Positions 1 to 59,164 of a stretch of 59,164 bases of DNA are shown here, in pieces. The stretch spans positions 5,341 through 64,504 of the forward strand of contig MFCV01000048.1 in NCBI GenBank assembly GCA_001777015.1. The letters run 5' to 3'. The stretch is from Candidatus Daviesbacteria bacterium RIFCSPHIGHO2_02_FULL_36_13. Lineage in GTDB: Bacteria; Patescibacteriota; Microgenomatia; Daviesbacterales; UBA10151. Position numbers and translations under genes: made by a program. Numbering within the stretch: position 1 is the first letter of the stretch; every line of letters begins with the position of its first letter. The notes below the pieces were generated by a model, which was not told the origin of the DNA, ran no database searches, and worked only from the letters and a program-made list of their open reading frames with translations.

Positions 1-2
1 TA

Positions 3-506
3 TTTAAAAAAATTGTTGACAGCGGATATAAAAACTGGGAGTTACATTTTATTGGCAGCGTTGCAGAAGGTGAGACTCACCAGCAGTATTACGAGAAAGT
101 GGCGGAGGAATCTGTAGGGTACCCGGTTTTTTTTCATATTAATGCCCCCTTCAATCAATTAAAAAGTATTCTTTCGCAGGCTAAAATTTATTGGCATGCC
201 ACAGGATTGGACGAAGATCCCAATAGAAATCCAATCCGGTTAGAACATTTTGGCATTACAACAATTGAAGCCATGGCCTCTGGTTGTGTTCCTGTTGTAA
301 TAAATGCAGGGGGACAGACAGAAATTGTAACGGAGAAATCAGGTTATCTGTGGAACACAAGAGGGGAGCTTATTGAATATACAAAAAAATTAATGAGAAC
401 CCCTAAATTACTGAAGGAAAAAAGAGAAGGCGCAATCGAAAGAAGTAAATTTTTCAGTAAGGAAAATTTTAAAAAGAAATTACAAGAATATTTACCTAAA
501 AATTAA
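3..506 (+). CDS. GT4-family (GT-B fold) glycosyltransferase, C-terminal fragment; 5' end lies upstream of the window
   Basis: Frame is open from base 3 (FKKIVDSGYKNWELHFIGS) into the listed ORF. EAMASGCVPVVINAGGQTEIV is the GT4 EX7E-type region. Confidence 0.8.
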   Translation, partial: FKKIVDSGYKNWELHFIGSVAEGETHQQYYEKVAEESVGYPVFFHINAPFNQLKSILSQAKIYWHATGLDEDPNRNPIRLEHFGITTIEAMASGCVPVVINAGGQTEIVTEKSGYLWNTRGELIEYTKKLMRTPKLLKEKREGAIERSKFFSKENFKKKLQEYLPKN

Positions 507-2221
507 AAAGGTTTCCTTATATAAAACAAATCTTCATTAATTTTTTCTACTCCGTTTTTTATTGAAAATTCATTAATAAAATCAATTATGAAAGGTTTAA
601 GCTCCTTGATAAAGTAATACCTGTTAAATTTAACATAATCCACATTTCTGCTTATTAATTCTTCCAAAAACTCTTCAGTTTGCTGGTTTTCAATGTATTT
701 ACTAAGAGTAGCAGATAAAGCAAAATTTTCAGGGAGGTCGTATCCGCTATATCCGTTTACCAGATAGCAGCCATGTTGTATAGATGAAAATTCCATTACA
801 GTCAGATACCTTAACCCTTCATAAATGTTCGGATAAGCATCCAAGTGGGTTAACGGGAGTTCCAGCAGAACTTTTTTTTCTTTAGAGCAATTTTCCTGCA
901 GGATTTGATAATTATCCTCCTTATAGTGATATTGTTCACTTTTTACGGAAATAGGTAAATATTCCAATATAAAAATAATGAATATCGAAATAAAAATTAA
1001 TTTGTAGGATTTTTTGTTACTCAACTTGTTTAAAGTTATCAGTGAAAAGTAAATAAACCCTAAAAAGAATAGAAAACTCCACCTGACAGGGACTCTAACT
1101 GCCTCCGCCCCGGGTATAAAATTAACAACCGCGTTGTAGGGGAGAGGAATATGGGCATAATTACCATTAAAGTTAAGTCTGGGCCCCAAAGAAAATACAA
1201 GTCCTGTTATTAACAAAATCAGAAAAAAGGATTTTTCCCGATTAAGCTCCAAATTTATAGTCAACAAATGCTTGCTTCTTGTAATTTTGAATATTGTATA
1301 TATCCCCAATACAAAAATTAAGAAGCCGGGAAATGAACTGTGCGATCTCTGGTTCTTATCAAATCCGTTCCAGTACTGCATTAGGGGAGATTGATGCAAT
1401 GTTGATTTGATAGATTTAGTAAATACGTAGTCAGTTAGATGAGCAGAGTAATTAATATACTCTTCGATGTTGCGTTTTATATTGTAAGCAGCTCTCATAT
1501 CAGAATATCCCTTAATAAAAATCCCGCAACTTACTGCGAAAATCAGGAAAATTAAAGAAATACGCTTAAAAATCTCTTTATTCTGTTTTTGAAAAATCCA
1601 TTTTAAAAAATAAAAGGCTATAATTGAAAATATTAAATAGACGGCTATATAGACACTGGCCAAAAACTGAACAGTGAGAAGTAATCCGATAAGGATAAGA
1701 TTTTTCATTTGGAATTTCTCTTCCTGTTTAAAAAGGAAGTAGAAGGCAAAGAAAAATGGCCAGTATGACATCATTTGAAAATGTGATAATTCCATAAAGA
1801 AGAAAGGAGAGAAGATAACGAATAAAGATCCAAAAAAGGCAATCAAATCCTTTTTAAAAATTTGTTTCCAGAATAAAAATAATGAAATATAGTTAAGAAT
1901 AAAAGTAAAAATAAATGTTAAATTAAAACTTAATATTAGGTTTTTTGAAACAGTTAGAAATGAGAGTAGAATCAGAGCCTGAGGAAGTAATAAGTCACTA
2001 AACAGAAGTGTCATTTTATGAGGATAAAAAGCATTTGTTTCAAAAAAATTTGCAAAATCTAAATTTTGGATATGATTAATACTTTGAGACATAACCCATA
2101 TTACATAAGGATAATCCAGCCAATCTATAAGATTTGTAGAAATATTTAGGATTAGATTTCTAAAAACAAAGAGTAAAATTAAAATGAAAAGACTTAGATA
2201 GAGAAGGAATTTTTTATCCAT
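503..2221 (-). CDS. Large polytopic membrane protein with GT-C-like architecture (putative polyprenyl-phosphate-sugar dependent glycosyltransferase)
   Basis: 572 aa. Many hydrophobic helices fill the first ~3/4, followed by a soluble C-terminal domain. Acidic first-loop segment LIDWLDYPY. Sits 2 nt downstream of the GT2 gene on the same strand. Family not assignable by eye. Confidence 0.5.
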   Translation of the reverse strand: MDKKFLLYLSLFILILLFVFRNLILNISTNLIDWLDYPYVIWVMSQSINHIQNLDFANFFETNAFYPHKMTLLFSDLLLPQALILLSFLTVSKNLILSFNLTFIFTFILNYISLFLFWKQIFKKDLIAFFGSLFVIFSPFFFMELSHFQMMSYWPFFFAFYFLFKQEEKFQMKNLILIGLLLTVQFLASVYIAVYLIFSIIAFYFLKWIFQKQNKEIFKRISLIFLIFAVSCGIFIKGYSDMRAAYNIKRNIEEYINYSAHLTDYVFTKSIKSTLHQSPLMQYWNGFDKNQRSHSSFPGFLIFVLGIYTIFKITRSKHLLTINLELNREKSFFLILLITGLVFSLGPRLNFNGNYAHIPLPYNAVVNFIPGAEAVRVPVRWSFLFFLGFIYFSLITLNKLSNKKSYKLIFISIFIIFILEYLPISVKSEQYHYKEDNYQILQENCSKEKKVLLELPLTHLDAYPNIYEGLRYLTVMEFSSIQHGCYLVNGYSGYDLPENFALSATLSKYIENQQTEEFLEELISRNVDYVKFNRYYFIKELKPFIIDFINEFSIKNGVEKINEDLFYIRKPF

Positions 2222-2223
2222 GG

Positions 2224-2946
2224 TTACCCTCTGAGTAAGTTATACTTAATAATTTCCCACAAAGCTTTAACGCCATCTCTCCATCCAATCTTTTTGCCCT
2301 CACTATATGTTCTTCCCGAATAGGAGATGCCAACTTCGTAAATTTTTAATTCTTTAATCTTAGCAATTCTGGCAGTTACTTCAGGTTCGAACCCAAATCT
2401 ATGGCTCTCCAGTTTATTTGCAATTTTTCTTATTAATTCTCCTTTAAAAGCTTTAAAGCCTGTTTCCATATCAGTTAGATTTAGATTTGTCAGCATATTG
2501 GATAAAACAGTAAGAAAAAGATTAATTTGATAATGCCAAAAGTATAAAACCCTGTGTGGTCTATTGGATATAAATCGGGAACCATAAACCACATCTGCAG
2601 CATTTTTTAGAAAGGGCTCAAGCATTATTGGGTAGTCATCAGGGTTATATTCCAAATCTGCATCTTGAACTAATACAATATCCCCTGTAGATTTGCTAAA
2701 CCCATCTTTTAACGCTGCGCCTTTTCCCTGATTTTTATTTTTAAAGATGGTGCTGATTTTAACTGAGCCTGTATATTTAGTTATAAAATCTTTAATTCTC
2801 TCAGGAGTTTTATCTGTAGAACCATCATCCACAATAATTATTTCCTTTTCAAGTTTCATGCTGTTTGCAGAGGAAATAACAGTTAAAGCTTGTTGTATGA
2901 ATTGCTCTTCGTTATATACGGGAATTACGATTGATAGTTTTTTCAC
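2224..2946 (-). CDS. GT2 glycosyltransferase, Ppm1/DPM1/GtrB-like polyprenyl-phosphate hexose synthase
   Basis: N-terminus KLSIVIPVYNEE, DDGSTDKT, QDADLEYNPDDY (DXD region), GSRF, RFGFEPE. 240 aa and soluble. Start codon is GTG (plus-strand cac at 2944-2946). Confidence 0.75.
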   Translation of the reverse strand: MKKLSIVIPVYNEEQFIQQALTVISSANSMKLEKEIIIVDDGSTDKTPERIKDFITKYTGSVKISTIFKNKNQGKGAALKDGFSKSTGDIVLVQDADLEYNPDDYPIMLEPFLKNAADVVYGSRFISNRPHRVLYFWHYQINLFLTVLSNMLTNLNLTDMETGFKAFKGELIRKIANKLESHRFGFEPEVTARIAKIKELKIYEVGISYSGRTYSEGKKIGWRDGVKALWEIIKYNLLRG

Positions 2947-2989
2947 TCCTTAATATTAAATTATGGGTAATGAATGGTCAATGGTGAGG

Positions 2990-2998
2990 TGGTATTAT
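2990..2998 (+). promoter_or_regulatory. Extended -10 promoter element TGgTATTAT, 6 nt upstream of ATG 3005 (leaderless-type arrangement)
   Basis: Read directly: tggtattat-tagaat-ATG. No Shine-Dalgarno sequence is possible in the gap. Confidence 0.5.
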
Positions 2999-3004
2999 TA
3001 GAAT

Positions 3005-4684
3005 ATGGTAAATGAACAAAGTTCTTCTATGAATAAAATATTTTCTTGGTTAATGAGTCATAAGGAGGTAGTAGTGCTTTTGGGATGTACAGTCCTTTTC
3101 CTACTGCTTATCTTTAAAGATCCGTTTTCGGAGAGAACTTTAATACCAAACTTTGAGCCGTATCCGGATACTCTATTTTACATAGTAAAACCATTAAATT
3201 TTCTAAAGGGTGAAGGCTTTAATTTTAGCAGAGAAGGGAGACTTGCCTACAATTTGACTCCACCTTTGTACTCTATAGCATTAATTCCTTTTTTTGCAAT
3301 AAATCCTGATCCCAGAATGGCATATTTTGCAAACATTTTTCTATCTTTAATTTCGGTAGGACTTTTTTTCTTAATTGTGAAAAAGATCACAAACAATATA
3401 TGGCTAACATGCTTAGTACTATTTTTGTACATTACCAACTACTTTTTGTATTTCATGCCAACTCTAGTAATGGCGGAAAATTTAATTCTTCCCTTATATT
3501 TAACGGCAGTATTTCTTTTAATAAGAAATAATACTCCCGCTTTTTTTATCCTCTTGGGAGTCCTTAGTGTTTGTATATATGCAACCAAGGGGGCTAATGT
3601 TCCTATTTCTGCAATGATTTTGATTTTATCAGCTATCAAAATAGTTATATCGCAATCTAAAAATACTCTCAAGATAAAATCCTTTTCGTATTTACTAGTT
3701 GGTTTTTCTGTATCCTTTATCCTTTATTCATTATTTTTTTATTACGTAACTAATTCCAATATTCTGGGGCCTCTATTGGAATATTTTGGACTAGCAAAGG
3801 AGGCAATAACTCCTAAGGCGGATGAAATTACAGCTGCTGCTTCTGCAGGTGGATGGATATCATTTAGTTATGCTAGTAAAAATTTTCCTTTATATTTAAG
3901 CTCTCTTCTTGGGGATTCCCAAAGATTTCTTTGGGACAACACCCCACTTGTTCCTAAGTATATCGCTTTCCTATCCCTGGCAGGACTTATCTTGGGGGTA
4001 ATTACAAAAAGATTCCGATTTTTAAGCGTTTCTTTAATTCTTATGATTGTAAGTTCTATCGGATTTTTACTTACCTTTTATGCTTTTGATGCAAGATATA
4101 TTTATATCGCTATACCGTCACTTTTAATTGGTTTTTCTATTCTTATCGCTTCCTTGTTTAATTTATTTAAGGCAGTAAAATACAAGAGGATTATTTTCTT
4201 AATGATTATATTATTTTTTGGTTTTTATGTTTTTAACAATGCTTTAAGAATTAAAAATCAAATTAGTCTAAATTTAAAATACGCTGAAACTCCATGGTAC
4301 TATATTTCTGTTTTAAAGCTTAATGAATACTTTACAGATGATAAAGTTATAGATGGAAAAAAACCCGTTGTGATTTCAGCTCTACCTCCTTTTTTGGTAG
4401 ATTTTTACTCTAATGGTAACTATACTTTACTACCGCTTTCGTACGAACAAGAGTTTAGAAGCGCAAAAGAAATAACATGGGGGCCTAATGATTATACGGA
4501 TCTGCCGAAATTGTATACAAAATATATAAAAGAAGGTTATGACGTTTATGTATCAAGGTATGGTTTAGGAAACGAGGTATATACAAATAGGGATTTTGAA
4601 ATCATCATGAAGGAATTTCAGTTAGATTTAGTTTGGCCAGGATGCTATGAACAATGTAATATATACACAGTTGGATTAAAATAA
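3005..4684 (+). CDS. Polytopic membrane protein with GT-C-like architecture
   Basis: 559 aa. Multi-helix N-terminal ~430 aa and a soluble C-terminal ~130 aa. Lies in the glycan locus. An alternative start at ATG 3029 (MNKIFSW) is possible. Confidence 0.5.
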   Translation: MVNEQSSSMNKIFSWLMSHKEVVVLLGCTVLFLLLIFKDPFSERTLIPNFEPYPDTLFYIVKPLNFLKGEGFNFSREGRLAYNLTPPLYSIALIPFFAINPDPRMAYFANIFLSLISVGLFFLIVKKITNNIWLTCLVLFLYITNYFLYFMPTLVMAENLILPLYLTAVFLLIRNNTPAFFILLGVLSVCIYATKGANVPISAMILILSAIKIVISQSKNTLKIKSFSYLLVGFSVSFILYSLFFYYVTNSNILGPLLEYFGLAKEAITPKADEITAAASAGGWISFSYASKNFPLYLSSLLGDSQRFLWDNTPLVPKYIAFLSLAGLILGVITKRFRFLSVSLILMIVSSIGFLLTFYAFDARYIYIAIPSLLIGFSILIASLFNLFKAVKYKRIIFLMIILFFGFYVFNNALRIKNQISLNLKYAETPWYYISVLKLNEYFTDDKVIDGKKPVVISALPPFLVDFYSNGNYTLLPLSYEQEFRSAKEITWGPNDYTDLPKLYTKYIKEGYDVYVSRYGLGNEVYTNRDFEIIMKEFQLDLVWPGCYEQCNIYTVGLK

Positions 4685-4696
4685 TATGATAAACAT

Positions 4697-5728
4697 ATGA
4701 GTGAACAAAGTTCTTTTGCAAATAAAATTTTAATTACTGGTGCGGGGGGGTACATAGGTTCCATAGCAACATCTGTGTTGCTTGACGAAGGATTTGAAAT
4801 TGTGGCGGTTGATAATTTCTCTACTGGTTACAGACAGCCTTTAGAAATTCTACAGAAAAAATATGGTGAAGAGAAACTGCGTTTTTATGATATAGATTTA
4901 ACAAAAGACGATATCTCGTCTATTTTTGATAAAGAGCAGGGGATAGATGCAGTAATTCACTATGCTGCACATTGTTTGGTAGATGAATCGATGAAGAATC
5001 CGCATAAGCATTTTTATAACAATATTTGCGGTACTTTAAATTTAATATCCTCAATGAATAAAGCTGGAGTTAAAAATCTAGTATTTTCCTCAACTTGTGC
5101 AGTTTATGGTCAATCAAAGTATATACCTATAGATGAAGATCATCCAAAGGAGCCACTGAGCCCTTATGGAGAATCGAAAAAAATATCTGAAGATATAATT
5201 ACTTGGTTCTCTAAACTAAAAGGATTAAATTTTGTCATTCTAAGATATTTTAATGTTTGTGGGGCATCTGATGATGGATTAATTGGTGATGCTAAAAAAC
5301 CGTCCCCTCATTTAGTTCAAAACACAGTAAGAGGAGCCTTGGGTATAGAACCATTCATCCTTACCTATCCGGAAGTTGATACAGAAGATAAAAGTCCAAT
5401 AAGGGATTATATTAATGTGGTCGATTTAAATTTAGCCCATAAAAAAGCAGTGGAGTATTTATTAAACGGGGGAGAAAGCGAGTTTATAAATTTAGGAACA
5501 GGCAAAGGAAATTCGGTATTAGAAATAATCAATATTGTCAAAAAAGTAACAGGAGTAGAATTTGAGGTATCAAGGGGAAATTTAAGGGAGGGGGATCCTG
5601 CTAGACTGGTGGCTTCAATAGAAAAAGCTAAAAGAATTCTGGATTGGGAACCAAAAAGAACAATAGAGGATTCTATTAATAGTTTAATTTCCTGGTACAA
5701 AAATAATCCCCAGGGTTGGAAGAAGTAA
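4697..5728 (+). CDS. galE: UDP-glucose 4-epimerase
   Basis: ILITGAGGYIGS Rossmann motif, SSTCAVYG, catalytic YGESK, 343 aa. Has an unusual ~8-aa N-terminal extension, MSEQSSFA. Confidence 0.9.
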   Translation: MSEQSSFANKILITGAGGYIGSIATSVLLDEGFEIVAVDNFSTGYRQPLEILQKKYGEEKLRFYDIDLTKDDISSIFDKEQGIDAVIHYAAHCLVDESMKNPHKHFYNNICGTLNLISSMNKAGVKNLVFSSTCAVYGQSKYIPIDEDHPKEPLSPYGESKKISEDIITWFSKLKGLNFVILRYFNVCGASDDGLIGDAKKPSPHLVQNTVRGALGIEPFILTYPEVDTEDKSPIRDYINVVDLNLAHKKAVEYLLNGGESEFINLGTGKGNSVLEIINIVKKVTGVEFEVSRGNLREGDPARLVASIEKAKRILDWEPKRTIEDSINSLISWYKNNPQGWKK

Positions 5729-6768
5729 TGAAGTTTGTTTTTTCCGTCTTTCTAATTTGGCGTCTGCTTCTATTTATAAGTACAGGTGAGTTTTCGCTTT
5801 CGTCTTGGGCTAATTTTGATGGTATTCATTATCTATCCATAGCTGCCAATGGCTATACCTTTGATGGAAGATTTCTACCCTTATACCCTTATTTAATAAA
5901 GATTTTTTCGACCCCCTTTAATTTTCCGGATATGTATCTTTACTCAGGTTTGTTTGTATCAAATATTTCTTTCCTGCTGTCTTTAATGCTTTTTTATAAA
6001 TTAGTAAAGGAGGATTATTCAGAAAAAGTAGCAAAAGAGTCATTAATTTGGATGTTAATTTTTCCTACTTCATTTTTCTTTGTCAGTGTATATTCGGAAA
6101 GCTTATTTTTGTTTCTAACCTTACTATCTTTCTACTTTGCTCAAAAAAGTAAATGGGTATTTGCATCTATTGCAGGGTTTTTCTTAGGTATAACAAGACT
6201 CACCGGAATGTTTATACTACCTTCATTAATTTATGAATTTCTTAAAAAAGAAAAATCTAATCCTCTTAAAATTTTTCCTCTATTTTTAATTCCGGCAGGA
6301 TTAATTTCTTTTGCGGTATTTTGTTTTTATAAATGGGGAGATGCACTTTACTTTATTAAAGCCCACGGCGATTTAGGCAATTCACGATCGGTAGATTCAG
6401 TGGTTTTTCCATTACAGACAGTATATCGGTATAGTAAAATACTATTTACAGTGCCTCCCGGTCAATTTGAGTATTGGATAGCTCTTTTAGAACTTAGTGT
6501 TTTTATAGCTGTTTCCTTTCTTATATATTTAGGATGGAAGAAGAAACTGAATCCCAGCTGGCTTATTTTTTCTTTGCTAACCTTTTTGCTGCCATCTTTT
6601 TCAGGAACTTTTTCTGGTTTGCCCAGATATGTAATTACAATTTTTCCAATTTTTATTGTTTTAGCATTGATTAAAAACCGTTTGTTTAAAATATCTTATG
6701 GGCTTATTTCACCTGTTTTACTACTTCTATTATTGGTACTTTTCTCAAGAGGTTATTTTGTTGCATAG
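5728..6768 (+). CDS. PIG-V/mannosyltransferase-like polytopic membrane protein (GT-C type)
   Basis: Motif WANFDGIHYLSIAANGY near the N-terminus; all-helical membrane protein. Start placed at the ATG overlapping the galE stop (TAATG); the track start, TTG 5716, is in frame. Paralog at 52191-53225. Confidence 0.65.
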   Translation: MKFVFSVFLIWRLLLFISTGEFSLSSWANFDGIHYLSIAANGYTFDGRFLPLYPYLIKIFSTPFNFPDMYLYSGLFVSNISFLLSLMLFYKLVKEDYSEKVAKESLIWMLIFPTSFFFVSVYSESLFLFLTLLSFYFAQKSKWVFASIAGFFLGITRLTGMFILPSLIYEFLKKEKSNPLKIFPLFLIPAGLISFAVFCFYKWGDALYFIKAHGDLGNSRSVDSVVFPLQTVYRYSKILFTVPPGQFEYWIALLELSVFIAVSFLIYLGWKKKLNPSWLIFSLLTFLLPSFSGTFSGLPRYVITIFPIFIVLALIKNRLFKISYGLISPVLLLLLLVLFSRGYFVA

Positions 6769-6777
6769 TAAGGTTAT

Positions 6778-8193
6778 ATGATTTTATTCGTTTTGTTTTT
6801 AGCCTTTGTTTTGAGATTTATTAATCTGGATCAAAGTTTATGGTTTGATGAAGCCATCAATGTGGTATATGCAAAGTCTAATGATTTTTGGTGGTTTGTA
6901 ACAAAGTATCCAATTGGTGATTTTCATCCTCCCTTATATTTTGCAGTTATCTGGCTCTGGGGACACATATTTTCTTTTGGAGAATTTGTTATTAGAATAC
7001 CTTCGGTATTATTTGGTATTGCAACTATATTTCTGACCTATTTAATAGGTAGAAAATTATTCTCAAAAAATATAGGATTAATTGCTGCGTTATTTTTATC
7101 TCTAGCTCCTTTGCATATTTATTATTCACAAGAAGCCAGGATGTATTCATTAGCTGCATTTTCAGCAGCTTTCTCAAGCTATTTTCTTTTAAAATTATTA
7201 GAAAAGGAAAAGTTTGCCCTTTTTGGATATTCTTTCTCTGTAGCTTTAGTTTTATATTCAGATTATCTTTCCTACCTTATTCTTCCTGCACATTTACTGT
7301 TTGTTTTTATTTATTACAAAAGTATATTCAATAAATATCTTTTGTCATTGTTTCTTGGGGTTTGTTCTATTATTCCTTGGCTGTTTGTTTTTCCAGGCCA
7401 GCTTAAAAGTGGAATTGAAAAATCCGCTATGATAGGCGGCTGGAGAGAGGTGGTAGGAGGATTGGGTGTTAAAGAGGTATTATTACTCCCAGTTAAAATT
7501 CTAATTGGTAGGATAACTTTTGAGAATAAATTAATATATGCAATCTTATTATTCCTAATATCCTTGCCGCATATAATTGGTTTTAAGAAAATACTAAGCT
7601 TTTTGAGTGAGAAAGTGAACTATCTTTTGTTATGGTTATTTATACCTGTAATTTCAGCACTGATACTTTCTTTGTTTATGCCAGTTTTTAGTTATTTTAG
7701 ATTACTTTTTATTCTCCCGGCGTTTTATATTCTTTTGGCTTTTGCTTTAGATAAATATAAACATAAGATAAAACTAATATTAATTACCTTAATAATATTT
7801 TTTGAAATTATTACTTCGGGTGTATATCTTCTAAATTCTCAGTTTCACCGTGAAGATTGGAGATCTGCTGTAAGTTTGATAAATAATAGAAGTAATATAC
7901 AAACACTTGTCTTACACAAAAATAGCGAGATACCAGCCCCATTTAAATACTACCAATTAAATTCCATTCAAAGTATAGCTGTTTTTAAGAAGATTCCGGT
8001 ACATTCCTCAAGTGATTTCGTTAATTTGGAGGAAACTTTAATGCAATTTAATAAAATTTTTATCTTTAATTATTTAGTGGATATTACAGACCCAAACAGA
8101 GTTTTAGAAAAAGAAATAGAAAGACTTGGATTCAAAAAGATTAAAGATTATGATTTTAGAGGAGTAGGATTTATTTATGAATTTGAAAAGTAG
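6778..8193 (+). CDS. GT39/ArnT/PMT-like membrane glycosyltransferase (GT-C)
   Basis: First-loop motif LWFDEAINVVYA, YSQEARMY, many TM helices, 471 aa. Confidence 0.65.
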   Translation: MILFVLFLAFVLRFINLDQSLWFDEAINVVYAKSNDFWWFVTKYPIGDFHPPLYFAVIWLWGHIFSFGEFVIRIPSVLFGIATIFLTYLIGRKLFSKNIGLIAALFLSLAPLHIYYSQEARMYSLAAFSAAFSSYFLLKLLEKEKFALFGYSFSVALVLYSDYLSYLILPAHLLFVFIYYKSIFNKYLLSLFLGVCSIIPWLFVFPGQLKSGIEKSAMIGGWREVVGGLGVKEVLLLPVKILIGRITFENKLIYAILLFLISLPHIIGFKKILSFLSEKVNYLLLWLFIPVISALILSLFMPVFSYFRLLFILPAFYILLAFALDKYKHKIKLILITLIIFFEIITSGVYLLNSQFHREDWRSAVSLINNRSNIQTLVLHKNSEIPAPFKYYQLNSIQSIAVFKKIPVHSSSDFVNLEETLMQFNKIFIFNYLVDITDPNRVLEKEIERLGFKKIKDYDFRGVGFIYEFEK

Positions 8194-9694
8194 CAACATT
8201 ATTCTTCTTCTCATTTTTTTTCTGGCCCTGGTGATTAGATTTCTATATTTTCCTAATAATACTTATTTTGGTTTTGATCAAGCTAGGGATGCGTACGCTG
8301 TAAGAGAAATAATGGGTGGTGATCTTAAGATTGTAGGTCCTCCAACTGCAGCTCAAATTATTCATCACGGGGTTTTGTATTACTATATATTTTCTCCACT
8401 TTATTTTTTATCCGGAGGAGATCCCACTTTAGTTTCTTTGTTTTTAAGGGTGTTAAATTCTGTAGGAATCTTCCTAGTTTTCTTAATTGTTTTTCCCTTG
8501 TTTGGTAGGGTTGTAGCGCTTATAGCGGCATTTCTTTTTGCAGTCTCCTATGAACAAACTCAATTTGCACTTTTTCTTAATCATCCTTCACTGGCTGTAA
8601 TATCAGTCTTAATTTTTTATTTAGGTTTATCAACCTGGCTTTTTAGAAAAAAAAACTGGGGGTTATTACTTGCCATTTTTGGATTCGGTTTATCAATTCA
8701 ATTTGAATTTGTAGAAATACAGCTGTTGGGAGTTTTTATTCTATTCTTGCTTTTATTTAAAAATCATCTTCCTAAAATTACACCTAAAAATTTAGCGATT
8801 TCCTTAGTTGTGTTTTTAATTCCCTTATCTTCATATGTGTTCGTTGAAATAAAGAACAATTTTAGGTTCATAAGTATTATACCAAGTTTAATGCTTAACT
8901 CTGCCGGCTCAAATCCAGGTAGCAGTGTTTCAGAGTTTATATTTTTTATAAATCGTTATTTTCATGATAACCTTATCGCCAGTAATTTTCTTGCCCCCAT
9001 ATTGGCGATAGCTTTCCTAATTATATTAATCAAGTTATTTATCTTAAACCGTTCCAGATCACAACTTACTTTTTTAAGTTTTTGGTTTTTTGGAGGTCTT
9101 TTGGTATATTTTTTTATCAACAATGATGGATATTTTTATAATACAGGAACATCAATTGCGCTTTTGATATTTGCTGCATTCTTAATATCAAAATTACATG
9201 CTAAGAGTAAATTATTAGCATTCTCACTTTTATTTTTAATACTTCTTTCTAATATGTACTTAATAACTAAAAACAATCCTTTAGGCCCTAATCAAAAAAT
9301 AAACCCACAAATAGGACTACTTCTAAAGGATCAACAGAGGGTTTTGGATTTTATTTACCAATCTGCCAGTGGGGAGGATTTTGCTGTAAATGCTCTCACA
9401 ATGCCATATAATGTGAATACTACCTGGAGTTATTTGTTTGAGTGGTATGGTAAGAAAAAATATGGATATGTTCCTGTTTGGGGTGGAGATGCGGCAGAAG
9501 GATTTCCGGGAAATTTAAAAGTAGAGACTGCTAGAAGTAAATTGCCTGATAAGCGTTTTCTAATTATAGAGCCAAATGAGGGGATACCAAGTTACCTAAG
9601 AGATAGTTTTATTGCAAACGAGGAAAATTATAACAAAACAATTGAAAAGAAAAAAATAGGTACAATGGAAATATGGGTACAACAACCGAGATGA
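8177..9694 (+). CDS. GT-C-like polytopic membrane protein (ArnT-like), tandem paralog 1
   Basis: FGFDQARDAYAVREI...IVGPP first-loop motif; TM-rich with a soluble C-terminal domain. Overlaps the upstream gene by 17 nt. Confidence 0.55.
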   Translation: MNLKSSNIILLLIFFLALVIRFLYFPNNTYFGFDQARDAYAVREIMGGDLKIVGPPTAAQIIHHGVLYYYIFSPLYFLSGGDPTLVSLFLRVLNSVGIFLVFLIVFPLFGRVVALIAAFLFAVSYEQTQFALFLNHPSLAVISVLIFYLGLSTWLFRKKNWGLLLAIFGFGLSIQFEFVEIQLLGVFILFLLLFKNHLPKITPKNLAISLVVFLIPLSSYVFVEIKNNFRFISIIPSLMLNSAGSNPGSSVSEFIFFINRYFHDNLIASNFLAPILAIAFLIILIKLFILNRSRSQLTFLSFWFFGGLLVYFFINNDGYFYNTGTSIALLIFAAFLISKLHAKSKLLAFSLLFLILLSNMYLITKNNPLGPNQKINPQIGLLLKDQQRVLDFIYQSASGEDFAVNALTMPYNVNTTWSYLFEWYGKKKYGYVPVWGGDAAEGFPGNLKVETARSKLPDKRFLIIEPNEGIPSYLRDSFIANEENYNKTIEKKKIGTMEIWVQQPR

Positions 9695-11247
9695 TTAAAA
9701 AAATAATCAAAACTATCTTTTTTATTCTCATTATTTCCAATATTATTTTGGCTTCAAGATGGGTATTTGATGGGAATATTTTCTTCCATACTGATATTGC
9801 ACGTGATTTTTTATTGATGGAAGATATTGTTGATAATAATAACTTAACCTTAATTGGCCCAAGGTCAGGTGCAATACCTGGATTATTTCACGGACCTTTG
9901 TGGCTTTATTCAAATATTCCTGCCTTTGTATTAGGTCAGGGTGACCCTGTTGTTGTTGGTTGGTTTTGGGTGTTTCTTTACACCTTAAGTGTATATATTG
10001 CATATTTGATAGGAAACAAAATGTTTGGGGAGACAGAAGGGCTTCTAAGTGCTCTACTTTTATCGGTTGTGACAGTATTACAAGTAAGGTCCTTATTTAA
10101 TCCCTATGGAGCATTGCTTTTATTTCCTTTATTTTTTTACGTCCTAACAGTGTATCTTAGAAAAAAGGATATTAAAATTCTCTTACTGTCTCTATTTTTG
10201 GTTGGACTTATTATTCAATTTCAAATGGCATTTGGGGTGCCCATTTTGATTTTAAGCTTTTTTTACCTTTTGTATTTTTTCTTTAAGAATAAAATTTTTT
10301 CTCATTTATTTTCTTTTTTTATACTTTTAATTCCACTATCCTCATTTCTCTTATTTGATGTTAGGAATAATTTTCTCCAATTAAATTCTGTAATTTCCTA
10401 TATAGGTGGACAGCAAAGCCATGGAAAATTGGATTTAAATTTTTTTCAACTTGTTGTCCTTAGGATAAAAGAATCGGTTGTAGATGGATTTGGTGTTATT
10501 ACTCAGGGAAATTTATATTTATCCATTTCAATCCTTTTGTTATTTATTTTTGCGGTGTATTTAAATATTAAAAGAAAAAGAGATTTATTAAATTTAAATT
10601 TGTTTCTTTATTTTTATTTTGGGTTTTGGTTTATGACAATTTTTTTTAAAGGACCTGTCTGGAATTATTATTTTATTCCTTTTATTCCCCTCTTAATTCT
10701 TATGTTAGTTTCTTTAAAGAATTACCTAAATAAATTTCTTTTTTATTTTCTGTTTACATTAATTTATATTGTCAATTTCCAAACTAATATAAAGGATTTA
10801 AGTTCATATAACATTAATGCTTACGAGCAAGATGTAAGTACCTGGAAGTTTAATAAATTAGCAGCAGAAGAGGTTTTCAAAGGAGAGGAGAAAGAATTTG
10901 GGTATTTTATTTTTACACCGGATTTATATGGCTATTCTCCCCGTTTTGCTCTCAATTATTTTCAAAAAAGAAATCCAGAAAGATCAGTATTTCCATATGA
11001 GAAAAAAGCTGTGACATATCTTGTTATTGCCCCACCTCCAGAATATGGCAGGGATCCAAACAGTTTATGGTATCAAAAAAATACCAATAGCTCTTCATGG
11101 AAAGCAAATGATATAAGAATAGATAGAAATCCTAATCAAGTAATTAATTTTAAAAATGGCTTTGTAGTAGAAAAATATTTACTAACAGAAGAAGAATTAA
11201 AATCTACTCCAAATCCTAATCTTATAAAAGATATATTCTTTAGATAA
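9673..11247 (+). CDS. GT-C-like polytopic membrane protein (ArnT-like), tandem paralog 2
   Basis: FFHTDIARDFLLMEDI...LIGPR aligns with the preceding protein. An alternative start at ATG 9691 would give an ATGA overlap with the upstream stop. Confidence 0.55.
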   Translation: MGTTTEMIKKIIKTIFFILIISNIILASRWVFDGNIFFHTDIARDFLLMEDIVDNNNLTLIGPRSGAIPGLFHGPLWLYSNIPAFVLGQGDPVVVGWFWVFLYTLSVYIAYLIGNKMFGETEGLLSALLLSVVTVLQVRSLFNPYGALLLFPLFFYVLTVYLRKKDIKILLLSLFLVGLIIQFQMAFGVPILILSFFYLLYFFFKNKIFSHLFSFFILLIPLSSFLLFDVRNNFLQLNSVISYIGGQQSHGKLDLNFFQLVVLRIKESVVDGFGVITQGNLYLSISILLLFIFAVYLNIKRKRDLLNLNLFLYFYFGFWFMTIFFKGPVWNYYFIPFIPLLILMLVSLKNYLNKFLFYFLFTLIYIVNFQTNIKDLSSYNINAYEQDVSTWKFNKLAAEEVFKGEEKEFGYFIFTPDLYGYSPRFALNYFQKRNPERSVFPYEKKAVTYLVIAPPPEYGRDPNSLWYQKNTNSSSWKANDIRIDRNPNQVINFKNGFVVEKYLLTEEELKSTPNPNLIKDIFFR

Positions 11248-13061
11248 TGATTAAATTGTTTCTAGGAATATTCATATTTGTCAGTTTTCTTTTTTTAAAT
11301 ACATTTTCAGCTTTAGCCCAAGAAATAAATTGCAATGATAGATATGCCACAATAGTTAATCCCATCCGCTCAAGAAATCTCTGGATTGATAAAAGCTTAG
11401 AACCTTTGAGAGATCAATATGAGTTAGTTAACAAATACAATTTTCCGGCAACATGGCTTATTCAATTTGATGTTTTAAAAGATAAAGAAGTTTTGGATGA
11501 GATTAGAAAGTTTGATGTAAATCAGGAAATGAGTGTTTTGTTAGAAGTCTCAGAGAAATTATCGGAACAAGCCAGAGTGGTATATCCACACGGTACTTAT
11601 TGGTATAACCCTAAAGTTGTTTTTCTATCAGGCTATCCTCAATCTGACAGAATAAAAATTATTGATAAATTGTTTGATGATTTTAAAAAAGAATTTGGTT
11701 ATTATCCAAAATCAGTAGGAGCTTGGTGGATTGATTCTTACGCTTTAAAATATATGAGAAATAAATATGGTATTACCACTGCCATGATTGTTGCTGACCA
11801 GAAAACTACAGATAACTATGGAGTATGGGGACAATGGTGGGGAGTACCTTACTATCCTGATAAAGATAATATTTTAACCCCTGCAAGTAATCTAGAGAAT
11901 AAAGAAAATATTGTTGTTATTCAGTGGGCTCAGAGAGATCCCAGCTTAGCTTACGGTGAGGGTCCTATATATTCCAATTATTCTTTGCAGGCAAATGATT
12001 ACATCCGTCAGGGAAAAGATACAGAATATTTTGCTGATTTGGTGAATGTTTATCTTGACTGCAAAAATCCTTTAGGACAAATAACAATTGGTTTGGAAAC
12101 AGGAATAGAAAGCGTGGGGTATATTGATGAATACGATAATCAATTAAAGTATTTATCTCAAATTCAAGATCTTAAAGCAGTGACAATGAATCAATTTGCT
12201 GAGGATTTTTCCAGAGTTTTTCCTCAATTCCCAGAACAATTTTTGTTAGGTTCTAATTGGGATTTAAAAAATGATATGAGGATTAATGAAAAATTAGGAG
12301 ATAAGATTAAGTATCAACAGAATATAGCTTTTAAAGATTATTTTACTGCAGACAAAAATGATTTTCTTGATAGAAATTTAGAAAATTTAAATCAAAAGAA
12401 TCTAACTTATTTTCCTTGGTTTATGTTTTTGATTTTTGTTGCTGGCTTTGTCTTTAGATTTAAGAAGTTATTTAATCTTTGGGTAATAGGAACTCTGTTT
12501 CTAGCTGCATCATTTGGACTGGTTTTAAAATCAAATTACCAAATGGGCTGGGAAGTTTTTTATGGACCAGTTATTCCCTATCTTATGGTTGTACAAATAA
12601 TTATCATCATGGTTAGCTACACTATAATTTGGTTTTTACATAGAAAATTCCCCAATTTATTACTTTGGCTTATTCCACTTTCCTTTGGGTTTGATTTTAT
12701 TATTAAAGCTTTAAGGTTTTCATATTTTGAGAATAAATATTATTTTGGATTTGCCGGCGATGCCTTAAGATTTATTGGGATATCTTTTTCTAAACCGTTT
12801 AATATAGAATTTGTCAATAAAGATTTTTCCTCTGTGATATCAGCCTCCCTTCTAAGATTTGATTTTTCTAAAATTTGGGATAATTTGTATTTATCACTCA
12901 TTGCTTATCCCTTAATCCATATTATTTTTGTAATCTTGTTTGGGTATTTAATACATAGATTGCCAGTTAAATTCAGAAAGTTGATACTGGCAATACTTAC
13001 CTTGTTTACAATGCTTTTTCTTATCGATATTTTCCAAGCTGATCCGCGTTTGGTACAATGA
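11247..13061 (+). CDS. Exported protein: N-terminal signal/anchor, ~380-aa extracytoplasmic domain, C-terminal multi-pass membrane domain; function unknown
   Basis: MIKLFLGIFIFVSFLFLNTFSALA signal-like N-terminus, then a hydrophilic domain, then hydrophobic helices from about residue 390. This is the reverse of the domain order in the neighbouring GT-C proteins. Confidence 0.4.
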   Translation: MIKLFLGIFIFVSFLFLNTFSALAQEINCNDRYATIVNPIRSRNLWIDKSLEPLRDQYELVNKYNFPATWLIQFDVLKDKEVLDEIRKFDVNQEMSVLLEVSEKLSEQARVVYPHGTYWYNPKVVFLSGYPQSDRIKIIDKLFDDFKKEFGYYPKSVGAWWIDSYALKYMRNKYGITTAMIVADQKTTDNYGVWGQWWGVPYYPDKDNILTPASNLENKENIVVIQWAQRDPSLAYGEGPIYSNYSLQANDYIRQGKDTEYFADLVNVYLDCKNPLGQITIGLETGIESVGYIDEYDNQLKYLSQIQDLKAVTMNQFAEDFSRVFPQFPEQFLLGSNWDLKNDMRINEKLGDKIKYQQNIAFKDYFTADKNDFLDRNLENLNQKNLTYFPWFMFLIFVAGFVFRFKKLFNLWVIGTLFLAASFGLVLKSNYQMGWEVFYGPVIPYLMVVQIIIIMVSYTIIWFLHRKFPNLLLWLIPLSFGFDFIIKALRFSYFENKYYFGFAGDALRFIGISFSKPFNIEFVNKDFSSVISASLLRFDFSKIWDNLYLSLIAYPLIHIIFVILFGYLIHRLPVKFRKLILAILTLFTMLFLIDIFQADPRLVQ

Positions 13062-13065
13062 TTTA

Positions 13066-14079
13066 ATGGTACGTGTTGGATTAGATATTTCTCAAACTGC
13101 ACATATAGGCGGGGTTTCTGTATATACTGAAAATCTTGCTAAACAATTATCCAAAATAGTTGACTTAGAAATGGTTTATTTCTATTCCTCGCTAAGAAAA
13201 CCGTATAAGGGGGGATTAAAAAATGTTAAAAAGTATAAACTGCCGCCAATTCTTTTTGAGATGCTTTTTAACAAATGGAGAAATGTAGGAATTGAGAAAT
13301 TTTTAGGTCCATTGGATATATTTCACTCCTCTGATTGGACTCAGCCTCCAACAAAAGCTAAAAAAGTAACAACTTATCATGATGTTATTCCCATTAAATA
13401 TCCTCAGTGGTCTCATTCAAAAATTATCAAAGTTCACAAAAGAAGACTTGAGATCGTAGAACAAGAAATTGATTTTGTAATCGCTGTTTCAGAGTCAACA
13501 AAAAATGATTTAATCGAAACTACAAGAATTCCTGAAGAAAAAATTAGAGTGATTTATGAGGCTCCTGCTGCTGATTTTAAAGTACAACCAAAAAGTAAAG
13601 TTGAGGAATTTAGAAGAAAATATAAACTGCCTGATAAATTTATATTAGCAATAGGTGGAATTGGTGAAAGAAGAAATTTGAGTAGAATAAAGACTGCTGC
13701 AGCAGGATATCATTTAGTAATATCAGGTCAAGATATTCCCTGGCTCGATTTGGAGGAATTAGAACTTTTATATAACAGCGCCCATGCCTTGGTTTATTGT
13801 TCTCTGTATGAGGGTTTTGGTTTACCTATATTGGATAGTTTTGCCTGCGGTGTGCCAGTTGTGACTTCTAATGTTTCCTCCATGCCTGAAATTGGCGGAG
13901 ATGCGGCCATCTATGTTGATCCTTATGATGTGGAGGCTATAAGAAAACAGATAAAGGCTGTGATGAATGATGAAGGATTAAAGAAGGAGTTGATAGAGAA
14001 GGGGTTTAAACAGGTGAAGAAATTTTCATGGGAGAAGACAGCCAGAGAGACAGCTGATGTCTACGGGAGGTTAGTTTGA
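13066..14079 (+). CDS. GT4-family glycosyltransferase
   Basis: YEGFGLPILDSFACGVPVVTSNVSSMPEIGGDAA (EX7E region); 337 aa. Confidence 0.85.
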   Translation: MVRVGLDISQTAHIGGVSVYTENLAKQLSKIVDLEMVYFYSSLRKPYKGGLKNVKKYKLPPILFEMLFNKWRNVGIEKFLGPLDIFHSSDWTQPPTKAKKVTTYHDVIPIKYPQWSHSKIIKVHKRRLEIVEQEIDFVIAVSESTKNDLIETTRIPEEKIRVIYEAPAADFKVQPKSKVEEFRRKYKLPDKFILAIGGIGERRNLSRIKTAAAGYHLVISGQDIPWLDLEELELLYNSAHALVYCSLYEGFGLPILDSFACGVPVVTSNVSSMPEIGGDAAIYVDPYDVEAIRKQIKAVMNDEGLKKELIEKGFKQVKKFSWEKTARETADVYGRLV

Positions 14080-15155
14080 AAATTTGGATTGATGGGTACG
14101 AAGCAAATGTTCCCCAAAGGGTTGGATCTGGTCAAGTTGCCTTTGAGCTGATTAAAGCTTTTGAAAAATTAGATCACCAAAATAACTACACAATTTGTTT
14201 ACCGGGCTCCCCTCTTGATGATTTACCGAAGGCAAGAGAAGGATGGCAGTATAAAATATTAAAACCAAAAAGATTTTGGACAAGAATTGCTTTACCTATT
14301 GCTCTATATTTTTCAAAAGAAAAGCCAGATTTGATTTTTTCTCCAACACACTATATTCCAAATCCCACCTCAGTTAAAAGAATAGTAACCATTTTTGACC
14401 TCTCCTTTTTAAAATTTCCCGAGACCTTTCTTAGGAGTGATTTGTGGCAACTGACAAAAGGAACTAAATTTTCAGCCAGATTTGCAGATCATATAATTAC
14501 AATTTCAAATTCAACAAAAAAAGATATTATTTCCCAATATAAAATTAACAAAGAAAAAATCACAGTGGCCTATCCTGGATTTAATAATGATATTTTTCAC
14601 AAATCCAGTAATAAATCGGAAAACTACATTATATATATAGGGACTATCCAGCCAAGGAAAAATCTCATAAGACTTATGGAGGCTGTTTCTAAAATAGAAA
14701 ATCTAAGGTTAGTTGTTGTTGGTAAAACAGAAGGAGAAGGTAAAAAGGGTTGGAAATATGAGGAAATTTTAGAAACTCCAAAGAGATTGGGGATTGAAGA
14801 TAGAGTAGAATTTAGAGGATTTGTACCACTTAAGGAGTTATCTGGTTTACTGGCAGGCGCCCAGGCTTTTGTGCTACCTTCCTTATACGAAGGATTTGGA
14901 ATACCAGTACTTGAGGCAATGGCTTCAGGTACTCCTGTTATCGTTTCAAACGTCTCATCATTACCTGAGGTTGTTGGTAAAGCCGGACTTTTAGTTAATC
15001 CTAATTCTGTTGATCAAATAGAACAGGCTATAAGAACAATAGTTTCTGATAAAAAAATAAGAGAAAAATATTCAAGATTGGGAATAGAGCAAGCCAAAAA
15101 GTTTTCCTGGGACAAAATGGCCAAAATTATCTTGAAAGTGTTTGCTTCTATCTAG
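14076..15155 (+). CDS. GT4-family glycosyltransferase
   Basis: [34 protein letters not shown] start overlaps the upstream TGA, with GGGAGG 5 nt upstream. Confidence 0.85.
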
Positions 15156-15179
15156 TATTCCCCATATAATTAACTACAT

Positions 15180-15782
15180 ATGGCAGTTTTTAAAGATAGA
15201 AATGGTAGGGATCTAAGTTTAGGTGAGGCTTCAGGAAAGATAGGCAACAGATTTTATAATTATTGGGCTGATTTCTTTTTATTCTTAGGGACCATTCTTA
15301 TTAATTGTCCGTCACATCACCTGAGAAGATTAGTAATAAGGTTTGCTGGTGCAAAGATAGGACGTGGTTCAAGTATTCATATGGGTTTAAGCTTTTTTTC
15401 TTTAAAAAAGGTGAGGATTGGACAGGATACTATTATTGGCAGAAATGCATTTTTGGATGGTAGGGATGTTATTAATATTGGCAGTCACGTTGATATTGCC
15501 TCAGACGTAATGATTTATAACTCTGAACATGATATAAACTCAGATGATTTTCATGCCATATTGGGGCCTGTAGAAATAGGGGACTATGTATTCATTGGTC
15601 CAAGGGCTATTATTTTGCCGGGAGTTAAAATTGGCAAAGGGGCAGTGATAGCAGCAGGGGCAGTTGTTACCAAAGATGTTGGGGAATTTAAGATTGTTGG
15701 AGGGGTGCCTGCACAAGTTATTGGAGAAAGAAATTTAAAAGATCCTCATTATAAATTAGGTAGGGCCAGGTGGTTTCAGTGA
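15180..15782 (+). CDS. Left-handed beta-helix (hexapeptide repeat) O-acetyltransferase
   Basis: Repeated [LIV]G-x4 hexapeptides (IGRGSSIH, IGQDTIIG, IGSHVDIA, IGDYVFIG, IGKGAVIA). N-terminal hydrophobic segment as in WcaF/Lac-type sugar acetyltransferases. Confidence 0.8.
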   Translation: MAVFKDRNGRDLSLGEASGKIGNRFYNYWADFFLFLGTILINCPSHHLRRLVIRFAGAKIGRGSSIHMGLSFFSLKKVRIGQDTIIGRNAFLDGRDVINIGSHVDIASDVMIYNSEHDINSDDFHAILGPVEIGDYVFIGPRAIILPGVKIGKGAVIAAGAVVTKDVGEFKIVGGVPAQVIGERNLKDPHYKLGRARWFQ

Positions 15783-16327
15783 TGAATAAAATATTCAAGA
15801 CTTTTGCAGTAATTCTTTTAATTTATATGCTTTGGCCAGGTTCAAAAGGGATTTCAGATTTTAAACCTCTGCCTGATTCTGCAAAATCAACTCTCTCAGG
15901 TGATACAGTCCAAATTCCAAATGTATCTGCGTATTTTTCATATCAATTTAGGAATTTTGTAATACCTTTTTATTATAAGAACTTCCAAGAAGCATCTCAC
16001 TTTCCTTTCCCCCCTTTAAAACTTAATCATCCCCCGGAATATTCATGGACAGTTATAAAAAAGCCTACAGATACAACATACCTTGAGGAGTTTATTTACC
16101 CCTTACGGGACTCGCTTTATATAAATGGTTTTGAAAATCATCATCCTGACGGCAGTAAAGTATTTTATGGATCTCCTGAGCTTAGGGAAGATGGAAAACT
16201 TTGGTATACCAAAACAACATTAAGATTATATACCTCCAATATTTTAGTTAGAATTTTAGTTTGGTTTGGAATTGTATTTTCTTTTATATACATAAGTAAA
16301 TTAGGAAGGAGTATTTTAAAGGAATGA
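15782..16327 (+). CDS. Hypothetical protein with N- and C-terminal hydrophobic anchors
   Basis: ORF. ATG 15782 overlaps the upstream TGA (TGATG); GTG 15770 in the track is in frame. No recognisable motif. Confidence 0.45.
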   Translation: MNKIFKTFAVILLIYMLWPGSKGISDFKPLPDSAKSTLSGDTVQIPNVSAYFSYQFRNFVIPFYYKNFQEASHFPFPPLKLNHPPEYSWTVIKKPTDTTYLEEFIYPLRDSLYINGFENHHPDGSKVFYGSPELREDGKLWYTKTTLRLYTSNILVRILVWFGIVFSFIYISKLGRSILKE

Positions 16328-17742
16328 ACTGGCTTAAAAATAATTTGGATAGAGTTTTATATATACTGACCTTATTTCTATTTGCATTTATTCCCCTTTA
16401 TCCAAAATTCCCTTTACTGAATATTTCAGGTACTTATGTGGCGGTAAGACTGGAGGATTTATTGATTGGATTAACACTAGCACTTTGGATTTGGTATCTA
16501 ATTATAAACAAAAACTTTTCCTTTTTTACTAAGGATAATATAGGAAGGTCGTTTATATTATTTTTTGCGATTGGATGTTTATCACTTTTTTCGGGAATTT
16601 TTTTAACTCACAGCGTTGTTCCTCATTTAGGTCTGCTCCATCTTTTCAGGAGAATTGAATTTATGTTGCTTTTACCGGTTATTGCAACCGTTTTTACAAC
16701 AAGGAAAAGATTTATGACAGCATTAATGGTGTTAGTGATGACGCTTGCGGCGGTGAATATATTTGCATTAGGACAAAAATATTTAGACTGGCCTGTTATC
16801 TCGACTACTAATTCGGAATTTGCAAAAGGATTGCCTTTAAAACTTACACCAGGAGCTAGAGTAAATTCTACATTCGCCGGCCATTATGATTTAGCTGTAT
16901 TTTTGGATATGGCTTTAATTTTATTAACTACTTTGATCTTTGCCTTTAGAAAATTGATTAAGCCAATGTTTTTAATTTTAGGTGTAGTCTCTACTCTTGT
17001 TTTAGTGATGACTGCGGCCAGAGTTTCATTTATTGCTGCATTCGTTGGATTGATTGCTGCGCTAATTCTTTCCAAAAAGAAAAAATACTTATTACTGCTT
17101 GTGATAATTGCTATGGCTATTGCAGTTTACCCTTCCCAGCTTAGAGATAGGTTTATTTCTACAGTCACTATAAATTTACTGGATTTAGGACAAAGATATG
17201 AAGGAAGAAATTTAAATCAGCAGTTGGAAAATAAATTAAACATTCCAACTTTGTATTACAGAATTTCAAGCCGCTCTGCCACCGGTGCGTCCTTTGCAAG
17301 TCCTACAGCCGGAATACCTATAGATATAGCCCCTGGGGAGCCAATAAATGTCACGGATTTGGGTGTTTATAGATCCTTTGAGATAAGGCTGAATATTGAA
17401 TGGCCAAGAGCAGTGAATGCCTTTTTGAAAAACCCATTCTTAGGAACAGGATATGCATCTTTAGGAATAGCCACTGATAATGATTTTTTGAGATCTTTAG
17501 GTGAAGTGGGAATTTTAGGAACAACAGCATTTATTTTAGTTCTACTATCGATTTGGAAAACAATATATAAAGGAATAAAGAGCGACGAAAAGATTATTAG
17601 ATTTTTTTCTGCAGGCAGTCTTTCTATAATAATAGTCTTTTTGATTAATAGTGTTTTTATTGATGTTTTTGAAGCTTCGAAAGTAGCTGCATTATTGTGG
17701 ATGATTTTAGGATTAAATATTGGATTAATAAGGAATAAATGA
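16324..17742 (+). CDS. O-antigen ligase/polymerase-like (Wzy_C-type) polytopic membrane protein
   Basis: Helical bundle with a large loop (residues ~270-370) and MTAARVSFIA-type segment, typical of the O-antigen ligase family. ATGA overlaps on both sides. Confidence 0.6.
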   Translation: MNWLKNNLDRVLYILTLFLFAFIPLYPKFPLLNISGTYVAVRLEDLLIGLTLALWIWYLIINKNFSFFTKDNIGRSFILFFAIGCLSLFSGIFLTHSVVPHLGLLHLFRRIEFMLLLPVIATVFTTRKRFMTALMVLVMTLAAVNIFALGQKYLDWPVISTTNSEFAKGLPLKLTPGARVNSTFAGHYDLAVFLDMALILLTTLIFAFRKLIKPMFLILGVVSTLVLVMTAARVSFIAAFVGLIAALILSKKKKYLLLLVIIAMAIAVYPSQLRDRFISTVTINLLDLGQRYEGRNLNQQLENKLNIPTLYYRISSRSATGASFASPTAGIPIDIAPGEPINVTDLGVYRSFEIRLNIEWPRAVNAFLKNPFLGTGYASLGIATDNDFLRSLGEVGILGTTAFILVLLSIWKTIYKGIKSDEKIIRFFSAGSLSIIIVFLINSVFIDVFEASKVAALLWMILGLNIGLIRNK

Positions 17743-19184
17743 GTATTTTAAGAAAATTCTTTTTATTAGGATTAATTATACTTCTAGCTTTTGTGCTTAG
17801 GCTTTGGAAGATTGATAGTCCAATTGCTGATTGGCATTCATGGAGACAGGCAGATACAGCAGCTGTTACCAGAAATTTCATAAAACACGGGTTTAATCCA
17901 TTTTTGCCTAAATTTGACGATATGTCTGCAATTTCAGAATTTCCGGTAGCTAATCCTTTAGGATTTCGCTTTGTAGAATTTCCTGTTTATAATATTTTTG
18001 TTTATCCTTTCTATTTATTTTTTGGTATTGAAGATATGTATCACAGGTTAGTTTCAGTATTTTTCTCTTTGGGGTCAACCGCTGTTTTATACTTTTTAGT
18101 TAAAAAATACTGGGATCAGACAACGGCTTTTTTGTCAGCTCTCACTTTTGCAATCCTTCCATATAATGTATTCTTTTCAAGAACAACTCTTCCTGAACCG
18201 ACCTTTGTATTTTTTTCTTTAAGTATGATGTTTTTTTCATCTGAATGGATAGAAAAAAATACAAAAATAAATCTTATATTGGCTTTTGTATTTACCTCGA
18301 TTGCCTTTTTAATAAAACCCTGGGCGATATTTTTCTATTTACCGCTTTTATATTTAAGTTTAAAGAAAAAAGCCCTAAAAAGATTTTTAATATTTTCATG
18401 TTTAGCATTTTTACCTTTTATATTTTGGCGGCTTTGGATATTGCAGCAGCCTGAGGGTATACCAGCATCATCCTGGCTATTAAACAGCGATGGGATCCGT
18501 TTCCGTCCTGCATTTTGGTGGTGGATTGTTTCCGAAAGAATGGGTAGGGAAATTTTAGGTGCCACAGGGTTGGTTTTATTTACTTTGGGGCTAATTTTAA
18601 AACCGAAAAATGGAAACTATTTTTTTCATTTTTGGGCCCTTTCCATTTTCTTGTATTTTGCAATTTTTGCAACAGGAAACGTCAGGCATGATTATTATCA
18701 GGTGTTATTTGTGCCTGTAGCAGCAGTTTTGCTCTCAGCAGGTTTTTTAAAACTTACACGGGGAGAAAATAATTTTGTCCCCAGAATATTTACAATTTCT
18801 CTGGCCCTAATTTTATATACACTTTCAATTTACTTTGGATATAAAGAAGTTAAAGGCCTTTATCAAATTAATAATCCTGTAATTGTAGAAGCCGGAAAGA
18901 AAGCAGATGAGATTTTACCAAAGGACGCTATAGTTTTGGCTCCCTATAATGGAGACAGCGCATTTTTATATCAGACCAATAGAAAAGGTTTTCCATTTGT
19001 ACCAACCTCCATAAAGGATTTAATTGCCGATTTTGGAGTAAGTTATTATATATCACCGAATTATGACGATAAGACCAATTGGGTCTTAAGGCATTTTTAT
19101 GCAATTGAAGAAAATCCTAAATTTGTTATTGTCGACTTAACAAAAGTAAAAAAAGATTTTAACGATAAAGATTTGGAGCCATAA
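17739..19184 (+). CDS. GT39/ArnT-like membrane glycosyltransferase (GT-C)
   Basis: WHSWRQADTAAVTRNF first-loop motif, multiple TM helices, soluble C-terminal ~110 aa. Confidence 0.65.
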   Translation: MSILRKFFLLGLIILLAFVLRLWKIDSPIADWHSWRQADTAAVTRNFIKHGFNPFLPKFDDMSAISEFPVANPLGFRFVEFPVYNIFVYPFYLFFGIEDMYHRLVSVFFSLGSTAVLYFLVKKYWDQTTAFLSALTFAILPYNVFFSRTTLPEPTFVFFSLSMMFFSSEWIEKNTKINLILAFVFTSIAFLIKPWAIFFYLPLLYLSLKKKALKRFLIFSCLAFLPFIFWRLWILQQPEGIPASSWLLNSDGIRFRPAFWWWIVSERMGREILGATGLVLFTLGLILKPKNGNYFFHFWALSIFLYFAIFATGNVRHDYYQVLFVPVAAVLLSAGFLKLTRGENNFVPRIFTISLALILYTLSIYFGYKEVKGLYQINNPVIVEAGKKADEILPKDAIVLAPYNGDSAFLYQTNRKGFPFVPTSIKDLIADFGVSYYISPNYDDKTNWVLRHFYAIEENPKFVIVDLTKVKKDFNDKDLEP

Positions 19185-20377
19185 TGAAGGTATTAATGTT
19201 AACTCCGTATTTACCGTATCCTTTGCTGACTGGCGGACAAACCAGATCATATAATTTAATCAAACGTTTGTCTTCTTTGGGTCATGAAATTACACTTTTT
19301 TGTTTAGTGAAAAACGATGCAGAAAGAAAATATGTTGGAGAACTAGAAAAATATTGTAAACAAGTAAGTGTTTTTAATAGATCAGAAAAACCTTGGACGG
19401 TTAAAAATATCTTGAAAACAGGATTGTCCTTCTACCCATTTCTAGTTGTTAGAAATTGGGCAAAAGGAGAGAGAAAAGTAATTGAAACAAAACTGAAAGA
19501 AGAAAAATTTGATCTTATTCATGCTGAAACTTTTTATGTTATGCCGCATATCCCCAAAACCAATATACCGATTCTTTTGGTTGAACAGACAATAGAATAT
19601 TTAGTTTATAAACACTTTGCCGATTCTTTTAAAATCCCTTTTTTAAAACACATGTTGTATTTGGATATCGCAAAGATGAAATATTGGGAGCTTAAATATT
19701 GGAGGCAAGCTAAAAAAGTAGTTGCTATGTCAGATGATGATAGAGAATCAATGCTTTTTCAAATTGCCAGTTTAGATTGCGATATTGTTCCTAATGGAGT
19801 AGATAGTTCCTACTTTGGTCAAAAAATTGCAGAAAAATCCAAAATTCCAACTATATTGTATCTTGGTAATTTTACCTGGCTTCAAAATAAAGAAGCAGTA
19901 GGTATTTTGTATGAAAAAATATGGCCTTTGATAAAGGAGAAAATAAAAAACGCTAGACTTTGGATAATAGGAAAAGATGCGAAAGAATTTTTTCCTAAAT
20001 TGGAATCAGAGGATGTAAGAGTTGAGGAAGTTAAGGACGTAAGAGAGGTTTACCAAAAAGCTTCAATTTTAGTTGCACCGATATATGGCGGGGGGGGAAC
20101 ACGCTATAAAAATTTTGAAGCTTTTGCTTCAGGATTGCCTGTTATAACAACCTCTATTGGTATAAGAGGAACAGATGCAAAAGATGGGGAAGATGTGTTA
20201 ATAAAAAATACTCCAAAAGAGATTGCAGATGCAGTATTGCAGCTACTGAAAGATAGAAAGCTTTACTCGCAAATCGCTGATAACGCCAAAAAAATGGTAA
20301 AGGAAAAATATGATTGGGATCCAATAGCTAAAAAGTTAAGCAGAATCTATGAAGATCTAGGAGGGGAGAAAGTCTAA
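19184..20377 (+). CDS. GT4-family glycosyltransferase
   Basis: MKVLMLTPYLPYPLLTGGQTR N-terminus; GGGTRYKNFEAFASGLPVITTSIG C-terminal region. Confidence 0.8.
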   Translation: MKVLMLTPYLPYPLLTGGQTRSYNLIKRLSSLGHEITLFCLVKNDAERKYVGELEKYCKQVSVFNRSEKPWTVKNILKTGLSFYPFLVVRNWAKGERKVIETKLKEEKFDLIHAETFYVMPHIPKTNIPILLVEQTIEYLVYKHFADSFKIPFLKHMLYLDIAKMKYWELKYWRQAKKVVAMSDDDRESMLFQIASLDCDIVPNGVDSSYFGQKIAEKSKIPTILYLGNFTWLQNKEAVGILYEKIWPLIKEKIKNARLWIIGKDAKEFFPKLESEDVRVEEVKDVREVYQKASILVAPIYGGGGTRYKNFEAFASGLPVITTSIGIRGTDAKDGEDVLIKNTPKEIADAVLQLLKDRKLYSQIADNAKKMVKEKYDWDPIAKKLSRIYEDLGGEKV

Positions 20378-20390
20378 ACGACTTTCGAGT

Positions 20391-21485
20391 ATGAGAATCG
20401 GCATTGATGGGCGATTTTTGAATGAGTCAGGGGTAGGTAGATATATAAGAAATCTAATTTCAAATCTTAAGGACTTGGATAAGCAAAATCAGTATTTTAT
20501 TTTTTTACTGAAAGAAGATTATGAGAAATTTACAGAAACAAAAAATTTTAAAAAAGTCTTGGCAGATTTTAAGTGGTATGGATTTATTGAACAAGTTAAG
20601 TTTCCCAGCCTTTTAAAAAAATACAATTTAGATTTAGTTCATTTCCCTCATTTTAATTTCCCTATTTTTTATAAGAATAACTTTATTGTAACTATTCATG
20701 ATCTAATACATCAGCATTTTAATATGGAGCATTCTACAACTCATGGTCCTCTTATTTATAAACTAAAAACCTTGGGATATAGAACAGTTTTTAAGCATGC
20801 AGTAAATAAATCATCTCAAATATTAGTTCCCTCAGAATATGTTAGAAAACAATTAATAAATGACTGGAAAATAAATAGTCAAAAAATTACAGTTACAGCA
20901 GAGGGAGTAGAAGATAGCTTACTAGCTAAAGGTGGAGAATTGCCAGATGGTGTTAGGAAACCTTATATTTTTTTTGTAGGAAATGCTCACCCCCATAAAA
21001 ATGTAGAAGGGCTTATTAAAGCTTTCTTGATCTTAAGAAAAAAATATCAATATTTGCAGTTAGTACTAGCAGGGAAAGATAGTTATTTCTGGAGGAAGTT
21101 ACTTGAGAAATACCAACACAGTGATATTCTGTATACGGGTTTTGTTCCTGATAAAAAATTAGTCACTCTTTACAAAGAAGCTGATGTTTATGTAGAACCA
21201 TCTTTTGAGGAAGGATTTGGAATACCAATATTAGAAGCTATGGCTTTAGGAACTGCAGTTGTTTCATCAAGGTTAGGCAGTTTGCCGGAAGTAGGGGGAG
21301 ATGCGGTTTTATATTTTAATCCAAATGATTCAGACGATATGGTTAATAAAATTTCACAGGTCTTAAATTCAAAGAAGTTAAGAAAAGAATTAATTGAAAA
21401 TGGTAAGAAAAGAGTTAAACTTTTCAGTTGGAAAAAAATGGCTGAACAAACATTGGAGGTATATGCGAGTAGCAATCGTTCATGA
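20391..21485 (+). CDS. GT4-family glycosyltransferase
   Basis: EEGFGIPILEAMALGTAVVSSRLGSLPEVGGDA. Confidence 0.85.
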   Translation: MRIGIDGRFLNESGVGRYIRNLISNLKDLDKQNQYFIFLLKEDYEKFTETKNFKKVLADFKWYGFIEQVKFPSLLKKYNLDLVHFPHFNFPIFYKNNFIVTIHDLIHQHFNMEHSTTHGPLIYKLKTLGYRTVFKHAVNKSSQILVPSEYVRKQLINDWKINSQKITVTAEGVEDSLLAKGGELPDGVRKPYIFFVGNAHPHKNVEGLIKAFLILRKKYQYLQLVLAGKDSYFWRKLLEKYQHSDILYTGFVPDKKLVTLYKEADVYVEPSFEEGFGIPILEAMALGTAVVSSRLGSLPEVGGDAVLYFNPNDSDDMVNKISQVLNSKKLRKELIENGKKRVKLFSWKKMAEQTLEVYASSNRS

Positions 21486-22479
21486 TGATTTAGTCCAGTG
21501 GGGAGGAGCAGAGAGAGTTTTGGAGGGGCTTTGTGAAATTTATCCAGACGCCCCAATTTATACTTCTGTTTTTGATAAATCCAATAAAGAATTAAATAAG
21601 AGGTTTGGAAAGAAAAAAATTATCACTTCTTTCTTGCAAAAAATTCCATGGTGGAGATCTTTGTATAAACCACTTTTTTTCCTATACCCAATAGCTTTTG
21701 AGCAATTCAATTTTGACGAATATGATTTAGTTATATCTAACACCACTCGTTTTGCAAAATGTATTATCACCAAACCTAAGACTGTGCATATTTGCTACTG
21801 TCATACACCCCCCAGGTTTTTGTGGCATTTTTCCGATTCAGAAAACTTTGGAATAGGTGAAATCTTTATGAATACACTTAAAAATTTTGATCAAATTTGG
21901 GCTAAGAGAGTAGATTTTTTTATTGCAGGATCCGAAAACGCCAAGACAAGGATTAAAAAAGTCTATAACGAAAACAGCAAGGTTTTGTATCCATTCGTTG
22001 ATCTAAAAAGATTTGAAAATGTTGAAACTTTTGATGGAGAATATTTTGTATTAGCTGGGAGACCTAGTAAATATAAAAGATTTGATTTAGCTGTGGAAAC
22101 CTGCAGGCAGATTGGAGTGGATTTAAGGATTATTGATGGAAATTTATCTGAAGAGATGGTTGTTTTAGTACTATCCGGGTGTAAGGCGCTTATAATCCCA
22201 GGGGTTGAGGATTTCGGTATAGTTTCTCTTGAGGCACAGGCTTTAGGAAAGCCAGTTATTGCATTTAAAGAAGGGGGAAGCCTGGAAACAATAATAGATA
22301 GTAAAACAGGAGTATTTTTTGAAAAACAAAGTATCGAGTCTTTGAAAGAAGCTATGCATAAATTGAATTCTATAAAAATTGATCTACAGAATTGTAAAAA
22401 TAATGCAAAACGTTTTAGTAAGAATAATTTTATAAGTGACTTTAGGCAAATTGTTGCATCTTTGTTGTACACTAAGTAA
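21463..22479 (+). CDS. GT4-family glycosyltransferase
   Basis: Start moved to ATG 21463, preceded by GGAGGT, giving MRVAIVHDDLVQWGGAERV. EDFGIVSLEAQALGKPVIAFKEGGSLETI. Confidence 0.8.
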   Translation: MRVAIVHDDLVQWGGAERVLEGLCEIYPDAPIYTSVFDKSNKELNKRFGKKKIITSFLQKIPWWRSLYKPLFFLYPIAFEQFNFDEYDLVISNTTRFAKCIITKPKTVHICYCHTPPRFLWHFSDSENFGIGEIFMNTLKNFDQIWAKRVDFFIAGSENAKTRIKKVYNENSKVLYPFVDLKRFENVETFDGEYFVLAGRPSKYKRFDLAVETCRQIGVDLRIIDGNLSEEMVVLVLSGCKALIIPGVEDFGIVSLEAQALGKPVIAFKEGGSLETIIDSKTGVFFEKQSIESLKEAMHKLNSIKIDLQNCKNNAKRFSKNNFISDFRQIVASLLYTK

Positions 22480-23111
22480 TGGCTATGTATGATTTCCTAA
22501 AAAGGATTGTGGATATTATTGGTTCGACTCTAGGGTTAATAATTTTGTCCCCAATATTAATTATTGTTGCGATTGCTATAAAGTTGGATTCCGAGGGACC
22601 GGTGCTAGCTGATACTCCAATGCGGGCCGGTAAAGACGGAAAGCTCTTTAGAATTTATAAATTCAGGTCTATGGTTAAAGATGCACACGAAATCTTAGGA
22701 AAAAATCCAAAACTTTTGGAAGAATATAAAAAAAATAGCTATAAAATATTTGATGATCCAAGAATAACTAGATTTGGTAAATATTTACGCAGATTTTCTT
22801 TGGATGAACTGCCTCAATTTCTAAATATTTTAAAAGGGGATATGAGTTTAGTGGGGCCAAGGGCATATTATCCTTATGAATTGGAGGAGCAGCAAAAGGC
22901 ATATCCTACCTCTCGCAAATTTGTTAAGATTATTTTATCAGGTAAACCTGGAGTTACGGGGCTTTGGCAGGTGTCCGGTAGATCTGAGATTAATTTTGAA
23001 AAAAGAGTTAAGATGGATGCAGAGTATATCAAGAAAAAATCACTTTTTTATGATTTTCTGATTATGCTGAAGACTATCCCAGCTGTTATTTCTGGAAGAG
23101 GAGCTGTTTAG
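22479..23111 (+). CDS. Initiating phosphoglycosyl transferase (bacterial sugar transferase, PglC/WbaP C-terminal type)
   Basis: Single re-entrant helix, then KFRSM, DELPQFLNILKGDMSLVGPR and PGVTGLWQVSGRS motifs. Confidence 0.9.
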   Translation: MAMYDFLKRIVDIIGSTLGLIILSPILIIVAIAIKLDSEGPVLADTPMRAGKDGKLFRIYKFRSMVKDAHEILGKNPKLLEEYKKNSYKIFDDPRITRFGKYLRRFSLDELPQFLNILKGDMSLVGPRAYYPYELEEQQKAYPTSRKFVKIILSGKPGVTGLWQVSGRSEINFEKRVKMDAEYIKKKSLFYDFLIMLKTIPAVISGRGAV

Positions 23112-24974
23112 ATGAATTCAATAAAATTTGGCTATTCAAGAAAATTACCTACAAATAAAAACAGAAGGAGAGTATTGGTTGTTTTAGGGATTTTGCTGAT
23201 AGCTTTATTAATTCCTTCAATTTTTGCATTTCTTGGACTAAGCTCTGCTGCCAGTCATAGTAAAGGGATTGTGGCCGCTTATAAGGCTCAGAATTTTGAT
23301 CAGCTTCAGAATGAAGTAAAAGCTACAAAAGGGGCTTTGCAGCAGGCAAATATATCTTTAGGATTTCTTTTTTGGCTTAGGATAGTACCATTTTTAGGAG
23401 GATATTATGGGGATGCTAAAGGATTTGTGGGCGCTGGAGCAGAAGATTTAACTGCTGTTGAAACTCTTCTGAAGAATATGTCCTCCGACTCTCAGGAGCT
23501 TGGGTTTGATGGTCACCCCAAAAGTGGACCTGATAGAGTAACTCAGGTTGTTAAAATTTTAGATAAATCCTTTCCCCATTTAGATAAGGTTGAGAAAAAT
23601 TTCAAAAAAGCAGCTGATCAGGTGAAGAATATTGATGTTAATAAATATCCTGAAAAGATAGCAGGTAAAGATTTAAAAGCAAATTTGGAAGTGGCCAAGA
23701 ACTTTATCATAGGTGCGTCTGTTGCTGTTTCTGAAGGCAGAGATGCTTTAAGGTTGGCCCCACAGGCTTTAGGTATACCATCTTCAAAAAACTATTTTAT
23801 GCTTTTTCAAAATGATAAAGAAATACGGCCAACAGGAGGATTCTTAACAGCTTTTGCAACGCTTTCTATAAATAATGGTCAGGTAGATACTACAACTTCT
23901 GATGATATATACAGATTGGATGAAAGATTGCTTGCAACTTGCAGATCTAAAATTTGTCCTTTATCTCCTCCGGCTCCTTTAGTTAAATACCTGCCTGAAG
24001 TTACAGGTAAGCCTCGTTCTGCCTGGAGCATGAGAGATTCTAATCTTTCTCCAGATGTACCAACTTCTGCAAAAGAATTTGAAAGAATATATCAGATGTT
24101 GGGCGCAGGTTTTCCTTTTGATGGAATTATGTTTATTGATTCACAAGTTGTGGAGGAGTTGATTGAGGTGACAGGTCCTATAGAGGTTTATGGAACTAGC
24201 TATACTTCGGAAATAGATAAAAGGTGTAATTGCCCGAATGTTATTTATGAGTTAGAAAATTATGCTGAAGTTATTGAAAAAGGGGAGCAGGACAGAAAAG
24301 CAATTTTAGGAGTTTTAATGCAGCAGATTTTAGCAAGGTCTATTGGAGCTGATGTTGAAAAACTGCCTCAACTTATTGAAACAATAGCAAGATTGGCCAA
24401 TCATAAGCATGTAATTTTCTATATGAAAGATACTGGTTTGCAAAATGCATTGTCTAAATTGAATTGGACAGGGGAGGTAAAATCATATGATGGAGATTAT
24501 CTACATATCAATGATGCTAATTTTGCAGGAGGCAAATCCAACCTATATGTTGAACAAACAGTAACTCAGGATATCAGTATAAAAAATAACAAAGTCACTA
24601 AAAAAATCACAATAGAATATAAAAATCCTCAAGGATTTAACATTTGGCTTAATGGTATAAACAGAGATTTTGTAAGGCTTTATGTTCCTCAGGGTAGTAA
24701 ATTAATTCAAGGCAAAGGTTCAGAGGATGGAGTAAGGCAGACAGAAGATGAGTTGGGAAAAAGTGTCATTGAGGCCTTTATTACTGTCAGACCTCAAAAT
24801 AGCAGGAAGCTTGAAGTAGAATATGAATCTCCATATAATCCAAAAGATGATTATAAACTTATGATTCAGAAACAGCCTGGTGCAAAAGATCATCATTACA
24901 AGATTAAAATTAATGGTTCGGGGAAAGCTGATTTTAAATTGGATATGGACAAAGAATTTAAATTCGACATCTAA
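23112..24974 (+). CDS. DUF4012-like membrane-anchored extracytoplasmic protein
   Basis: N-terminal TM. The MLFQNDKEIRPTGGF motif matches my recollection of the DUF4012 QNNAE-R-TGG signature. 620 aa. Confidence 0.6.
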   Translation: MNSIKFGYSRKLPTNKNRRRVLVVLGILLIALLIPSIFAFLGLSSAASHSKGIVAAYKAQNFDQLQNEVKATKGALQQANISLGFLFWLRIVPFLGGYYGDAKGFVGAGAEDLTAVETLLKNMSSDSQELGFDGHPKSGPDRVTQVVKILDKSFPHLDKVEKNFKKAADQVKNIDVNKYPEKIAGKDLKANLEVAKNFIIGASVAVSEGRDALRLAPQALGIPSSKNYFMLFQNDKEIRPTGGFLTAFATLSINNGQVDTTTSDDIYRLDERLLATCRSKICPLSPPAPLVKYLPEVTGKPRSAWSMRDSNLSPDVPTSAKEFERIYQMLGAGFPFDGIMFIDSQVVEELIEVTGPIEVYGTSYTSEIDKRCNCPNVIYELENYAEVIEKGEQDRKAILGVLMQQILARSIGADVEKLPQLIETIARLANHKHVIFYMKDTGLQNALSKLNWTGEVKSYDGDYLHINDANFAGGKSNLYVEQTVTQDISIKNNKVTKKITIEYKNPQGFNIWLNGINRDFVRLYVPQGSKLIQGKGSEDGVRQTEDELGKSVIEAFITVRPQNSRKLEVEYESPYNPKDDYKLMIQKQPGAKDHHYKIKINGSGKADFKLDMDKEFKFDI

Positions 24975-25597
24975 TGCAATTTTTTGATATTTCTCTAACA
25001 ATTCAAAATTCCATGTTGGTTTGGAGGGGGGATTCTCCTGCTGAAGTGGATAGATTTGCCATAGTTGAGAAGGATGGTTATGGGCAGTCTAATTTAAAAC
25101 TAACTACTCACACAGGTACTCATGTTGATGCCCCAAATCATTTTGTAGCAGGAGGGAATGGAGTTGATCAAATTCCACTTGAGAAATTAATAGGTTCTTG
25201 TAAAGTTTTAGACTTAACAAATATTGGAAGATTGGAAATATTACCTGAGGATCTTGGTGAAGTACAAAAAGGGGACAGAATACTGTTAAAAACAGGAAAC
25301 TATAAATTAATGAAGCAGTCAACATTTCCTGAGGAATATGTATCTTTATCAGCAGAGGCGGCTAAATTCTTAGCAGAAAAGGAAATTAATTTAGTGGGGA
25401 TAGATTTTTTAGGGATAGAAAAAGAGAAGAATCCAGGACATCCTGTACATGTGACTTTGCTGAGTGCTGGTGTGGTGAATGTTGAAGGATTAGATCTAGA
25501 AAACATAGAGCCAGGGGAGTACGAATTAATTTGTTTACCTTTAAAAATCAAAGATGGTGACGGCTCCCCCGCCAGGGTTGTGCTTATAAAAAGGTAA
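24974..25597 (+). CDS. Cyclase-family protein (arylformamidase/kynurenine formamidase-like)
   Basis: THTGTHVDAPNHF metal-binding motif; 207 aa. Confidence 0.75.
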   Translation: MQFFDISLTIQNSMLVWRGDSPAEVDRFAIVEKDGYGQSNLKLTTHTGTHVDAPNHFVAGGNGVDQIPLEKLIGSCKVLDLTNIGRLEILPEDLGEVQKGDRILLKTGNYKLMKQSTFPEEYVSLSAEAAKFLAEKEINLVGIDFLGIEKEKNPGHPVHVTLLSAGVVNVEGLDLENIEPGEYELICLPLKIKDGDGSPARVVLIKR

Positions 25598-25612
25598 GAG
25601 TAAAATTCCCTA

Positions 25613-26233
25613 ATGAGAGGGTTTAAGACAGAAGGCATTATTCTTAAGAGAAAAAATTTTGGGGAAGCTGATAGGATTTTAACTGTATTTACTTTACAAA
25701 GAGGTAAAATTTCTATTGTTGCCAAAGGAGTCAGAAGAATTACTTCCCGCCGTGCTGGGAATGTTGAACTTCTAAATAGAGTTATCCTATTTTTATATCA
25801 GGGAAGAGGAATGCCTATTTTAACTGAAGCAGAAGGCATAGAGAATTTTGAAAAACTAAAATCAGATCTAACTTTATCCACAGTGGCCTTTCATATTATC
25901 GAACTAATAGATAAATTAACTGCAGAGAATCAGGAGAATAGACTTCTTTATGAGCATTTAGTAAATTGTTTAAAGAGACTGGAAAGAAATCCAAGACAAA
26001 TTTTTATTAGAGCATTTGAGGCAAAGATTTTAACAAACTTAGGATTTGCAGATTTTAAAGATCCTTTAATTGTGAAATTAGTTAATTCAAACTGGGATGA
26101 AATTGAGAAGATTGAGATAGATAAAAAACAGGCTCTGGAACTTGAGAGGGTATTAAGATATCATTTAGAAAGAACCATTGAGGGTCAATTGAAGTCTAGG
26201 AGATTGCTTCGCTTCGCTCGCAGTGACGACTAA
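25613..26233 (+). CDS. recO: DNA repair protein RecO
   Basis: N-terminal OB-fold signature TEGIILKRKNFGEADRILTVFT. ~200 aa. The C-terminal tail LLRFARSDD is encoded by a GC-rich repeat. Confidence 0.8.
   Translation: MRGFKTEGIILKRKNFGEADRILTVFTLQRGKISIVAKGVRRITSRRAGNVELLNRVILFLYQGRGMPILTEAEGIENFEKLKSDLTLSTVAFHIIELIDKLTAENQENRLLYEHLVNCLKRLERNPRQIFIRAFEAKILTNLGFADFKDPLIVKLVNSNWDEIEKIEIDKKQALELERVLRYHLERTIEGQLKSRRLLRFARSDD
26205..26230 (+). repeat. GC-rich repeat half-site tgcttcgcttcgctcgcagtgacgac (same family as 27579-27601 and 51588-51664)
   Basis: Direct comparison with 27579-27601 (tgcttcgcacttcgtgctcgcag) and with the right arm of the 51588-51664 palindrome (cacttcgtggcctcgcaatgacg). 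Confidence 0.6.
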
Positions 26234-26234
26234 T

Positions 26235-27560
26235 ATGGCAGATGATTTAATGTCAAAAATTGTGGCTCTTTGTAAACGCAGAGGATTTATATATCCTGGG
26301 AGCGAGATTTATGGTGGTTTAGGAGGAACCTGGGACTATGGACCTACAGGAGCTCTTTTAAAAAAGAATCTTAAAGATCTTTGGTGGAAGGAGATGGTCC
26401 AACTACGGGATGATATTGTAGGAGTGGATGCTGCTATTATGATGAATCCTAAGGCTTGGGTGGCATCAGGACACGTTGAGGCCTTCTCTGATCCATTGAT
26501 TGAATGTAAAGTCTGCAACCAAAGGTTTAGGGCAGATAAGATTGATGAAATTGAAGAACATGCTGCTTCTCACAAAGAGAAAGTTGAGTGGACAGAGCCA
26601 CAACAGTTTAATTTATTAGTTAAAGCTTACCTTGGGGTATTAGAAGGCAAACAATCAGAAATTTATTTAAGAGGAGAAATTACTAACGGAGTTCATGTTA
26701 ATTTTAAAAATGTGCTAGATTCAACAAGAGTTAGGATTCCTTTTGGTATTGCTCAAATTGGTAAAGCTTTTAGAAATGAGATAACGCCTGGAAATTTTAC
26801 CTTTAGATCAAGAGAGTTTGAACAAATGGAAGTTCAATTTTATATAAGGCCAGAAGTTGAAGAGGGAAATAAATGGTTTGAATATTGGAAGCAAAATAGA
26901 ATGGATTTTTATTTATCCTTGGGAATGAAAAAAGAAAACTTAAGATTCAGGGATCATGCAGAAGGGGAAAGGGCTCACTACGCCAAAGCTGCGTGTGACA
27001 TTGAATATAATGCCCCATTTGGTTGGAGTGAATTTATGGGTATACATCACAGGGGTGATTGGGATCTCTCAAGGCATATGGAACATTCTGGTCAGGATAT
27101 GAAATTTAGGGATCCAGAAACAGGGGAAGAGTTTATTCCTTGGGATATAGAAACTTCAGCTGGAGTAGACAGATCAACACTATTTTTACTTATTGATGCA
27201 TATACAGAAGACCCTTCGACAGGCTCAGGGCAAGGGAGGATTTATTTGAAGCTTTCTCCAAAGATTGCGCCATATAAAGCTGCTGTATTTCCTTTGCTTG
27301 CTAATAAACCTGAATTAGTTGAGAAAGCAAAAGGAATTTATGATGATTTGAAACAAAACTTCATGGTGGCTTGGGATGCCAGAGGTAATATTGGTAAAAG
27401 ATATGCTGCTCAAGATGAGATAGGAACACCATTTTGTATCACAGTTGATTTTGACAGTTTGGAAGATGAAGCGGTCACAGTTCGTGATAGAGATAGTGCC
27501 AAGCAGGAAAGAGTAAAGATAGTTGACTTAAGGGCATATCTTAATGATAAGATTAAATAG
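26235..27560 (+). CDS. glyQS: Glycine--tRNA ligase (alpha2 dimeric type)
   Basis: KRRGFIYPGSEIYGGLGGTWDYGP, FRNEITPGNFTFRSREFEQME and YAAQDEIGTPFCITVD motifs. Start placed at ATG 26235, just after the recO stop; GTG 26223 in the track is in frame. Confidence 0.9.
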   Translation: MADDLMSKIVALCKRRGFIYPGSEIYGGLGGTWDYGPTGALLKKNLKDLWWKEMVQLRDDIVGVDAAIMMNPKAWVASGHVEAFSDPLIECKVCNQRFRADKIDEIEEHAASHKEKVEWTEPQQFNLLVKAYLGVLEGKQSEIYLRGEITNGVHVNFKNVLDSTRVRIPFGIAQIGKAFRNEITPGNFTFRSREFEQMEVQFYIRPEVEEGNKWFEYWKQNRMDFYLSLGMKKENLRFRDHAEGERAHYAKAACDIEYNAPFGWSEFMGIHHRGDWDLSRHMEHSGQDMKFRDPETGEEFIPWDIETSAGVDRSTLFLLIDAYTEDPSTGSGQGRIYLKLSPKIAPYKAAVFPLLANKPELVEKAKGIYDDLKQNFMVAWDARGNIGKRYAAQDEIGTPFCITVDFDSLEDEAVTVRDRDSAKQERVKIVDLRAYLNDKIK

Positions 27561-27578
27561 CTGGAAAAATGAAGGACC

Positions 27579-27601
27579 TGCTTCGCACTTCGTGCTCGCA
27601 G
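27579..27601 (+). repeat. GC-rich repeat half-site / hairpin ctgc-ttc-gcac-ttc-gtgc-tc-gcag immediately downstream of glyQS
   Basis: Nested inverted repeats gcac/gtgc and ctgc/gcag. Direct repeat of 26205-26227. Confidence 0.6.
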
Positions 27602-27605
27602 AACC

Positions 27606-28502
27606 TTGCCTTTTGATATGAATCAAAACGTGAAACTGCTTTTGACAGTCCACAAAAAGACTGTCATTTTAGTTGGAGTCTTATTTTTACTTCTTTTTGG
27701 GGGCTACTTTGTTTTCCAAAATTATTCCAGCAAAGGGCCTATTGAAGAAGTTGATCTAAACTTTGATGCAGAAGGTCCTTATGCTCTCCTATCCCCAAGA
27801 CGTGATGGAAATGCTTTAGTTCTAACTGTCAAAAGAACCTCTTCTTATGATGCGATCTCCTATGATTTAGCTTATACCAGCAATGTTGATGAGACTATAG
27901 TTACAGGCAGAAAGATCTCTGAGGATGGAGAAGAAGGGGCGGCAGGCAGTATAGACAGGGGAGTATCAGGGACAATCAATACAGAAGATAAAAAAGGAGA
28001 ATATGAACAAGAAGTTTTATTTGGAACTTGTTCTAAGAATGTTTGTAAATATGATCAGGGTGTAGAGAATGGAACTTTGACACTACATATCACAAAAGGC
28101 AAGAAAGTATATAGGATGATTACCCAGTGGCATTTGCAGAAGCCTGATGTGGCTTTGGGCAAACTGACATCTGGAGATGGACATTTAATCTACACTACTT
28201 CTGCTGATAGGCAAACACTCTCCAATGTTGGATTTTCTATAATTAATGACTTAACAGGGGTGCCTAAGCTGCCTTCAGGCAAAATTATTTCTGGTAAAGT
28301 TTATTCTTTAAATGTTCCTTTAGCTAAATCTCTGCCAGGGGGAGATATAAGCTTAGAATTGGCGGAAAATCCAGGAGATGGAGCTAAACTTTATAGGCAT
28401 AATGGAAATGATTGGACAGAGCTAGATACTAAAGTTGAAGGCTCAAAGTTTTCTGCTACGGCAGATGGTGCAGGCATCTTTGCAGTGTTAGTTGGGAAGT
28501 AG
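27606..28502 (+). CDS. Hypothetical membrane-anchored extracytoplasmic protein
   Basis: ORF with one N-terminal TM (VILVGVLFLLLFGGYFVF) and a beta-rich-looking ectodomain. Start is either TTG 27606 or ATG 27618. Confidence 0.5.
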   Translation: MPFDMNQNVKLLLTVHKKTVILVGVLFLLLFGGYFVFQNYSSKGPIEEVDLNFDAEGPYALLSPRRDGNALVLTVKRTSSYDAISYDLAYTSNVDETIVTGRKISEDGEEGAAGSIDRGVSGTINTEDKKGEYEQEVLFGTCSKNVCKYDQGVENGTLTLHITKGKKVYRMITQWHLQKPDVALGKLTSGDGHLIYTTSADRQTLSNVGFSIINDLTGVPKLPSGKIISGKVYSLNVPLAKSLPGGDISLELAENPGDGAKLYRHNGNDWTELDTKVEGSKFSATADGAGIFAVLVGK

Positions 28503-28640
28503 CTCATTACGGCAAAAAGCACCCTTCGGCTAGTAAATCTCAAACATACAGGTTATCTCTAGCCTCATTGTGGGAAAATTTGTGATTTAGTACTGCACAC
28601 AAATTTTCTAACTGCTTTTGTGCTCGTAATTTCGCTACTT
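28501..28640 (+). ncRNA. Candidate structured RNA / conserved intergenic element, copy A
   Basis: Gapless ~82% identical (hand count 115/140) to 42775-42914. Three helices: P1 28506-28511/28625-28630, P2 28528-28533/28559-28564, P3 28574-28584/28598-28608. All are preserved in the other copy, with 4 compensatory pair changes. Confidence 0.5.
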
Positions 28641-28684
28641 CTTAGAAGTTTTTCCTCAAAATTCCCTCTTGACAAGACATTGTT

Positions 28685-28726
28685 AAATGGCGGAAAATGG
28701 TTATAGATGGTGAAATAAGGTGAAAA
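28685..28726 (+). promoter_or_regulatory. Four 10-bp-phased direct repeats (aaATGGcgga aaATGGttat agATGGtgaa atAAGGtgaa): putative MraZ operator
   Basis: The GG of each box ends at 28690, 28700, 28710 and 28720, 42-77 nt upstream of the mraZ ATG. A TTGACA hexamer lies at 28669-28674. Confidence 0.5.
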
Positions 28727-28731
28727 CCTAG

Positions 28732-28747
28732 TAATATTCTGCCCAGA
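28732..28747 (+). promoter_or_regulatory. Putative mraZ -10 region (taatatt) followed by CTGCCCA, shared with the ftsZ promoter
   Basis: atattctgcccaga at 28734-28747 is identical to 41590-41603, and similarity continues through aga. Confidence 0.4.
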
Positions 28748-28761
28748 AAGAAGATGTCTTC

Positions 28762-29172
28762 ATGTTTTTGGGCGAGTATAAACTTAAATTCACAGGCAAA
28801 GGAAGAGTAATTCTGCCAAAAAAGATGCGGGATGAGATAACCGGTAGGGAGGTTGTTCTGAGCCGGGGGTTTGAAGAGTGCATCTTTGGTTATGACCTGA
28901 AGTCATGGAAAATAGAGGCAGAAAAGCAGTTTGAAATATCAAATACAGAAGAACGGGGTAGAACCCTAAGGAGATATATGTTTTCAGCAAGCGTGCCAGT
29001 AGAGTTAGATGCACAGGGAAGGTTCGTCATACCGTCTGCCCTACTGACTTACGCCAAAGTGGGAAGAGAAATTGTAATTATTGGTGCTGGTGATCATTTT
29101 GAGATTTGGAATAATAAATTGTGGGAAAAGTACTTAAAAGAAATGGAAGGAGTTTATGGAAGGGTATCATGA
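28762..29172 (+). CDS. mraZ: Transcriptional regulator MraZ
   Basis: MFLGEY start; two SpoVT/AbrB-like halves (KGRVILPKKMR and QGRFVIPSAL); first gene of the dcw cluster. Confidence 0.9.
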   Translation: MFLGEYKLKFTGKGRVILPKKMRDEITGREVVLSRGFEECIFGYDLKSWKIEAEKQFEISNTEERGRTLRRYMFSASVPVELDAQGRFVIPSALLTYAKVGREIVIIGAGDHFEIWNNKLWEKYLKEMEGVYGRVS

Positions 29173-30043
29173 TTCCGTTCTTCTGAGAGAAGTAATAGAG
29201 GCTTTAAGGATTGAAAAAGATAGGTGGTATTTAGATTGTACCCTTGGGGATGGAGGTCACAGTCTTGAGATTTTAAGGCTAGGAGGAAGAGTTGTTGGAG
29301 TGGATTGTGATCCAGAGGCTTTAAAGAGGGTAAGCAAGAGGTTTGAGGAAGAAGGTATAGATAAGAGCAAGTTCGTACCTTTACAAGGTAATTTTAGGGA
29401 TTTTGATATTTTAATACAGCAAACGGACGCTGGTCTTAAATTTGCAGGTGCAATTTTTGATCTTGGGGTTTCCAGTTTGCAACTGATGAGCCCCGGAAGG
29501 GGTTTTTCTTTTTCTAAGGATGGACCCTTAGATATGAGGATGGATCCTACTTTAGAGATTCAGGCTTTAGATTTAGTTAATAACTTATCTGGAAAGGAAT
29601 TATATGAATTATTTAAAAACTTGGGTGAAGAAAAATATTCTAAGCGTTTGGGTAATGCTTTGGTGCTCGCCCGTCAAATAAAGCCGTTTAGTACGACTTT
29701 GGAGTTGGCTAATTTGATAGAACGGGCAGTAGGAAGAAGAGAAAAAATTCATCCTGCCACCAGAGTGTTTCAAGCTTTAAGAATGGTTGTAAATGATGAG
29801 TTAAACGCTATAGAAGAAGGTTTAAATAAAGTAAAGGATAAAATAGAAAAAAATGGTTACATTGCTGTTATTAGTTTTCATTCACTTGAGGATAGGATTG
29901 TTAAATTTGCGTTTAAAAGATGGGCTGAGGAAGGACTGGGTAGGATTATAACTGATAAACCGATTGTTCCAAGCGAACAAGAAGTATTAGAAAATCCCAG
30001 ATCCAGATCAGCCAAGTTGAGGATTTTTGAGGCAGGAGCTTGA
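29156..30043 (+). CDS. rsmH: 16S rRNA (cytosine1402-N4)-methyltransferase RsmH
   Basis: HDSVLLREV, DCTLGDGGHS, FDLGVSSLQL, ISFHSLEDRIVK. Confidence 0.9.
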   Translation: MEGYHDSVLLREVIEALRIEKDRWYLDCTLGDGGHSLEILRLGGRVVGVDCDPEALKRVSKRFEEEGIDKSKFVPLQGNFRDFDILIQQTDAGLKFAGAIFDLGVSSLQLMSPGRGFSFSKDGPLDMRMDPTLEIQALDLVNNLSGKELYELFKNLGEEKYSKRLGNALVLARQIKPFSTTLELANLIERAVGRREKIHPATRVFQALRMVVNDELNAIEEGLNKVKDKIEKNGYIAVISFHSLEDRIVKFAFKRWAEEGLGRIITDKPIVPSEQEVLENPRSRSAKLRIFEAGA

Positions 30044-30049
30044 AATCGT

Positions 30050-30346
30050 ATGACGATTATAAAAACATTTGACACAGAAGAGAATAAAAATAAATTTCCG
30101 AAAAAATATATAATCCTAAGCATTTTAGGACTTTTTATGCTGACAATAATTGAGATTTGGGCCAGTAATACAGCTGTGGCTTTTGGTGAAAGTTTTGAAA
30201 AATTATCTCTTTCAGAAAAGAATCTGAAAATGGAAAATCAAATTCTTAAAAATGAAATTGCAAAGAAAGCTTCTCTTTCAAATATTGCATCTAGATCCGC
30301 AGAACTTGGCTTTTCTGTCTCCCAGAGTATACAATATATCCGTTAA
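30050..30346 (+). CDS. ftsL: FtsL-like small bitopic division protein
   Basis: 98 aa with one TM helix then a coiled-coil-like segment (KNLKMENQILKNEIAK). Sits between rsmH and ftsI. Confidence 0.5.
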   Translation: MTIIKTFDTEENKNKFPKKYIILSILGLFMLTIIEIWASNTAVAFGESFEKLSLSEKNLKMENQILKNEIAKKASLSNIASRSAELGFSVSQSIQYIR

Positions 30347-30348
30347 AC

Positions 30349-32046
30349 ATGCGGATAATTTGGATTAAATCTTTTTTTCTTTTATTCTTTCTTTGTATCA
30401 TTTTAAGATTATTTTATTGGCAGGTTGTTAGAGCAGAGTTCTTGCAAGCCCAGGCAGAGGAACAGCATTTTACTGATGTCAGGGTGGCTGCTTTAAGAGG
30501 AAATATTTTTTTTAGTGATGGTTTTTTGATGACTTCTTCTAATCCTTCATTTTCTCTTTTTGGACAGCCTAAATTAATTTCTAAGGAAAAAAAGGTAGAA
30601 ACTGGGTATTTGCTTGCTCGGAATCTGGTCGGGGGAGAAGAAAATATAGATATTCTGGCAAAAGAATTTATTAATAAACTATCACAGGATTTATTCTGGG
30701 TTTCTCTAGAAAGAGGGCTTTCATTTGAGACAAAGAAGAAGCTTGAAGGCTTAAATTTAGAAGGAGTAGGATTTGATTTAGGAAGTAATAGATTTTATCC
30801 TGAAGGATCTTCTTCTGCTCATATTTTAGGTTTTGTAGGTTCTGATAGCAGGGGAGGCAATAAAGGTTATTTTGGTTTAGAAGGATATTATGATGGGGAA
30901 TTAAAAGGAATTTCCGGTTTAATACGTCATGAAAAGGATGCGATGGGATTGCCGATTTTAATTGGTAATTTTTTAACCTCGGATGCTAAAAATGGAAAGA
31001 ATTTAGAAACTTATATTGATAGATCTATTCAATTTATTGTAGAAACTGCTTTGAAAAAAGGCATTGAAAAATACGGTGCAAAAGCTGCATCAGCAGTAGT
31101 TATGGATCCTAAAACAGGAGGTATTTTGGCTTTGGCTTCGCTGCCTAATTATGATCCTGCGAAGTTTTCAAGTTTTCCTAAAGAATTTTATAAAAATCCA
31201 ATAGTAGCTGATCAATATGAACCAGGTTCAACTTTTAAAGTATTAGTTATGGCTGCTGCCTTAAATGAAGATGTTTTAAAACCAGATACAAAGTGTGATA
31301 TATGTGCGGGTCCCATCTCTTTGGGTGGATTTACAATTCGCACCTGGAATAACCAATACCGTCCTGAAAGCACTATGACAGATGTCATTATTCATTCAGA
31401 TAATACCGGAATGGTATTTACTTCAAAAAAATTAGGCATAGATAAATTTTATTCATATTTGGAAAATTTTGGCTTTGGCAGTTCCACTAATATTGATTTG
31501 CAGGATGAATTTTCTCCGGAAATAAGGTCTAAAGAGACTTTTAAAGAAATAGACTTGGCAACAGCATCGTTCGGTCAGGGAATTGCGGTTACCCCAATCC
31601 AGATGGTTAGGGCTGTTTCAGCAATTGCCAATGGAGGATATTTGATGGAGCCGCATATTGTAAAAACTATTACAGATGAGGAAGGAAGTTTTGAAATTAA
31701 TCCTAAAATAATTAGGCAGGTTATCAAAGAGCCAACTGCTCAGATGGTTAAAGAAATGATGGTAGCGGCAGTAAATGATGGTGAAGCAAAATTTGCAAAA
31801 CCTAAAGGCTTTAAGATAGCAGGAAAAACTGGAACTGCACAGATTCCTGTGGCAGGCCATTATGATGCCAATAAAACAATTGCTTCATTTGTTGGATTTG
31901 CCCCGGCAGATGATCCTAAATTTGTCATGTTGGTTAGATATGATGAACCCTCAAGCTCTATCTTTGGATCAGAGACAGCAGCACCAACCTTTTTTGAGAT
32001 AGCCAAACAGCTCTTTACTTACTTTAGAATAGCTCCTTCAGAATGA
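30349..32046 (+). CDS. ftsI: Class B penicillin-binding protein (FtsI/PBP transpeptidase)
   Basis: N-terminal TM; active-site motifs STFK, SDN (HSDNTG) and KTGT. Confidence 0.9.
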   Translation: MRIIWIKSFFLLFFLCIILRLFYWQVVRAEFLQAQAEEQHFTDVRVAALRGNIFFSDGFLMTSSNPSFSLFGQPKLISKEKKVETGYLLARNLVGGEENIDILAKEFINKLSQDLFWVSLERGLSFETKKKLEGLNLEGVGFDLGSNRFYPEGSSSAHILGFVGSDSRGGNKGYFGLEGYYDGELKGISGLIRHEKDAMGLPILIGNFLTSDAKNGKNLETYIDRSIQFIVETALKKGIEKYGAKAASAVVMDPKTGGILALASLPNYDPAKFSSFPKEFYKNPIVADQYEPGSTFKVLVMAAALNEDVLKPDTKCDICAGPISLGGFTIRTWNNQYRPESTMTDVIIHSDNTGMVFTSKKLGIDKFYSYLENFGFGSSTNIDLQDEFSPEIRSKETFKEIDLATASFGQGIAVTPIQMVRAVSAIANGGYLMEPHIVKTITDEEGSFEINPKIIRQVIKEPTAQMVKEMMVAAVNDGEAKFAKPKGFKIAGKTGTAQIPVAGHYDANKTIASFVGFAPADDPKFVMLVRYDEPSSSIFGSETAAPTFFEIAKQLFTYFRIAPSE

Positions 32047-32062
32047 GGTATAATTAGCTTCG

Positions 32063-33247
32063 ATGATGAACTTACTTCGTTCTCTTCTGCCGCAATCGTT
32101 TATTAATAACTTTTATCATTACCCTAAGGCTTTCTTAGCCAGTTTATTTTATGGATTTCCAACCAGAAAATTAACAGTTATTGGAGTTACTGGTACTGAT
32201 GGTAAAACCACCACCACTAATATGATTTATCAGATTCTAAAAGGTGCTGGGAAAAAAGTTTCTATGGTTTCCACGATCAATGCTGTAGTGGGTAGTAAAT
32301 CTTATGATACAGGATTTCATGTAACATCACCTGATCCATTTATGATACAAAAATTTGCGAGAACTGCTGTGAAAGCCGGGGATAAGTATATTGTTTTGGA
32401 GGTAACTTCTCATGGCTTAGATCAATATAGATTTTTGGGAATAAAATTTGATGTTGGAGTAATTACCAATATTACTCATGAGCATTTGGATTATCATAAA
32501 ACTTTTGAAAACTATTTAAATACAAAATTGAAGCTCTTGAAAAATGTGAGACAGTCTGTTGTAAACGAAAACCTAAAGGAAAAAGTTTCCGGAAAAGTTA
32601 TTACATTTGGTTTAATAAAAGGAGATGTTAATCAAAAAGAAGCTAAGCTTAAATTAAAAATTCCTGGTGATTACAATATCGAGAATGCATTGGCCTCTAT
32701 GGCGACTGCTTTTGTATTGGACATTGACAAAAAGATAGCAAGAAATGTATTGGAAAATTTTGAGGGCCTTTCCGGTCGAATGCAGGAGGTAAAAAATAGC
32801 AAAGGGATAAAAATTGTGATTGATTTTGCCCACACCCCAAATGGATTAGAACAGGCCCTAAAGGCATTAAAATCTCAAACCAAGGGGAGGCTGATTTCCC
32901 TGATAGGCTGTGAGGGTTTTAGGGATGAAGAAAAAAGAAAAATGATGGGAGAAATAGCTCAAAGATTATCCAGCATTGTTGTGGTTACATCTGTTGACCC
33001 AAGAGGTCAATGGAAAATTATAAAACAAAAAATAACAGAAGGAGCTTTGAAAGCAGGAGCAAGAGAAGGAATTAATTTTTTTGTAGAAGAAAATAGAGAA
33101 AAGGCAATCTATTTTGCTATTAATAAACTATCAAAAAAGGGAGATACAATCGGAATATTTGGAAAAGGACATGAGAAGTCTATGAATATAGATGGGAAAG
33201 AGATTCCCTGGTCTGATTTTGAGGAAGTGCAAAAAGCTCTGCTTTAA
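32063..33247 (+). CDS. murE: UDP-N-acetylmuramoyl-L-alanyl-D-glutamate--diamino acid ligase (MurE), short form without the usual N-terminal domain
   Basis: GVTGTDGKTTTT P-loop, THEHLDYH, GRMQEV, IDFAHTPNGLEQAL. 394 aa. Confidence 0.8.
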   Translation: MMNLLRSLLPQSFINNFYHYPKAFLASLFYGFPTRKLTVIGVTGTDGKTTTTNMIYQILKGAGKKVSMVSTINAVVGSKSYDTGFHVTSPDPFMIQKFARTAVKAGDKYIVLEVTSHGLDQYRFLGIKFDVGVITNITHEHLDYHKTFENYLNTKLKLLKNVRQSVVNENLKEKVSGKVITFGLIKGDVNQKEAKLKLKIPGDYNIENALASMATAFVLDIDKKIARNVLENFEGLSGRMQEVKNSKGIKIVIDFAHTPNGLEQALKALKSQTKGRLISLIGCEGFRDEEKRKMMGEIAQRLSSIVVVTSVDPRGQWKIIKQKITEGALKAGAREGINFFVEENREKAIYFAINKLSKKGDTIGIFGKGHEKSMNIDGKEIPWSDFEEVQKALL

Positions 33248-33248
33248 C

Positions 33249-33830
33249 ATGGATTCCAAACTCAAATTAATTATTGATTCTTTTGGTACAGATAGATTTA
33301 AGGCTAATGAATCATTAAAAGAATACACAGCTTTAAAGGTTGGAGGTCCTGCAAAGCTATTATTTGTCAGCTTTACCAACACTGAGCTTACTAGACTAAT
33401 TAAAATGTGCAGAGAGCTTAAAGTCCCTTTCTTTCTTTTTGGGACAGGTTCTAAAATGATGATATCTGATGCCGGGTTTGAAGGGATAGTTATCAAAAAT
33501 AGAACTAAAAATATTCAAACAATTTCTGTTAAGGGTAAGGTTACAAAGTTTGGCATTGGAGTTCAGGAAGCCCTAATTGAAGTAGATGCAGGAGTGAGTA
33601 TTAACAAATTCTGTGAATATTTAGATTCTCAGAAATTAGAAATGATGGGTTTTTTAGGATTGCCTGGTAGTATTGGAGGGAATATATTTTTAAGTAGGTT
33701 TTTGCAAGCATCAGTCAAAAGTATTAAAATATTAGATTCAGTATCTGATATTGAACAAATTAGTGCTGAAGAGCTGAATCCCAAAAAACATATTGTTTTA
33801 TCAGCGGTTTTCAGGGTGAAAGCAAAATAA
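33249..33830 (+). CDS. murB: MurB-like FAD-binding domain protein lacking the MurB C-terminal catalytic domain
   Basis: LKEYTALKVGGPAKLLF, FLFGTGSKMMISDAGFEG, LPGSIGGN. Ends at residue 193, directly abutting murA. Start is ATG 33249, just after the murE stop. Confidence 0.65.
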   Translation: MDSKLKLIIDSFGTDRFKANESLKEYTALKVGGPAKLLFVSFTNTELTRLIKMCRELKVPFFLFGTGSKMMISDAGFEGIVIKNRTKNIQTISVKGKVTKFGIGVQEALIEVDAGVSINKFCEYLDSQKLEMMGFLGLPGSIGGNIFLSRFLQASVKSIKILDSVSDIEQISAEELNPKKHIVLSAVFRVKAK

Positions 33831-35090
33831 ATGCAATACATAGTAACAGGCGGTAAAAGGTTAGAAGGAAAAATTAGGGCCTCTGGCAATAAAAACTCAG
33901 TATTTCCCTGCGTGGCGGCGGCATTACTGACAAATGAAGAAGTTATATTAGAAAACATTTCCAATCTACGGGATACAAAAGTTTTAATTCAAATTCTGGA
34001 GAAATTAGGAACTAAGGTAAACTGGGATGGTTCTACTCTTAAACTTCAAACAAATCAAATAAGTCATACTACTTTACCTCAAGATTTAATGGGAAAACTT
34101 AGAGGGTCTATGGTTTTAGTAGGTGCAATTTTGGCCAGGATGGGTAAGGTGCATTTTTATCACCCCGGGGGTGATATTATTGGACAAAGAAGCATAGAGA
34201 CTCATCTTGAGTGCTTTAAAAATCTGGGGGTTTCCTTAAAAAGGGATGATATAGAATTTAATTTAAGCTTTCCTGATGAAAGAAATAATGGAGATTGTGT
34301 AATTTTTCTCTCAGAATCTTCCGTAACAGCCTGCGAAAATATTATTTTAGCTGCCTCATTAGGGAAGAAGAAAGTTATTGTAAAGAATTGCCCAAAAGAA
34401 CCGCATATTTTAGATTTATGCAAAATGCTTGTTCAAATGGGAGCAAAGATTGATGGAATAGGTGGTGATACTTTAGAGATTCAGGGTGTAGAAAAACTTT
34501 CAGGAACAAAATTTAAAATTGGAATTGATTACATTGAAATTGGAACCTATGCTGTGGCAGCTGCTATCACCGGAGGAGAGGTGACTATAGAAAATTTGGA
34601 TTCTACAGACTTGGATCCTGTTTTGGAACCCTTAAAAAGGTTTGGTATAAGTGTAGATTTAAATGGTGATAAAGTTACATTTAGTGCAGAAAGGCTGAAG
34701 GCTATACCTAAAATTACAACCAATATTTGGCCAGGCTTCCCTACAGATTTAATGAGTGCGGCTATTGTTTTAGCCACCCAATGCAAAGGTGTTACTCTTT
34801 GTCATGATTGGATGTATGAATCAAGAATGTTTTTTATAGATAAACTCATTTCAATGGGTGCCAATGTTACTTTAGCTGATCCTCATAGAGTATTTGTATA
34901 TGGACCAGATAGACTTAAAGGTAGAAATTTAGAAACACCAGATATCAGAGCTGGTATGGCCTTGGTTTTAGCAGGACTGATAGCAAGAGGGAAAAGCGTC
35001 ATTAATCAGGCTGAGTTAATTGAGAGAGGTTATGAGGATGTTGTAGGAAAATTAAAAAGCCTAGGGGCTGATATTGAAAGAGTAGAATAG
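33831..35090 (+). CDS. murA: UDP-N-acetylglucosamine 1-carboxyvinyltransferase (MurA), with Asp at the Cys115 position
   Basis: GGKRLEGKIRASGNKNS, HPGGDIIGQRSIETHL, WPGFPTDL, DIRAGMALVLAG. 419 aa. Confidence 0.9.
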   Translation: MQYIVTGGKRLEGKIRASGNKNSVFPCVAAALLTNEEVILENISNLRDTKVLIQILEKLGTKVNWDGSTLKLQTNQISHTTLPQDLMGKLRGSMVLVGAILARMGKVHFYHPGGDIIGQRSIETHLECFKNLGVSLKRDDIEFNLSFPDERNNGDCVIFLSESSVTACENIILAASLGKKKVIVKNCPKEPHILDLCKMLVQMGAKIDGIGGDTLEIQGVEKLSGTKFKIGIDYIEIGTYAVAAAITGGEVTIENLDSTDLDPVLEPLKRFGISVDLNGDKVTFSAERLKAIPKITTNIWPGFPTDLMSAAIVLATQCKGVTLCHDWMYESRMFFIDKLISMGANVTLADPHRVFVYGPDRLKGRNLETPDIRAGMALVLAGLIARGKSVINQAELIERGYEDVVGKLKSLGADIERVE

Positions 35091-35091
35091 T

Positions 35092-36225
35092 ATGGATGTA
35101 GTTGGCTCTTCAAGAATACATTTAGCAAGGCAATACACAAAACTTTATTCAAAAGACCACTTTATTGGAATAACAGGTTCTGTTGGAAAAACTGCCTCGG
35201 TTAGTGCATGCTTGGCTGTCCTATCCACAAAGTTTAAAACAATTGCAACTCACCCTAATTTAGACCCCATTTTAAATATACCGCAAACTTTATTAAAAGT
35301 AACTCCTAAAGTTAAAAAAGTAATTTTGGAAATGGGAATTGAACATAAAGGGGAAATGGAATTTTATCTTTCTTTGGTTAGACCCAAAACAATTATTTTT
35401 ACTACACTGACCTTTGTGCACTCAGAGTTTTTAGGAGGATTAGACGAGATTATAGAAGAGGAAGGGATACTCCTTGAACAACTGGGCAGCGACGGGGTAG
35501 CGATCCTTAATTTTGACGATGCGGCTTCTAAAAAACTTGCAAAGAAATGCAAAGGAGAAGTTATCTACTATGGAACTGACTATCAAAATTGTACTGTTTG
35601 GGCAGGCAATATTTCTGTTAAAAATTTCACAACTTCTTTTGAATTAAATTTAGGAGTTGAGAGAGTTAAGGTTAACTATCAATTGTTAGGAGCCCATCAA
35701 ATTTACCCGGCTTTATCAGCAGCAACTTTAGGAATTTTAAATAACATTCCTCTAACAAAAATAAAAATAGCTTTGGAATCAGTTGAACCATCCGAGCACA
35801 GAATGCAGGTATTGTCTGGTCCGAATGGTTCGATTATTATTGATGATACCTATAATTCTTCACCTGCAGCTGTTGAGGCAGCTATAGATACATTAATGCA
35901 AGTTCCAGCCAGAAGAAGAGTTTTAGTTTTAGGGGAAATGAGAGAGCTCGGAAGATTTTCAGAGGAGATGCATCGCCAAATTGGCCGAAAGATATTTAAA
36001 GAGAAAATTGATTTAATTTATCTAGGTCAGGGTGATGCTCAAACCATTGAAGGAGAATTAAAAAGTTTGGGATTTTGGGATGAGAGGGTAGAATCAAATC
36101 TTCAAAATTCTCAAATCGTAGGAAAACTTTTAAAAAACTTAGGAAAAGGGGATGTAGTTTTAATTAAAGGTTCTCCTGCTGTAAGATTAGATGAGGTAGT
36201 AAAAAGAATCGCTAAAAAAATATGA
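35092..36225 (+). CDS. murF: UDP-N-acetylmuramoyl-tripeptide--D-alanyl-D-alanine ligase (MurF), short form
   Basis: GITGSVGKTA, HRMQVL, IIDDTYNSSPAAVEAAIDTL, LGEMRELG. 377 aa. Confidence 0.8.
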   Translation: MDVVGSSRIHLARQYTKLYSKDHFIGITGSVGKTASVSACLAVLSTKFKTIATHPNLDPILNIPQTLLKVTPKVKKVILEMGIEHKGEMEFYLSLVRPKTIIFTTLTFVHSEFLGGLDEIIEEEGILLEQLGSDGVAILNFDDAASKKLAKKCKGEVIYYGTDYQNCTVWAGNISVKNFTTSFELNLGVERVKVNYQLLGAHQIYPALSAATLGILNNIPLTKIKIALESVEPSEHRMQVLSGPNGSIIIDDTYNSSPAAVEAAIDTLMQVPARRRVLVLGEMRELGRFSEEMHRQIGRKIFKEKIDLIYLGQGDAQTIEGELKSLGFWDERVESNLQNSQIVGKLLKNLGKGDVVLIKGSPAVRLDEVVKRIAKKI

Positions 36226-37229
36226 CTGAACTTCTTGGATTAGTTTTATTATCATTTGCCTTAACATCTATTTGTATGGTTCCTTTCATAGATTTTCTTT
36301 ACTATTTAAAAAGAAAATTTCAAATATATTCTTCAGAAATAAAAAAATCTGAAACACCAATTCACGATAAACTGATGAAATCAGATATAAAAATTCCATC
36401 AGGAGGGGGAGTTTTAATAATCATAGTCCTGATTTTACTGGCAGGGGGGTATGGCTTATTTAATCCTCAAAAAGATCTAATCACTCTCAATATACTCCTT
36501 TTTACACTAGCTTCATTTGGTGTTTTAGGGCTTATAGATGATATTAAGCTGATTATGACAAAAAGATCAGGAAAATTTTTAGGACTTGGAAAAAAGATCA
36601 TGCTTTTTGTTCAATTCTTGCTTGCATTTGTAATAGCTACAGCACTTTATTACATGGCAGGAATAAATAATATATACATCTCGGGTTTTGGGAATTTTGT
36701 AATTGATTTTTGGTATATACCTCTAGCCGCTTTTATAATAGTTTCATTTGCCAATGCCTATAATATTTCTGATGGACTAGACGGTTTGTCAGCAGGCCTT
36801 TTGCTTATTTGCTTATTTGCTTTTTTAGCCTTAACATCCCGATCACTTGATCTAACTCTAGCATCCTTTATAGGTATTTGGATTGGGGCTTTATTTGCCT
36901 TTCTTTATTTTAATATCTGGCCAGCTAGAATTTTTTTGGGGGATGCTGGTTCCTTTGCTTTTGGAGCAACACTAGCTGTAGTAGGGCTTTTAACCGGGAA
37001 AATATTGGCTCTGGCAATAATCGGAGGGATGTTTGTAATAATTGTTGCTTCATCTTTGCTTCAAATCCTATCCAAAAAATTCCTTAAAAGAAAAATTTTG
37101 CCAGTCTCTCCAATCCATATGTATTTTAAATATGTTGGATGGGAAGAGCCAAAAATAGTTACAAGATTTTGGTTAGCCCAAGGATTATTTGCAATATTTG
37201 GCCTTTGGATAGCACTGCTTTCCAGATGA
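36222..37229 (+). CDS. mraY: Phospho-N-acetylmuramoyl-pentapeptide transferase
   Basis: GLIDD, NAYNISDGLDGL, FLGDAGS motifs; polytopic. Confidence 0.9.
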   Translation: MTELLGLVLLSFALTSICMVPFIDFLYYLKRKFQIYSSEIKKSETPIHDKLMKSDIKIPSGGGVLIIIVLILLAGGYGLFNPQKDLITLNILLFTLASFGVLGLIDDIKLIMTKRSGKFLGLGKKIMLFVQFLLAFVIATALYYMAGINNIYISGFGNFVIDFWYIPLAAFIIVSFANAYNISDGLDGLSAGLLLICLFAFLALTSRSLDLTLASFIGIWIGALFAFLYFNIWPARIFLGDAGSFAFGATLAVVGLLTGKILALAIIGGMFVIIVASSLLQILSKKFLKRKILPVSPIHMYFKYVGWEEPKIVTRFWLAQGLFAIFGLWIALLSR

Positions 37230-37248
37230 GCAAAGCTCTAGTTTCATT

Positions 37249-38343
37249 ATGAAAAAAAATCCGTCTCTTCATCAGCAAAAAAAGGGTTTTGATTTAACTC
37301 TTTTTTTTACAGTTATTATTCTAGTAATTTTCGGACTCATCATGGTTTATGATGCTTCTGTTGTTCAGGGATTAAAGGATTTTGGAGACAGTTATTATTA
37401 CATTAGACAACAGTTAATTTGGGTCAGCTTAGGATTAGCTTCTTTGTTATTTTTTACACACTTTGATTATAGAAAATTTAAACAATACTCACTTCCTTTA
37501 GTTTTAGGATCATTTGTTTTACTTATTGCAGTTTTTATTCCGGGTCTTGGTGTATCAGGAGGAGGAGCTCACAGGTGGTTAAGAATTGGAGGGATTACAG
37601 TGCAACCTGCAGAAATAATTAAACTTACTGGAGTAATTTATTTGGCTGCAGTTTTTGAAAAGAAGGTGAGGTTCATACCTTTTTTAATTCTTGTTACCTC
37701 AGTTTCGTTTATGACTGCTGTATTACAAAAAGATTTGGGTTCAACAATTGTATTTGCAGCTACAACAACTTTAATATATTTTGCTGCAGGGGCTCCTATT
37801 TGGCATTTCTTACTATCAATTCCTGCTGTTTTGGGAGTTTTGTTTGTTTTAATTTCAACATCAAGCTATAGAATAAAAAGAATTTCGGCTTTTTTGGATC
37901 CTTTTTCCGATCCCCAGGGATCTACTTATCATATCTCACAAGTATTAATAGCATTAGGATCCGGGGGATTATTTGGATTGGGTTTAGGTCATTCCAGACA
38001 AAAATATGAATATATTCCGGAAGTTTCAACAGACTCTATTTTTGGAATTGTAGGAGAGGAATTAGGATTTATGGGAGCAGCATTCCTAATTGGACTTTTC
38101 GTACTCCTTATTTTAAGGGGTTTAAAAATAGCAAAGGATTCCAGTGATAATTTTGGAAAAATTTTAGCATTAGGATTAACTTCCTGGCTTGGGATTCAGA
38201 CAGTAATTAATATTTCTTCAATGACAGCTTTTTTACCTTTAACCGGAGTTCCTCTTCCCTTTATTTCTTATGGCGGTTCTGCTTTGGTTGCAAATTTGAC
38301 TGCAATGGGGATTTTGCTTAATATTTCTAAATCAAACGTATGA
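37249..38343 (+). CDS. ftsW: SEDS-family peptidoglycan glycosyltransferase FtsW
   Basis: QPAEIIKL, TDSIFGIVGEELGFMG, PLPFISYGGSA. Located between mraY and murG. Confidence 0.85.
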   Translation: MKKNPSLHQQKKGFDLTLFFTVIILVIFGLIMVYDASVVQGLKDFGDSYYYIRQQLIWVSLGLASLLFFTHFDYRKFKQYSLPLVLGSFVLLIAVFIPGLGVSGGGAHRWLRIGGITVQPAEIIKLTGVIYLAAVFEKKVRFIPFLILVTSVSFMTAVLQKDLGSTIVFAATTTLIYFAAGAPIWHFLLSIPAVLGVLFVLISTSSYRIKRISAFLDPFSDPQGSTYHISQVLIALGSGGLFGLGLGHSRQKYEYIPEVSTDSIFGIVGEELGFMGAAFLIGLFVLLILRGLKIAKDSSDNFGKILALGLTSWLGIQTVINISSMTAFLPLTGVPLPFISYGGSALVANLTAMGILLNISKSNV

Positions 38344-39407
38344 AAATTTTAGTCACTGGTGCTCATTTTACACCTGCTGTTGCTGTTATTGAGGAACTAA
38401 AAAAACAACCTGGTGTAGATGTTATTTATATAGGAAGGAAGACAACCAGAGAGGGGGATTCATCGTCTTCTGTTGAATCTCAAATTTTGCCAAGACTTGG
38501 AGTGAAGTTTATTCCAATAATAACAGGAAGATTACAAAAAGATTTTACTCTCTATACAATCCCATCACTTTTGAAAATACCAATTGGTTTTATTCAATCG
38601 CTCTATATAGTTTTAAAAGAAAAACCTGATGTGATTTTATCTTTTGGCGGATATGTGGCAGTTCCAACAGTAATCAATGGTTGGCTTCTGTCAATTCCAA
38701 TTATTGTTCATGAGCAAACTTTAGTTTCTGGTCTTGCCAATAAAATTAGTTCCCTTTTTGCTGATAAAGTAGCCCTTTCTTTTCTTGATAAGGATAGGGT
38801 TAATGAAAAAACTATTGTTACCGGCAACCCTCTTAGATCCTTGATTACTCAAAAGCAAAGCAACACAAAAAGAAACGAAAAGCCTACGATTTTAATTACA
38901 GGAGGTAATCAAGGTTCGCATACAATAAATGAAAAAGTAGAAGAATGTTTAGATAAATTGACTAAGCTTGCAAAAATAATTCACATCACAGGTGATAGTA
39001 AATTTAAGGATTTTGAAAGACTGGAAAGTAAACAAAGTGAAGACTATCAGGTTAAAAAATGGATTGGTGATGAATATGGAGAAATTTTATCAAGAGCTGA
39101 TTTAGTTATTTCCAGAGCAGGAATAAATACTTTATCAGAATTAGCTTACCTTGGAAAACCAGCATTAGTAATTCCTATTCCTTATTTATATAAAGATGAG
39201 CAAAATGAAAATGCACGCTTTTTCGAAGACCTCGGTCTTGTAAAAACGCTTCCGCAGTCTAAGTTGTCACCCAGCATTTTAATGGAAAATATAAAATTTA
39301 TGTTAAGACACCTAGATAGCTTAAACAAAAAAGCTTTAGGTGCCAAAAAAATTATTAAGGTAGATGCTGCTAAAAGACTAGCCTTGGAAACCCTACTTCT
39401 GGCATAA
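38340..39407 (+). CDS. murG: Undecaprenyldiphospho-muramoylpentapeptide beta-N-acetylglucosaminyltransferase
   Basis: ILVTGAHFTPAVAV, HEQT, ITGGNQGSHTIN, SRAGINTLSELAYLGKPALVIP. Confidence 0.85.
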   Translation: MKILVTGAHFTPAVAVIEELKKQPGVDVIYIGRKTTREGDSSSSVESQILPRLGVKFIPIITGRLQKDFTLYTIPSLLKIPIGFIQSLYIVLKEKPDVILSFGGYVAVPTVINGWLLSIPIIVHEQTLVSGLANKISSLFADKVALSFLDKDRVNEKTIVTGNPLRSLITQKQSNTKRNEKPTILITGGNQGSHTINEKVEECLDKLTKLAKIIHITGDSKFKDFERLESKQSEDYQVKKWIGDEYGEILSRADLVISRAGINTLSELAYLGKPALVIPIPYLYKDEQNENARFFEDLGLVKTLPQSKLSPSILMENIKFMLRHLDSLNKKALGAKKIIKVDAAKRLALETLLLA

Positions 39408-39414
39408 TCATTAT

Positions 39415-40209
39415 ATGAGGCAGTTTGGAAAAAGGAAGCTTTCTAAGTTAATCCCATTTTTGTGGATTGCAGGTTTTGCTTTATCAATAGGCTTAAGTAT
39501 TTTAATACTCAATTCCGACCTTTTTGCAATTAAAAAAATTGAACTAGGCTTTGATAAGGTTAATTGTGCAAGTTCTGAAGATATAGAAAATTCATCAGGG
39601 GTTTTGGGGCAAAACCTAATATTTCTTGATACTACAAAAATAATAAACAATATAAAGGATAAATTTATTTGTATTAGAGAGGTTGAGCTTTCAAAACAAC
39701 TTCCAAGTAAAATTAGGCTCTCAGTTTTCGGAAGAGAAGCTATTGGTAGATTGACGAATTTAGCAAGCTTTGAGTCAACAGCATCAACTCTTGAACAAAT
39801 CGCTACCCCTTCTGCGGCAACTGCTGAAGGTTTTTTAGTAGATAAGGATGGAGTAGTCTTTTCTCAAAGTTTAGAACAAATTAATACCCCAAGTATTTAT
39901 TTAAAAGATGTTGAAATTTTTTTGGGTAGAAAATTGGAAAATAGTATTATAAGCAGTCTAAAGATACTGGAAAGAGTAAAAATATTTAACCTTAATTTTA
40001 ACTCAAGTCTGATTATGGATAATTATTTGATTGTATTTCCACAAGTTGATAATCCTAAAGTATTTTTCAGGCTAGATAATGAGATTGATTTACAACTTGC
40101 ATCTTTACAACTGATCTTGGAGAAGGCTAAAATAGATGAAAGAATATTGGAGTTTATCGATTTAAGGTTTGATAAACCCATAGTGCGTTTTGCCCCCAAG
40201 AAAACTTGA
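39415..40209 (+). CDS. ftsQ: FtsQ/DivIB-like division protein
   Basis: One N-terminal TM then a POTRA-like segment. Sits between murG and ftsA. Confidence 0.6.
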   Translation: MRQFGKRKLSKLIPFLWIAGFALSIGLSILILNSDLFAIKKIELGFDKVNCASSEDIENSSGVLGQNLIFLDTTKIINNIKDKFICIREVELSKQLPSKIRLSVFGREAIGRLTNLASFESTASTLEQIATPSAATAEGFLVDKDGVVFSQSLEQINTPSIYLKDVEIFLGRKLENSIISSLKILERVKIFNLNFNSSLIMDNYLIVFPQVDNPKVFFRLDNEIDLQLASLQLILEKAKIDERILEFIDLRFDKPIVRFAPKKT

Positions 40210-40212
40210 AAT

Positions 40213-41529
40213 ATGGCCAAAGACAAAATCATTTGCGGAATAGATGTCGGTTCATCAAAAGTTGCAACACTTATAGCATCAATTGATGAAAATGGAAAAA
40301 TAAATTTAATTGGAGTTTCCTCTACTGTTTCTAAAGGAGTTAGGAAAAATCAGGTAGTTGATATTGAAGAAGCAGTAAAAGCTATTACAGAATCAGTTGA
40401 AGCTGCAGAAAGAATGGCAGGTTATTCAATTTCGAATGCATATGTTGCAATGGGCGGTCCTCAAATAGAATCTGTTAACCAACATGCAGTTGTAGCAGTC
40501 TCAGAACCGGAGGGTGAAATTAAAACCAGTGATATCCAAAGAGTTAATGATGCAGCTAGAGCCATACCTCTTCCTTCGTCCCGGGAAATTTTGCATGTTA
40601 TTCCTAGAACCTTTACTGTTGATGGTCAAGAAGGAATCAAAGATCCAATTGGAATGACAGGAGTTAGGCTTGAGACAGAGACACATATAATAACTGGTTC
40701 CACAACCTCTATGAAAAATTTAGTGAAATGTGTTCAGGAAGTGGGTATAGATGTTTCAGAGTTAGTATTTTCCGGAATTGCAGCATCGCTTTCAGTTCTA
40801 ACGGATACAGAAAAAGAATTGGGAGTAGTTTTAGTTGATATTGGGGGAGAGACAACAGACGTAGTAATTTTTATTGATGGATCTGTTTCTTATTCCTCAG
40901 TTGTACCAATAGGAGCCAGACATATAACTTCAGATATGGCAGTGGGACTGCGGGTTTCTTTGGAATCTGCTGAAAAAATAAAATTGTCTTTAGGAAAATC
41001 TCAAAGATCACCGGCTCTAGCGCAGAGCGCGATAGCTGCACAAAGTACTTTAGAAGATGAAGATAGACCTAAACCTTCTAAAAAAGAGGATGAAGTATTG
41101 GATGTTAAAGCCTTAGGAATAGAAGAAGACATTCAAAAAATATCTAAAAAAGCGGTTGTTGATGGAATAATAAGACCTAGATTACAGGAGATATTTAAAT
41201 ATGTTGGTAAGGAGCTTAAAAAAAGTGGTTTTGGTACACAAATTCCATCAGGCTTAGTTATTTGTGGCGGAGGTGCTCAAACGATTGGAGTTTTGGAGCA
41301 GGCTAAATATGTCTTAGGTTTTCCTGCAAGATTAGGCCAGATAGATGGACTTTCAGGTTTAATTGAGGAAATTGATTCCCCAAGTTTTGCTTCTTCTGCA
41401 GGTCTTATACTTTACGGAACCTCTCAGGATTCTGGTTCTGAAATGCGTCTGCCTGTTTTATCAGGAAGCATGCCTTTTCGCGGTATGATACAAAAAGGAA
41501 TTGCACTAGTGAAATCGTTTTTACCGTAA
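40213..41529 (+). CDS. ftsA: Cell division protein FtsA
   Basis: GIDVGSSKV and VDIGGETTDV actin-fold phosphate motifs; GGGAQ; C-terminal amphipathic tail. Confidence 0.9.
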   Translation: MAKDKIICGIDVGSSKVATLIASIDENGKINLIGVSSTVSKGVRKNQVVDIEEAVKAITESVEAAERMAGYSISNAYVAMGGPQIESVNQHAVVAVSEPEGEIKTSDIQRVNDAARAIPLPSSREILHVIPRTFTVDGQEGIKDPIGMTGVRLETETHIITGSTTSMKNLVKCVQEVGIDVSELVFSGIAASLSVLTDTEKELGVVLVDIGGETTDVVIFIDGSVSYSSVVPIGARHITSDMAVGLRVSLESAEKIKLSLGKSQRSPALAQSAIAAQSTLEDEDRPKPSKKEDEVLDVKALGIEEDIQKISKKAVVDGIIRPRLQEIFKYVGKELKKSGFGTQIPSGLVICGGGAQTIGVLEQAKYVLGFPARLGQIDGLSGLIEEIDSPSFASSAGLILYGTSQDSGSEMRLPVLSGSMPFRGMIQKGIALVKSFLP

Positions 41530-41564
41530 AAACGATTTCGCGAACTTGTTCAGTTAAGTCCTTC

Positions 41565-41593
41565 TTGCCCTAGATAGAAATATCTGATATATT
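41565..41593 (+). promoter_or_regulatory. ftsZ promoter: TTGCCC (41565-41570), 17-nt spacer, extended -10 TGaTATATT (41585-41593)
   Basis: Read directly. The -10 is followed by CTGCCCAGAGAGA and then ATG 41611. Confidence 0.55.
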
Positions 41594-41610
41594 CTGCCCA
41601 GAGAGAATGT

Positions 41611-42768
41611 ATGCTCATAAAACCTGATGTACAAAAATTTGCAAAGATTAAAGTTGTAGGTTTGGGTGGTGGTGGTTCTAATTCCTTAAACTCCATGATA
41701 CTCTTGCAGCAAATCCAGGGTGTAGAATTTGTGGCGATTAATACAGATGCTCAGGCTTTAATGAATAATCAGTCTCCAACAAAAGTCCAAATTGGCGAGC
41801 AATTAACACGCGGACTAGGTTCTGGAGGAGATCCTGAAATTGGCAAGCAGGCTGCTGAGGAATCAACTCAGAAATTGGAAGATGTTTTAGGGGATGCTGA
41901 TATGGTCTTTCTAACAGCTGGGATGGGTGGAGGAACAGGAACCGGTTCAATCCCTGTTGTTGCACAAGTTGCTAAAAATGCAGGAGCATTAACAGTGGCT
42001 GTTGTTACCAAGCCTTTTGCTTTTGAAGGAACAAGAAGAATGGTGGTTGCAGAAGATGGAATTGAGAAGCTTAAGGATAAGGTTGATGCCTTAATTATTA
42101 TTCCAAATCAAAGGCTTTTAGAAACTGTAGAAAAAAATATGACTTTGCAGGAAGCTTTTAGATTGGCTGACTCAGTTTTGGGACAAGGAGTTCAGGGAAT
42201 TTCTGATCTTATTACTATGCCGGGACTTATTAATGTTGATTTTGCTGATGTTAAAACAATCATGAGTAATGCAGGATCAGCATTGATGGGTATTGGGGTT
42301 GCAGGGGGAGATAACAGGGCTGCAGCAGCTGCCAGAATGGCTATTGCCTCACCTTTACTTGAAGTTTCAATAGAAGGAGCCAAAGGAGTCCTTTTCAATA
42401 TTGTTGGAGGACCTGATCTTTCTATGACAGAAGTTAATGAGGCTGCTCAAATTATTGCTCAGGCTGCTGATCCTGATGCTAATATAATCTTTGGTGCTAC
42501 CATTAAAGAAGATCAGCTTGATCAAATTAAAATTTCTGTTATAGCTACGGGATTTGATGAGACAAGAAGAAGGCTGAGGGAATATATTGGTACTGGGATA
42601 GGATCATCTTCAATTCAAAATCAACCTCAGTCTAGTGCTTGGGCTCCTGAAGAAAAAGAAGAAGCCCCTGTTCAAGCTACTCAGGAACCTGAGAGAGCTG
42701 AGGAAGAGATCATAAAGGAAGAAGACGAAGATTTAGAAATCCCAGCATTTCTCCGCGGCAACAGATAA
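41611..42768 (+). CDS. ftsZ: Cell division protein FtsZ
   Basis: [17 protein letters not shown] tubulin signature, C-terminal DLEIPAFLR peptide. Confidence 0.95.
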
Positions 42769-42774
42769 AGTTGT

Positions 42775-42914
42775 AGCTCGTCACAGTAAAAAGTACCATT
42801 CGGCTAGTATTCCTGTAACATTTAGTTTATTTCTAGCCTCATTGTGGGAAAATTTTTGCTTTAGTACTACACAAAAATTTTCTAACTGCTTTTATACTTG
42901 TGACTTCGCTACTC
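42775..42914 (+). ncRNA. Candidate structured RNA / conserved intergenic element, copy B
   Basis: Homolog of 28501-28640. P1 42780-42785 gtcaca / 42899-42904 tgtgac. P2 42802-42807/42833-42838. P3 42848-42858/42872-42882. Confidence 0.5.
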
Positions 42915-42924
42915 CTAAATAATA

Positions 42925-42933
42925 TGCTAGAAT
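42925..42933 (+). promoter_or_regulatory. Extended -10 TGcTAGAAT, 7 nt upstream of the ileS ATG (leaderless-type)
   Basis: tgctagaat-ttagcct-ATG; no Shine-Dalgarno sequence. Confidence 0.5.
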
Positions 42934-42940
42934 TTAGCCT

Positions 42941-45772
42941 ATGAGTAAGTTTAAAAGTGTTTCTTCTCAAGTTGATTTTCCGGCTCTTGAAAGAGAGTTG
43001 CTTGACCATTGGTATACAGAGGGGATTGTAGAAAAATATCTTCATAGAAATGATAATTCAGATAAAAAATTCTCTTATCTTGATGGCCCTATTACTGCTA
43101 ATAATCCTATGGGGGTTCATCATGCTTGGGGTAGAACTTTAAAAGATGTTTGGCAAAGATATCACAATATGAAAGGGTTTGCCGGCAGATTTCAGAATGG
43201 TTTTGATGAACAAGGTCTTTGGGTTGAGGTAGAGGTAGAAAAAGAGCTAGGTTTAAGAAGCAAGAAGGATATTTTAAATTTAGTTCCTGGAGATGAATTT
43301 GCCTCTTTAGAAAAATTTGTAAATCTTTGTAAGCAAAGAGTTAAAAAATACTCAAGTATTCAAACTGAACAAAGTAAGAGATTAGGTTATTTTATGGATT
43401 GGGATAATTCATATCATACTTCATCAGACGCTAATAATTATGCAATCTGGAATTTTATAAAAGTTGTAAATGAAAAAGGCTGGCTTTATAAAGGACATGA
43501 CTCTGTTCCTTGGTGTCCCAGGTGTGGAACTGCTATTTCTCAGCATGAAATTGAATCTGATGGATATAAAGAAGTGGTTCATGCTTCAATTTATTTTAAG
43601 CTCCCCATTGAAGGAAGTGATGAAAATTTATTAGTTTGGACTACAACTCCCTGGACACTCCCTGGAAATATAGCTGTGGCTGTTAATGAAAAATTTGATT
43701 ATTCATTAGTTGAAAAGGACGGTAGTAAACTTTGGGTATTAAAAGATTTAGTTAAAAAAATATTTGGAGAGGAAAAAATATTAAAAACAGTAAAGGGTAA
43801 GGAATTGGTGGGCCTAAAATATAAATGGGCTTTTGATGATTTGCCTGCTGTAAAAAAAGCAGCAGAGTCAGATAATTTTCACAGCGTTGTAGCCACAGAT
43901 GAACTTATCATGCCTATTAATACTGAGGAAGGAACAGGGTTAGTCCATACAGCTGTTTCAGCAGGAGTTGAGGATTTTAAATTAGGTCAAAAATTAGGTC
44001 TGCCTCTAGTAGATCTTATAGATGAGGGAGCAAATTATCTAGAAGGCTTAGGGAATTTTTCCGGAAAGAATGCTAAAAAAGATCCCAAGGTAATTTTAGA
44101 TTACTTAGAAGAAAGTTGGGTATTTAAAGTTGAAAATTATAAACACAGATACCCAACTTGTTGGAGGTGTAAGACAGAACTTGTTTGGAGAGTGGTGGAT
44201 GAATGGTATATAGCAATGGACTGGGCAGATGATAGCGGTAAAACTTACCGTGAGCAAATGGTAGAGGTTGCTAAAAAAATAAACTGGATTCCTGCTTGGG
44301 CAAAAGACCGCGAACTGGATTGGCTTAAAAATATGCATGACTGGCTAATTTCCAAAAAAAGGTTTTGGGGATTGGCTCTGCCGATTTGGGAATGTAAAAA
44401 ATGTAAAAACTTTGATGTTGTAGGTGGAGTTGATGAACTAAAGGAAAAATCAGTGGAAGGCTTTAAAGAATTTGAAGGTCATACTCCCCACAGGCCTTGG
44501 ATAGATCAGATAAAAATAAAATGTTCAAAATGCGGAGAAGTCTCTTTAAGAATTCCTGATGTAGGCAACCCTTGGCTTGATGCAGGAATTGTGCCTTTCT
44601 CAACTTTGCCAGAAGGATGGTTTCCTGCAGATTTAGTGAGTGAATCATTTCCAGGACAATTTAAAAATTGGTTCTATGCCATGATTGCCATGAGTACAGC
44701 TCTTAAAAATACTAATCCATTTAAAACTCTCTATGGTTATGCTTTGGTAAGGGATGAACATGGAGAAGAGATGCACAAATCTAAGGGCAACTCCATAGAA
44801 TTTAATGAAGCTGCGGATAAAATAGGCTCTGATGTTATGAGGTGGATGTTTGTTACTCAGGATCCTGAATCAAATCTTTTGTTTGGGGTTAATACAACAT
44901 CTGAGGTAAAAAGAAGGTTTTATTTAATTCTTTGGAATTCTTATAAATTTTTTGTTGACTATGCATCTTTTTCTTTTGATCAAAGTATGGATGCAGACAA
45001 TCTAACTATGCTGGACAAATGGATTCTATCCCGATTAAATCAGGTTATTTCAACTTCCGATGCGGCTTTAACGAAATTTAACCCATATGTATCTTCCAGA
45101 GTAATTGAAGATTTTGTTGTTAATGATTTTTCTACCTGGTATATCAGAAGATCAAGGGATAGAGTGGGATTGGAGGCTAATGCAGGGGATCGAAATACTT
45201 GTTTGGCAGTGATGCATAAAGTTTTGGTTACAGTTAGTAAGTTGGCTGCCCCAATGATACCGTTTATAACAGAGGAATTTTTTAGAAACTTAACCGGAGA
45301 AGAATCAGTGCACTTAGAGGAATATCCTAAAGTCGAGGGAGAGGTAGATTTAAAGTTAATATCTGACATGGCTACTGTAAGAAAAATAGCTGAAGGCATA
45401 CATGCAAAGAGGAAAGAAGCCAATATTAAACTCAGACAGCCCTTAGTGTCAATTTCTTACTCAGGTGAAGAGTTGAGTAAAGAATTAGAACAATTATTAG
45501 CAGAAGAATTAAATGTAAAGACCGTTGAACATGGTAAAGAGTTGTCTCTGGACACAAATATCACTCCAGAATTGGCAGAGGAAGGTGCGGCTAGGGACTT
45601 AATAAGAGAAATTCAAAAGCTTAGGAAAGAATCAAATATGACTTTAAATGATAAAACTAAAATTACAGTACCAAGTTGGCCAAAATCTTTTGAAAAGTTA
45701 ATTTTAGAAAGTACTGCTTCTACTTCTATTGAAAAGGGTGAAGAACTTGAGGTGAAACTTGTCAATTCATGA
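42941..45772 (+). CDS. ileS: Isoleucine--tRNA ligase
   Basis: PITANNPMGVHHAWGR (HIGH-type), KSKGNS (KMSKS-type), Zn-type CPRCGT and WRCKTE. 943 aa. Confidence 0.9.
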   Translation: MSKFKSVSSQVDFPALERELLDHWYTEGIVEKYLHRNDNSDKKFSYLDGPITANNPMGVHHAWGRTLKDVWQRYHNMKGFAGRFQNGFDEQGLWVEVEVEKELGLRSKKDILNLVPGDEFASLEKFVNLCKQRVKKYSSIQTEQSKRLGYFMDWDNSYHTSSDANNYAIWNFIKVVNEKGWLYKGHDSVPWCPRCGTAISQHEIESDGYKEVVHASIYFKLPIEGSDENLLVWTTTPWTLPGNIAVAVNEKFDYSLVEKDGSKLWVLKDLVKKIFGEEKILKTVKGKELVGLKYKWAFDDLPAVKKAAESDNFHSVVATDELIMPINTEEGTGLVHTAVSAGVEDFKLGQKLGLPLVDLIDEGANYLEGLGNFSGKNAKKDPKVILDYLEESWVFKVENYKHRYPTCWRCKTELVWRVVDEWYIAMDWADDSGKTYREQMVEVAKKINWIPAWAKDRELDWLKNMHDWLISKKRFWGLALPIWECKKCKNFDVVGGVDELKEKSVEGFKEFEGHTPHRPWIDQIKIKCSKCGEVSLRIPDVGNPWLDAGIVPFSTLPEGWFPADLVSESFPGQFKNWFYAMIAMSTALKNTNPFKTLYGYALVRDEHGEEMHKSKGNSIEFNEAADKIGSDVMRWMFVTQDPESNLLFGVNTTSEVKRRFYLILWNSYKFFVDYASFSFDQSMDADNLTMLDKWILSRLNQVISTSDAALTKFNPYVSSRVIEDFVVNDFSTWYIRRSRDRVGLEANAGDRNTCLAVMHKVLVTVSKLAAPMIPFITEEFFRNLTGEESVHLEEYPKVEGEVDLKLISDMATVRKIAEGIHAKRKEANIKLRQPLVSISYSGEELSKELEQLLAEELNVKTVEHGKELSLDTNITPELAEEGAARDLIREIQKLRKESNMTLNDKTKITVPSWPKSFEKLILESTASTSIEKGEELEVKLVNS

Positions 45773-46839
45773 AGTTTATTGAATCTGTCAATTGGCCTAT
45801 TTTTCTTGTCAGCCTTTCACTGGTATCTATTGGAATTCTGGTTATTTATTCATCTTCCCCTGAACTGGCTTTTCAGCAGTTTATTTATACTATTGTTGGC
45901 TTAATTCTTTTTTTATTCATTTCCCATTTGGATTTACATTCCATCAGAAAACTTATTAATCCTTTATTTTTTCTTACAATTTTACTTTTGATTGTGGTGT
46001 TGGTTTTGGGAGTTGAAACCAGAGGTTCAGTTAGGTGGATTCCCTTAGGCTTTTTTAATATTCAGCCATCTGAATTTGCAAAACCAGTAATTCTTCTTTT
46101 TATTGCCTCTTTCTGGGCTAAGAGTATATCTTCCTGGACGAATATTTTTAAGAGCTTGTTTTTAATTTCTCCAATCCTATTTTTGGTTTTTATACAGCCT
46201 GATTTAGGATCGACATTAACTCTTGTATCTATCTGGGTCGGTATTCTTTTTGTTTCAAGAGTATCTGTTAAAAAAATTATTGTTTTAATCTTAATTGCAG
46301 CTTTAGTCATACCTGTGGGCTGGACATTTTTAAGGGACTATCAAAAACAAAGAATTGTGGGATTTTTAAATCCCCAAACAGATCCTTTAGGACGTGGTTA
46401 TAACCTAATTCAATCAACTATAGCTGTTGGATCAGGAGAAATTCTTGGAAGGGGACTGGGAAGAGGCACTCAATCCAGGCTGCAGTTTTTGCCGGAATTT
46501 AGAACTGATTTTATATTTGCTTCTATTGCTGAGGAGTGGGGGTTTTTGGGATGTTTTGTGATCTTATCTTTGTATATGTATCTTTTGGTCTTTTTTTTAA
46601 GATTGGCTTCTCAGATTGATGATAATTTTAGCTTTCTTATTATTATTGGAGTTTTTTCTATGCTTTTGTTTCAAGTTTTTGTCAATGTAGGTATGAATAT
46701 AGGAATTGTGCCAATAACAGGTATTACTTTGCCTCTTATTTCCTATGGGGGGTCGTCTTTAATTGTAACCTTCGTTTGTTTAGGGCTAGTTGCTTCTGTT
46801 GCCAAAGCAAGAGCCAGAATTGACACAGAAGCCTATTAA
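45769..46839 (+). CDS. rodA: SEDS-family protein RodA
   Basis: QPSEFAKP, TDFIFASIAEEWGFLG, PLISYGGSS. Outside the dcw cluster, so assigned as the elongation paralog. Confidence 0.8.
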   Translation: MKFIESVNWPIFLVSLSLVSIGILVIYSSSPELAFQQFIYTIVGLILFLFISHLDLHSIRKLINPLFFLTILLLIVVLVLGVETRGSVRWIPLGFFNIQPSEFAKPVILLFIASFWAKSISSWTNIFKSLFLISPILFLVFIQPDLGSTLTLVSIWVGILFVSRVSVKKIIVLILIAALVIPVGWTFLRDYQKQRIVGFLNPQTDPLGRGYNLIQSTIAVGSGEILGRGLGRGTQSRLQFLPEFRTDFIFASIAEEWGFLGCFVILSLYMYLLVFFLRLASQIDDNFSFLIIIGVFSMLLFQVFVNVGMNIGIVPITGITLPLISYGGSSLIVTFVCLGLVASVAKARARIDTEAY

Positions 46840-46848
46840 GGCTACAAT
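46820..46848 (+). promoter_or_regulatory. Consensus promoter TTGACA-17 nt-TACAAT, ending 7 nt before the rplU ATG (leaderless-type)
   Basis: TTGACA 46820-46825 (inside the rodA 3' end), TACAAT 46843-46848, ATG 46856. Confidence 0.65.
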
Positions 46849-46855
46849 TGTGCAC

Positions 46856-47164
46856 ATGTTTGATTTTGCAATTTGTGAAATATCAGGAAAACAATACAAG
46901 ATAATTCCTAATCAGGAGATCTTGGTGGATTGGCTTGGGGAAGAGACAAAAAAAATTGATGCTTCGGTGCTGATGTTATCTGAAGGTGGAAAAGTTAAAA
47001 TTGGTACTCCATATCTTAAAGAAAAGCTAACTTTGGAGTGTTTAGGAACTGTGAAAAGTAAAAAGATCAGGGTGGCTAAATTTCATGCTAAGGCAAATTT
47101 CAGAAAAGTAACAGGTTCTAGACCTAAAAAAACAAATCTTGTACATTCCGTGAAAACAAAGTAA
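46856..47164 (+). CDS. rplU: 50S ribosomal protein L21
   Basis: MFDFAICEISGKQYKI start; 102 aa; followed by rpmA. The longer track ORF overlaps rodA and is rejected. Confidence 0.9.
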   Translation: MFDFAICEISGKQYKIIPNQEILVDWLGEETKKIDASVLMLSEGGKVKIGTPYLKEKLTLECLGTVKSKKIRVAKFHAKANFRKVTGSRPKKTNLVHSVKTK

Positions 47165-47178
47165 AATATCCTTAAGTT

Positions 47179-47424
47179 ATGGCACATAAAACAGGTGGAG
47201 GTTCAACCAGAAAAAATAGAGATTCAATTTCAAAACGTTTAGGCGTGAAAATTTGGGGTGGAGCTAAAGCTGAACCCGGAAATATCATTATTAGACAAAA
47301 AGGAAATAAATTTTACCCAGGAGTTGGAACACAGCAGGGAAATGACTATACAATCTTTTCAGTGGTTTCCGGAAAAGTTGAATTTAAAAAGAAACTCTCT
47401 AAAAGAGTTGTTAGTGTGGTTTAA
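47179..47424 (+). CDS. rpmA: 50S ribosomal protein L27
   Basis: MAHKTGGGSTRKNRDSISKRLGVK...IIIRQKGNKFYPG. Confidence 0.95.
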   Translation: MAHKTGGGSTRKNRDSISKRLGVKIWGGAKAEPGNIIIRQKGNKFYPGVGTQQGNDYTIFSVVSGKVEFKKKLSKRVVSVV

Positions 47425-47430
47425 AATTTT

Positions 47431-48276
47431 ATGGAAGAGCAGATTTACGAGTTAGAAATAGAATTACTTCAGCCAAACCCTCTTCAGCCCCGTGGTCTTA
47501 TAACTCCTGAATCTCTGTCAGAGCTTGCAGAATCTATTAGGGCACACGGAATTTTAGAGCCTATTGTTGTTGCTAAAACTCCTGCAGGATATCAAATTAT
47601 TGCAGGGGAGCGAAGATGGAGAGCATCAAAAGTTGTTGGACTTCCAAAGGTTCCAGTCAGAATAAGAGAAACTTCTCCTCAGGGAATGCTGGAGATGGCT
47701 ATTGTAGAAAATGTTCAAAGAATTGACTTAAATCCTTTAGAGAGAGCTCAAGCTTATAAAAGATTGATGGAGGAGTTTGGATTAACCAATGCAGAAATAT
47801 CAGAAAGAGTTTCTAAATCTCCATCCTACATTTCAAACACCATCAGACTTTTAACCCTTCCAGATGCCCTCAAGGATGCTTTAATGGCTGGAGCAACAAC
47901 TGAAGGACATGCCAGAGCAATGTCTGCTTTAGAGGATCCAAGACTGATTATTGATGCATATAAGGAAGTATTGAAAAGAAATCTTTCAGTCAGAGGAACT
48001 GAGGAATTAGTTAGAAGATTTAGAGCTAAAAGTGGAATCGGTCCCAAAAGGAGTGCTGATATTTCTTCTATGCATATAATGTCTGAGGAAATAGATAAAG
48101 TTCAATCTGACCTGTCAGATGCTTTATCAAGAAAAATTGAAAAAGCTTCTGTCAAATGTTCTCAAACCGGTAAAAAAGCTAAAGTTGAGCTGATGCTTGA
48201 GGGGGATCCTACAAAAACTACAGCAATTTTAGAAGATATAAGACAGGCAATTGTAGGATATTTTAACCTCCAGTAG
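47431..48276 (+). CDS. parB: ParB/Spo0J-family partition protein
   Basis: LQPNPLQPR, ILEPIVV, IIAGERRWRA, HTH segment NAEISERVSKSPSYISNTIRLL. Confidence 0.85.
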   Translation: MEEQIYELEIELLQPNPLQPRGLITPESLSELAESIRAHGILEPIVVAKTPAGYQIIAGERRWRASKVVGLPKVPVRIRETSPQGMLEMAIVENVQRIDLNPLERAQAYKRLMEEFGLTNAEISERVSKSPSYISNTIRLLTLPDALKDALMAGATTEGHARAMSALEDPRLIIDAYKEVLKRNLSVRGTEELVRRFRAKSGIGPKRSADISSMHIMSEEIDKVQSDLSDALSRKIEKASVKCSQTGKKAKVELMLEGDPTKTTAILEDIRQAIVGYFNLQ

Positions 48277-48281
48277 TTTTA

Positions 48282-48866
48282 TCACTTATCAGTTAACATT
48301 CCTATGTTTTTAAGTGGCCAATATCTAAAGAAAGCCCTTCCTACTAATTCTTCCTGGGTTACAGGGCCCCAGTCTCTTGAGTCAGAAGAATGTCCCCTGT
48401 TATCACCTATCACAAAATATTGATTAGCACCTGCTTTAACTGTAGATCCTTCTGTTAAAAATTGTCCTGAGGGAGTTAGGGTATTTGGAGGTAAGTAAGG
48501 TTCTTCCAGTTTTATTCCATTCAAATATATAAAATTTTTCTCAACTTTAATACTATCCCCAGGTAAGGCAATAATTCTTTTTATAAAATCCTGTGATTCA
48601 TCCCTGGGATTTTTTAATACCACAATCTGACCTCTTTTGGTTTCAGAAAATCTGTAGCTTATTTTTTCTGTGATTAGATAATCTCCATTATCTAGGGTGG
48701 GATACATAGAAAGTCCTGAGACTTTGTGAAATTGGGCTACAAAAAGATAAAGGAGGGCAAAGATTGCCCCAAACACCACCAGAGTCTGAATAAAATCAAT
48801 AACATGAGTGCCTAAATTATCAAAAAAGCCTTGAGGCTGTTGACCTATACTTGCCCTTGGATCCAT
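48282..48866 (-). CDS. lepB: Signal peptidase I
   Basis: SGLSMYPTL (catalytic Ser), KRIIALPGD (Lys box), GDNRGHSSDSR. Confidence 0.9.
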   Translation of the reverse strand: MDPRASIGQQPQGFFDNLGTHVIDFIQTLVVFGAIFALLYLFVAQFHKVSGLSMYPTLDNGDYLITEKISYRFSETKRGQIVVLKNPRDESQDFIKRIIALPGDSIKVEKNFIYLNGIKLEEPYLPPNTLTPSGQFLTEGSTVKAGANQYFVIGDNRGHSSDSRDWGPVTQEELVGRAFFRYWPLKNIGMLTDK

Positions 48867-48874
48867 ATCATAAG

Positions 48875-48883
48875 ATTATCTCA
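48875..48883 (-). promoter_or_regulatory. Extended -10 TGaGATAAT (minus strand), 8 nt upstream of the lepB ATG
   Basis: The minus strand reads tgagataat-cttatgat-ATG. Confidence 0.4.
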
Positions 48884-48887
48884 AATT

Positions 48888-48896
48888 TGGTACAAT
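48888..48896 (+). promoter_or_regulatory. Extended -10 TGgTACAAT, 6 nt upstream of ATG 48903 (leaderless-type)
   Basis: tggtacaat-ttagga-ATG. Confidence 0.5.
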
Positions 48897-48902
48897 TTAG
48901 GA

Positions 48903-50138
48903 ATGAGGAATATATTAAGGCAGAGTTCTTGGTTAATGGGTGCTCAGGTTCTAACAAGGATTGTCAGCTTTTTTTATACAATTTTTCTGGCCAATAAATT
49001 AGGGGTTGAAGGGTTTGGACTAATTACTGTTGCTATTGCTTATTTTGCCATACTATCTGCTTTAACTGATTTTGGATTTAATAGATTTTTAATAAGAGAG
49101 ATTGCTAGGGGAGAATTAAAGATTGCTGATATGTTGGGAAATATTTTAATGCTCCGTGTCCTTTTGCCTTCTATTGTTATAATTCTTTTTTCTATTGTTT
49201 TGTATTCTTTAGACCCTGACAAAATGAGGGTTAGTCTTATTTTGATTGCAGTTTTGGCAGTATTTCCAGAATCTATTGCTGTAACTTTGGATGGAATATT
49301 TATTGGCTTACAAAAATTACAATATTCGGCAATTTCTTTAGTAATTGCCTCAAGCTCTGCCGCTATTTTAGGATTTTATTTAGTAAATGGGGGTTCAGGT
49401 CCGGTCGGTGCTGTAATTGCTATAATTTTTGCCCAAATTATGTGGGCATTGTGCTTATTAATTTTTTTGTTAAGAAAAAAATTGCTTTCATTTTCAAAAT
49501 TAAATTTTTCTTTGATGAAAAAAATCCTTGTTGGGTCTTTGCCGTATGGATTAATAGGGGTTCTAGGACTTTTATATTTTAGGATAGACAGTGTAATTTT
49601 GTCATACCTGCGGGGAAGTTTTGAAACAGGTATATATGGAGCAGGATATAGATTTCTGGAATCCATAATTTTTATTCCAGGTGCTTTTGGATTTGCGCTT
49701 TTTCCATCCTTGGCAAAGCTTCATGATACTAATATTTCCGATATGAAAAAACTTTACTTTAGGTCACTAAAACTGATGGGACTTTTAGGGTTAATTATTT
49801 TTTTAGGATATCTATTTATTCTGCCTGAAATAATAAGGATACTTTTGCCAAATTATTCACAGTCAGTTGATGTTATAAGAATTTTATCTTTTTCCATTCC
49901 ATTTATTTTTCTGGCAACACCTGGTGTACAAGTTTTACTTTCATCTGATAAATATTTAAAAAGTGTTATTTTTCTTTCTTTGTTTACAGTGGTACTTAAT
50001 ATTATTTTGAATTTTATATTTGTCCCTAAATTCGGATATCTAGCTGCAGCTTATATAACTGTTTTTTCTGATGTTACCTCTTTTGTAATTTTTTATATCT
50101 TCCTTCAAAGAAAGATTTTTAATAATGAAAAAAGTTAG
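48903..50138 (+). CDS. Wzx-like oligosaccharide flippase (MOP superfamily, polysaccharide biosynthesis protein)
   Basis: 12-TM-like profile. N-terminus ILRQSSWLMGAQVLTRIVSFFYTIFLANKLG, typical of this family. Start is ATG 48903; the longer track ORF overlaps lepB. Confidence 0.7.
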   Translation: MRNILRQSSWLMGAQVLTRIVSFFYTIFLANKLGVEGFGLITVAIAYFAILSALTDFGFNRFLIREIARGELKIADMLGNILMLRVLLPSIVIILFSIVLYSLDPDKMRVSLILIAVLAVFPESIAVTLDGIFIGLQKLQYSAISLVIASSSAAILGFYLVNGGSGPVGAVIAIIFAQIMWALCLLIFLLRKKLLSFSKLNFSLMKKILVGSLPYGLIGVLGLLYFRIDSVILSYLRGSFETGIYGAGYRFLESIIFIPGAFGFALFPSLAKLHDTNISDMKKLYFRSLKLMGLLGLIIFLGYLFILPEIIRILLPNYSQSVDVIRILSFSIPFIFLATPGVQVLLSSDKYLKSVIFLSLFTVVLNIILNFIFVPKFGYLAAAYITVFSDVTSFVIFYIFLQRKIFNNEKS

Positions 50139-51099
50139 TGTAATTATTCCAAATTATGAAGGAATTGAATTACTGCCTGATTGTTTAAATTCTTTAAAAA
50201 AACAAACCTTCAAAGATTATGAAGTAATAGTGGTAGATAATAATTCTGAAGATGGGTCAGTGGAGTGGATTAATCAAAACCACCCCACCATGACGACAAT
50301 TATTCTTAAAAGAAATTATGGATTTGCAAAAGCAATAAATGAGGGTGTGAAGGCCTCCAGTTCTGAATATGTTGTTTTTTTAAACAACGATACAAAAGTG
50401 GATAAAGGGTGGCTTATGGAATTAAATAAATGTGCTGATAAGCATCCGGAGGTTATTTCTGTAAATTCCAAGATATTAAATTTTCTAAACAAAAAAATAA
50501 TTGATGGAGTTGGGATACAAATAAATGAAGTAGGTCAGGCAAGATCTATCGGGTGGGAAGAAATTGATTCAGGCCAATATGAAAAAGAGGAATATATTTT
50601 TGGAGCAACAGGAGGAGCCTCTCTTTTTAGGAGAGATGAATTCTTAAAAATTGGTCTATTTGATGAAAATTATTTTATGTATAGTGAAGAGGTAGATTTT
50701 GCCTTTAGGGCCCAATTTGCAGGATTCAAATCAATATATTGCCCTCAGTCAATTGTCTATCATAAACATAAAGCATCTGCTAAAAAATTTCCCCAGCATA
50801 TAGAATATTGGCAGTTTAAAAATATGTATCAGACAATCATTAAGGATTATCCAACAAGTTTACTTTTAAAAAGATGGAGATGGCTAAAAATAATTCTGGT
50901 ATATTTTAATACTATTCTTTATCAAATAAAAAATGGATTTTATTGGCCCCCAATAATGACTACGATTTGGCTGATAATTCATCTGCCTAATCTTCTTTAC
51001 CAAAGAAATAAAATTCAAAAAAATAAAAAAGTTTCTGATGATTATATTGATTCTTTTTTAATCGAGAAAAGAATTAACCACAGAAGAATTGGCGGGTAG
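50125..51099 (+). CDS. GT2-family glycosyltransferase
   Basis: KVSVIIPNYEG, VVDNNSEDGS, FLNNDT, GGASLFRR. Confidence 0.85.
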   Translation: MKKVSVIIPNYEGIELLPDCLNSLKKQTFKDYEVIVVDNNSEDGSVEWINQNHPTMTTIILKRNYGFAKAINEGVKASSSEYVVFLNNDTKVDKGWLMELNKCADKHPEVISVNSKILNFLNKKIIDGVGIQINEVGQARSIGWEEIDSGQYEKEEYIFGATGGASLFRRDEFLKIGLFDENYFMYSEEVDFAFRAQFAGFKSIYCPQSIVYHKHKASAKKFPQHIEYWQFKNMYQTIIKDYPTSLLLKRWRWLKIILVYFNTILYQIKNGFYWPPIMTTIWLIIHLPNLLYQRNKIQKNKKVSDDYIDSFLIEKRINHRRIGG

Positions 51100-52190
51100 A
51101 ACAGGCTGTTGGCAAAAATGGAATGGATTAGCAATCCTAGTATGGCAACCGGAGGTAGGTGTAAAATGAAAAGCAGATAAACGGTCAGTCCTACAATTCC
51201 TGTTGTTGCTAAAACATAGAGCAAAGAAAAATCATTAGTTGTTGATCCCCTGCTTTCCAAAAATTGAGAATCTGATAAATTATATTCCCTGATAGCAAAC
51301 TTGTAGGTATTAAAGCCTACTCCCATAAGGGGTGAATGCTGAAAAATGGTTAATCCTTGTTGCCAGGTGGATAATCTGAATGAGGCAGATTGCTCCCTGT
51401 TTATTCCACGGGGAGTGGCAACAGCTTGTGTATATATCTGGAATCCAATTAAAAGCCCAATAAAAAGAATGAAAGTCCCTAGAAGTATTTTTTTAGATTT
51501 TTGAAAAAATGCTAAAGAAATTCCACTTACTAAAAACATAAGATAGCTGGAACGTGAGAAGGTAGTGAGCAATGCTAGATATACAATCGTCATTGCGAGG
51601 AGTGTAAACGACGAAGCAATCTTTTTAGGGATTGCCGCAGCCACTTCGTGGCCTCGCAATGACGTGAGTAGTAGTAATGTTAATACAAAATATGCACCTG
51701 CAAAATTTGGATCTAAAAATGTAGAGACTGTTCTGAAATAATGAGGGTCCCAACCAAAAGGTTGTAAAAACATCAGATCTGGAAGTATTAAAAATTGGAT
51801 GAGTCCTAAAACAGCAAGACCGACTCCAGAATATATTAAAGTCTCTTTAATTCTTTTTCTAAAATCCTCAAAGGCTCCACTAAAAATAATATGTGCAAAT
51901 AAAATATAAACAAAAAATCTTAAAGTATAAGAAAAGCTGGAAAGGTACTCTGGAAAATTTAAACTAAGTGGGGTAACAATTAAGGATAATATTCCAACAC
52001 CTGTAAATAGGTACCCTATTTTTAAAAGTTTATTTGGTTTTTGTAGTTTAAATTTTAATTTGGCTATACCAATCAAAGAGAGGGCTAAAACAAGTAAATC
52101 AAGTAGGGTTGGTCCCTGAACACCAAATACTGGAATTTTTATAAGCTGACCTGCTAAAATCGAAATAACCAAAAGGTAAGCAATTAACAT
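51042..52190 (-). CDS. O-antigen ligase/polymerase-like polytopic membrane protein carrying an in-frame palindromic repeat insertion
   Basis: Helical membrane protein with a TTFSRSSYL segment and a late loop, as in 16324-17742. Residues SLRGHEVAAAIPKKIASSFTLLAMT are encoded by the 51588-51664 repeat. Confidence 0.55.
   Translation of the reverse strand: MLIAYLLVISILAGQLIKIPVFGVQGPTLLDLLVLALSLIGIAKLKFKLQKPNKLLKIGYLFTGVGILSLIVTPLSLNFPEYLSSFSYTLRFFVYILFAHIIFSGAFEDFRKRIKETLIYSGVGLAVLGLIQFLILPDLMFLQPFGWDPHYFRTVSTFLDPNFAGAYFVLTLLLLTSLRGHEVAAAIPKKIASSFTLLAMTIVYLALLTTFSRSSYLMFLVSGISLAFFQKSKKILLGTFILFIGLLIGFQIYTQAVATPRGINREQSASFRLSTWQQGLTIFQHSPLMGVGFNTYKFAIREYNLSDSQFLESRGSTTNDFSLLYVLATTGIVGLTVYLLFILHLPPVAILGLLIHSIFANSLFYPPILLWLILFSIKKESI
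51588..51664. repeat. 77-bp imperfect palindromic (REP/MITE-like) element inside a CDS
   Basis: Arms cgtcattgcgagg (51588-51600) and cctcgcaatgacg (51652-51664) are perfect reverse complements. Inner pair gcaatc (51616-51621) / gattgc (51630-51635). Confidence 0.8.
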
Positions 52191-53225
52191 ATGAAATTTT
52201 ATCCTAGTGTAACTATTATAGTTCTAATTTGGATTTTGTCAGTATCCATGATTTTTTTTATTGGCAAAGAAGGAAATTTCTTTGAAAGCTTAAGCAATTG
52301 GGATGGGGGACACTACATTGGAATTGCCCAAAATGGATACAGTGAAAAATTCCAATATGCTTTTTTCCCTTTGTACCCAATAACAATTAATTTACTAAAT
52401 AACTTTGTAGGAAATTATTTACTTTCTGCTGTTTTAATAAGTATAATATCTACTTTTTTTGGACTGCAGCTTTTATATAAGTTAATGTCTTTGGATTTTG
52501 ACCGGAAAATTGCAGATAAAGTTATAGCAGGGATTTTAATTTTTCCAACATCATTTTATTTTCTAACAGCATATTCAGAGGGATTATTTTTTCTTTTGAC
52601 TATTGCCGCATTTTATTTTTTGCGGACTAGAAAACTGTTTTGGGCGGTAGTATTTGCTTCCCTAGCATCTGCTACTAGACTCTCAGGATTGGCTGTAGTT
52701 TTGGGATTGATTATAGAAGTTTATTTAACCGAAGGAATTAACAAAAAGAATTGGTACATATTACTTTCTCCTTTAGGATTTTTAATATATTGCTACTTTT
52801 TATATACAAATACAGGAGATCCATTTTACTTTATAACAGCAGAAAATCACTGGCTCAGGTCCTTATCAATTCCAGGATTAGGGTTTTGGGAAACTTTAAA
52901 AAGTATTTTCACACCACAGTTTATAGAAAAAAATATCACAGCAGTTACTGATTTAATTTTTTCTATATTTGGATTAGGTATGGTAATCAGAGCTTTCAGA
53001 TTTTTGCCAATCTCTTACTGCCTTTTTGCTTTCATATCAGTTGCCCTACCGCTCTTTACACCATCTCTTTCTTCAATCCCTCGATTTTTGCTGCCTGTAT
53101 TTCCAATTTTTATATTACTAGCTTTTATTAAAGACCGAAATTTAAGCTTCTTTTACCAATTACTATTTATAATGCTTCTCTCAGCGTTCTCTATTATGTA
53201 TATAAGTGGAAAGTGGGTTGCTTAA
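52191..53225 (+). CDS. PIG-V/mannosyltransferase-like polytopic membrane protein (paralog of 5728-6768)
   Basis: NWDGGHYIGIAQNGY motif; same MKF start and length class as the paralog. Confidence 0.65.
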   Translation: MKFYPSVTIIVLIWILSVSMIFFIGKEGNFFESLSNWDGGHYIGIAQNGYSEKFQYAFFPLYPITINLLNNFVGNYLLSAVLISIISTFFGLQLLYKLMSLDFDRKIADKVIAGILIFPTSFYFLTAYSEGLFFLLTIAAFYFLRTRKLFWAVVFASLASATRLSGLAVVLGLIIEVYLTEGINKKNWYILLSPLGFLIYCYFLYTNTGDPFYFITAENHWLRSLSIPGLGFWETLKSIFTPQFIEKNITAVTDLIFSIFGLGMVIRAFRFLPISYCLFAFISVALPLFTPSLSSIPRFLLPVFPIFILLAFIKDRNLSFFYQLLFIMLLSAFSIMYISGKWVA

Positions 53226-53944
53226 GGTTGGTAGACTACTCTTCTTGAAATTTCAGTAATATTAGAAGCAGGATCAACTGATTTAATGGTAAAAATATTT
53301 TCTCCATCATTTAAATTTTGGTCAGAAGAAAAATTCCCATCCTTATCAATAATAATTTGAGCATCATTCACAAAAACTTCTGCATTTACTTCTGTATTAC
53401 CTGTAATTTTTATCTTTTTTTCTCCACCCTGAATGGTTTTGCCGTCTTCTGGTTCAGAAACATTTAAGGTTGGTTTTTCATTATCATAAGTAATTCTAAA
53501 GGTTTTTGAAGGCAGGGATTCCCTGTCTTCACTATCTATTGATTTGGCATAAAGGCTATTAATTCCTAAACCTAAAGAAACATTTTTAAAGGTAAAATCT
53601 CCCTCAGATGAAGCATCAACAATTTCTATTTCCTGACCATCCAGAAATAGTTTAACTTTAGATCCTGGGGTTGAGTAGCCTTTTACATCAATTTCTGCTG
53701 TATTGGTTGCCTCATAAGGAATATTTAAAACAGGAGGAGCAAGTTGAGCATTTTCAGTTATATTTGTTGCAGTTCTACTTTTTTCTTTAAAAATTCCTGT
53801 AACCAATCCCACTCCATTTACAAAGGTTGGTAGGATCCACTGAATTGTGGCAAAAAGAAGAAGGGTGATAATTATTAAGGTAACAAAAAAGTTCCTTTTG
53901 CTCCTTTTAACATACCTTCTGCTAGATCTTGCTCTATAACTCAT
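53222..53944 (-). CDS. Membrane-anchored protein with two Ig-like (bacterial Ig/Big-type) repeats
   Basis: N-terminal TM, then two similar ~80-aa beta-type repeats (VKGYSTPGSKVKLFLDGQEI... and ITGNTEVNAEVFVNDAQII...DGENIFTIKSVDPASN). Confidence 0.5.
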   Translation of the reverse strand: MSYRARSSRRYVKRSKRNFFVTLIIITLLLFATIQWILPTFVNGVGLVTGIFKEKSRTATNITENAQLAPPVLNIPYEATNTAEIDVKGYSTPGSKVKLFLDGQEIEIVDASSEGDFTFKNVSLGLGINSLYAKSIDSEDRESLPSKTFRITYDNEKPTLNVSEPEDGKTIQGGEKKIKITGNTEVNAEVFVNDAQIIIDKDGNFSSDQNLNDGENIFTIKSVDPASNITEISRRVVYQP

Positions 53945-53950
53945 TTTTTT

Positions 53951-53959
53951 AGTATATCA
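53951..53959 (-). promoter_or_regulatory. Extended -10 TGaTATACT (minus strand), 6 nt upstream of ATG 53944 (leaderless-type)
   Basis: The minus strand reads tgatatact-aaaaaa-ATG. Confidence 0.5.
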
Positions 53960-54078
53960 CGAGAGCGGGAGACGATCCTTATTTAGCACCCATCTTAGAT
54001 CAATTACTCATTCATTTTAATAAATTCAGGCAGGTATATCAAGATCAGGAGTTTGAAGAAGGCTTTTAAAGGAAAAAC

Positions 54079-54087
54079 TGATATAAT
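54079..54087 (+). promoter_or_regulatory. Extended -10 TGaTATAAT (consensus hexamer), 7 nt upstream of ATG 54095 (leaderless-type)
   Basis: tgatataat-tccaacc-ATG. Confidence 0.55.
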
Positions 54088-54094
54088 TCCAACC

Positions 54095-54661
54095 ATGGGC
54101 AAGGCAGAAATATTGCGCGCTGCAAATGTAGAGCATGAAGCTACTATCCACCCATGGACTGAAATTGAATTGAGTAAGGCATTTGCAAGAATTTTAGGTC
54201 CCCGAAATTCTGCTGATCCCAATCGCTTTGATCCTATAACCGATCATGATGCACATATAGTAAGAAAGGGACTTCTATTAGATGGTATTGATTATTATTG
54301 TGCTCTTCTCTACCAGGGACCATATGATTATGTAAAAAATTCTTTTGGTTACTTTGTTCCATTTCCAGAGATTACTAAATTTCAGATCGGTGAAAATGGA
54401 GAAGTAACCAGTGTACCTCTAGTATTAGAGGTAGGAAGATTTTCAGGGAAAATTGATCTTTTATACCGATTAAAAATCGAGGGAATGGAAAGCCTTTTAG
54501 GAGTAGGTAGAACTGATAAAACAGATCTAGAAGATATCGAAGAAAATGGGGTGATTATAGGAAGAGAAACTCAAGAATTGGTATTACCTAGCGATCCCAA
54601 AAAACTTAGTACCATGGAATTTACTTTCTTAAGACCTGGGACGCAATTCCCGTCTCTTTAA
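54095..54661 (+). CDS. Hypothetical protein
   Basis: ORF. Start moved from TTG 54053 to ATG 54095 because a consensus extended -10 sits 7 nt upstream of it. No recognisable motif. Confidence 0.45.
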   Translation: MGKAEILRAANVEHEATIHPWTEIELSKAFARILGPRNSADPNRFDPITDHDAHIVRKGLLLDGIDYYCALLYQGPYDYVKNSFGYFVPFPEITKFQIGENGEVTSVPLVLEVGRFSGKIDLLYRLKIEGMESLLGVGRTDKTDLEDIEENGVIIGRETQELVLPSDPKKLSTMEFTFLRPGTQFPSL

Positions 54662-54767
54662 AATAAAATTAGGTACGAAAAAACATGAAAGAATTTACGA
54701 GATTAAACCCTAAGATTAGCCCGTTATATCAGGCTATTCGCCACTTTTCGGGCAGTGGCATCCCCTC

Positions 54768-54842
54768 TGGAGCGGTGGACCGGACTTGAACCGGCGACCT
54801 TCTCCTTGGGAAGGAGACATTCTACCGCTGAACTACCACCGC
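54768..54842 (-). tRNA. tRNA-Gly (anticodon CCC), CCA encoded
   Basis: Hand-folded cloverleaf of gcggtggtagttcagcggtagaatgtctccttcccaaggagaaggtcgccggttcaagtccggtccaccgctcca. Anticodon loop ttCCCaa. Confidence 0.9.
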
Positions 54843-55175
54843 TTAAACTAATTGATTAATTTTGGCAGCCATGATGTAGTCATTTTCTGAGAGTCCACCT
54901 ATGGCGTGAGTGTAAAGGGTGATGTTGACCTTTTTATAGCTGTGGATATTTATATTTGGATGATGATCTTCAGAATTAGCAAGGTCAGCCACTTTATTTA
55001 CAAATCCCATAGCTTCTTTAAAATCTTTGAATTCAAATTTTCTTTGAAGTTTTAAGGTATCTCCCTCTAAAATTTCCCAGCCTTCTACAGCTTTTAGATA
55101 TTCCTGAGCTTGAGTTAGTTTATATGGATCTATTCCACCTTCACAAGGCACACAATGTTTACTAGTAAAGTCCAT
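54843..55175 (-). CDS. Pterin-4-alpha-carbinolamine dehydratase
   Basis: HHPNINIHSYKKVNITLYTH with the GLSENDYIMAAKI signature. 110 aa. Its stop codon abuts the tRNA-Gly 5' end. Confidence 0.85.
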   Translation of the reverse strand: MDFTSKHCVPCEGGIDPYKLTQAQEYLKAVEGWEILEGDTLKLQRKFEFKDFKEAMGFVNKVADLANSEDHHPNINIHSYKKVNITLYTHAIGGLSENDYIMAAKINQLV

Positions 55176-55181
55176 AGGTGT

Positions 55182-55190
55182 ATTCTACCA
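55182..55190 (-). promoter_or_regulatory. Extended -10 TGgTAGAAT (minus strand), 6 nt upstream of ATG 55175 (leaderless-type)
   Basis: The minus strand reads tggtagaat-acacct-ATG. It forms an inverted repeat with the plus-strand gtagaat at 55198-55204, upstream of tRNA-Thr. Confidence 0.5.
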
Positions 55191-55254
55191 GATTATTGTA
55201 GAATATGGCTGTGTGCCGGCTTTAGATAACATAGTTATCGCAAGACGGCCGAAG

Positions 55255-55326
55255 GCCGGCTTAGCTCAGCGGTAGAGCAGCTGTATCGTAAACAGCGGGT
55301 CACTGGTTCAATTCCAGTAGTCGGCT
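55255..55326 (+). tRNA. tRNA-Thr (anticodon CGU), CCA not encoded
   Basis: Hand-folded cloverleaf of gccggcttagctcagcggtagagcagctgtatcgtaaacagcgggtcactggttcaattccagtagtcggct. Anticodon loop atCGTaa. Confidence 0.9.
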
Positions 55327-55382
55327 CAAGTGGGTTCGACCTCCGAAGGAGGGGTGTGTTTTCCCGCCTTCGGCTCCATGTC

Positions 55383-56051
55383 TTAAGAAATTTTTGTATT
55401 TTCTTTTACTGCTCTAGCAAACAATTTGCTTTGGGCAGGATACTTTCTGTTGTATTCTTCCAATCTCTCTTTTAATATATCAGTTCTGACTACCAGAGGA
55501 ATTTGTGGTTCAGAGTCCTTGTTATCTTCCTCAGGTTCCACAGGGTCTGAGAATTCTTCAAAACCAAATCTTTTGGCAAAGCTTGCCATTCTCTCATTTG
55601 TACCTCCGAATATATATTCAGGATATGGAATTTTATGATCATTCCCCGCAAACTGAAGAAAATCATTCAAACCCTTTAATGCTTTAGCAATTGCAACCGT
55701 TTTTGTCCCTTTAATATAGAAAGGTTCCCAAAAAGGTAGAAAATCTATGACTGCAAGGATAACTCCTGGAGGAATTGTTATCCTTTCATTCTTTTCATTT
55801 AGTTCAAATGTGAACTCCTCATCATTTTTTTCGATAAATATTTTGATTCCATTAGAGGTAAAAAATATACCTTCATCATCCGGTCTAAAGAAAGGCTCAT
55901 CAAAAAGGGGATCTTCAGCTATTTTATTAGGTATTGAAGTGACTACAGGTTGGTATTGCTCTACCTGATCTGCTGTTTTTTGTTTTCTAAACAATCTTCC
56001 TAATGGTGAAGGAAGGGTAGAATTTTTGCTCTCAAGAGCGGCTTCAGACAT
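55383..56051 (-). CDS. Hypothetical protein
   Basis: 222-aa ORF with coding-like composition and no recognisable motif. Confidence 0.45.
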   Translation of the reverse strand: MSEAALESKNSTLPSPLGRLFRKQKTADQVEQYQPVVTSIPNKIAEDPLFDEPFFRPDDEGIFFTSNGIKIFIEKNDEEFTFELNEKNERITIPPGVILAVIDFLPFWEPFYIKGTKTVAIAKALKGLNDFLQFAGNDHKIPYPEYIFGGTNERMASFAKRFGFEEFSDPVEPEEDNKDSEPQIPLVVRTDILKERLEEYNRKYPAQSKLFARAVKENTKIS

Positions 56052-56136
56052 TTTATTAATTTAAAAGTAACACAGTTTAACCTACTTTGTCAGGACAAAG
56101 GTCTTCAAGAGTACAATTTAGGTAGGTGTGAGGCCT

Positions 56137-56823
56137 TTAGCGGGGTAGTTTAAGGACCTGACCTGGGTAGATTAAATCAGGGTTAGATATACCATTTGCA
56201 GCTGCTATTTTTTGATAATCCATTGGATTTCCGTATGCTCTTCCTGCTATGGTTGAGAGCCAGTCACCTTCTACTACCGTGTATGTGTCTCCTGTGAGCT
56301 TTTCTCCCCAAATAGTAGTGTTTCCACCACCTGTTCCAGTTCCCTGATCTACTTGTGCTACCGGTGTAGCTGTTGGACTAGGTAATACAGAAGGACCAGG
56401 GGAGGCTTCTGCTAAAGTTTCCGCATCAGCTAATTTTGGTATCTCCAAAACCTGACCTGCAGTGATGGCATTTACATCTGTCAGATTATTGGCTTTGGCT
56501 AACTCTGTAAATTTTTCCCCATCTTTATAATATTTTTCAGCAATTAAAAAGAGGGTATCTCCTTCTCTAACTGTGTATTTGCCTGGTAAATTTTCTGGAG
56601 TGACATCAGCTTTCTGTTCCTGCTCTGTTTGTTGAGCTGGACCCAAACTGCCATTATCTTTATTAAAGTAATTAAAAATTAAAATTCCCACAACCAAAAC
56701 AATTAAACCTCCGAGTACCATGCTTAATTTGGATTGATTCGTTTGGATCTCACTATTAACTCTCTCTAAATAGGAGTCATTTTTGGCAGTTACTTTTGTT
56801 TTTGATTTTCTTCCTCTTGGCAT
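56137..56823 (-). CDS. Membrane-anchored protein with two LysM peptidoglycan-binding domains
   Basis: TM near the N-terminus. YTVREGDTLFLIAEKYY...AGQVLEIP and YTVVEGDWLSTIAGRAYG...PGQVLKLP. Confidence 0.85.
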   Translation of the reverse strand: MPRGRKSKTKVTAKNDSYLERVNSEIQTNQSKLSMVLGGLIVLVVGILIFNYFNKDNGSLGPAQQTEQEQKADVTPENLPGKYTVREGDTLFLIAEKYYKDGEKFTELAKANNLTDVNAITAGQVLEIPKLADAETLAEASPGPSVLPSPTATPVAQVDQGTGTGGGNTTIWGEKLTGDTYTVVEGDWLSTIAGRAYGNPMDYQKIAAANGISNPDLIYPGQVLKLPR

Positions 56824-56849
56824 TTTAGTTGGGACAGAAGTTTTGGCAG

Positions 56850-56858
56850 ATTACAACA
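56850..56858 (-). promoter_or_regulatory. Extended -10 TGtTGTAAT (minus strand) followed by CTGCCA, upstream of the LysM gene
   Basis: The minus strand reads tgttgtaat-ctgccaaaac. Shares the -10 plus CTGCC arrangement with mraZ and ftsZ. Confidence 0.4.
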
Positions 56859-56883
56859 ATCTTTTTAATCTTTTCGTAGGACT

Positions 56884-56912
56884 TTGTCAAGAGGTCAATT
56901 GTCTGATACAAT
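56884..56912 (+). promoter_or_regulatory. Promoter TTGTCA-17 nt-TGaTACAAT for tRNA-Asp (and probably polX-lemA)
   Basis: TTGTCA 56884-56889, TACAAT 56907-56912 with TG at 56904-56905. The tRNA 5' end is 10 nt downstream of the -10. Confidence 0.6.
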
Positions 56913-56922
56913 ACTACAGCTT

Positions 56923-56995
56923 GGGACCGTAGTGAACCGGTTATCACGTCTCCCTGTCACGGAGAAGACAGCGGGTTCAATTCCCGTCGGTCCCG
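56923..56995 (+). tRNA. tRNA-Asp (anticodon GUC), CCA not encoded
   Basis: Hand-folded cloverleaf of gggaccgtagtgaaccggttatcacgtctccctgtcacggagaagacagcgggttcaattcccgtcggtcccg. Anticodon loop ctGTCac. Confidence 0.9.
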
Positions 56996-57002
56996 CACCC
57001 TT

Positions 57003-58751
57003 ATGGAAACCTCCAATTCCAAGATCGCTAAACTTCTTCGTAATGTAGCAGCTAGTTATTCAATTAAAAAAACAGGCAATATTTTCCAGGTAAGAGCTTA
57101 TGATAATGCTGCAGATTCTATTGAACACTCTACTGTTGAGATGAAGGATCTTTGGGAAGAGGGAAGATTGAATGAAGTTCCGGGCCTTGGTGAAACCATC
57201 AGAGGGTATTTGGATGAGCTTTTTACCAAAGGGAAAGTTAGTCATTTTGAGGAAGTACAAAAAGATATCCCCAAAATAATATTTGATCTTTTGGATATAC
57301 CTGGCATAGGGCCTAAAACAGCCTGTAAACTATCTGATTTAGGTATAAATAGCCTAGATGATCTAAAAAAGCAAATTAAATCCGGAGAATTAGTTAAAAA
57401 GGACTTCTCAGCTAAGATAGCCCAAAGTATTATGGCAGGATTAAGACAGACCACCAGTAAAACAGGCAGAATGCTTTTACCCTATGCCTTTGCTCAGGCG
57501 GAAAAAATTCTGGAATATATAAAGAGAAGCCCAAGTGTAAAAGATGCTCATTTTTTAGGTTCTTTAAGAAGAATGGTGGCTACAATTGGGGATTTGGATT
57601 TTTCTGCCTGCTCAAAATTTCCTAAAGATGTTATTGAACATTTTATAAAAATGCCAGGAGTGGTAAGAGTGGTGGATAAGGGTGAATCTATGGCTACAGT
57701 TATGCTTCAGAGCGGTCTTCACCTGGATTTATTGATAGGTTCTCCTGAGTCCTATGGAGCCTTGCTGCAGCATTTTACAGGTTCAAAGAACCATAATATT
57801 CATCTTAGAACCTATGCTTTAAGCAAAAACCTGTCTTTATCAGAAGATGGGGTGAAGCATACGAAAACTGGTAAGGTTGTGCCCACAAAAACAGAAGAAG
57901 AGTTCTACAAGCTTTTAAAAATGGATATCCCTGCTCCTGAAATTAGAGAGGATGGAGGAGAAATTGAGGCTGGTTTAGCTCACAAATTACCAAATTTAGT
58001 GGAAACTAAGGATATAAAAGGAGAGCTTCATACTCACTCCAATTATCCATTTTTACATCCCTCTCATGGTCCAGGGGTAAATTCAATGAACGACATTGTA
58101 AAAAAAGCCATTTCTTTAAGATATAGTTTTATAGGCATATCTGATCACCCTCCTGGGCATGGTGCGGTAAGCAGGGAGAAAATGATAGAAGAAGTAAAAA
58201 AGAGGACAAAAGTTGTTCAATCTTTGAAAAAGAGTACAAAAGATGTTCGAATTCTCAATGGACTTGAAATAGATATACTGCCTGATGGAACTTTAAGTGT
58301 ACCTGATGAGGCTCTCTCCACTTTAGATTATGTTATTGCAGGCATTCACTCTGGTCATAGAGGAGAAAAAGATATAATCACTAAAAGATTAATTTCAGCT
58401 TTAAATAATCCTCATGTGGATATTATTTCCCATCCTACAAACAGGCTTTTAAATGAAAGGGAATCTTCTGATGCAGATTGGGATGAGGTGTTTAAAGTAG
58501 CTGTCAAGAATAACAAACTTTTAGAGATAAATGCATTTCCAAACAGATTAGATCTTAGAGATGATTTGGTGAGGGAGGCTTTAAAGTATGGAGTTAAATT
58601 TATTATTGATACAGATGCTCATCAGGTTTCGCAAATGGATAATATGAGATTTGGGGTATCTGTAGCCAGGAGAGGCTGGGCAGAAAAAAAAGATATAGTA
58701 AATTCCTGGGACTGGAAAAAGTTCTCTGAATGGTTTACAATCAAGCCTTAA
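57003..58751 (+). CDS. polX: Family X DNA polymerase with C-terminal PHP phosphoesterase domain (PolX)
   Basis: N-terminal helix-hairpin-helix modules (IPGIGPKTA), [15 protein letters not shown] nucleotidyltransferase motif, PHP motifs HTHSNY, SDHPPGH, IDTDAH. Confidence 0.85.
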
Positions 58752-59164
58752 TGATTACCTATATTGTAATTGGTGCTTTAGTATTAATTATTCTTTGGCT
58801 TTTATCTACATTCAATGGATTGGTTACTCTTAGAAATAGAGTTAAAGAGGCCTGGTCTCAGATTGATGTTCAGCTAAAAAGAAGAGCATCTTTAATTCCA
58901 AATTTGGTGGAGGCAGTTAAAGGTTACGTTAAACATGAGAAAACAGTTTTAGAAAATGTCACCAAAGCCAGATCAGCTATGGTTGGAGCAGGATCTCCTC
59001 ACGAAAAAGCCGCAGCTAATGATGTACTGACTGGAGCCTTAAAATCACTTTTTGCTGTAGCAGAGGCTTATCCAGATCTTAAAGCATCAGAAAATTTTAA
59101 ACAGCTTCAGGAAGAATTATCTGATACAGAGACTAAAGTAGCTGCAGCCAGACAGTTTTACAAC
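58751..59164 (+). CDS. lemA: LemA-family protein, N-terminal part; 3' end lies beyond the window
   Basis: My own translation from the ATG overlapping the polX stop (TAATG): [59 protein letters not shown]... The frame stays open to the last base of the window. Confidence 0.85.

Follow-up and report, generated by a model that had tools for sequence, protein, structure and literature searches.

Closest described systems

Several described systems come close to the locus presented here. In three-component glycosylation (GtrA/GtrB/GtrC of Shigella phages, CsbB/GtcA/YfhO of Bacillus and Listeria, SccN/GtrB with GT-C partners in streptococci), a cytoplasmic GT2 enzyme makes an undecaprenyl-phosphate-hexose and a polytopic GT-C enzyme, one per system, transfers the sugar outside. 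The Pgf protein-glycosylation operon of Streptococcus mutans (pgfS, pgfM1, pgfE, pgfM2; PMC12041528) brings together a GT2 synthase, two GT-C enzymes and a GalE-type epimerase. Archaeal Agl N-glycosylation (AglJ, AglS, AglB, Agl23) also follows a logic of lipid-phosphate-hexose and GT-C enzymes. In mycobacteria, arabinogalactan, LM and LAM are built mostly outside by many GT-C enzymes (PimE, MptA-C, EmbA-C, AftA-D) starting from a lipid-linked primer of cytoplasmic origin, and one polyprenyl-phosphate-sugar synthase, Ppm1, serves many of them (PimE/MptA/MptB/MptC). Wzx/Wzy-dependent loci for O-antigen, capsule and EPS hold a phosphoglycosyl transferase (PGT), several GT4 enzymes, an O-acetyltransferase, a Wzy_C protein and a variable tailoring flank.

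Our locus, at least 34 kb long, is a conserved block of genes for a cell-surface glycan, from Candidatus Daviesbacteria (Microgenomates, CPR), a groundwater bacterium with a tiny genome. The organism is a monoderm-like CPR bacterium with a genome of about 1 Mb, and the complete contigs of relatives measure 1.0-1.1 Mb. The window, i.e. the whole stretch of DNA that was analysed, spans 59,164 nucleotides. The enzyme types of the locus are familiar; their combination appears to be previously undescribed and unstudied. An earlier note on this DNA knew of no pathway with such a gene set in this kind of organism, and full-text literature searches aimed at the locus likewise found no paper describing it. 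Its parts are known, and the locus as a whole is an uncharacterised variant built from them. It had been presented as an alternative to a standard cluster, and here we depart from the note: it is a hybrid of a conventional part (PGT, GT4, acetyltransferase and Wzy_C) and an extracytoplasmic GT-C part of unusual size. Most of the surface sugar structure seems to be put together outside the membrane, by seven GT-C enzymes. Our preferred reading, to which we give a probability of about 0.6, is a conserved envelope-glycan assembly locus of Daviesbacteria that works in two compartments.

Seven GT-C glycosyltransferases

503-2221, minus strand: GT-C of the DUF6311 family with a C-terminal extracytoplasmic alpha/beta domain (AF2 and Foldseek)
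3005-4684, plus strand: GT-C of a family with no Pfam or NCBIfam model (AF2 and Foldseek)
5728-6768 (start 5716/5728), plus strand: PIG-V-like GT-C (paralogue of 52191-53225)
6778-8193, plus strand: PMT_2 GT-C, ArnT/PMT-like, with a D24-E25 motif (PF13231, 63.0 bits)
8177-9694, plus strand: PMT_2 GT-C (PF13231, 27.7 bits)
9673-11247, plus strand: PMT_2-like GT-C (PF13231, 25.4 bits, just under the cut-off of 26.1)
17739-19184, plus strand: PMT_2 GT-C (PF13231, 45.5 bits)

All seven polytopic proteins are GT-C enzymes by profile, paralogy or structure. The earlier note had made this claim, and it holds on Pfam, paralogy and AF2/Foldseek; none of the seven is a transporter, and the ORF coordinates agree with its list. 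A simple hydropathy scan finds 7-11 transmembrane segments per claimed membrane protein (10 in 503-2221). Four of the seven match Pfam PMT_2, one of these just under the cut-off, and 9673-11247 is moreover a paralogue of 8177-9694 (phmmer 1.6e-16). The 5728-6768 protein has no Pfam match of its own but is a close paralogue of 52191-53225 (34% identity, phmmer 1e-40). Two others, which also lack a Pfam match, gave confident AlphaFold2 models, and the best 29 PDB matches of each are all GT-C enzymes. For 503-2221 (pLDDT 88.6, pTM 0.90), whose homologues carry PF19830, these are DPY19, STT3, AglB, PglB, AftD and ArnT; for 3005-4684 (pLDDT 82.8) they include STT3 (3.5e-7) and ArnT (TM 0.55-0.57). 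The family of 3005-4684, with no consistent Pfam match among 29 members, counts 686 clusters at 50% identity among 1.84 billion representatives.

Acidic residues stand in the loop after TM1 of each of the seven and are conserved among orthologues; the earlier note had suggested mapping them. They are D36 (invariant) and D33 (at least 90%) in 503-2221; E51 and D55 (both invariant) in 3005-4684; a W-x-x-x-D-G-x-H-Y motif across 12 orthologues of 5728-6768; D24 and E25, together with W22, each at least 90% conserved among 16 orthologues of 6778-8193; D38 in 8177-9694; D41 and D45 in 9673-11247; and D31 and D39 in 17739-19184.

The structural matches of these enzymes include AftA, AftB, AftD and Emb proteins, in keeping with a mycobacterial type of assembly. 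However, by sequence none belongs to the Emb, Aft or Mpt families, no Emb/Aft or OST family of Pfam is matched, and the WWDxG oligosaccharyltransferase motif is absent from every GT-C of the locus. Therefore the mycobacterial and eukaryotic resemblance drawn in the earlier note stands as an analogy of logic and falls as pathway homology. The primer pathway also differs, with a WbaP-type PGT and a Wzy_C protein, as does the host, a monoderm-like CPR bacterium with a genome of about 1 Mb. Nor does any GT-C of the locus match the YfhO or GtrC families of three-component systems, or PMT proper (PF02366).

A single probable donor synthase

2224-2946, minus strand: soluble GT2 of the polyprenyl-phosphate-hexose synthase type, DPM1/ArnC/GtrB-like (Glycos_transf_2, 121.8 bits)
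4697-5728, plus strand: UDP-glucose 4-epimerase GalE (TIGR01179, 331.4 bits; cut-off 262.3)

Only 2 bp separate the GT2 gene from the downstream DUF6311 GT-C gene. The GT2 product is, judged from sequence, of the polyprenyl-phosphate-sugar synthase type, as previously proposed: the best PDB match is the Pyrococcus Dol-P-Man synthase 5MLZ (4.8e-21, a full-length alignment over residues 3-221), followed by ArnC and GtrB. These matches, and its position adjoining GT-C genes, recall three-component systems. Yet the locus has seven GT-C enzymes where those have one, its GT2 lacks a membrane anchor, and there is no GtrA-type flippase gene. For its seven GT-C enzymes the locus has one lipid-phosphate-sugar synthase only, a point against our preferred reading.

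The top NCBIfam matches of the GT2 are AglJ (92 bits), PgfS (76.6 bits) and ArnC, all below the equivalog cut-offs. AglJ at the top recalls archaeal N-glycosylation, and the PMT_2 proteins weakly match Agl23 and archaeal STT3 models; all of these scores, however, are far under the cut-offs. Similarly, the genes at 503-5728 (GT2, two GT-C, GalE) resemble the Pgf operon, but the GT2 scores far under the PgfS cut-off of 500 bits, the GT-C enzymes belong to DUF6311 and to a family with no model rather than to YfhO, and the unit is embedded within a much larger gene set. The epimerase, moreover, is found at this position only in some relatives (L014, L028) and is missing in most.

Cytoplasmic and exported components

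99-506, plus strand: 3' end of a GT4 gene cut by the window edge (Glycos_transf_1, 44.6 bits)
11247-13061, plus strand: DUF3863-like extracytoplasmic domain, signal-anchored, fused to a C-terminal 6-TM domain (weak PF12979)
13066-14079 and 14076-15155, plus strand: two GT4 (Pfam Glycos_transf_1, Glyco_transf_4)
15180-15782, plus strand: WcaF-like hexapeptide O-acetyltransferase (Hexapep, 56.5 bits)
15782-16327, plus strand: small conserved protein with N- and C-terminal TM helices (1-19, 158-176)
16324-17742, plus strand: Wzy_C-family protein, i.e. polymerase, ligase or O-oligosaccharyltransferase (PF04932, 34.6 bits; cut-off 31.7)
19184-20377, 20391-21485 and about 21394-22479, plus strand: three GT4 (Pfam)
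22479-23111, plus strand: small initiating polyprenyl-phosphate hexose-1-phosphate transferase, WbaP C-terminal type (PF02397, Bac_transf, 207.4 bits)
23112-24974, plus strand: DUF4012 protein, N-terminal TM anchor and large extracytoplasmic domain (PF13196, 84.5 bits)

The PGT, GT4s, acetyltransferase and Wzy_C protein are the standard parts of an undecaprenyl-diphosphate-oligosaccharide pathway. Pfam and NCBIfam profiles bear out the note on GalE, the acetyltransferase, the Wzy-like protein, the PGT and DUF4012. It had also counted six GT4 enzymes: five are complete in the locus, and the sixth is the truncated gene at 99-506, which on the identical contig L080 is a full GT4 of 513 aa (11716-13257). 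The pair at 13066-15155 occurs in 13/13 core loci. Matches to finer families are partial: TIGR03087 for 19184-20377 (144.7 bits, under its cut-off), the WcaF family NF007797 for the acetyltransferase (97 bits, cut-off 192), and TIGR03025 for the PGT (252.8 bits, C-terminal domain only).

The Wzy_C protein has 10 TM segments and a large loop (274-390), with Arg, His and Asp conserved among 16 orthologues; PDB sequence searches gave no match. The small-protein gene, always immediately upstream, is present in 10/13 core loci at 35% identity or more, and its product has no Pfam or NCBIfam match. DUF3863-TM has TM segments at 4-22 and 385-597, and its 692 homologues all come from Microgenomates-type sources. 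Since PF12979 is matched weakly by 16/28 relatives (best Pfam E 5e-5) and the profile finds 3LM3 in the PDB weakly (E 0.43), we regard the domain as a candidate of the glycoside hydrolase/deacetylase type, an assignment that is weak. The DUF4012 protein has one TM segment; its family is reported to be enriched among CPR and Gram-positive bacteria, with an occurrence in a Bifidobacterium EPS cluster (PMC6744442).

Compared with Wzx/Wzy loci, the block lacks Wzx, Wzz/PCP and Wza and holds seven GT-C enzymes, DUF3863-TM and DUF4012 instead. As the earlier note had said, no Wzz, Wza or ABC gene lies within 503-24974; the whole window yielded no LCP ligase, Wzz or export component. No Wzx or GtrA-type flippase is inside the block; these absences count against our preferred reading. 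The sole MOP flippase of the window, again as noted before, lies 24 kb away in a second glycan module (48831-53225):

48831-50138, plus strand: Wzx-type flippase (Polysacc_synt, 116.1 bits)
50125-51099, plus strand: GT2 (Glycos_transf_2, 95.3 bits)
51042-52190, minus strand: Wzy_C (57.0 bits)
52191-53225, plus strand: PIG-V GT-C (PF04188, Mannosyl_trans2, 38.7 bits; cut-off 22.4)

Extent and conservation

The synteny that the note had suggested looking for in related MAGs is there: other Daviesbacteria keep the gene order at 45-75% identity, and do so gene for gene from 3005-4684 up to and including the GT4 genes. For every GT-C, Daviesbacteria L001, L004, L011 and L014 have a separate orthologue (45-69% identity), with the order unchanged, an argument for seven functions that are non-redundant and belong to a single pathway. 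No intergenic gap over 3005-25597 exceeds 24 bp and overlaps are common, which fits co-expression. Levybacteria (L008) and Woesebacteria (L016) retain a reduced core (DUF3863-TM, PMT_2, two GT4, LbH, small protein, Wzy_C, PMT_2, GT4).

The locus is not confined to 503-24974, as had been thought. Besides the second module, an identical contig runs about 9.5 kb beyond the left end of the window, and the locus continues at least that far. This flank carries, besides further glycosyltransferases, a Fom1-like PEP-mutase phosphonate module and genes for a TagF-like transferase and a methyltransferase. The module comprises a cytidylyltransferase fusion with the Ppm motif EDKIGAKRNS, a TPP decarboxylase, an Fe-ADH and Glyphos_transf; Fom1 provides its precedent (PMC6697681). 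Since the TagF-type Glyphos_transf gene is situated some 5 kb to the left of position 1, the reported absence of teichoic-acid genes is right inside the window and fails beyond it. In relatives the left flank differs, with methyltransferases, GT2s, extra DUF6311 paralogues and an ABC2 permease in place of the phosphonate module found here.

A proposed two-compartment pathway

From what is directly visible, namely enzyme fold and family, conserved first-loop acidic residues, gene order and conservation, we infer a donor, an order of steps and an acceptor. At the cytoplasmic face, the WbaP-type PGT would prime undecaprenyl phosphate, on which the GT4 enzymes would build a diphosphate-linked oligosaccharide that the WcaF-like enzyme would O-acetylate. 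In a parallel branch, the soluble GT2 would place a hexose, presumably drawn from the UDP-Glc/UDP-Gal pool interconverted by GalE, on undecaprenyl phosphate. Once flipped, the oligosaccharide would be polymerised, or ligated to its final acceptor, which may be a polysaccharide or a protein, by the Wzy_C protein. We envision that after this step the seven GT-C enzymes, each at a different position, add residues from the single undecaprenyl-phosphate-hexose donor and so extend, branch or decorate the glycan outside the membrane. DUF3863-TM might be an enzyme for extracytoplasmic trimming or de-acetylation, and DUF4012 and the small double-anchored protein could be accessory factors. In this strain, the left flank may provide a phosphonate decoration, with CMP-hydroxyethylphosphonate supplied by a Fom1-like pathway for transfer by the TagF-like enzyme.

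Alternative explanations

The same parts could serve general protein O-glycosylation, which we consider unlikely. Here, the Wzy_C protein would act as a PglL/PilO-type O-oligosaccharyltransferase, moving the oligosaccharide en bloc to pilins, S-layer or other surface proteins, and the PMT_2 and other GT-C enzymes would transfer single hexoses from Und-P-hexose to Ser/Thr-rich regions, similar to actinobacterial Pmt or the streptococcal GtrB/PgtC2 and PgfS/PgfM1 pathways. The Wzy_C domain is indeed also present in PglL/PilO enzymes, four GT-C enzymes fall in a Pfam family named for protein O-mannosyltransferases, the divergent unit at 503-5728 has the parts list of pgfS-pgfM1-pgfE-pgfM2, and PgfS is the second-best NCBIfam match of the GT2. 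CPR bacteria are also rich in pili and sortase substrates (PMC6744442). However, no GT-C matches YfhO, the family of PgfM1 and PgtC2, or PMT proper, neither the locus nor its immediate neighbourhood holds a gene for a strongly Ser/Thr-rich acceptor, and five to six GT4s with an acetyltransferase and a variable methyltransferase/GT2 flank look more like a repeat-unit polysaccharide locus. As a separate matter, some GT-C enzymes may act on proteins or lipids, which counts against our preferred reading.

A membrane-anchored lipoglycan like mycobacterial PIM/LM/LAM is quite improbable. GT4s would glycosylate a membrane lipid at the inner face and, after flipping, GT-C enzymes would use the single polyprenyl-phosphate-hexose donor to polymerise and branch a homoglycan. 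A lone donor synthase beside many GT-C enzymes recalls Ppm1 and its partners, the Foldseek matches include AftA, AftB, AftD and EmbA-C, and the GT4s have sub-threshold NCBIfam matches to glycolipid-anchor synthases (IagA/BgsA, GlcN-PG synthase, MSMEG_0565 family). But the latter are generic and far under the family cut-offs, the Emb/Aft Pfam families are unmatched, and the initiating PGT and Wzy_C suggest that the intermediate is linked to Und-PP and that no glycolipid serves as primer. Least probable of all is a glyco-island, in which independent modules for side-chain decoration of different polymers, protein glycosylation and peptidoglycan or teichoic-type modification accumulated at one chromosomal site. 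The variable left flank, GalE in only some loci and a DUF3863-TM orthologue that stands outside any glycan locus in Shapirobacteria would fit this; yet from 3005-4684 through the GT4s the genes are kept one for one, with frames overlapping or near-abutting, which is unusual for unrelated functions.

GT-C glycosyltransferases of the locus

All seven polytopic proteins of the glycan locus are GT-C glycosyltransferases, by Pfam profile, paralogy or predicted structure, as an earlier note on this DNA had proposed. Each has 7-11 transmembrane (TM) segments by a crude hydropathy method, and the loop after the first helix, taken as extracytoplasmic, carries acidic residues that are conserved across orthologues or homologues in all seven.

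GT-C genes and their conserved first-loop acids
503-2221, - strand, DUF6311 protein: D33/D36
3005-4684, + strand, protein of a family without a model: E51/D55
5728-6768, + strand, PIG-V-like protein: D35
6778-8193, + strand, PMT_2 protein: D24-E25
8177-9694, + strand, PMT_2 protein: D38
9673-11247, + strand, PMT_2-like protein: D41/D45
17739-19184, + strand, PMT_2 protein: D31/D39

Three of these proteins match PMT_2 (PF13231), the ArnT/PMT-like family of the CAZy GT39/GT83 region, above its Pfam gathering threshold of 26.1 bits (6778-8193 at 63.0 bits, 17739-19184 at 45.5 and 8177-9694 at 27.7), and 9673-11247, at 25.4 bits, falls 0.7 below the cut-off and is linked to its paralogue 8177-9694 by phmmer (1.6e-16). 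The protein at 5716/5728-6768 is itself without a Pfam match and shares 34% identity (phmmer 1e-40) with 52191-53225, which matches PIG-V/Mannosyl_trans2 (PF04188) at 38.7 bits against a gathering score of 22.4. The two remaining proteins, 503-2221 and 3005-4684, match neither PMT_2 nor any other Pfam entry, and PDB sequence searches with single sequences and family profiles found nothing for them. When their family alignments, made from database homologues, were compared by hhalign with the strongest PMT_2 protein, the probabilities were about 1%, and the two families aligned with each other at only 63%, which is not significant. None of these sequence and profile comparisons is significant; it is the structure models that settle the fold of this pair.

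The AF2 models (pLDDT 88.6 and pTM 0.90 for 503-2221; 82.8 and 0.82 for 3005-4684) both have 11-13 helices ahead of a soluble alpha/beta domain. In Foldseek searches of the PDB, the best 29 matches of each are all GT-C enzymes, among them DPY19, STT3/OST, AglB, PglB, ArnT, AftA/B/D, EmbA-C, ALG9/12, Pmt and GPI-MT-I, with best E-values of 4.6e-5 (503-2221) and 3.5e-7 (3005-4684) and TM-scores of 0.4-0.58 (maxima 0.52 and 0.58). This fold comparison covers these two proteins, the other five being assigned by Pfam profile or paralogy. The earlier note had considered that the proteins might instead prove to be transporters or members of other non-glycosyltransferase families; structural matches outside GT-C (MFS, GPCR and others) appear only at TM-scores below 0.15 and probabilities of at most 0.15, and a transporter reading is thus rejected. 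So is an oligosaccharyltransferase reading, because the catalytic WWDxG motif of the C-terminal domain is absent: all eight GT-C proteins in the window lack W[WY]DxG, though STT3, AglB and PglB rank high among the structural matches. At 50% identity, 1.84 billion representatives yield 686 clusters of the 3005-4684 family, a small family without a Pfam or NCBIfam model.

Donor synthase, cytoplasmic enzymes and accessory proteins

The GT2 at 2224-2946 (- strand) aligns over residues 3-221 with the Pyrococcus dolichol-phosphate-mannose synthase (5MLZ, 4.8e-21), then with ArnC (7.6e-16) and GtrB (1.6e-12), in agreement with its first description as Ppm1/DPM1/GtrB-like. By homology it is a predicted polyprenyl-phosphate-sugar synthase, its sugar left unspecified: the best NCBIfam matches (AglJ, PgfS, ArnC) all lie far below the equivalog cut-off. 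Unlike GtrB, ArnC and the Pyrococcus enzyme, which have C-terminal TM helices, this 240-aa protein has no membrane anchor, no TM segment being predicted by a hydropathy scan. Soluble synthases of this kind that lean on a membrane partner exist, such as human DPM1 and M. smegmatis Ppm1. The adjoining DPM1/GtrB-type GT2 indirectly supports a lipid-phosphate-linked sugar as the putative donor of the GT-C enzymes.

The other products of the locus are mostly of known families. GalE (4697-5728) scores above its NCBIfam equivalog cut-off, and the hexapeptide protein (15180-15782) is WcaF-like. The phosphoglycosyl transferase (PGT) at 22479-23111 (Bac_transf, 207 bits) has 210 aa and corresponds to the C-terminal domain that does the catalysis in WbaP/WcaJ-type enzymes. 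Five of the six GT4 enzymes first counted are complete, the sixth (99-506) being only the 3' tail of a 513-aa gene truncated at the window edge. The protein at 16324-17742 passes Wzy_C (34.6 bits) and is a candidate polymerase, ligase or O-OTase; 23112-24974 passes DUF4012. PDB sequence searches with these two proteins gave nothing useful. DUF4012 is enriched in CPR bacteria, and many of the families enriched in Microgenomates are unannotated membrane proteins (PMC6744442).

The protein at 11247-13061 (DUF3863-TM) has a signal anchor, then some 350 residues of soluble domain and, at the C-terminus, six TM helices. DUF3863 is matched weakly by 16 of 28 members of this protein's family, and the family profile has the DUF3863 structure 3LM3 as its best PDB match, without reaching significance (E 0.43). 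We take this structure to have been deposited as a putative glycoside hydrolase/deacetylase, and such a function for the soluble domain is a lead only. The six-TM domain has no significant profile similarity to the GT-C families of 503-2221 and 3005-4684. The small protein at 15782-16327 has one TM helix at each end and belongs to no family that we could recognize.

A second glycan module lies farther right in the window.

Second glycan module and the following gene
48831-53225: Wzx-type flippase (48831-50138), GT2, Wzy_C protein (57 bits) and PIG-V GT-C
53222-53944, - strand: membrane-anchored protein with a Glucodextran_B/Ig-like domain

Its PIG-V GT-C is a paralogue of 5728-6768, and the module may supply the flippase that is missing from the main locus.

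Layout and conservation

The stretch 503-24974 contains 20 complete ORFs, with the coordinates first assigned to them; the fragment at 99-506 comes in addition. On the + strand the genes from 3005 to 25597 are separated by gaps of at most 24 bp, with eleven overlapping junctions, and a two-gene unit runs the opposite way from 2946 to 503, starting from a 58-bp spacer. Consensus scans for promoters (77 vs 90) and terminators (17 vs 13) did no better than shuffled controls and are uninformative, so operon structure is read from gene spacing alone. Scans for tRNAs, Rfam families and tandem repeats found nothing tied to the locus. The divergent GT2 and GT-C genes lie only 58 bp apart. Within 2947-3030, a match resembling a promoter ends at 3004, right at the annotated ATG of 3005-4684; another ATG in frame, at 3029, may be the true start of this gene.

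Related genomes show synteny with the block, a comparison that the earlier note had proposed. Where homologues of three locus proteins are named, they belong to Candidatus Daviesbacteria, Shapirobacteria and other Microgenomates. A search with the family of 11247-13061 among GTDB species representatives gave 79 loci, with which all window proteins were then compared by tblastn. Record titles, where informative, assign these loci to Daviesbacteria, Levybacteria, Woesebacteria, Shapirobacteria, Amesbacteria, WWE3 and unclassified Patescibacteria. Four Daviesbacteria loci (L001, L004, L011 and L014) keep the order DUF6311 (-), GT2 (-), model-less GT-C, GalE (where present), PIG-V-like, three PMT_2 and DUF3863-TM, continuing with two GT4, the hexapeptide acetyltransferase, the small protein, Wzy_C, PMT_2, three GT4 and the PGT. 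Protein identities to these loci are 45-76%, and every GT-C pairs with its own orthologue. At least eight of the locus genes are found at 35% identity or more in 13 loci. A reduced core in one Levybacteria locus (L008), one Woesebacteria locus (L016) and L015 comprises DUF3863-TM, one PMT_2, two GT4, the acetyltransferase, the small protein, Wzy_C, PMT_2 and GT4; tblastn did not detect the small protein in the Levybacteria core. Many loci, including L003, L005-L007, L011 and L014, are titled 'uncultured Gammaproteobacteria bacterium' (binchicken, SRP co-assembly MAGs), apparently a placeholder taxonomy that is unfit for taxonomic inference.

In Shapirobacteria the DUF3863-TM orthologue sits outside glycan loci. 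In one such locus (L029, 9278-11677) a GGDEF diguanylate cyclase gene precedes it at a distance of 33 bp and a Crp-type regulator adjoins, which hints at c-di-GMP-linked control. A shorter paralogue with the soluble DUF3863-like domain only, matching residues ~30-337, is found at ~10001-10960 of six further loci (L060, L063, L064, L066, L073 and L074), repeatedly flanked by a GT2, a PMT_2-like gene and another GT2. Elsewhere in Daviesbacteria genomes, the DUF3863-like domain is thus found repeatedly next to GT2/GT-C pairs.

A phosphonate module on the left flank

The boundary first drawn at 503-24974 proved too narrow. Contig ERZ27254754 k141_1181138 (L080) is identical to window positions 1-600 and extends past the left end, adding 9.5 kb of glycan and phosphonate genes from the same genome, all reading towards the window.

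Genes left of window position 1 (L080 12222-21719, reverse orientation), from the far end
cytidylyltransferase-PEP-mutase fusion
TPP-dependent decarboxylase
Fe-alcohol dehydrogenase
TagF-type Glyphos_transf protein (202 bits)
FkbM-type methyltransferase
two GT2
513-aa GT4

The CTP_transf_like-PEP_mutase fusion carries the EDKxxxxxNS motif, a criterion for PEP mutases (PMC6697681), at residue 268 in the form EDKIGAKRNS, and fusions of this kind are typical of cell-surface phosphonate tailoring (PMC6697681). TPP_enzyme_N/C and Fe-ADH genes adjoin the fusion gene. By analogy, the fusion, decarboxylase and dehydrogenase match the Fom1/Fom2/FomC logic, which would yield CMP-2-hydroxyethylphosphonate. 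We assume here that the TPP enzyme plays the Fom2 role and the Fe-ADH that of FomC. A surface glycan decorated with hydroxyethylphosphonate is thus predicted from sequence in this CPR bacterium.

The phosphonate module is absent from the equivalent flank in two relatives, where two or three tandem DUF6311 paralogues, methyltransferases, GT2, GT4 and the start of an ABC2 permease are found. The tandem DUF6311 GT-C paralogues, where the window has one, occupy 10001-13449 of L083 and 10001-15178 of L084, and the beginning of the ABC2_membrane permease lies at the L083 edge. The overall picture is a GT-C core that is conserved and a tailoring flank that varies, apparently as in serotype-determining loci.

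A two-compartment model and its alternatives

How does this locus compare with known systems? With the Wzx/Wzy pathway it shares an initiating PGT (Bac_transf, 207 bits), five GT4 enzymes and a Wzy-type protein (Wzy_C, 34.6 bits), but 503-24974 contains no Wzx flippase or PCP/Wzz co-polymerase. Pfam finds no Polysacc_synt, MurJ or Wzz match there, and the Wzx-type gene is at 48831-50138, just as the earlier note had described a locus without Wzz whose flippase is far outside. In contrast to the Pgf system of S. mutans, no GT-C of the locus matches YfhO in Pfam, and the PgfS model reaches 76.6 bits against a cut-off of 500. The likeness to mycobacteria that had been suggested would hold for the logic of LM/LAM and arabinogalactan assembly (single-donor, branched, extracytoplasmic) but not for family membership: there is no Emb/Aft match in Pfam or NCBIfam, and the arabinosyltransferases are similar at the fold level only. 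The locus is outside the Pgf, Emb/Aft and OST families and the canonical Wzx/Wzy/Wzz set because it lacks the defining features of each. In its workings it resembles a Wzy-type pathway to which a three-component (GtrB/GT-C) glycosylation system, much expanded, has been coupled. All of its enzyme classes are known; the arrangement is conserved, uncharacterized and unusually GT-C-dense, and two of the GT-C families are effectively unannotated. Full-text literature searches on glycosyltransferases in CPR, Patescibacteria, Microgenomates or Daviesbacteria, and on DUF4012, found no description of the locus, consistent with the earlier impression that no such pathway had been described; of relevance they gave only the enrichment of DUF4012 and of unannotated membrane-protein families cited above.

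From the observed families and folds, conserved catalytic-loop residues, tight packing and synteny we infer a two-compartment pathway centred on an envelope polysaccharide, to which we give a probability of about 60%. The PGT and GT4 enzymes would build an O-acetylated Und-PP-oligosaccharide while the GT2 makes Und-P-hexose, GalE providing an epimer where present. Both lipid intermediates would be flipped, by the Wzx at 48831 or another protein; the Wzy_C protein would polymerize or ligate the oligosaccharide, and the seven GT-C enzymes would attach residues outside the membrane. The DUF3863 domain may then trim or de-acetylate the product, and in this strain the TagF-like enzyme may add the phosphonate. 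That a single donor synthase serves seven GT-C enzymes, all conserved and non-redundant, suggests a glycan of which a substantial, branched portion consists of one sugar and is built outside the membrane.

That the locus glycosylates proteins on Ser or Thr we consider unlikely, yet not negligible, because the parts list of the unit 503-5728 equals that of the S. mutans pgf operon (PMC12041528); a search for Ser/Thr/Pro-rich acceptors across the window gave no convincing candidate near the locus. A lipoglycan pathway like that of mycobacterial LM/LAM seems to us improbable, and we would be surprised if unrelated modules had merely come to share one site, a reading to be set beside the gene order kept in the four Daviesbacteria loci. 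There is also a bolder reading, which we put forward tentatively and with considerable doubt. Seven non-redundant GT-C enzymes, working from a single Und-P-hexose donor on a Wzy-handled primer, would build the main envelope glycopolymer of Microgenomates largely outside the membrane; DUF6311 and the model-less family would be newly recognized glycosyltransferases, and DUF3863-TM, DUF4012 and the small double-anchored protein new dedicated assembly factors. If so, an assembly line in the style of arabinogalactan/LAM would have evolved a second time, independently, here in bacteria with genomes of ~1 Mb, and phosphonate-capped in some strains.

To our knowledge, the cell-envelope chemistry of CPR/Patescibacteria is almost wholly uncharted, and these cells are thought to rely on surface contact with hosts. 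That a ~1 Mb genome keeps at least 34 kb (~3%) for a single conserved glycan locus points to a surface structure of importance. The locus gives one of the rare concrete and testable entry points to the chemistry of CPR envelopes. Its targets include two GT-C families without usable annotation (one a DUF, the other, of ~700 sequence clusters, without a Pfam or NCBIfam model), the DUF3863-membrane fusion and DUF4012. The predicted product, an O-acetylated heteroglycan rich in one hexose and bearing hydroxyethylphosphonate in this strain, may offer a handle for lectin or antibody capture, cultivation or visualization of Microgenomates.

Surroundings of the locus

The window has a GC content of ~33% and also carries a dcw cell-division cluster from mraZ to ftsZ as well as tRNA synthetase, ParB and PolX genes. 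The packed + strand run continues past 24974 to 28502 with gaps of at most 45 bp.

Right-hand run
24974-28502, + strand: putative cyclase (PF04199), RecO, class II aaRS-like protein and a membrane-anchored protein of 298 aa without annotation

The first large gap to the right of the locus, 259 bp, precedes mraZ at 28762. The sole MurB-like ORF of the dcw/mur cluster (33192-33830; FAD_binding_4, 34 bits) has only 212 aa and shares 56 bp with the Mur ligase ORF before it; the cluster around it is otherwise complete, and the ORF could be a short MurB or reflect a start-site or frameshift issue.

Follow-up and report, generated by a model that had tools for sequence, protein, structure and literature searches.

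Sigma-70-type promoters placed directly against start codons suggest leaderless mRNAs in Candidatus Daviesbacteria and related Microgenomates

In a 59,164-nucleotide stretch of Candidatus Daviesbacteria DNA (the window, referring to its full length) and in 80 related loci, -10 boxes show a sharp peak 6–7 nt before start codons in the distance scan that an earlier sequence-only reading had proposed. We read this arrangement as sigma-70-type promoters that abut start codons across Microgenomates and would give rise to leaderless mRNAs, and assign this reading a probability of roughly 0.8. All of the computational tests suggested by the earlier reading, and several further ones, came out in favor of its leaderless interpretation, which they support at the level of sequence.

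The source belongs to the Microgenomates within the Candidate Phyla Radiation (CPR) and is a small-genome groundwater bacterium; the best match of the window's IleS is from Daviesbacteria (79% identity). The contig also occurs in Rifle aquifer metagenomes and in GCA_001776855.1, and all public contigs found were metagenomic DNA. The comparative set comprised 1.55 Mb of sequence from 80 related loci of Microgenomates, together with metagenome contigs, and Bacillus phage SPbeta, E. coli and four low-GC non-CPR loci (25–28% GC) served as controls in the same pipeline. The window has 33% GC, in a lineage that ranges from 33 to 40%.

Results

Start-proximal boxes in the window

All 12 pairs of -10 box and ATG listed by the sequence-only reading are confirmed in the DNA at their given coordinates, as are its three Shine-Dalgarno (SD) examples. 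Five sites of the same type were absent from that list (4697, 9673, 11247, 13066 and, on the minus strand, 52190). The sites and the SD-led contrast cases are as follows.

2990..3007, plus strand: TGgTATTAT-N6-ATG; 559-aa membrane protein, ATG 3005, no Pfam match
4685..4699, plus strand: TATGAT-N6-ATG; NAD-dependent epimerase/dehydratase; extra candidate that may be chance
9661..9675, plus strand: TACAAT-N6-ATG; 524-aa membrane protein; extra candidate, predicted from the window
13051..13068, plus strand: TGgTACAAT-N6-ATG; GT4 glycosyltransferase (Pfam); internal promoter, 4 nt past the upstream stop
14066..14078, plus strand: GGGAGG-N5-TTG; SD-led internal gene, contrast case
15165..15182, plus strand: TATAAT-N9-ATG; hexapeptide acyltransferase; weak case
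21455..21465, plus strand: GGAGGT-N2-ATG; SD-led internal gene, contrast case
25601..25615, plus strand: TAAAAT-N6-ATG; recO; weak case, from the window sequence
29147..29158, plus strand: AAGGAG-N3-ATG; gene in the rsmH position, SD-led and internal, contrast case
32049..32065, plus strand: TATAAT-N8-ATG; murE, CPR form with a short N-terminus
39400..39417, plus strand: TGgCATAAT-N6-ATG; ftsQ; doubtful case
42925..42943, plus strand: TGcTAGAAT-N7-ATG; ileS
46820..46858, plus strand: TTGACA-17-TACAAT-N7-ATG; rplU (L21)
48864..48883, minus strand: TGaGATAAT-N8-ATG; lepB (signal peptidase I)
48888..48905, plus strand: TGgTACAAT-N6-ATG; Wzx-type flippase
52188..52201, minus strand: TAAAAT-N5-ATG; Wzy_C/O-antigen-ligase-family gene, ATG 52190
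53942..53959, minus strand: TGaTATACT-N6-ATG; 240-aa protein with a Glucodextran_B domain, ATG 53944
54079..54097, plus strand: TGaTATAAT-N7-ATG; 188-aa orphan protein, ATG 54095
55173..55190, minus strand: TGgTAGAAT-N6-ATG; pterin-4a-carbinolamine dehydratase, ATG 55175

With curated starts, a strict -10 stands at a spacer of 5–9 nt in ~15 of ~55 window genes, to which lepB can be added with its conserved TGnGATAAT. The ftsQ case fell away, as its hexamer (CATAAT) lacks the first T and fails the strict rule, and a -10 is found in 0 of 11 orthologues.

Box and start codon are conserved together

At ileS, rplU, lepB, the flippase gene, murE and the 3005 gene, the arrangement is conserved among orthologues while the flanking DNA diverges. 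With starts fixed by homology, a strict -10 lies at N6–9 in 44 of 74 ileS orthologues, against 4 in the control. The corresponding figure for rplU is 52 of 71, with TTGACA kept in most, and the per-family controls for ileS, rplU and the flippase give at most 4. The rplU promoter, whose -35 is inside the 3' end of the upstream ftsW/rodA-family gene, is the best two-hexamer match of its region (11/12). The flippase and lepB genes are divergent, with start codons only 36 bp apart; TGnTAnAAT stands exactly at N6 in 12 of 16 flippase orthologues, and TTGCAT-18-TGnGATAAT-N7/8-ATG (MDP...) is conserved in ~20 Daviesbacteria-like lepB loci. For murE, TATAATTAGC is conserved at N7–N9 in four loci (L088, L090, L091 and L092) and lies at N13–15 in more distant relatives. 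Orthologues of the 3005 gene keep TGnTAT[TC]AT-N6/N9-ATG in three contigs, even behind an inserted IS66, and the TATACT of the 53944 gene is kept in relatives at N6–14. At 52190 on the minus strand, the start codon meets that of a divergent gene at 52191 back to back in CATATG; relatives keep the TATAATTTCAT of the minus-strand gene, with 8 of 18 passing the strict rule.

These promoters could be real and the listed ATGs wrong, with downstream starts that would yield leadered mRNAs. The in-frame GTG at 3074 is an example, being preceded by a perfect SD, AAGGAGGT, at 5-nt spacing. Public gene calls likewise place the flippase start 11 codons late, at ATG 48936, one public record shortens lepB, and a homologue search with the 54095 protein found none, which leaves its start predicted from the window sequence. 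We nevertheless consider downstream starts improbable. Protein conservation runs from the listed ATGs in ileS, rplU, the flippase, lepB, the 53944 protein and the 3005 family, profile alignments extend to residues 2–8, and it is the box-to-ATG distance, not the box alone, that is conserved between species. GTG 3074 falls inside the first hydrophobic helix, past conserved residues, and is rejected as the start of this gene by the N-terminal MV[ND] kept in homologues and by promoter conservation. More generally, the N-termini of ileS, rplU, the flippase, the dehydratase and PolX agree with profiles or orthologues: that of rplU with the L21 profile, that of the dehydratase with a profile covered from residue 2, and that of the flippase with a conserved M.xILRQ.SWL and a profile beginning at residue 6. 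The public flippase calls lose 11 conserved N-terminal residues. The 53944 protein also has a conserved N-terminus (MSYR.RS).

The boxes resemble promoters and follow gene context

Several features support the prediction that the boxes behave as sigma-70-type promoters. TGn accompanies 30% of start-proximal boxes versus 6% of control hexamers, with G at -14 in 52%; seven window sites have the full extended form TGnTAnnnT, in which TG at -15/-14 is one base before TAnnnT and a -35 is optional or degenerate. The -35 matches at 4/6 or better for 51% of boxes (15% in controls) and at 5/6 or better for 20% (2.6%), and the -35 columns of the start-proximal boxes read T68/T49/G53.

The boxes also track the room available for a promoter. 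Of the genes overlapping or directly adjoining their upstream neighbor, 6% have a box, which is the control level, as compared with 53% at gaps of 15–29 nt, 31–53% at gaps of 15–99 nt and 37% at divergent genes (Fisher P ~6e-16; the pooled P values here and below treat orthologues as independent). Members of the murG family carry the box when they stand alone and lack it when they overlap the upstream gene by 4 nt. Together, the context data and the murG family place the boxes at the first genes of units, as in the TA-led and group C leaderless genes discussed below. A pyrimidine occupies -1 in 80% of boxed genes versus 64%. Of the 206 boxed genes, 185 start with ATG and 19 with GTG, purine-first codons that could serve as initiating nucleotides, and TTG is depleted (2/206 versus 53/639, pooled P ~3e-5).

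The contrast implied by the sequence-only reading between leaderless first genes and internal genes with SD sequences holds only in part. Its three SD examples are genuine, but SD is scarce throughout and is not typical of internal genes. An SD core precedes ~20% of window genes and ~9% of relatives' genes (8–10% for the SD 4-mer core), versus 46–60% in SPbeta by the same method, and the anti-SD duplex energy in relatives is no better than in control windows.

This scarcity of SD sequences would also suit a different role for TAnAAT: in leadered mRNAs it could be an AT-rich ribosome-binding or enhancer element of non-SD type, comparable to the motif of GeneMarkS-2 group B (Bacteroidetes). Upstream regions of genes without the leaderless signal are A-rich and G-poor, and the box also precedes some genes with gaps below 30 nt, as such an element might. 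We regard this role as very improbable, because TGn and TTGACA-like elements occur at promoter spacing, the box is at control level in overlapping genes and peaks where a short gap permits a promoter, the murG box is confined to stand-alone genes, and TTG depletion and the -1 pyrimidine fit a transcription start, not a ribosome site. Group B is defined by the same motif before first and internal genes on leadered mRNAs, which is not the pattern found here.

Placement, not motif abundance, departs from chance

Raw counts of the motif in the window are close to those of dinucleotide shuffles (5 seen versus 3.2 expected for TGNTANNNT-N6-ATG, and 3 versus 2.9 for TGNTANNNT-N7-ATG), and thus the bare motif is not enriched there. 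What stands out is where the matches fall. A long-ORF start codon lies under 5 of 5 N6 and 2 of 3 N7 matches, compared with 1 of 4 at a control spacing of N12. With 169 TGnTAnnnT occurrences in 118,328 window positions, 0.23 would be expected at 54 genes and three offsets, and 7 were observed (Poisson P ~6e-9). A gene-model-free, motif-centered test, which asks for TGnTAnnnT and then an ATG whose ORF runs for 100 codons or more, gives 8 cases at distances of 6–8 nt in the window versus 0.43 per offset elsewhere (P ~6e-5).

The same preference is seen on a larger scale. With mechanically called starts, TGnTAnnnT precedes ATG in the window and 80 loci 27 times at spacer 6, ~3 times at each of the other offsets and ~0 times at spacers 0–5. 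With homology-fixed starts, TAnAAT is found 51, 49 and 29 times at spacers 6, 7 and 8 versus a background of ~5, and the motif-centered count of TAnAAT followed by an ATG that opens a long ORF is 214 at 6–8 nt versus ~49 expected. By the same pipeline, a box is found for 22% of window genes and for 19.6% of relatives' genes, the latter with a shifted-window control of 4.5%; viewed per family, at least 40% of members have it in ~8 of 40 families. No 6–7 nt peak was seen in the controls (SPbeta 2.7%, E. coli 2.3%, four non-CPR loci 0%).

That -10-like hexamers are common in 33% GC DNA and would precede some ATGs by chance is scarcely credible and already refuted as a general explanation, even with shuffle-level raw counts, a generic two-hexamer promoter scan that shows no excess in this AT-rich DNA (42 versus 57 expected) and shifted-window controls positive in 4–5% of genes, because gene starts lie under 7 of 8 TGnTAnnnT-N6/7-ATG matches versus ~0.23 expected, the peak is sharp at 6–7 nt, lower-GC non-CPR loci and the 35% GC phage give 0–3%, and the arrangement is conserved at orthologues. 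The sequence-only reading's statement that its hits are not a composition artefact is upheld. Two or three weak internal cases may nonetheless be explained in this way, as the strict rule's 4–5% rate in shifted control windows means that 2–3 of 4697, 9673, 11247 and 15180 could be chance.

Discussion

We propose that in this genome the start codon of about a quarter of all genes, including roughly half of those that are first in a transcription unit, would abut a housekeeping sigma-70-type promoter. This promoter would consist of TAnAAT, often with TGn and sometimes with a TTGACA -35, and its -10 hexamer would end 6–8 nt before an ATG or, in occasional cases, a GTG. Transcription by RNA polymerase usually begins ~7 nt past the -10, with a preference for a purine that follows a pyrimidine, and thus the predicted +1 is the start codon's A or G. 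The resulting mRNA would have no leader, or one of at most ~3 nt, and no SD site, and its translation would depend on the leaderless route, in which ribosome and initiator tRNA bind a 5'-terminal AUG. Architecture, statistics, promoter character and conservation are direct observations, from which we infer where transcription starts and how the mRNAs are translated. The arrangement is conserved for particular genes across Microgenomates, including ileS, rplU, lepB, the Wzx flippase gene and murE among others, and allows extreme packing, with start codons of divergent genes 0–36 bp apart.

The boundary with leadered mRNAs may be gradual. About one third of the sites, including murE, lepB and 15180, have spacers of 8–9 nt, which may correspond to leaders of 1–3 nt (probably 2–3 nt at 15180, if that promoter is real). 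Because the same promoters are up to 15 nt away in relatives, leaderless mRNAs would form a continuum with those that have very short leaders.

Leaderless expression is known elsewhere, and what we describe is a new lineage of a known type. In TA-led leaderless genes, TANNNT precedes the start by ~10 bp (Zheng et al. 2011, PMC3160421), and genomes of GeneMarkS-2 group C have a Pribnow box 6–8 nt before it (Lomsadze et al. 2018, PMC6028130); such genes account for >20% of genes in Actinobacteria and Deinococcus, and 25–50% of transcripts in group C are leaderless (PMC3160421, PMC6028130). The present genomes share with them a TANNNT Pribnow box ~6–8 nt before operon-first starts that lack SD, the fraction of genes affected (~20–25%) and a TAtAAT-like low-GC box, as reported for low-GC Firmicutes. 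They differ in lineage (CPR/Microgenomates), in GC content (33–40%, whereas nearly all group C genomes with code 11 are described as high-GC; bioRxiv 10.1101/2022.07.25.500264) and in SD usage: group C is strictly defined with SD on the remaining genes, whereas in the window and relatives SD is near background. Of the papers searched, none links CPR or Microgenomates with leaderless expression.

Three further systems invite comparison. As cited in PMC6028130, leaderless transcriptomes have been mapped in Mycobacterium tuberculosis, Corynebacterium glutamicum, Streptomyces coelicolor and Deinococcus deserti, in all of which promoter and start are spaced as here and the first nucleotides are ATG or GTG; those genomes have a high GC content and retain SD sequences on their leadered genes, and their maps come from dRNA-seq and proteomics, whereas our case comes from sequence and conservation. 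Mollicutes, including Mycoplasma, have ~18% TA-led genes in five genomes (PMC3160421), and group C includes 33 code-4 genomes (bioRxiv 10.1101/2022.07.25.500264). They share with the CPR case small, reduced genomes rich in AT, a strong dependence on the -10, and many genes that are 'atypical' or without SD, but they are an unrelated lineage using genetic code 4, whereas the CPR case has code 11 and frequent TGn extensions. Finally, the present lineage resembles Bacteroidetes of group B in its rare use of SD and its A-rich, G-poor upstream regions; in CPR an anti-SD is reported present, its loss being reported only in some Parcubacteria (PMC9297842). By contrast with the promoters at unit starts proposed here, the group B motif is not a promoter and precedes first and internal genes alike.

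More broadly, SD-led initiation may have been largely abandoned in Microgenomates and perhaps in wider CPR, a possibility that we raise tentatively and hold somewhat doubtful. Units would then begin leaderless through abutting promoters or sometimes through tRNA processing (0–7 nt leader), and the rest would depend on coupling or on leaders that are rich in A and unstructured. CPR ribosomes are reduced, with no uL30, mostly no bL9 and a short bS1 (PMC9297842), and the lineage is put at >15% of bacterial diversity in the title of Brown et al. 2015. If this possibility is correct, such initiation and the reduced ribosomes would together make up a distinct translation-initiation regime in that lineage, convergent with mitochondria and relevant to whether leaderless initiation is ancestral. 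The main reading by itself would extend abundant leaderless expression to a lineage that is low in GC, uses code 11, branches deeply, depends on hosts and has a pared-down ribosome, and it suggests that SD pairing is marginal there.

There are also practical implications. Metagenomes are nearly the sole source of CPR genomes, whose gene starts are set by SD-tuned callers, and a leaderless model would correct gene starts in thousands of them. The rplU (TTGACA-17-TACAAT) and lepB (TGnGATAAT) promoters are candidates for first genetic tools, and the listed sites provide exact coordinates for expected metatranscriptome 5' ends.

Mitochondria release leaderless mRNAs through tRNA punctuation. The likeness here is at the sequence level only, and most units, unlike those of mitochondria, appear to have their own promoter. 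Gene starts are nevertheless found 0–7 nt past the tRNA 3' end at 12 of 96 tRNAs, including the window's tRNA-Asp and then PolX, and the stop codon of the 55175 dehydratase gene adjoins tRNA-Gly.

Start-proximal −10 boxes in the window

All twelve −10/ATG pairs and all three Shine–Dalgarno (SD) examples that the sequence-only reading listed are found in the sequence as written. Its chance argument holds for the placement of the motif on gene starts, which is non-random, but not for the bare motif, which is not over-represented in the window. With N denoting the nucleotides between the −10 hexamer and the start codon, TGNTANNNT-N6-ATG occurs five times versus 3.2 in shuffles and TGNTANNNT-N7-ATG three times versus 2.9, whereas the matches coincide with a genuine gene start in 5/5 cases at N6 and 2/3 at N7, with 1/4 at the control spacing N12. 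The 169 copies of TGnTAnnnT in 118,328 positions predict 0.23 coincidences with the starts of 54 genes at three offsets, and seven are seen (P ~6e-9). A motif-centred count that is independent of the gene model, scoring copies of TGnTAnnnT whose downstream ATG begins an open reading frame (ORF) of at least 100 codons, gives eight cases at spacers of 6–8 versus 0.43 per offset elsewhere. With curated starts, ~15 of ~55 window genes have a strict −10 box at a spacer of 5–9, and lepB is one further case by virtue of its conserved TGnGATAAT. Several sites extend the earlier list:

13066, gene start preceded by TGgTACAAT-N6
9673, gene start with an additional −10 box
4697, gene start with an additional −10 box
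11247, gene start with an additional −10 box
52190 (−), gene start with an additional −10 box

Two or three of the matches at recO, 15180, 9673 and 4697 could be due to chance. A generic two-hexamer promoter/terminator scan of the window found no excess over shuffles; such a scan is uninformative in AT-rich DNA, save that it ranked rplU first.

The window has a GC content of 32–38% over 59 kb and carries a glycosyltransferase/polysaccharide cluster, recO, a division and cell-wall cluster running from mraZ to ftsZ, ileS, rplU-rpmA, parB, lepB and other genes, together with three tRNAs, which were the only hits in an Rfam scan of the window for RNA elements, leaders and riboswitches included. 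IleS comes closest to its counterparts in Candidatus Daviesbacteria, with identities of 79, 77 and 71%, and next to those in Levy-, Woese-, Gottesman-, Curtiss- and Collierbacteria, which makes the organism a member of the Microgenomates within the Candidate Phyla Radiation (CPR). An identical contig is present in assembly GCA_001776855.1 as well as in metagenomes of the Rifle aquifer, and every public contig whose encoded RplU is identical comes from a metagenome assembly. In the region 32063–33830, the 394-residue MurE lacks its N-terminal domain, with alignment to MurE profiles starting at about position 95; a separate ORF of ~203–212 codons (33192/33219–33830) lies between murE and the next mur gene.

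Distance scan in relatives and controls

The genome-wide distance scan that the sequence-only reading proposed was run on 80 other Microgenomates loci from the IleS search (each up to 23 kb, 1.55 Mb in total), and the −10 peak is present at the start-proximal offset. Genes were called mechanically, as long ORFs opening at the first ATG, GTG or TTG past an in-frame stop, with no knowledge of the motif. Both TGnTAnnnT and TATAAT are nearly absent at spacers of 0–5, peak sharply at 6, fall over 7–9 and then reach background; among 553 unit-initial ATG genes, TGnTAnnnT at spacer 6 numbers 27 versus ~3 per offset. When starts were refined by N-terminal conservation in 40 orthologue families, taking the most upstream majority column, TAnAAT at spacers 6, 7, 8 and 9 numbered 51, 49, 29 and 28 versus ~5. 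In the motif-centred count, TAnAAT precedes an ATG that opens a long ORF 214 times at spacers of 6–8, with ~49 expected. Because orthologues are not independent, the per-family view matters: boxes occur in 44/74 ileS, 52/71 rplU and 12/16 flippase genes (the last all at exactly N6) and at frequencies of 44–100% in further families, and the ftsZ, ftsA, rpmA, parB and ftsW families are at the control level.

Could AT-richness alone produce this pattern? Controls passed through the identical crude pipeline argue against it.

Table. Fraction of genes with a −10 box at 5–9 nt, and with an SD 4-mer core
Sequence; −10 at 5–9 nt; SD 4-mer core
Bacillus phage SPbeta, 100 kb; 2.7%; 46%
E. coli, 50 kb; 2.3%; 33%
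Window; 22%; 20%
80 related loci; 19.6% (shifted-window control, 4.5%); 8.9%

The SPbeta genome has a GC content of 35%, and four non-CPR contigs of 25–28% GC among murE-centred metagenome loci gave 0% for the −10 box and 38–62% for SD. Given the low −10 fractions in SPbeta, E. coli and these contigs, AT-richness does not create the signal.

Conservation at individual sites

At rplU, TTGACA-17-TAnAAT-N6-8-ATG is retained in ~55 species with diverging flanks, and the RplU N-terminus agrees with the start of the L21 profile. At ileS, TGnTAnAAT-N6-9-ATG lies ahead of a conserved M.KFKPVSSQVDFP. About 20 Daviesbacteria-like loci share TTGCAT-18-TGnGATAAT-N7/8-ATG(MDP) at lepB, and the N6 box of the flippase accompanies an ATG (48903) that is the start of a conserved M.xILRQ.SWL. 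Only 36 bp separate the start codons of the divergent lepB and flippase genes (48864–48905), and this interval holds the −10 boxes of both. More extreme is the pair 52190(−)/52191(+), whose start codons share CATATG (52188–52193) with no spacer; the −10 box of the minus-strand gene lies within codons 2–4 of the plus-strand gene, an arrangement conserved in relatives.

Homologues of the gene starting at 3005 begin MV[ND], ~15 residues ahead of the first helix, and TGnTAT[TC]AT is kept at N6 or N9 in three orthologous contigs, one of them behind an IS66 insertion. This conservation of N-terminus and box rules out the in-frame GTG 3074, with its preceding AAGGAGGT, as the gene start. In a close relative (L084 1193–2659; L085 1394–2860), an IS66-family transposase is inserted immediately upstream of the orthologue, and the TGgTATTAT-N6-ATG core beside it is unchanged. 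The glycosyltransferase divergent from 3005 (2944–2975, −) has an ambiguous start, GTG 2946 or ATG 2859; the GTG candidate has TAATAT upstream at N6 as well as an AAGGAG overlapping the codon itself.

Other sites vary more. TATAATTAGC at murE stands at N7–9 in four close relatives and at N13–15 in more distant ones, and TATACT at 53944 is retained at N6–14. The ftsQ box is present in the window, but 0/11 orthologues conserve it. A homologue search with the 54095 protein found none, making this an orphan whose start is predicted only.

Promoter character and gene context

Upstream, the start-proximal boxes are built like sigma-70 promoters. TGn precedes 30% of them versus 6% of equally good hexamers elsewhere, and a TTGACA match at 16–18 nt reaches at least 4/6 in 51% versus 15% and 5/6 or better in 20% versus 2.6%; both enrichments persist when ileS and rplU are removed. 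Box frequency also depends on context (P ~6e-16). Genes that overlap or abut an upstream gene have a box in 6% of cases, the control level, and the frequency is 14% for gaps of 1–14 nt, 53% for 15–29 nt, 31% for 30–99 nt and 37% for divergent genes. This dependence is put to a natural test in the murG family: species in which murG stands alone have TGnTAnAAT at N6–9, and those in which it shares an overlapping ATGA with the gene before it, the arrangement of the window, have no box.

With a spacer of 6, the A of the ATG falls at the commonest starting position of RNA polymerase. A pyrimidine occupies −1 in 80% of boxed genes versus 64% of other genes, and TTG starts are rare in boxed genes (2/206 versus 53/639), with GTG tolerated. 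By these base preferences, the start codon of boxed genes looks like a transcription start.

Shine–Dalgarno use

The three SD examples on internal genes are real, but among internal genes SD sites are the exception rather than the rule. An SD core (GGAG, GAGG or AGGA at −17 to −4) precedes 8–10% of genes in relatives and ~20% in the window. With homology-fixed starts in relatives, the predicted pairing with ACCUCCUUA does not exceed that of control windows; among genes lacking a start-proximal box, 22% reach the pairing cut-off versus 27% of upstream control windows. Upstream of non-leaderless genes, A is enriched and G depleted, with T at −1. GGAGG has a peak at spacers of 5–8, albeit a small one, and thus SD works but is rare. 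A search of 2.8 Mb of collected loci found no 16S 3′ end carrying the anti-SD, loss of which is reported only in some Parcubacteria (Tsurumaki et al., PMC9297842).

Discussion

Architecture, statistics, promoter character and conservation all support the leaderless reading, and from them we infer where transcription would start and how translation would proceed. We put the probability at about 0.8 that the boxed genes are leaderless transcription units or have leaders of no more than ~3 nt. Spacers of 8–9 nt, and the variable spacing among relatives, indicate a continuum with very short leaders. As judged from the related loci, the arrangement is a conserved, clade-wide feature.

The boxed genes show the published signature of bacterial leaderless genes, TANNNT ~10 bp ahead of the start (Zheng et al., PMC3160421). 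Such genes are widespread, exceeding 20% in Actinobacteria and Deinococcus, reaching ~18% in some Mycoplasma and also occurring in Lactococcus and Streptococcus (PMC3160421). GeneMarkS-2 group C, the closest formal category, has as its defining feature a Pribnow box 6–8 nt before the start (PMC6028130). Strict group C requires SD on the remaining genes, however, which sets the genes here outside it, and nearly every code-11 genome in group C is high-GC, the low-GC ones being code-4 Mollicutes (MetaGeneMark-2 preprint, bioRxiv 10.1101/2022.07.25.500264). Our literature search found no description of this signature in the CPR (Patescibacteria, Saccharibacteria, Microgenomates, Parcubacteria); the system is of a known kind, and the lineage would be new for it. 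A set of transcription start sites exists for Nanosynbacter lyticus TM7x, as listed in PMC12641261.

Standard gene callers appear to mis-annotate leaderless starts. In public copies of 46856–50138 (L168–L177), the flippase is called from ATG 48936 (400 residues) rather than 48903 (411 residues), losing conserved N-terminal residues, and one NCBI record gives lepB 172 instead of 194 residues. Because of these truncations, the boxes are of practical use when start codons are annotated in CPR genomes.

More broadly, the lineage may be nearly SD-independent, with some units punctuated by tRNAs, which if true would be more interesting than the leaderless finding alone. Two regions of the window contain tRNA junctions:

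56884–56912 (+), TTGTCA-17-TGaTACAAT, the predicted promoter of tRNA-Asp
56923–56996, tRNA-Asp
57003 (+), ATG of a PolX-family DNA polymerase gene, only 6 nt past the tRNA-Asp 3′ end
54768–54850 (−), junction of tRNA-Gly with the leaderless pterin-4a-carbinolamine dehydratase gene, whose TAA stop (54843–54845) directly adjoins the first base of the tRNA (54842)

Across all sequences, 12/96 tRNAs are followed within 0–7 nt by a same-strand gene start with neither −10 box nor SD, which suggests that tRNA processing may release near-leaderless mRNAs. Such mRNAs would resemble those of mitochondrial tRNA punctuation. The spacer-free junction at tRNA-Gly implies an mRNA–tRNA co-transcript; stop codons abutting a tRNA are rare in relatives (~6/90).

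The mraZ and ftsZ promoters both have predicted leaders of ~10–17 nt. An identical 17-mer, ATTCTGCCCAGARAGAA, overlaps the last bases of their likely −10 boxes and extends downstream:

28736–28752 (+), first copy
41591–41607 (+), second copy
28810–28826, weaker copy

The 17-mer holds the inverted repeat TCTGnnCAGA and may be an operator common to both division promoters. Matches with up to three mismatches number four versus 0.7 expected, and its core also occurs in related loci L013, L027, L088 and L089.

Follow-up and report, generated by a model that had tools for sequence, protein, structure and literature searches.

The window, a stretch of 59,164 nucleotides from Candidatus Daviesbacteria bacterium RIFCSPHIGHO2_02_FULL_36_13 (contig MFCV01000048.1), contains two copies of an intergenic element, both on the plus strand. 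Copy A (28499-28642) lies between the stop of a hypothetical gene (27606-28502), whose TAG (28500-28502) falls within the 5′ end of the element, and the mraZ promoter. Copy B (42773-42916) has the ftsZ stop codon (42766-42768) on one side and the ileS start (42941) on the other. The two are direct repeats that bracket exactly mraZ to ftsZ. They align without gaps along their full length (28499-28642 with 42773-42916), with 119 of 144 positions identical, and the repeat pair described in an earlier note on this DNA (28501-28640 and 42775-42914, 115 matches in 140 ungapped positions) is correct as counted. A 23-mer taken from the core is found at copies A and B only (chance expectation 0), and the covariance model (CM) scores are 165.5 bits (R1) and 157.8 bits (R2) for copy A and 175.2 bits for copy B. 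Copy density in this genome is low, two in ~76 kb, with no more copies in the ~17 kb added past the window ends. A promoter-like site for mraZ (28669-28698, plus strand; TTGACA, 18 nt, GAAAAT, then GGTGAA-type boxes) lies outside the repeat, downstream of copy A, and this block is kept in relatives that lack the repeat. It was the only site returned by the promoter scan, which found none ahead of copy A or copy B.

The common fold consists of an interrupted closing stem of ~25 bp (P0 and P1) around a three-way junction that bears two hairpins, one short (P2) and one long (P3). On the plus strand of copy A, the 5′ arm of P0 (GUAGC, 28499-28503) pairs with GCUAC at 28634-28638 (copy B arms 42773-42777 and 42908-42912), and the 5′ arm of P1 (AUUACG-GCA-AAAAGCA, 28506-28521) pairs with UGCUUUU-g-UGC-u-CGUAAU at 28613-28630 (copy B arms 42780-42795 and 42887-42904). 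Two bulges and an internal loop, conserved as UC/UUC, interrupt the closing stem. P2 (GGCUAG...CUAGCC, 28528-28564; copy B 42802-42838) closes a variable loop, and P3 (28570-28612; copy B 42844-42886) comprises 14 pairs, GU-GGAAAAUUUGUG with CACAAAUUUUCU-AC. The earlier note had drawn only a hexamer as the closing helix, attacg/cgtaat (28506-28511 and 28625-28630) in copy A becoming gtcaca/tgtgac (42780-42785 and 42899-42904) in copy B. These pairs exist as drawn, but the stem is longer and runs through GUAGC/GCUAC, AUUACG/CGUAAU, GCA/UGC and AAAAGCA/UGCUUUU.

Copies A and B differ at 25 positions, 10 of which make five fully compensated pairs: three in the P1 hexamer, one in the GCA/UGC segment and one in P3, the last a single G-C to U-A swap. 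One further change, C to U, is one-sided and yields a G-U pair; P1 as extended carries four compensated pairs and one G-U pair. The remaining differences lie in loops, in bulges or in a mini-hairpin within the P2 loop that is present only in copy A. The earlier note had rightly recognized the compensatory pair in P3 and the fact that no conserved helix is broken, but had counted 8 rather than 10 of the 25 differences as covarying. An extra helix between CCAU of J1/2 and GUGG of J2/3 was predicted for copy B only, and the divergent copies do not support it. The plus-strand fold has an energy of -48.9 kcal/mol in copy A (z = -6.1) and -38.8 kcal/mol in copy B (z = -4.2), with 0 of 200 shuffles as good in either case. 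Minus-strand folds are equally stable (-49.0 and -37.9 kcal/mol for A and B, respectively), and therefore folding energy does not choose the strand.

The window segments are members of an interspersed family of palindromic repeats, 125-160 nt long, which in the genomes sampled is confined to a clade of groundwater Candidatus Daviesbacteria (CPR/Patescibacteria). Fourteen distinct copies were collected from 12 sites in at least five genomes of this group. The sample is small, and because six of the copies were retrieved by an exact 18-mer, conservation of that stretch among those six is by construction. The same architecture is obtained when copies are folded singly. The junction nucleotides are invariant (ACC.UUCG, CUCA.U.UGG and AA.UGCUUU), and the peripheral stems P2 and P3 differ in length between copies. 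Identity of the divergent copies within the family is only 44-65%, with the invariant unpaired nucleotides and the asymmetric loops still present.

Even at this level of identity, compensatory changes maintain the pairing. Across the 14 copies, 94.9% of cells are paired, compared with 40-45% in a control in which the partners were slid; double changes occur in 28 of 37 pairs, and none of 500 shuffles matches the covariation score. A 12-copy set gives the same outcome, and a structure-blind MAFFT alignment of seven close copies contains eight pairs with double changes (0/500 shuffles). P0 occurs as GUAGC/GCUAC, GGAGC/GCUCC, GUCGC/GCGAC and GCCG/CGGC. Double changes affect 10 of the 15 pairs in P1 and 13 of the 14 in P3, where the stem of divergent copies is fully replaced yet still paired. 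In P2, proposed earlier as GGCUAG/CUAGCC, the four basal pairs GGCU/AGCC hold across the family (variants GGC/GCC, GAC/GUC, GCA/UGC and GGU/ACC), but the distal two are disrupted in L037, L041, L038, L029 and L036. The central claim of the earlier note, that pairing is kept by compensatory change, is thus much more strongly founded on 14 copies than on two.

Outside the window, the repeat follows infB, polA (in two genomes), mltG/yceG, ftsH, an MFS gene, a gene for a 262-aa protein, and 23S rRNA, where it precedes 5S. Relatives with a 76-77% identical FtsW have no CM match in 62 kb. In two of them (L021 and L022), the orthologous gap before mraZ measures ~105 nt and the ftsZ-ileS gap 18 nt, both without the element. 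Since related genomes lack it at both sites, both window copies are insertions. Orthologous sites without the element are found in L021-L023, at the polA 3′ end in L073 and L076, and at the ftsH 3′ end in L082. Copies in the same genome are no closer to each other than to those of other genomes, and the site at the polA stop is filled in two genomes by copies of different subfamilies that are 70% identical. The repeat is short, non-coding, multi-copy and polymorphic for insertion, as MITEs are, but it lacks their terminal inverted repeats of conserved sequence, its ends being inverted repeats that vary in a compensated manner (GUAGC, GGAGC, GUCGC, GCCG; AUUACG, GUCACA, UAUGA). The 13 boundaries show no consistent target-site duplication, the empty sites being too diverged for base-level mapping. 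Left flanks are A-rich and right flanks pyrimidine-rich, and they share nothing else. The terminal dinucleotides form a base pair in 9 of 14 copies and a direct repeat in 5 of 14; as they covary as pairs, models with a duplicated target site, TA among them, were rejected. The neighbourhood tables (Pfam) of the examined loci contain no transposase, HUH enzyme, recombinase or integrase.

A resident copy is more conserved than the synonymous sites nearby. The orthologous copies L036c and L073c are identical at 113 of 115 positions, compared with 84.7% identity at third codon positions of the adjacent gene and 75.6% in the downstream gene (Fisher p = 3e-5). In L038 and L041, the element forms a conserved island within a 23S-5S spacer that otherwise cannot be aligned. 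Copy A is 100% identical in strain-level contigs with identical MraZ, which is uninformative because the flanks are equally identical (99-100%).

Two copies lie within coding sequence, and both occupy the hypervariable inter-domain linker of PolA, in frame and in opposite orientations. The copy in L036 (5838-5998) spans PolA residues 287-340 of an intact open reading frame, between the invariant R285 and L345. The copy in L076 (2979-3137) is antisense, and its host is an intact PolA of 771 aa. Neither has a U-run, and their folds are weak (z = -2.0 and -1.8). The antisense copy retains the closing stem, for which a DNA-level constraint or a recent insertion is at least as good an explanation as a role in RNA. 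A small open reading frame belonging to the repeat itself is excluded on either strand by stops or 1-nt indels, and a protein search with the sense and antisense translations of the canonical copy gave none that runs through the copies.

At every one of the ten intergenic sites, the repeat points in the direction of the upstream gene (two-sided p = 0.002). This co-orientation favours the plus strand, but it is confounded with replication direction, such that a single-strand DNA-level bias would give the same pattern. The element starts within 5 nt of the upstream stop codon at 7 of the 10 sites, and three provide the TAG themselves; as in copy A, the stop codon lies inside the 5′ end of the element in L036c/L073c and L081. 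The G-T wobbles that the earlier note took as evidence for the plus strand do not serve this purpose, as the 13 G-U and 7 A-C cells reduce to ~7 versus 6 independent events and give no strand signal family-wide. In most intergenic copies the GC-rich P0 is followed by pyrimidine- or U-rich bases (UUUU, UUUC, UUCU), with at least three U in the next five nucleotides in 7 of 11 intergenic copy sequences. This run of U is never long, and some copies have none (UCCUAAAU in copy B, CAUAAAUA in L029). Position and orientation fit a terminator (10/10), but the hairpin is branched and a simple consensus terminator scan gave no match at copy A or copy B.

Neither copy matches a tRNA, a terminator consensus, a riboswitch or any Rfam family, as the earlier note had supposed. 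In Rfam 15 scans at the gathering score and at E ≤ 10, the whole window returned three tRNAs only, both copies gave nothing meaningful even at E ≤ 10, and six homologous loci gave only 5S and LSU rRNA. A T-box was considered because copy B precedes ileS and was dismissed, as Rfam gives no match and the remaining copies lie in unrelated contexts. A diversity-generating (DGR) template/variable repeat was rejected by eye, since the differences are compensatory and not adenine-specific. Among 185,579 GTDB species representatives, the exact canonical 18-mer gave 10 matches, all of them chance (18-19 nt, unrelated taxa). In viral contigs a first 18-mer had 0 matches and a second, AT-rich one had 29, none CM-confirmed; blastn against plasmid and phage collections gave no match. 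Literature searches on CPR repeats, MITEs and structured RNAs yielded no comparable family.

The family itself is previously undescribed; structured interspersed repeats of this type are already known in bacteria. The bcr1 repeat of the Bacillus cereus group (~155 bp) is transcribed, and its RNA fold is maintained by compensatory base-pair changes (PMC3184786), so that the argument of the earlier note that a MITE would conserve sequence instead of pairing is no valid discriminator. Like bcr1, the Daviesbacteria repeat is of similar size, dispersed at sites not conserved between relatives, and compensated in its changes. Unlike bcr1, it shows no 5-bp flanking direct repeats, occurs in another phylum with no known sequence similarity, and has a three-way junction in its fold, at which the bases are invariant. 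ERIC- and Correia-type MITEs are imperfect palindromes of ~105-160 bp, intergenic and often 3′ of genes, that are co-transcribed and influence how mRNA is processed or how stable it is, and bacterial repeats at 3′ ends are more generally co-transcribed and able to affect mRNA stability (PMC3184786). The present repeats resemble them as imperfect palindromes of similar size, intergenic and 3′ of genes, but ERIC and Correia elements have conserved terminal inverted repeats and TA flanks, whereas the Daviesbacteria ends covary and show no consistent TA duplication. Rickettsia palindromic elements (RPE; ~105-146 bp) are found both between genes and in frame within coding genes (PMC3184786). The in-frame copies in the PolA linker, besides the intergenic ones, are a shared trait; the Daviesbacteria family nevertheless differs in being mostly intergenic, strictly co-oriented with the upstream gene and in an unrelated host, and the resemblance is functional and architectural only.

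REP and REPIN sequences, which are mobilised by RAYT transposases, are hairpin repeats without target duplication in which pairing is maintained rather than sequence. These traits are shared by the Daviesbacteria repeat. However, the conserved GTAG end of REPs varies here (GUAG, GGAG, GUCG, GCCG), with GTAG only in L076 and the two copies of the window. In place of the REPIN doublet of ~25-nt REPs, the unit has 145 nt and a branched structure, and no RAYT-like gene occurs in the neighbourhood DNA that was examined. SPRITE, terminator-like repeats and intrinsic terminators likewise lie between a stop codon and the next promoter in the direction of transcription, with a GC-rich basal stem and a short U or pyrimidine run, but the present element is branched and far longer, its U-run is weak or missing in some copies, and the consensus scan was negative. 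Structure conserved above sequence is a hallmark of integron attC sites. The attC core sites RYYYAAC / GTTRRRY are absent, the repeat ends being (A)GNNGCUC ... UUCGCNNC(U), and no integrase is found in the neighbourhoods.

Dispersal, orthologous absence and in-frame polA copies are together the behaviour of a mobile, interspersed type of element and not of a dedicated RNA gene. The novel structured RNA of the earlier note is thus upheld in its conserved pairing but not as a stand-alone gene, the element being one of a dispersed family that is absent at relatives’ sites, lies in unrelated contexts and occurs twice in polA. We give about an even chance to the reading that this is an ERIC/bcr1/RPE-like interspersed family of structured repeats, co-transcribed and acting at the 3′ end of the upstream message. 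The element is probably transcribed as the 3′ end of that message, where it would act as a terminator or stabiliser. Once folded, it could serve as a 3′-end module, namely a branched terminator-like structure and/or an exonuclease barrier and RNase III substrate, and this module might insulate neighbouring transcription units from each other: the hypothetical gene and the mraZ promoter at copy A, the dcw operon and ileS at copy B. A more far-reaching version, which we regard as rather improbable, is that a mobile three-way-junction RNA peculiar to these ultra-small bacteria was domesticated: through a tertiary fold, or by binding a host factor, its invariant junction nucleotides would define and insulate mRNA and rRNA 3′ ends. 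The repeat would then amount to a new type of portable signal for termination or processing, and the machinery that spreads it would read its shape and not its sequence. Small, compact CPR/Patescibacteria genomes also carry structure-conserving interspersed repeats, then, at operon boundaries (here on either side of the cell-division cluster), within an rRNA spacer and in a DNA polymerase linker. The unusually clean covariation makes the family a good model for host benefit (3′-end formation or insulation where there is almost no intergenic space) versus an element’s own spread. In CPR metagenomes, such repeats also give rise to false calls of novel ncRNAs and to breaks in assemblies, and the CM from this analysis could annotate them.

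A role at 3′ ends has to be weighed against a selfish origin, which we consider possible but doubtful: a non-autonomous mobile element (MITE-, RPE- or REPIN-like) whose hairpin allows a structure-specific enzyme to mobilise single-stranded or cruciform DNA, with covariation reflecting the surviving mobilisable lineages and no role for the host. Variable presence among relatives, the unrelated contexts, the different-subfamily copies at the polA stop, the lack of any special likeness between same-genome copies, the equal folding of both strands and the missing G-U/A-C asymmetry would all be expected of such an element, as would the two in-frame PolA-linker copies in opposite orientations, for which RPE offer a precedent (PMC3184786). 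It accords poorly with terminal dinucleotides that pair more often than they repeat, without target-site duplication, with variable termini that offer no fixed transposase-binding end, and with neighbourhoods free of transposase, HUH enzyme and recombinase. Nor would junk DNA be expected to stay conserved well above neutral sites, as the resident copy does, or to keep invariant unpaired nucleotides and asymmetric loops in its most divergent members. The reading of the earlier note, here extended to a family of independent RNAs that are trans-acting or bind a protein or ligand and are multi-copy by chance, has in its favour the lack of an Rfam match, strong covariation in all four helices, and junction and loop nucleotides that are invariant in deeply divergent copies next to length-variable P2 and P3, a pattern typical of functional RNAs. 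It is nonetheless unlikely: neither window copy is preceded by a promoter-like site, most intergenic copies start at or inside the upstream stop codon, close relatives lack the element at the same loci, in-frame copies (one antisense) sit in a protein linker, and no gene is consistently associated.

Conservation of structure above sequence, and direct copies that flank exactly mraZ to ftsZ, could mark a recombination site read as a folded strand (attC-like or Xer/dif-like) and bracketing a dcw cassette. We judge this extremely unlikely, as the ends lack RYYYAAC / GTTRRRY cores, no integrase is nearby, relatives that lack the element have a syntenic dcw cluster, and the other copies are solitary and not cassette-like. 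Compensation might also be a mutational by-product without structural selection. Template-switch correction of quasi-palindromes, in which one arm is copied from the other, is an established mechanism that yields simultaneous complementary changes, and it would produce changes like the five compensated pairs between copies A and B. This explanation is very unlikely here, however, because template switching tends towards perfect palindromes, whereas the same asymmetric UC/UUC loop and bulges are kept in all copies, the unpaired junction bases are invariant, and a three-way junction is no simple palindrome.

The repeated element, which the earlier note read as a candidate novel structured RNA, has a conserved, covarying fold that is real, but it represents a new family of interspersed palindromic repeats and is unlikely to be a stand-alone RNA gene. 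Copies A (28499-28642) and B (42773-42916) align without gaps and are identical at 119 of 144 positions; over the 140 nt originally described 115 match, which bears out the repeat and its coordinates. A 23-nt core word was found at these copies only, with none expected by chance. Both share a common architecture, with folding energies of -48.9 kcal/mol for copy A (z = -6.1 against shuffled sequence) and -38.8 kcal/mol for copy B (z = -4.2). The closing stem, formed by P0 and P1, runs from GUAGC/GCUAC through a UC/UUC internal loop to AUUACG/CGUAAU, GCA/UGC and AAAAGCA/UGCUUUU, with two bulges, and surrounds a three-way junction bearing the short hairpin P2 and the 14-pair P3. Ten of the 25 differences between the copies make up five fully compensated pairs, so that the compensatory changes reported earlier are confirmed although their count was low by one; one further difference creates a G-U pair, and the rest lie in loops, bulges or a small hairpin within the P2 loop of copy A only. 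Directly after copy A, and overlapping its final bases, a small hairpin (ACUUC-UUA-GAAGU, then UUUUCC; 28637-28655) weakly resembles a terminator and competes with extended P0 pairing (GGAAGUAGC/GCUACUUCU); nothing comparable follows copy B.

Copies A and B are in direct orientation, 14,274 nt apart, and flank the entire division/cell-wall cluster. Copy A separates a hypothetical gene, whose TAG stop at 28500-28502 falls within the element, from the mraZ promoter. Copy B starts 4 nt past the ftsZ stop and ends 24 nt ahead of ileS. Gene order is the same in three relatives (FtsW 76-77% identical), and the covariance models gave no match in the 62 kb of their sequence. Two of the three have 18 nt between ftsZ and ileS and about 105 nt ahead of mraZ, approximately the lengths of the window's two gaps minus 144 nt; both window copies are insertions. 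The mraZ promoter block (28669-28740), with TTGACA and TAAAAT-like motifs followed by repeated GGTGAA/GGCGGA boxes that are probably MraZ operator repeats, is conserved in the relatives L021 and L022. The sole Rfam matches in the window are three tRNA genes, at 54771-54842 (-), 55255-55326 (+) and 56923-56995 (+). FtsW and PolA homologues, with the record names, assign the organism to Candidatus Daviesbacteria (CPR/Microgenomates), and the source is labelled groundwater metagenome in the ENA sample names.

One exact-word scan of JGI metagenome contigs yielded six true homologues, 78-87% identical, amid chance matches. A covariance model built from these six and run on the same contigs, together with contigs fetched via PolA homologues, recovered further, more divergent copies, bringing the family to 14 distinct sequences at 12 sites. 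The six word-scan copies contain the canonical 18-mer by construction, which does not apply to those found by the model; across all 185,579 GTDB species representatives, no occurrence of this word is a family member. Besides the window copies, which follow the hypothetical gene (before mraZ) and ftsZ (before ileS), intergenic copies lie after infB (L029, the same as L033), between mltG/yceG and riboflavin kinase (L037), between 23S and 5S rRNA (the orthologous L038 and L041), after polA with the next gene convergent (L036a) or at the contig end (L081), between a 262-aa gene and a glycosyltransferase (the orthologous L036c and L073c), between ftsH and an ABC transporter (L073a) and between an MFS gene and an SMC-like gene (L073d). 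The remaining two lie within polA, sense in L036b and antisense in L076. None of the neighbourhood tables for these sites lists a transposase-like gene. About 17 kb past the window ends holds no additional copies, and copy density in the window genome is low.

Identity between subfamilies falls to 44-65% pairwise, and the closing stem is nevertheless the same in every copy folded singly. In a 14-copy alignment fitted to the model, 94.9% of cells hold standard pairs, a share that drops to 40-45% if the partners are shifted by 1-3 columns; 28 of 37 pairs change on both sides, and none of 500 shuffles matched the covariation score. An alignment of 12 copies gave the same picture. So did a structure-blind MAFFT alignment of seven close copies, with double changes in 8 pairs and 0/500 shuffles. 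P0 covaries as GUAGC/GCUAC, GGAGC/GCUCC and GUCGC/GCGAC, P1 as AUUACG, GUCACA and UAUGA, each with its complement, and in divergent copies the entire P3 stem is swapped. The P2 drawn earlier holds in its basal pairs, but its two distal pairs are broken in several copies. The unpaired junction bases ACC.UUCG, CUCA.U.UGG and AA.UGCUUU are invariant in all copies, and the asymmetric UC/UUC loop and the bulges are retained; simple correction of the palindrome by template switching is therefore disfavoured.

Resident copies are conserved after insertion. Between the orthologous L036c and L073c, 2 of 115 positions have changed, against 15% of third codon positions in the adjoining gene, and identity in the downstream gene is 75.6% (Fisher p = 3e-5). 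The element and its short flanks form a conserved island in L038 and L041, the rest of the 23S-5S spacer being unalignable, and an apparent promoter for the 5S gene alone (TTGATA, 17 nt, TATACT) lies downstream of the repeat. Within the 23S rRNA match of L038 (1-1173) is a LAGLIDADG-type ORF (297-785), presumably an rRNA intron homing endonuclease, a class common in CPR.

The polA copies occupy the linker that joins the 5'-nuclease domain to the polymerase domain; among Daviesbacteria its length ranges from about 4 to 60 residues. L036b (L036 5838-5998, -) encodes linker residues 287-340 in the sense frame, the only one that is open. The L076 copy (2979-3137, -) fills the same linker with the opposite strand of the element and leaves a 771-aa ORF intact, its PolA being 80% identical to that of L036. 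Both coding copies are richer in GC, with no U-run downstream, and outside the closing stem their fold is weak. The polA stop is also occupied by different subfamilies (L036a and L081, 70% identical); together with the sense and antisense copies in the linker, this reoccupation indicates that insertion or exchange has recurred at polA. In the protein alignment, the linker and another loop close to the C-terminus (columns ~322-385 and ~727-765) are highly variable in length across Daviesbacteria and appear to be permissive sites for in-frame palindromic repeats. The L036 polA is split into two overlapping ORFs (4584-5291 and 5260-6858, -; 532 and 235 aa) where relatives have one 743-771-aa gene, probably through a sequencing or assembly frameshift. 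The region downstream of polA is a variable hotspot (L073 12289-12606, L036 4150-4580, L075 11068-12111): L073, L075 and L076 carry a 105-aa gene, L075 has an extra 78-aa ORF in place of the 301-aa opposite-strand gene of L073, and L036 has the repeat together with unrelated sequence.

Support for the plus strand comes from position. G-T wobbles, previously taken to favour it, number 13 G-U against 7 A-C cells, or about 7 against 6 independent events, and do not carry the argument; the reverse strand of both window copies folds equally well. At each of the ten intergenic sites the element points the same way as the upstream gene (p = 0.002); at seven it starts no more than 5 nt from that gene's stop codon, and at three it supplies the TAG stop itself. 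Co-orientation is confounded with replication direction and does not separate RNA from single-stranded DNA.

It had been argued that transposase-bound MITE ends would be expected to conserve sequence rather than pairing. This does not hold, because bcr1, a repeat of about 155 bp, keeps an RNA fold through compensatory changes (PMC3184786), so that covariation is compatible with a repeat element. Defining traits of three known classes are missing: unlike a classical MITE, the Daviesbacteria element has no conserved ends, target duplication or known parent; the GTAG of REPs is not conserved, and attC core sites are absent. Bacterial palindromic repeats do occur at 3' ends, where they are co-transcribed and some affect mRNA stability, and RPEs and others fuse in frame into genes (PMC3184786). 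As the best-supported mechanism, we infer that the element would be transcribed with the upstream message as a 3'-end module, and that its fold would serve as a branched terminator or stabiliser. The reading is suggested by the position between stop codon and next promoter with strict co-orientation, by the GC-rich basal stem, after which most intergenic copies have a short U/pyrimidine run, by the conservation of resident copies, and by the loss of such features from the coding copies. The chief alternative is that the element is purely selfish and needs its shape for mobilisation, which is compatible with a 3'-end module.

A much smaller palindromic repeat, CAYTGCGAGCGAAGCGAAGCAATC, occurs at window 26202-26225 (-), in the junction of recO and a class-II tRNA-synthetase gene (one mismatch; none expected by chance), and at L037 812-835 (-), a short way upstream of the large element. 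Peptide signatures in L029 ORFs and in the PolA linkers of other Daviesbacteria may stem from this repeat or from small palindromic repeats like it.
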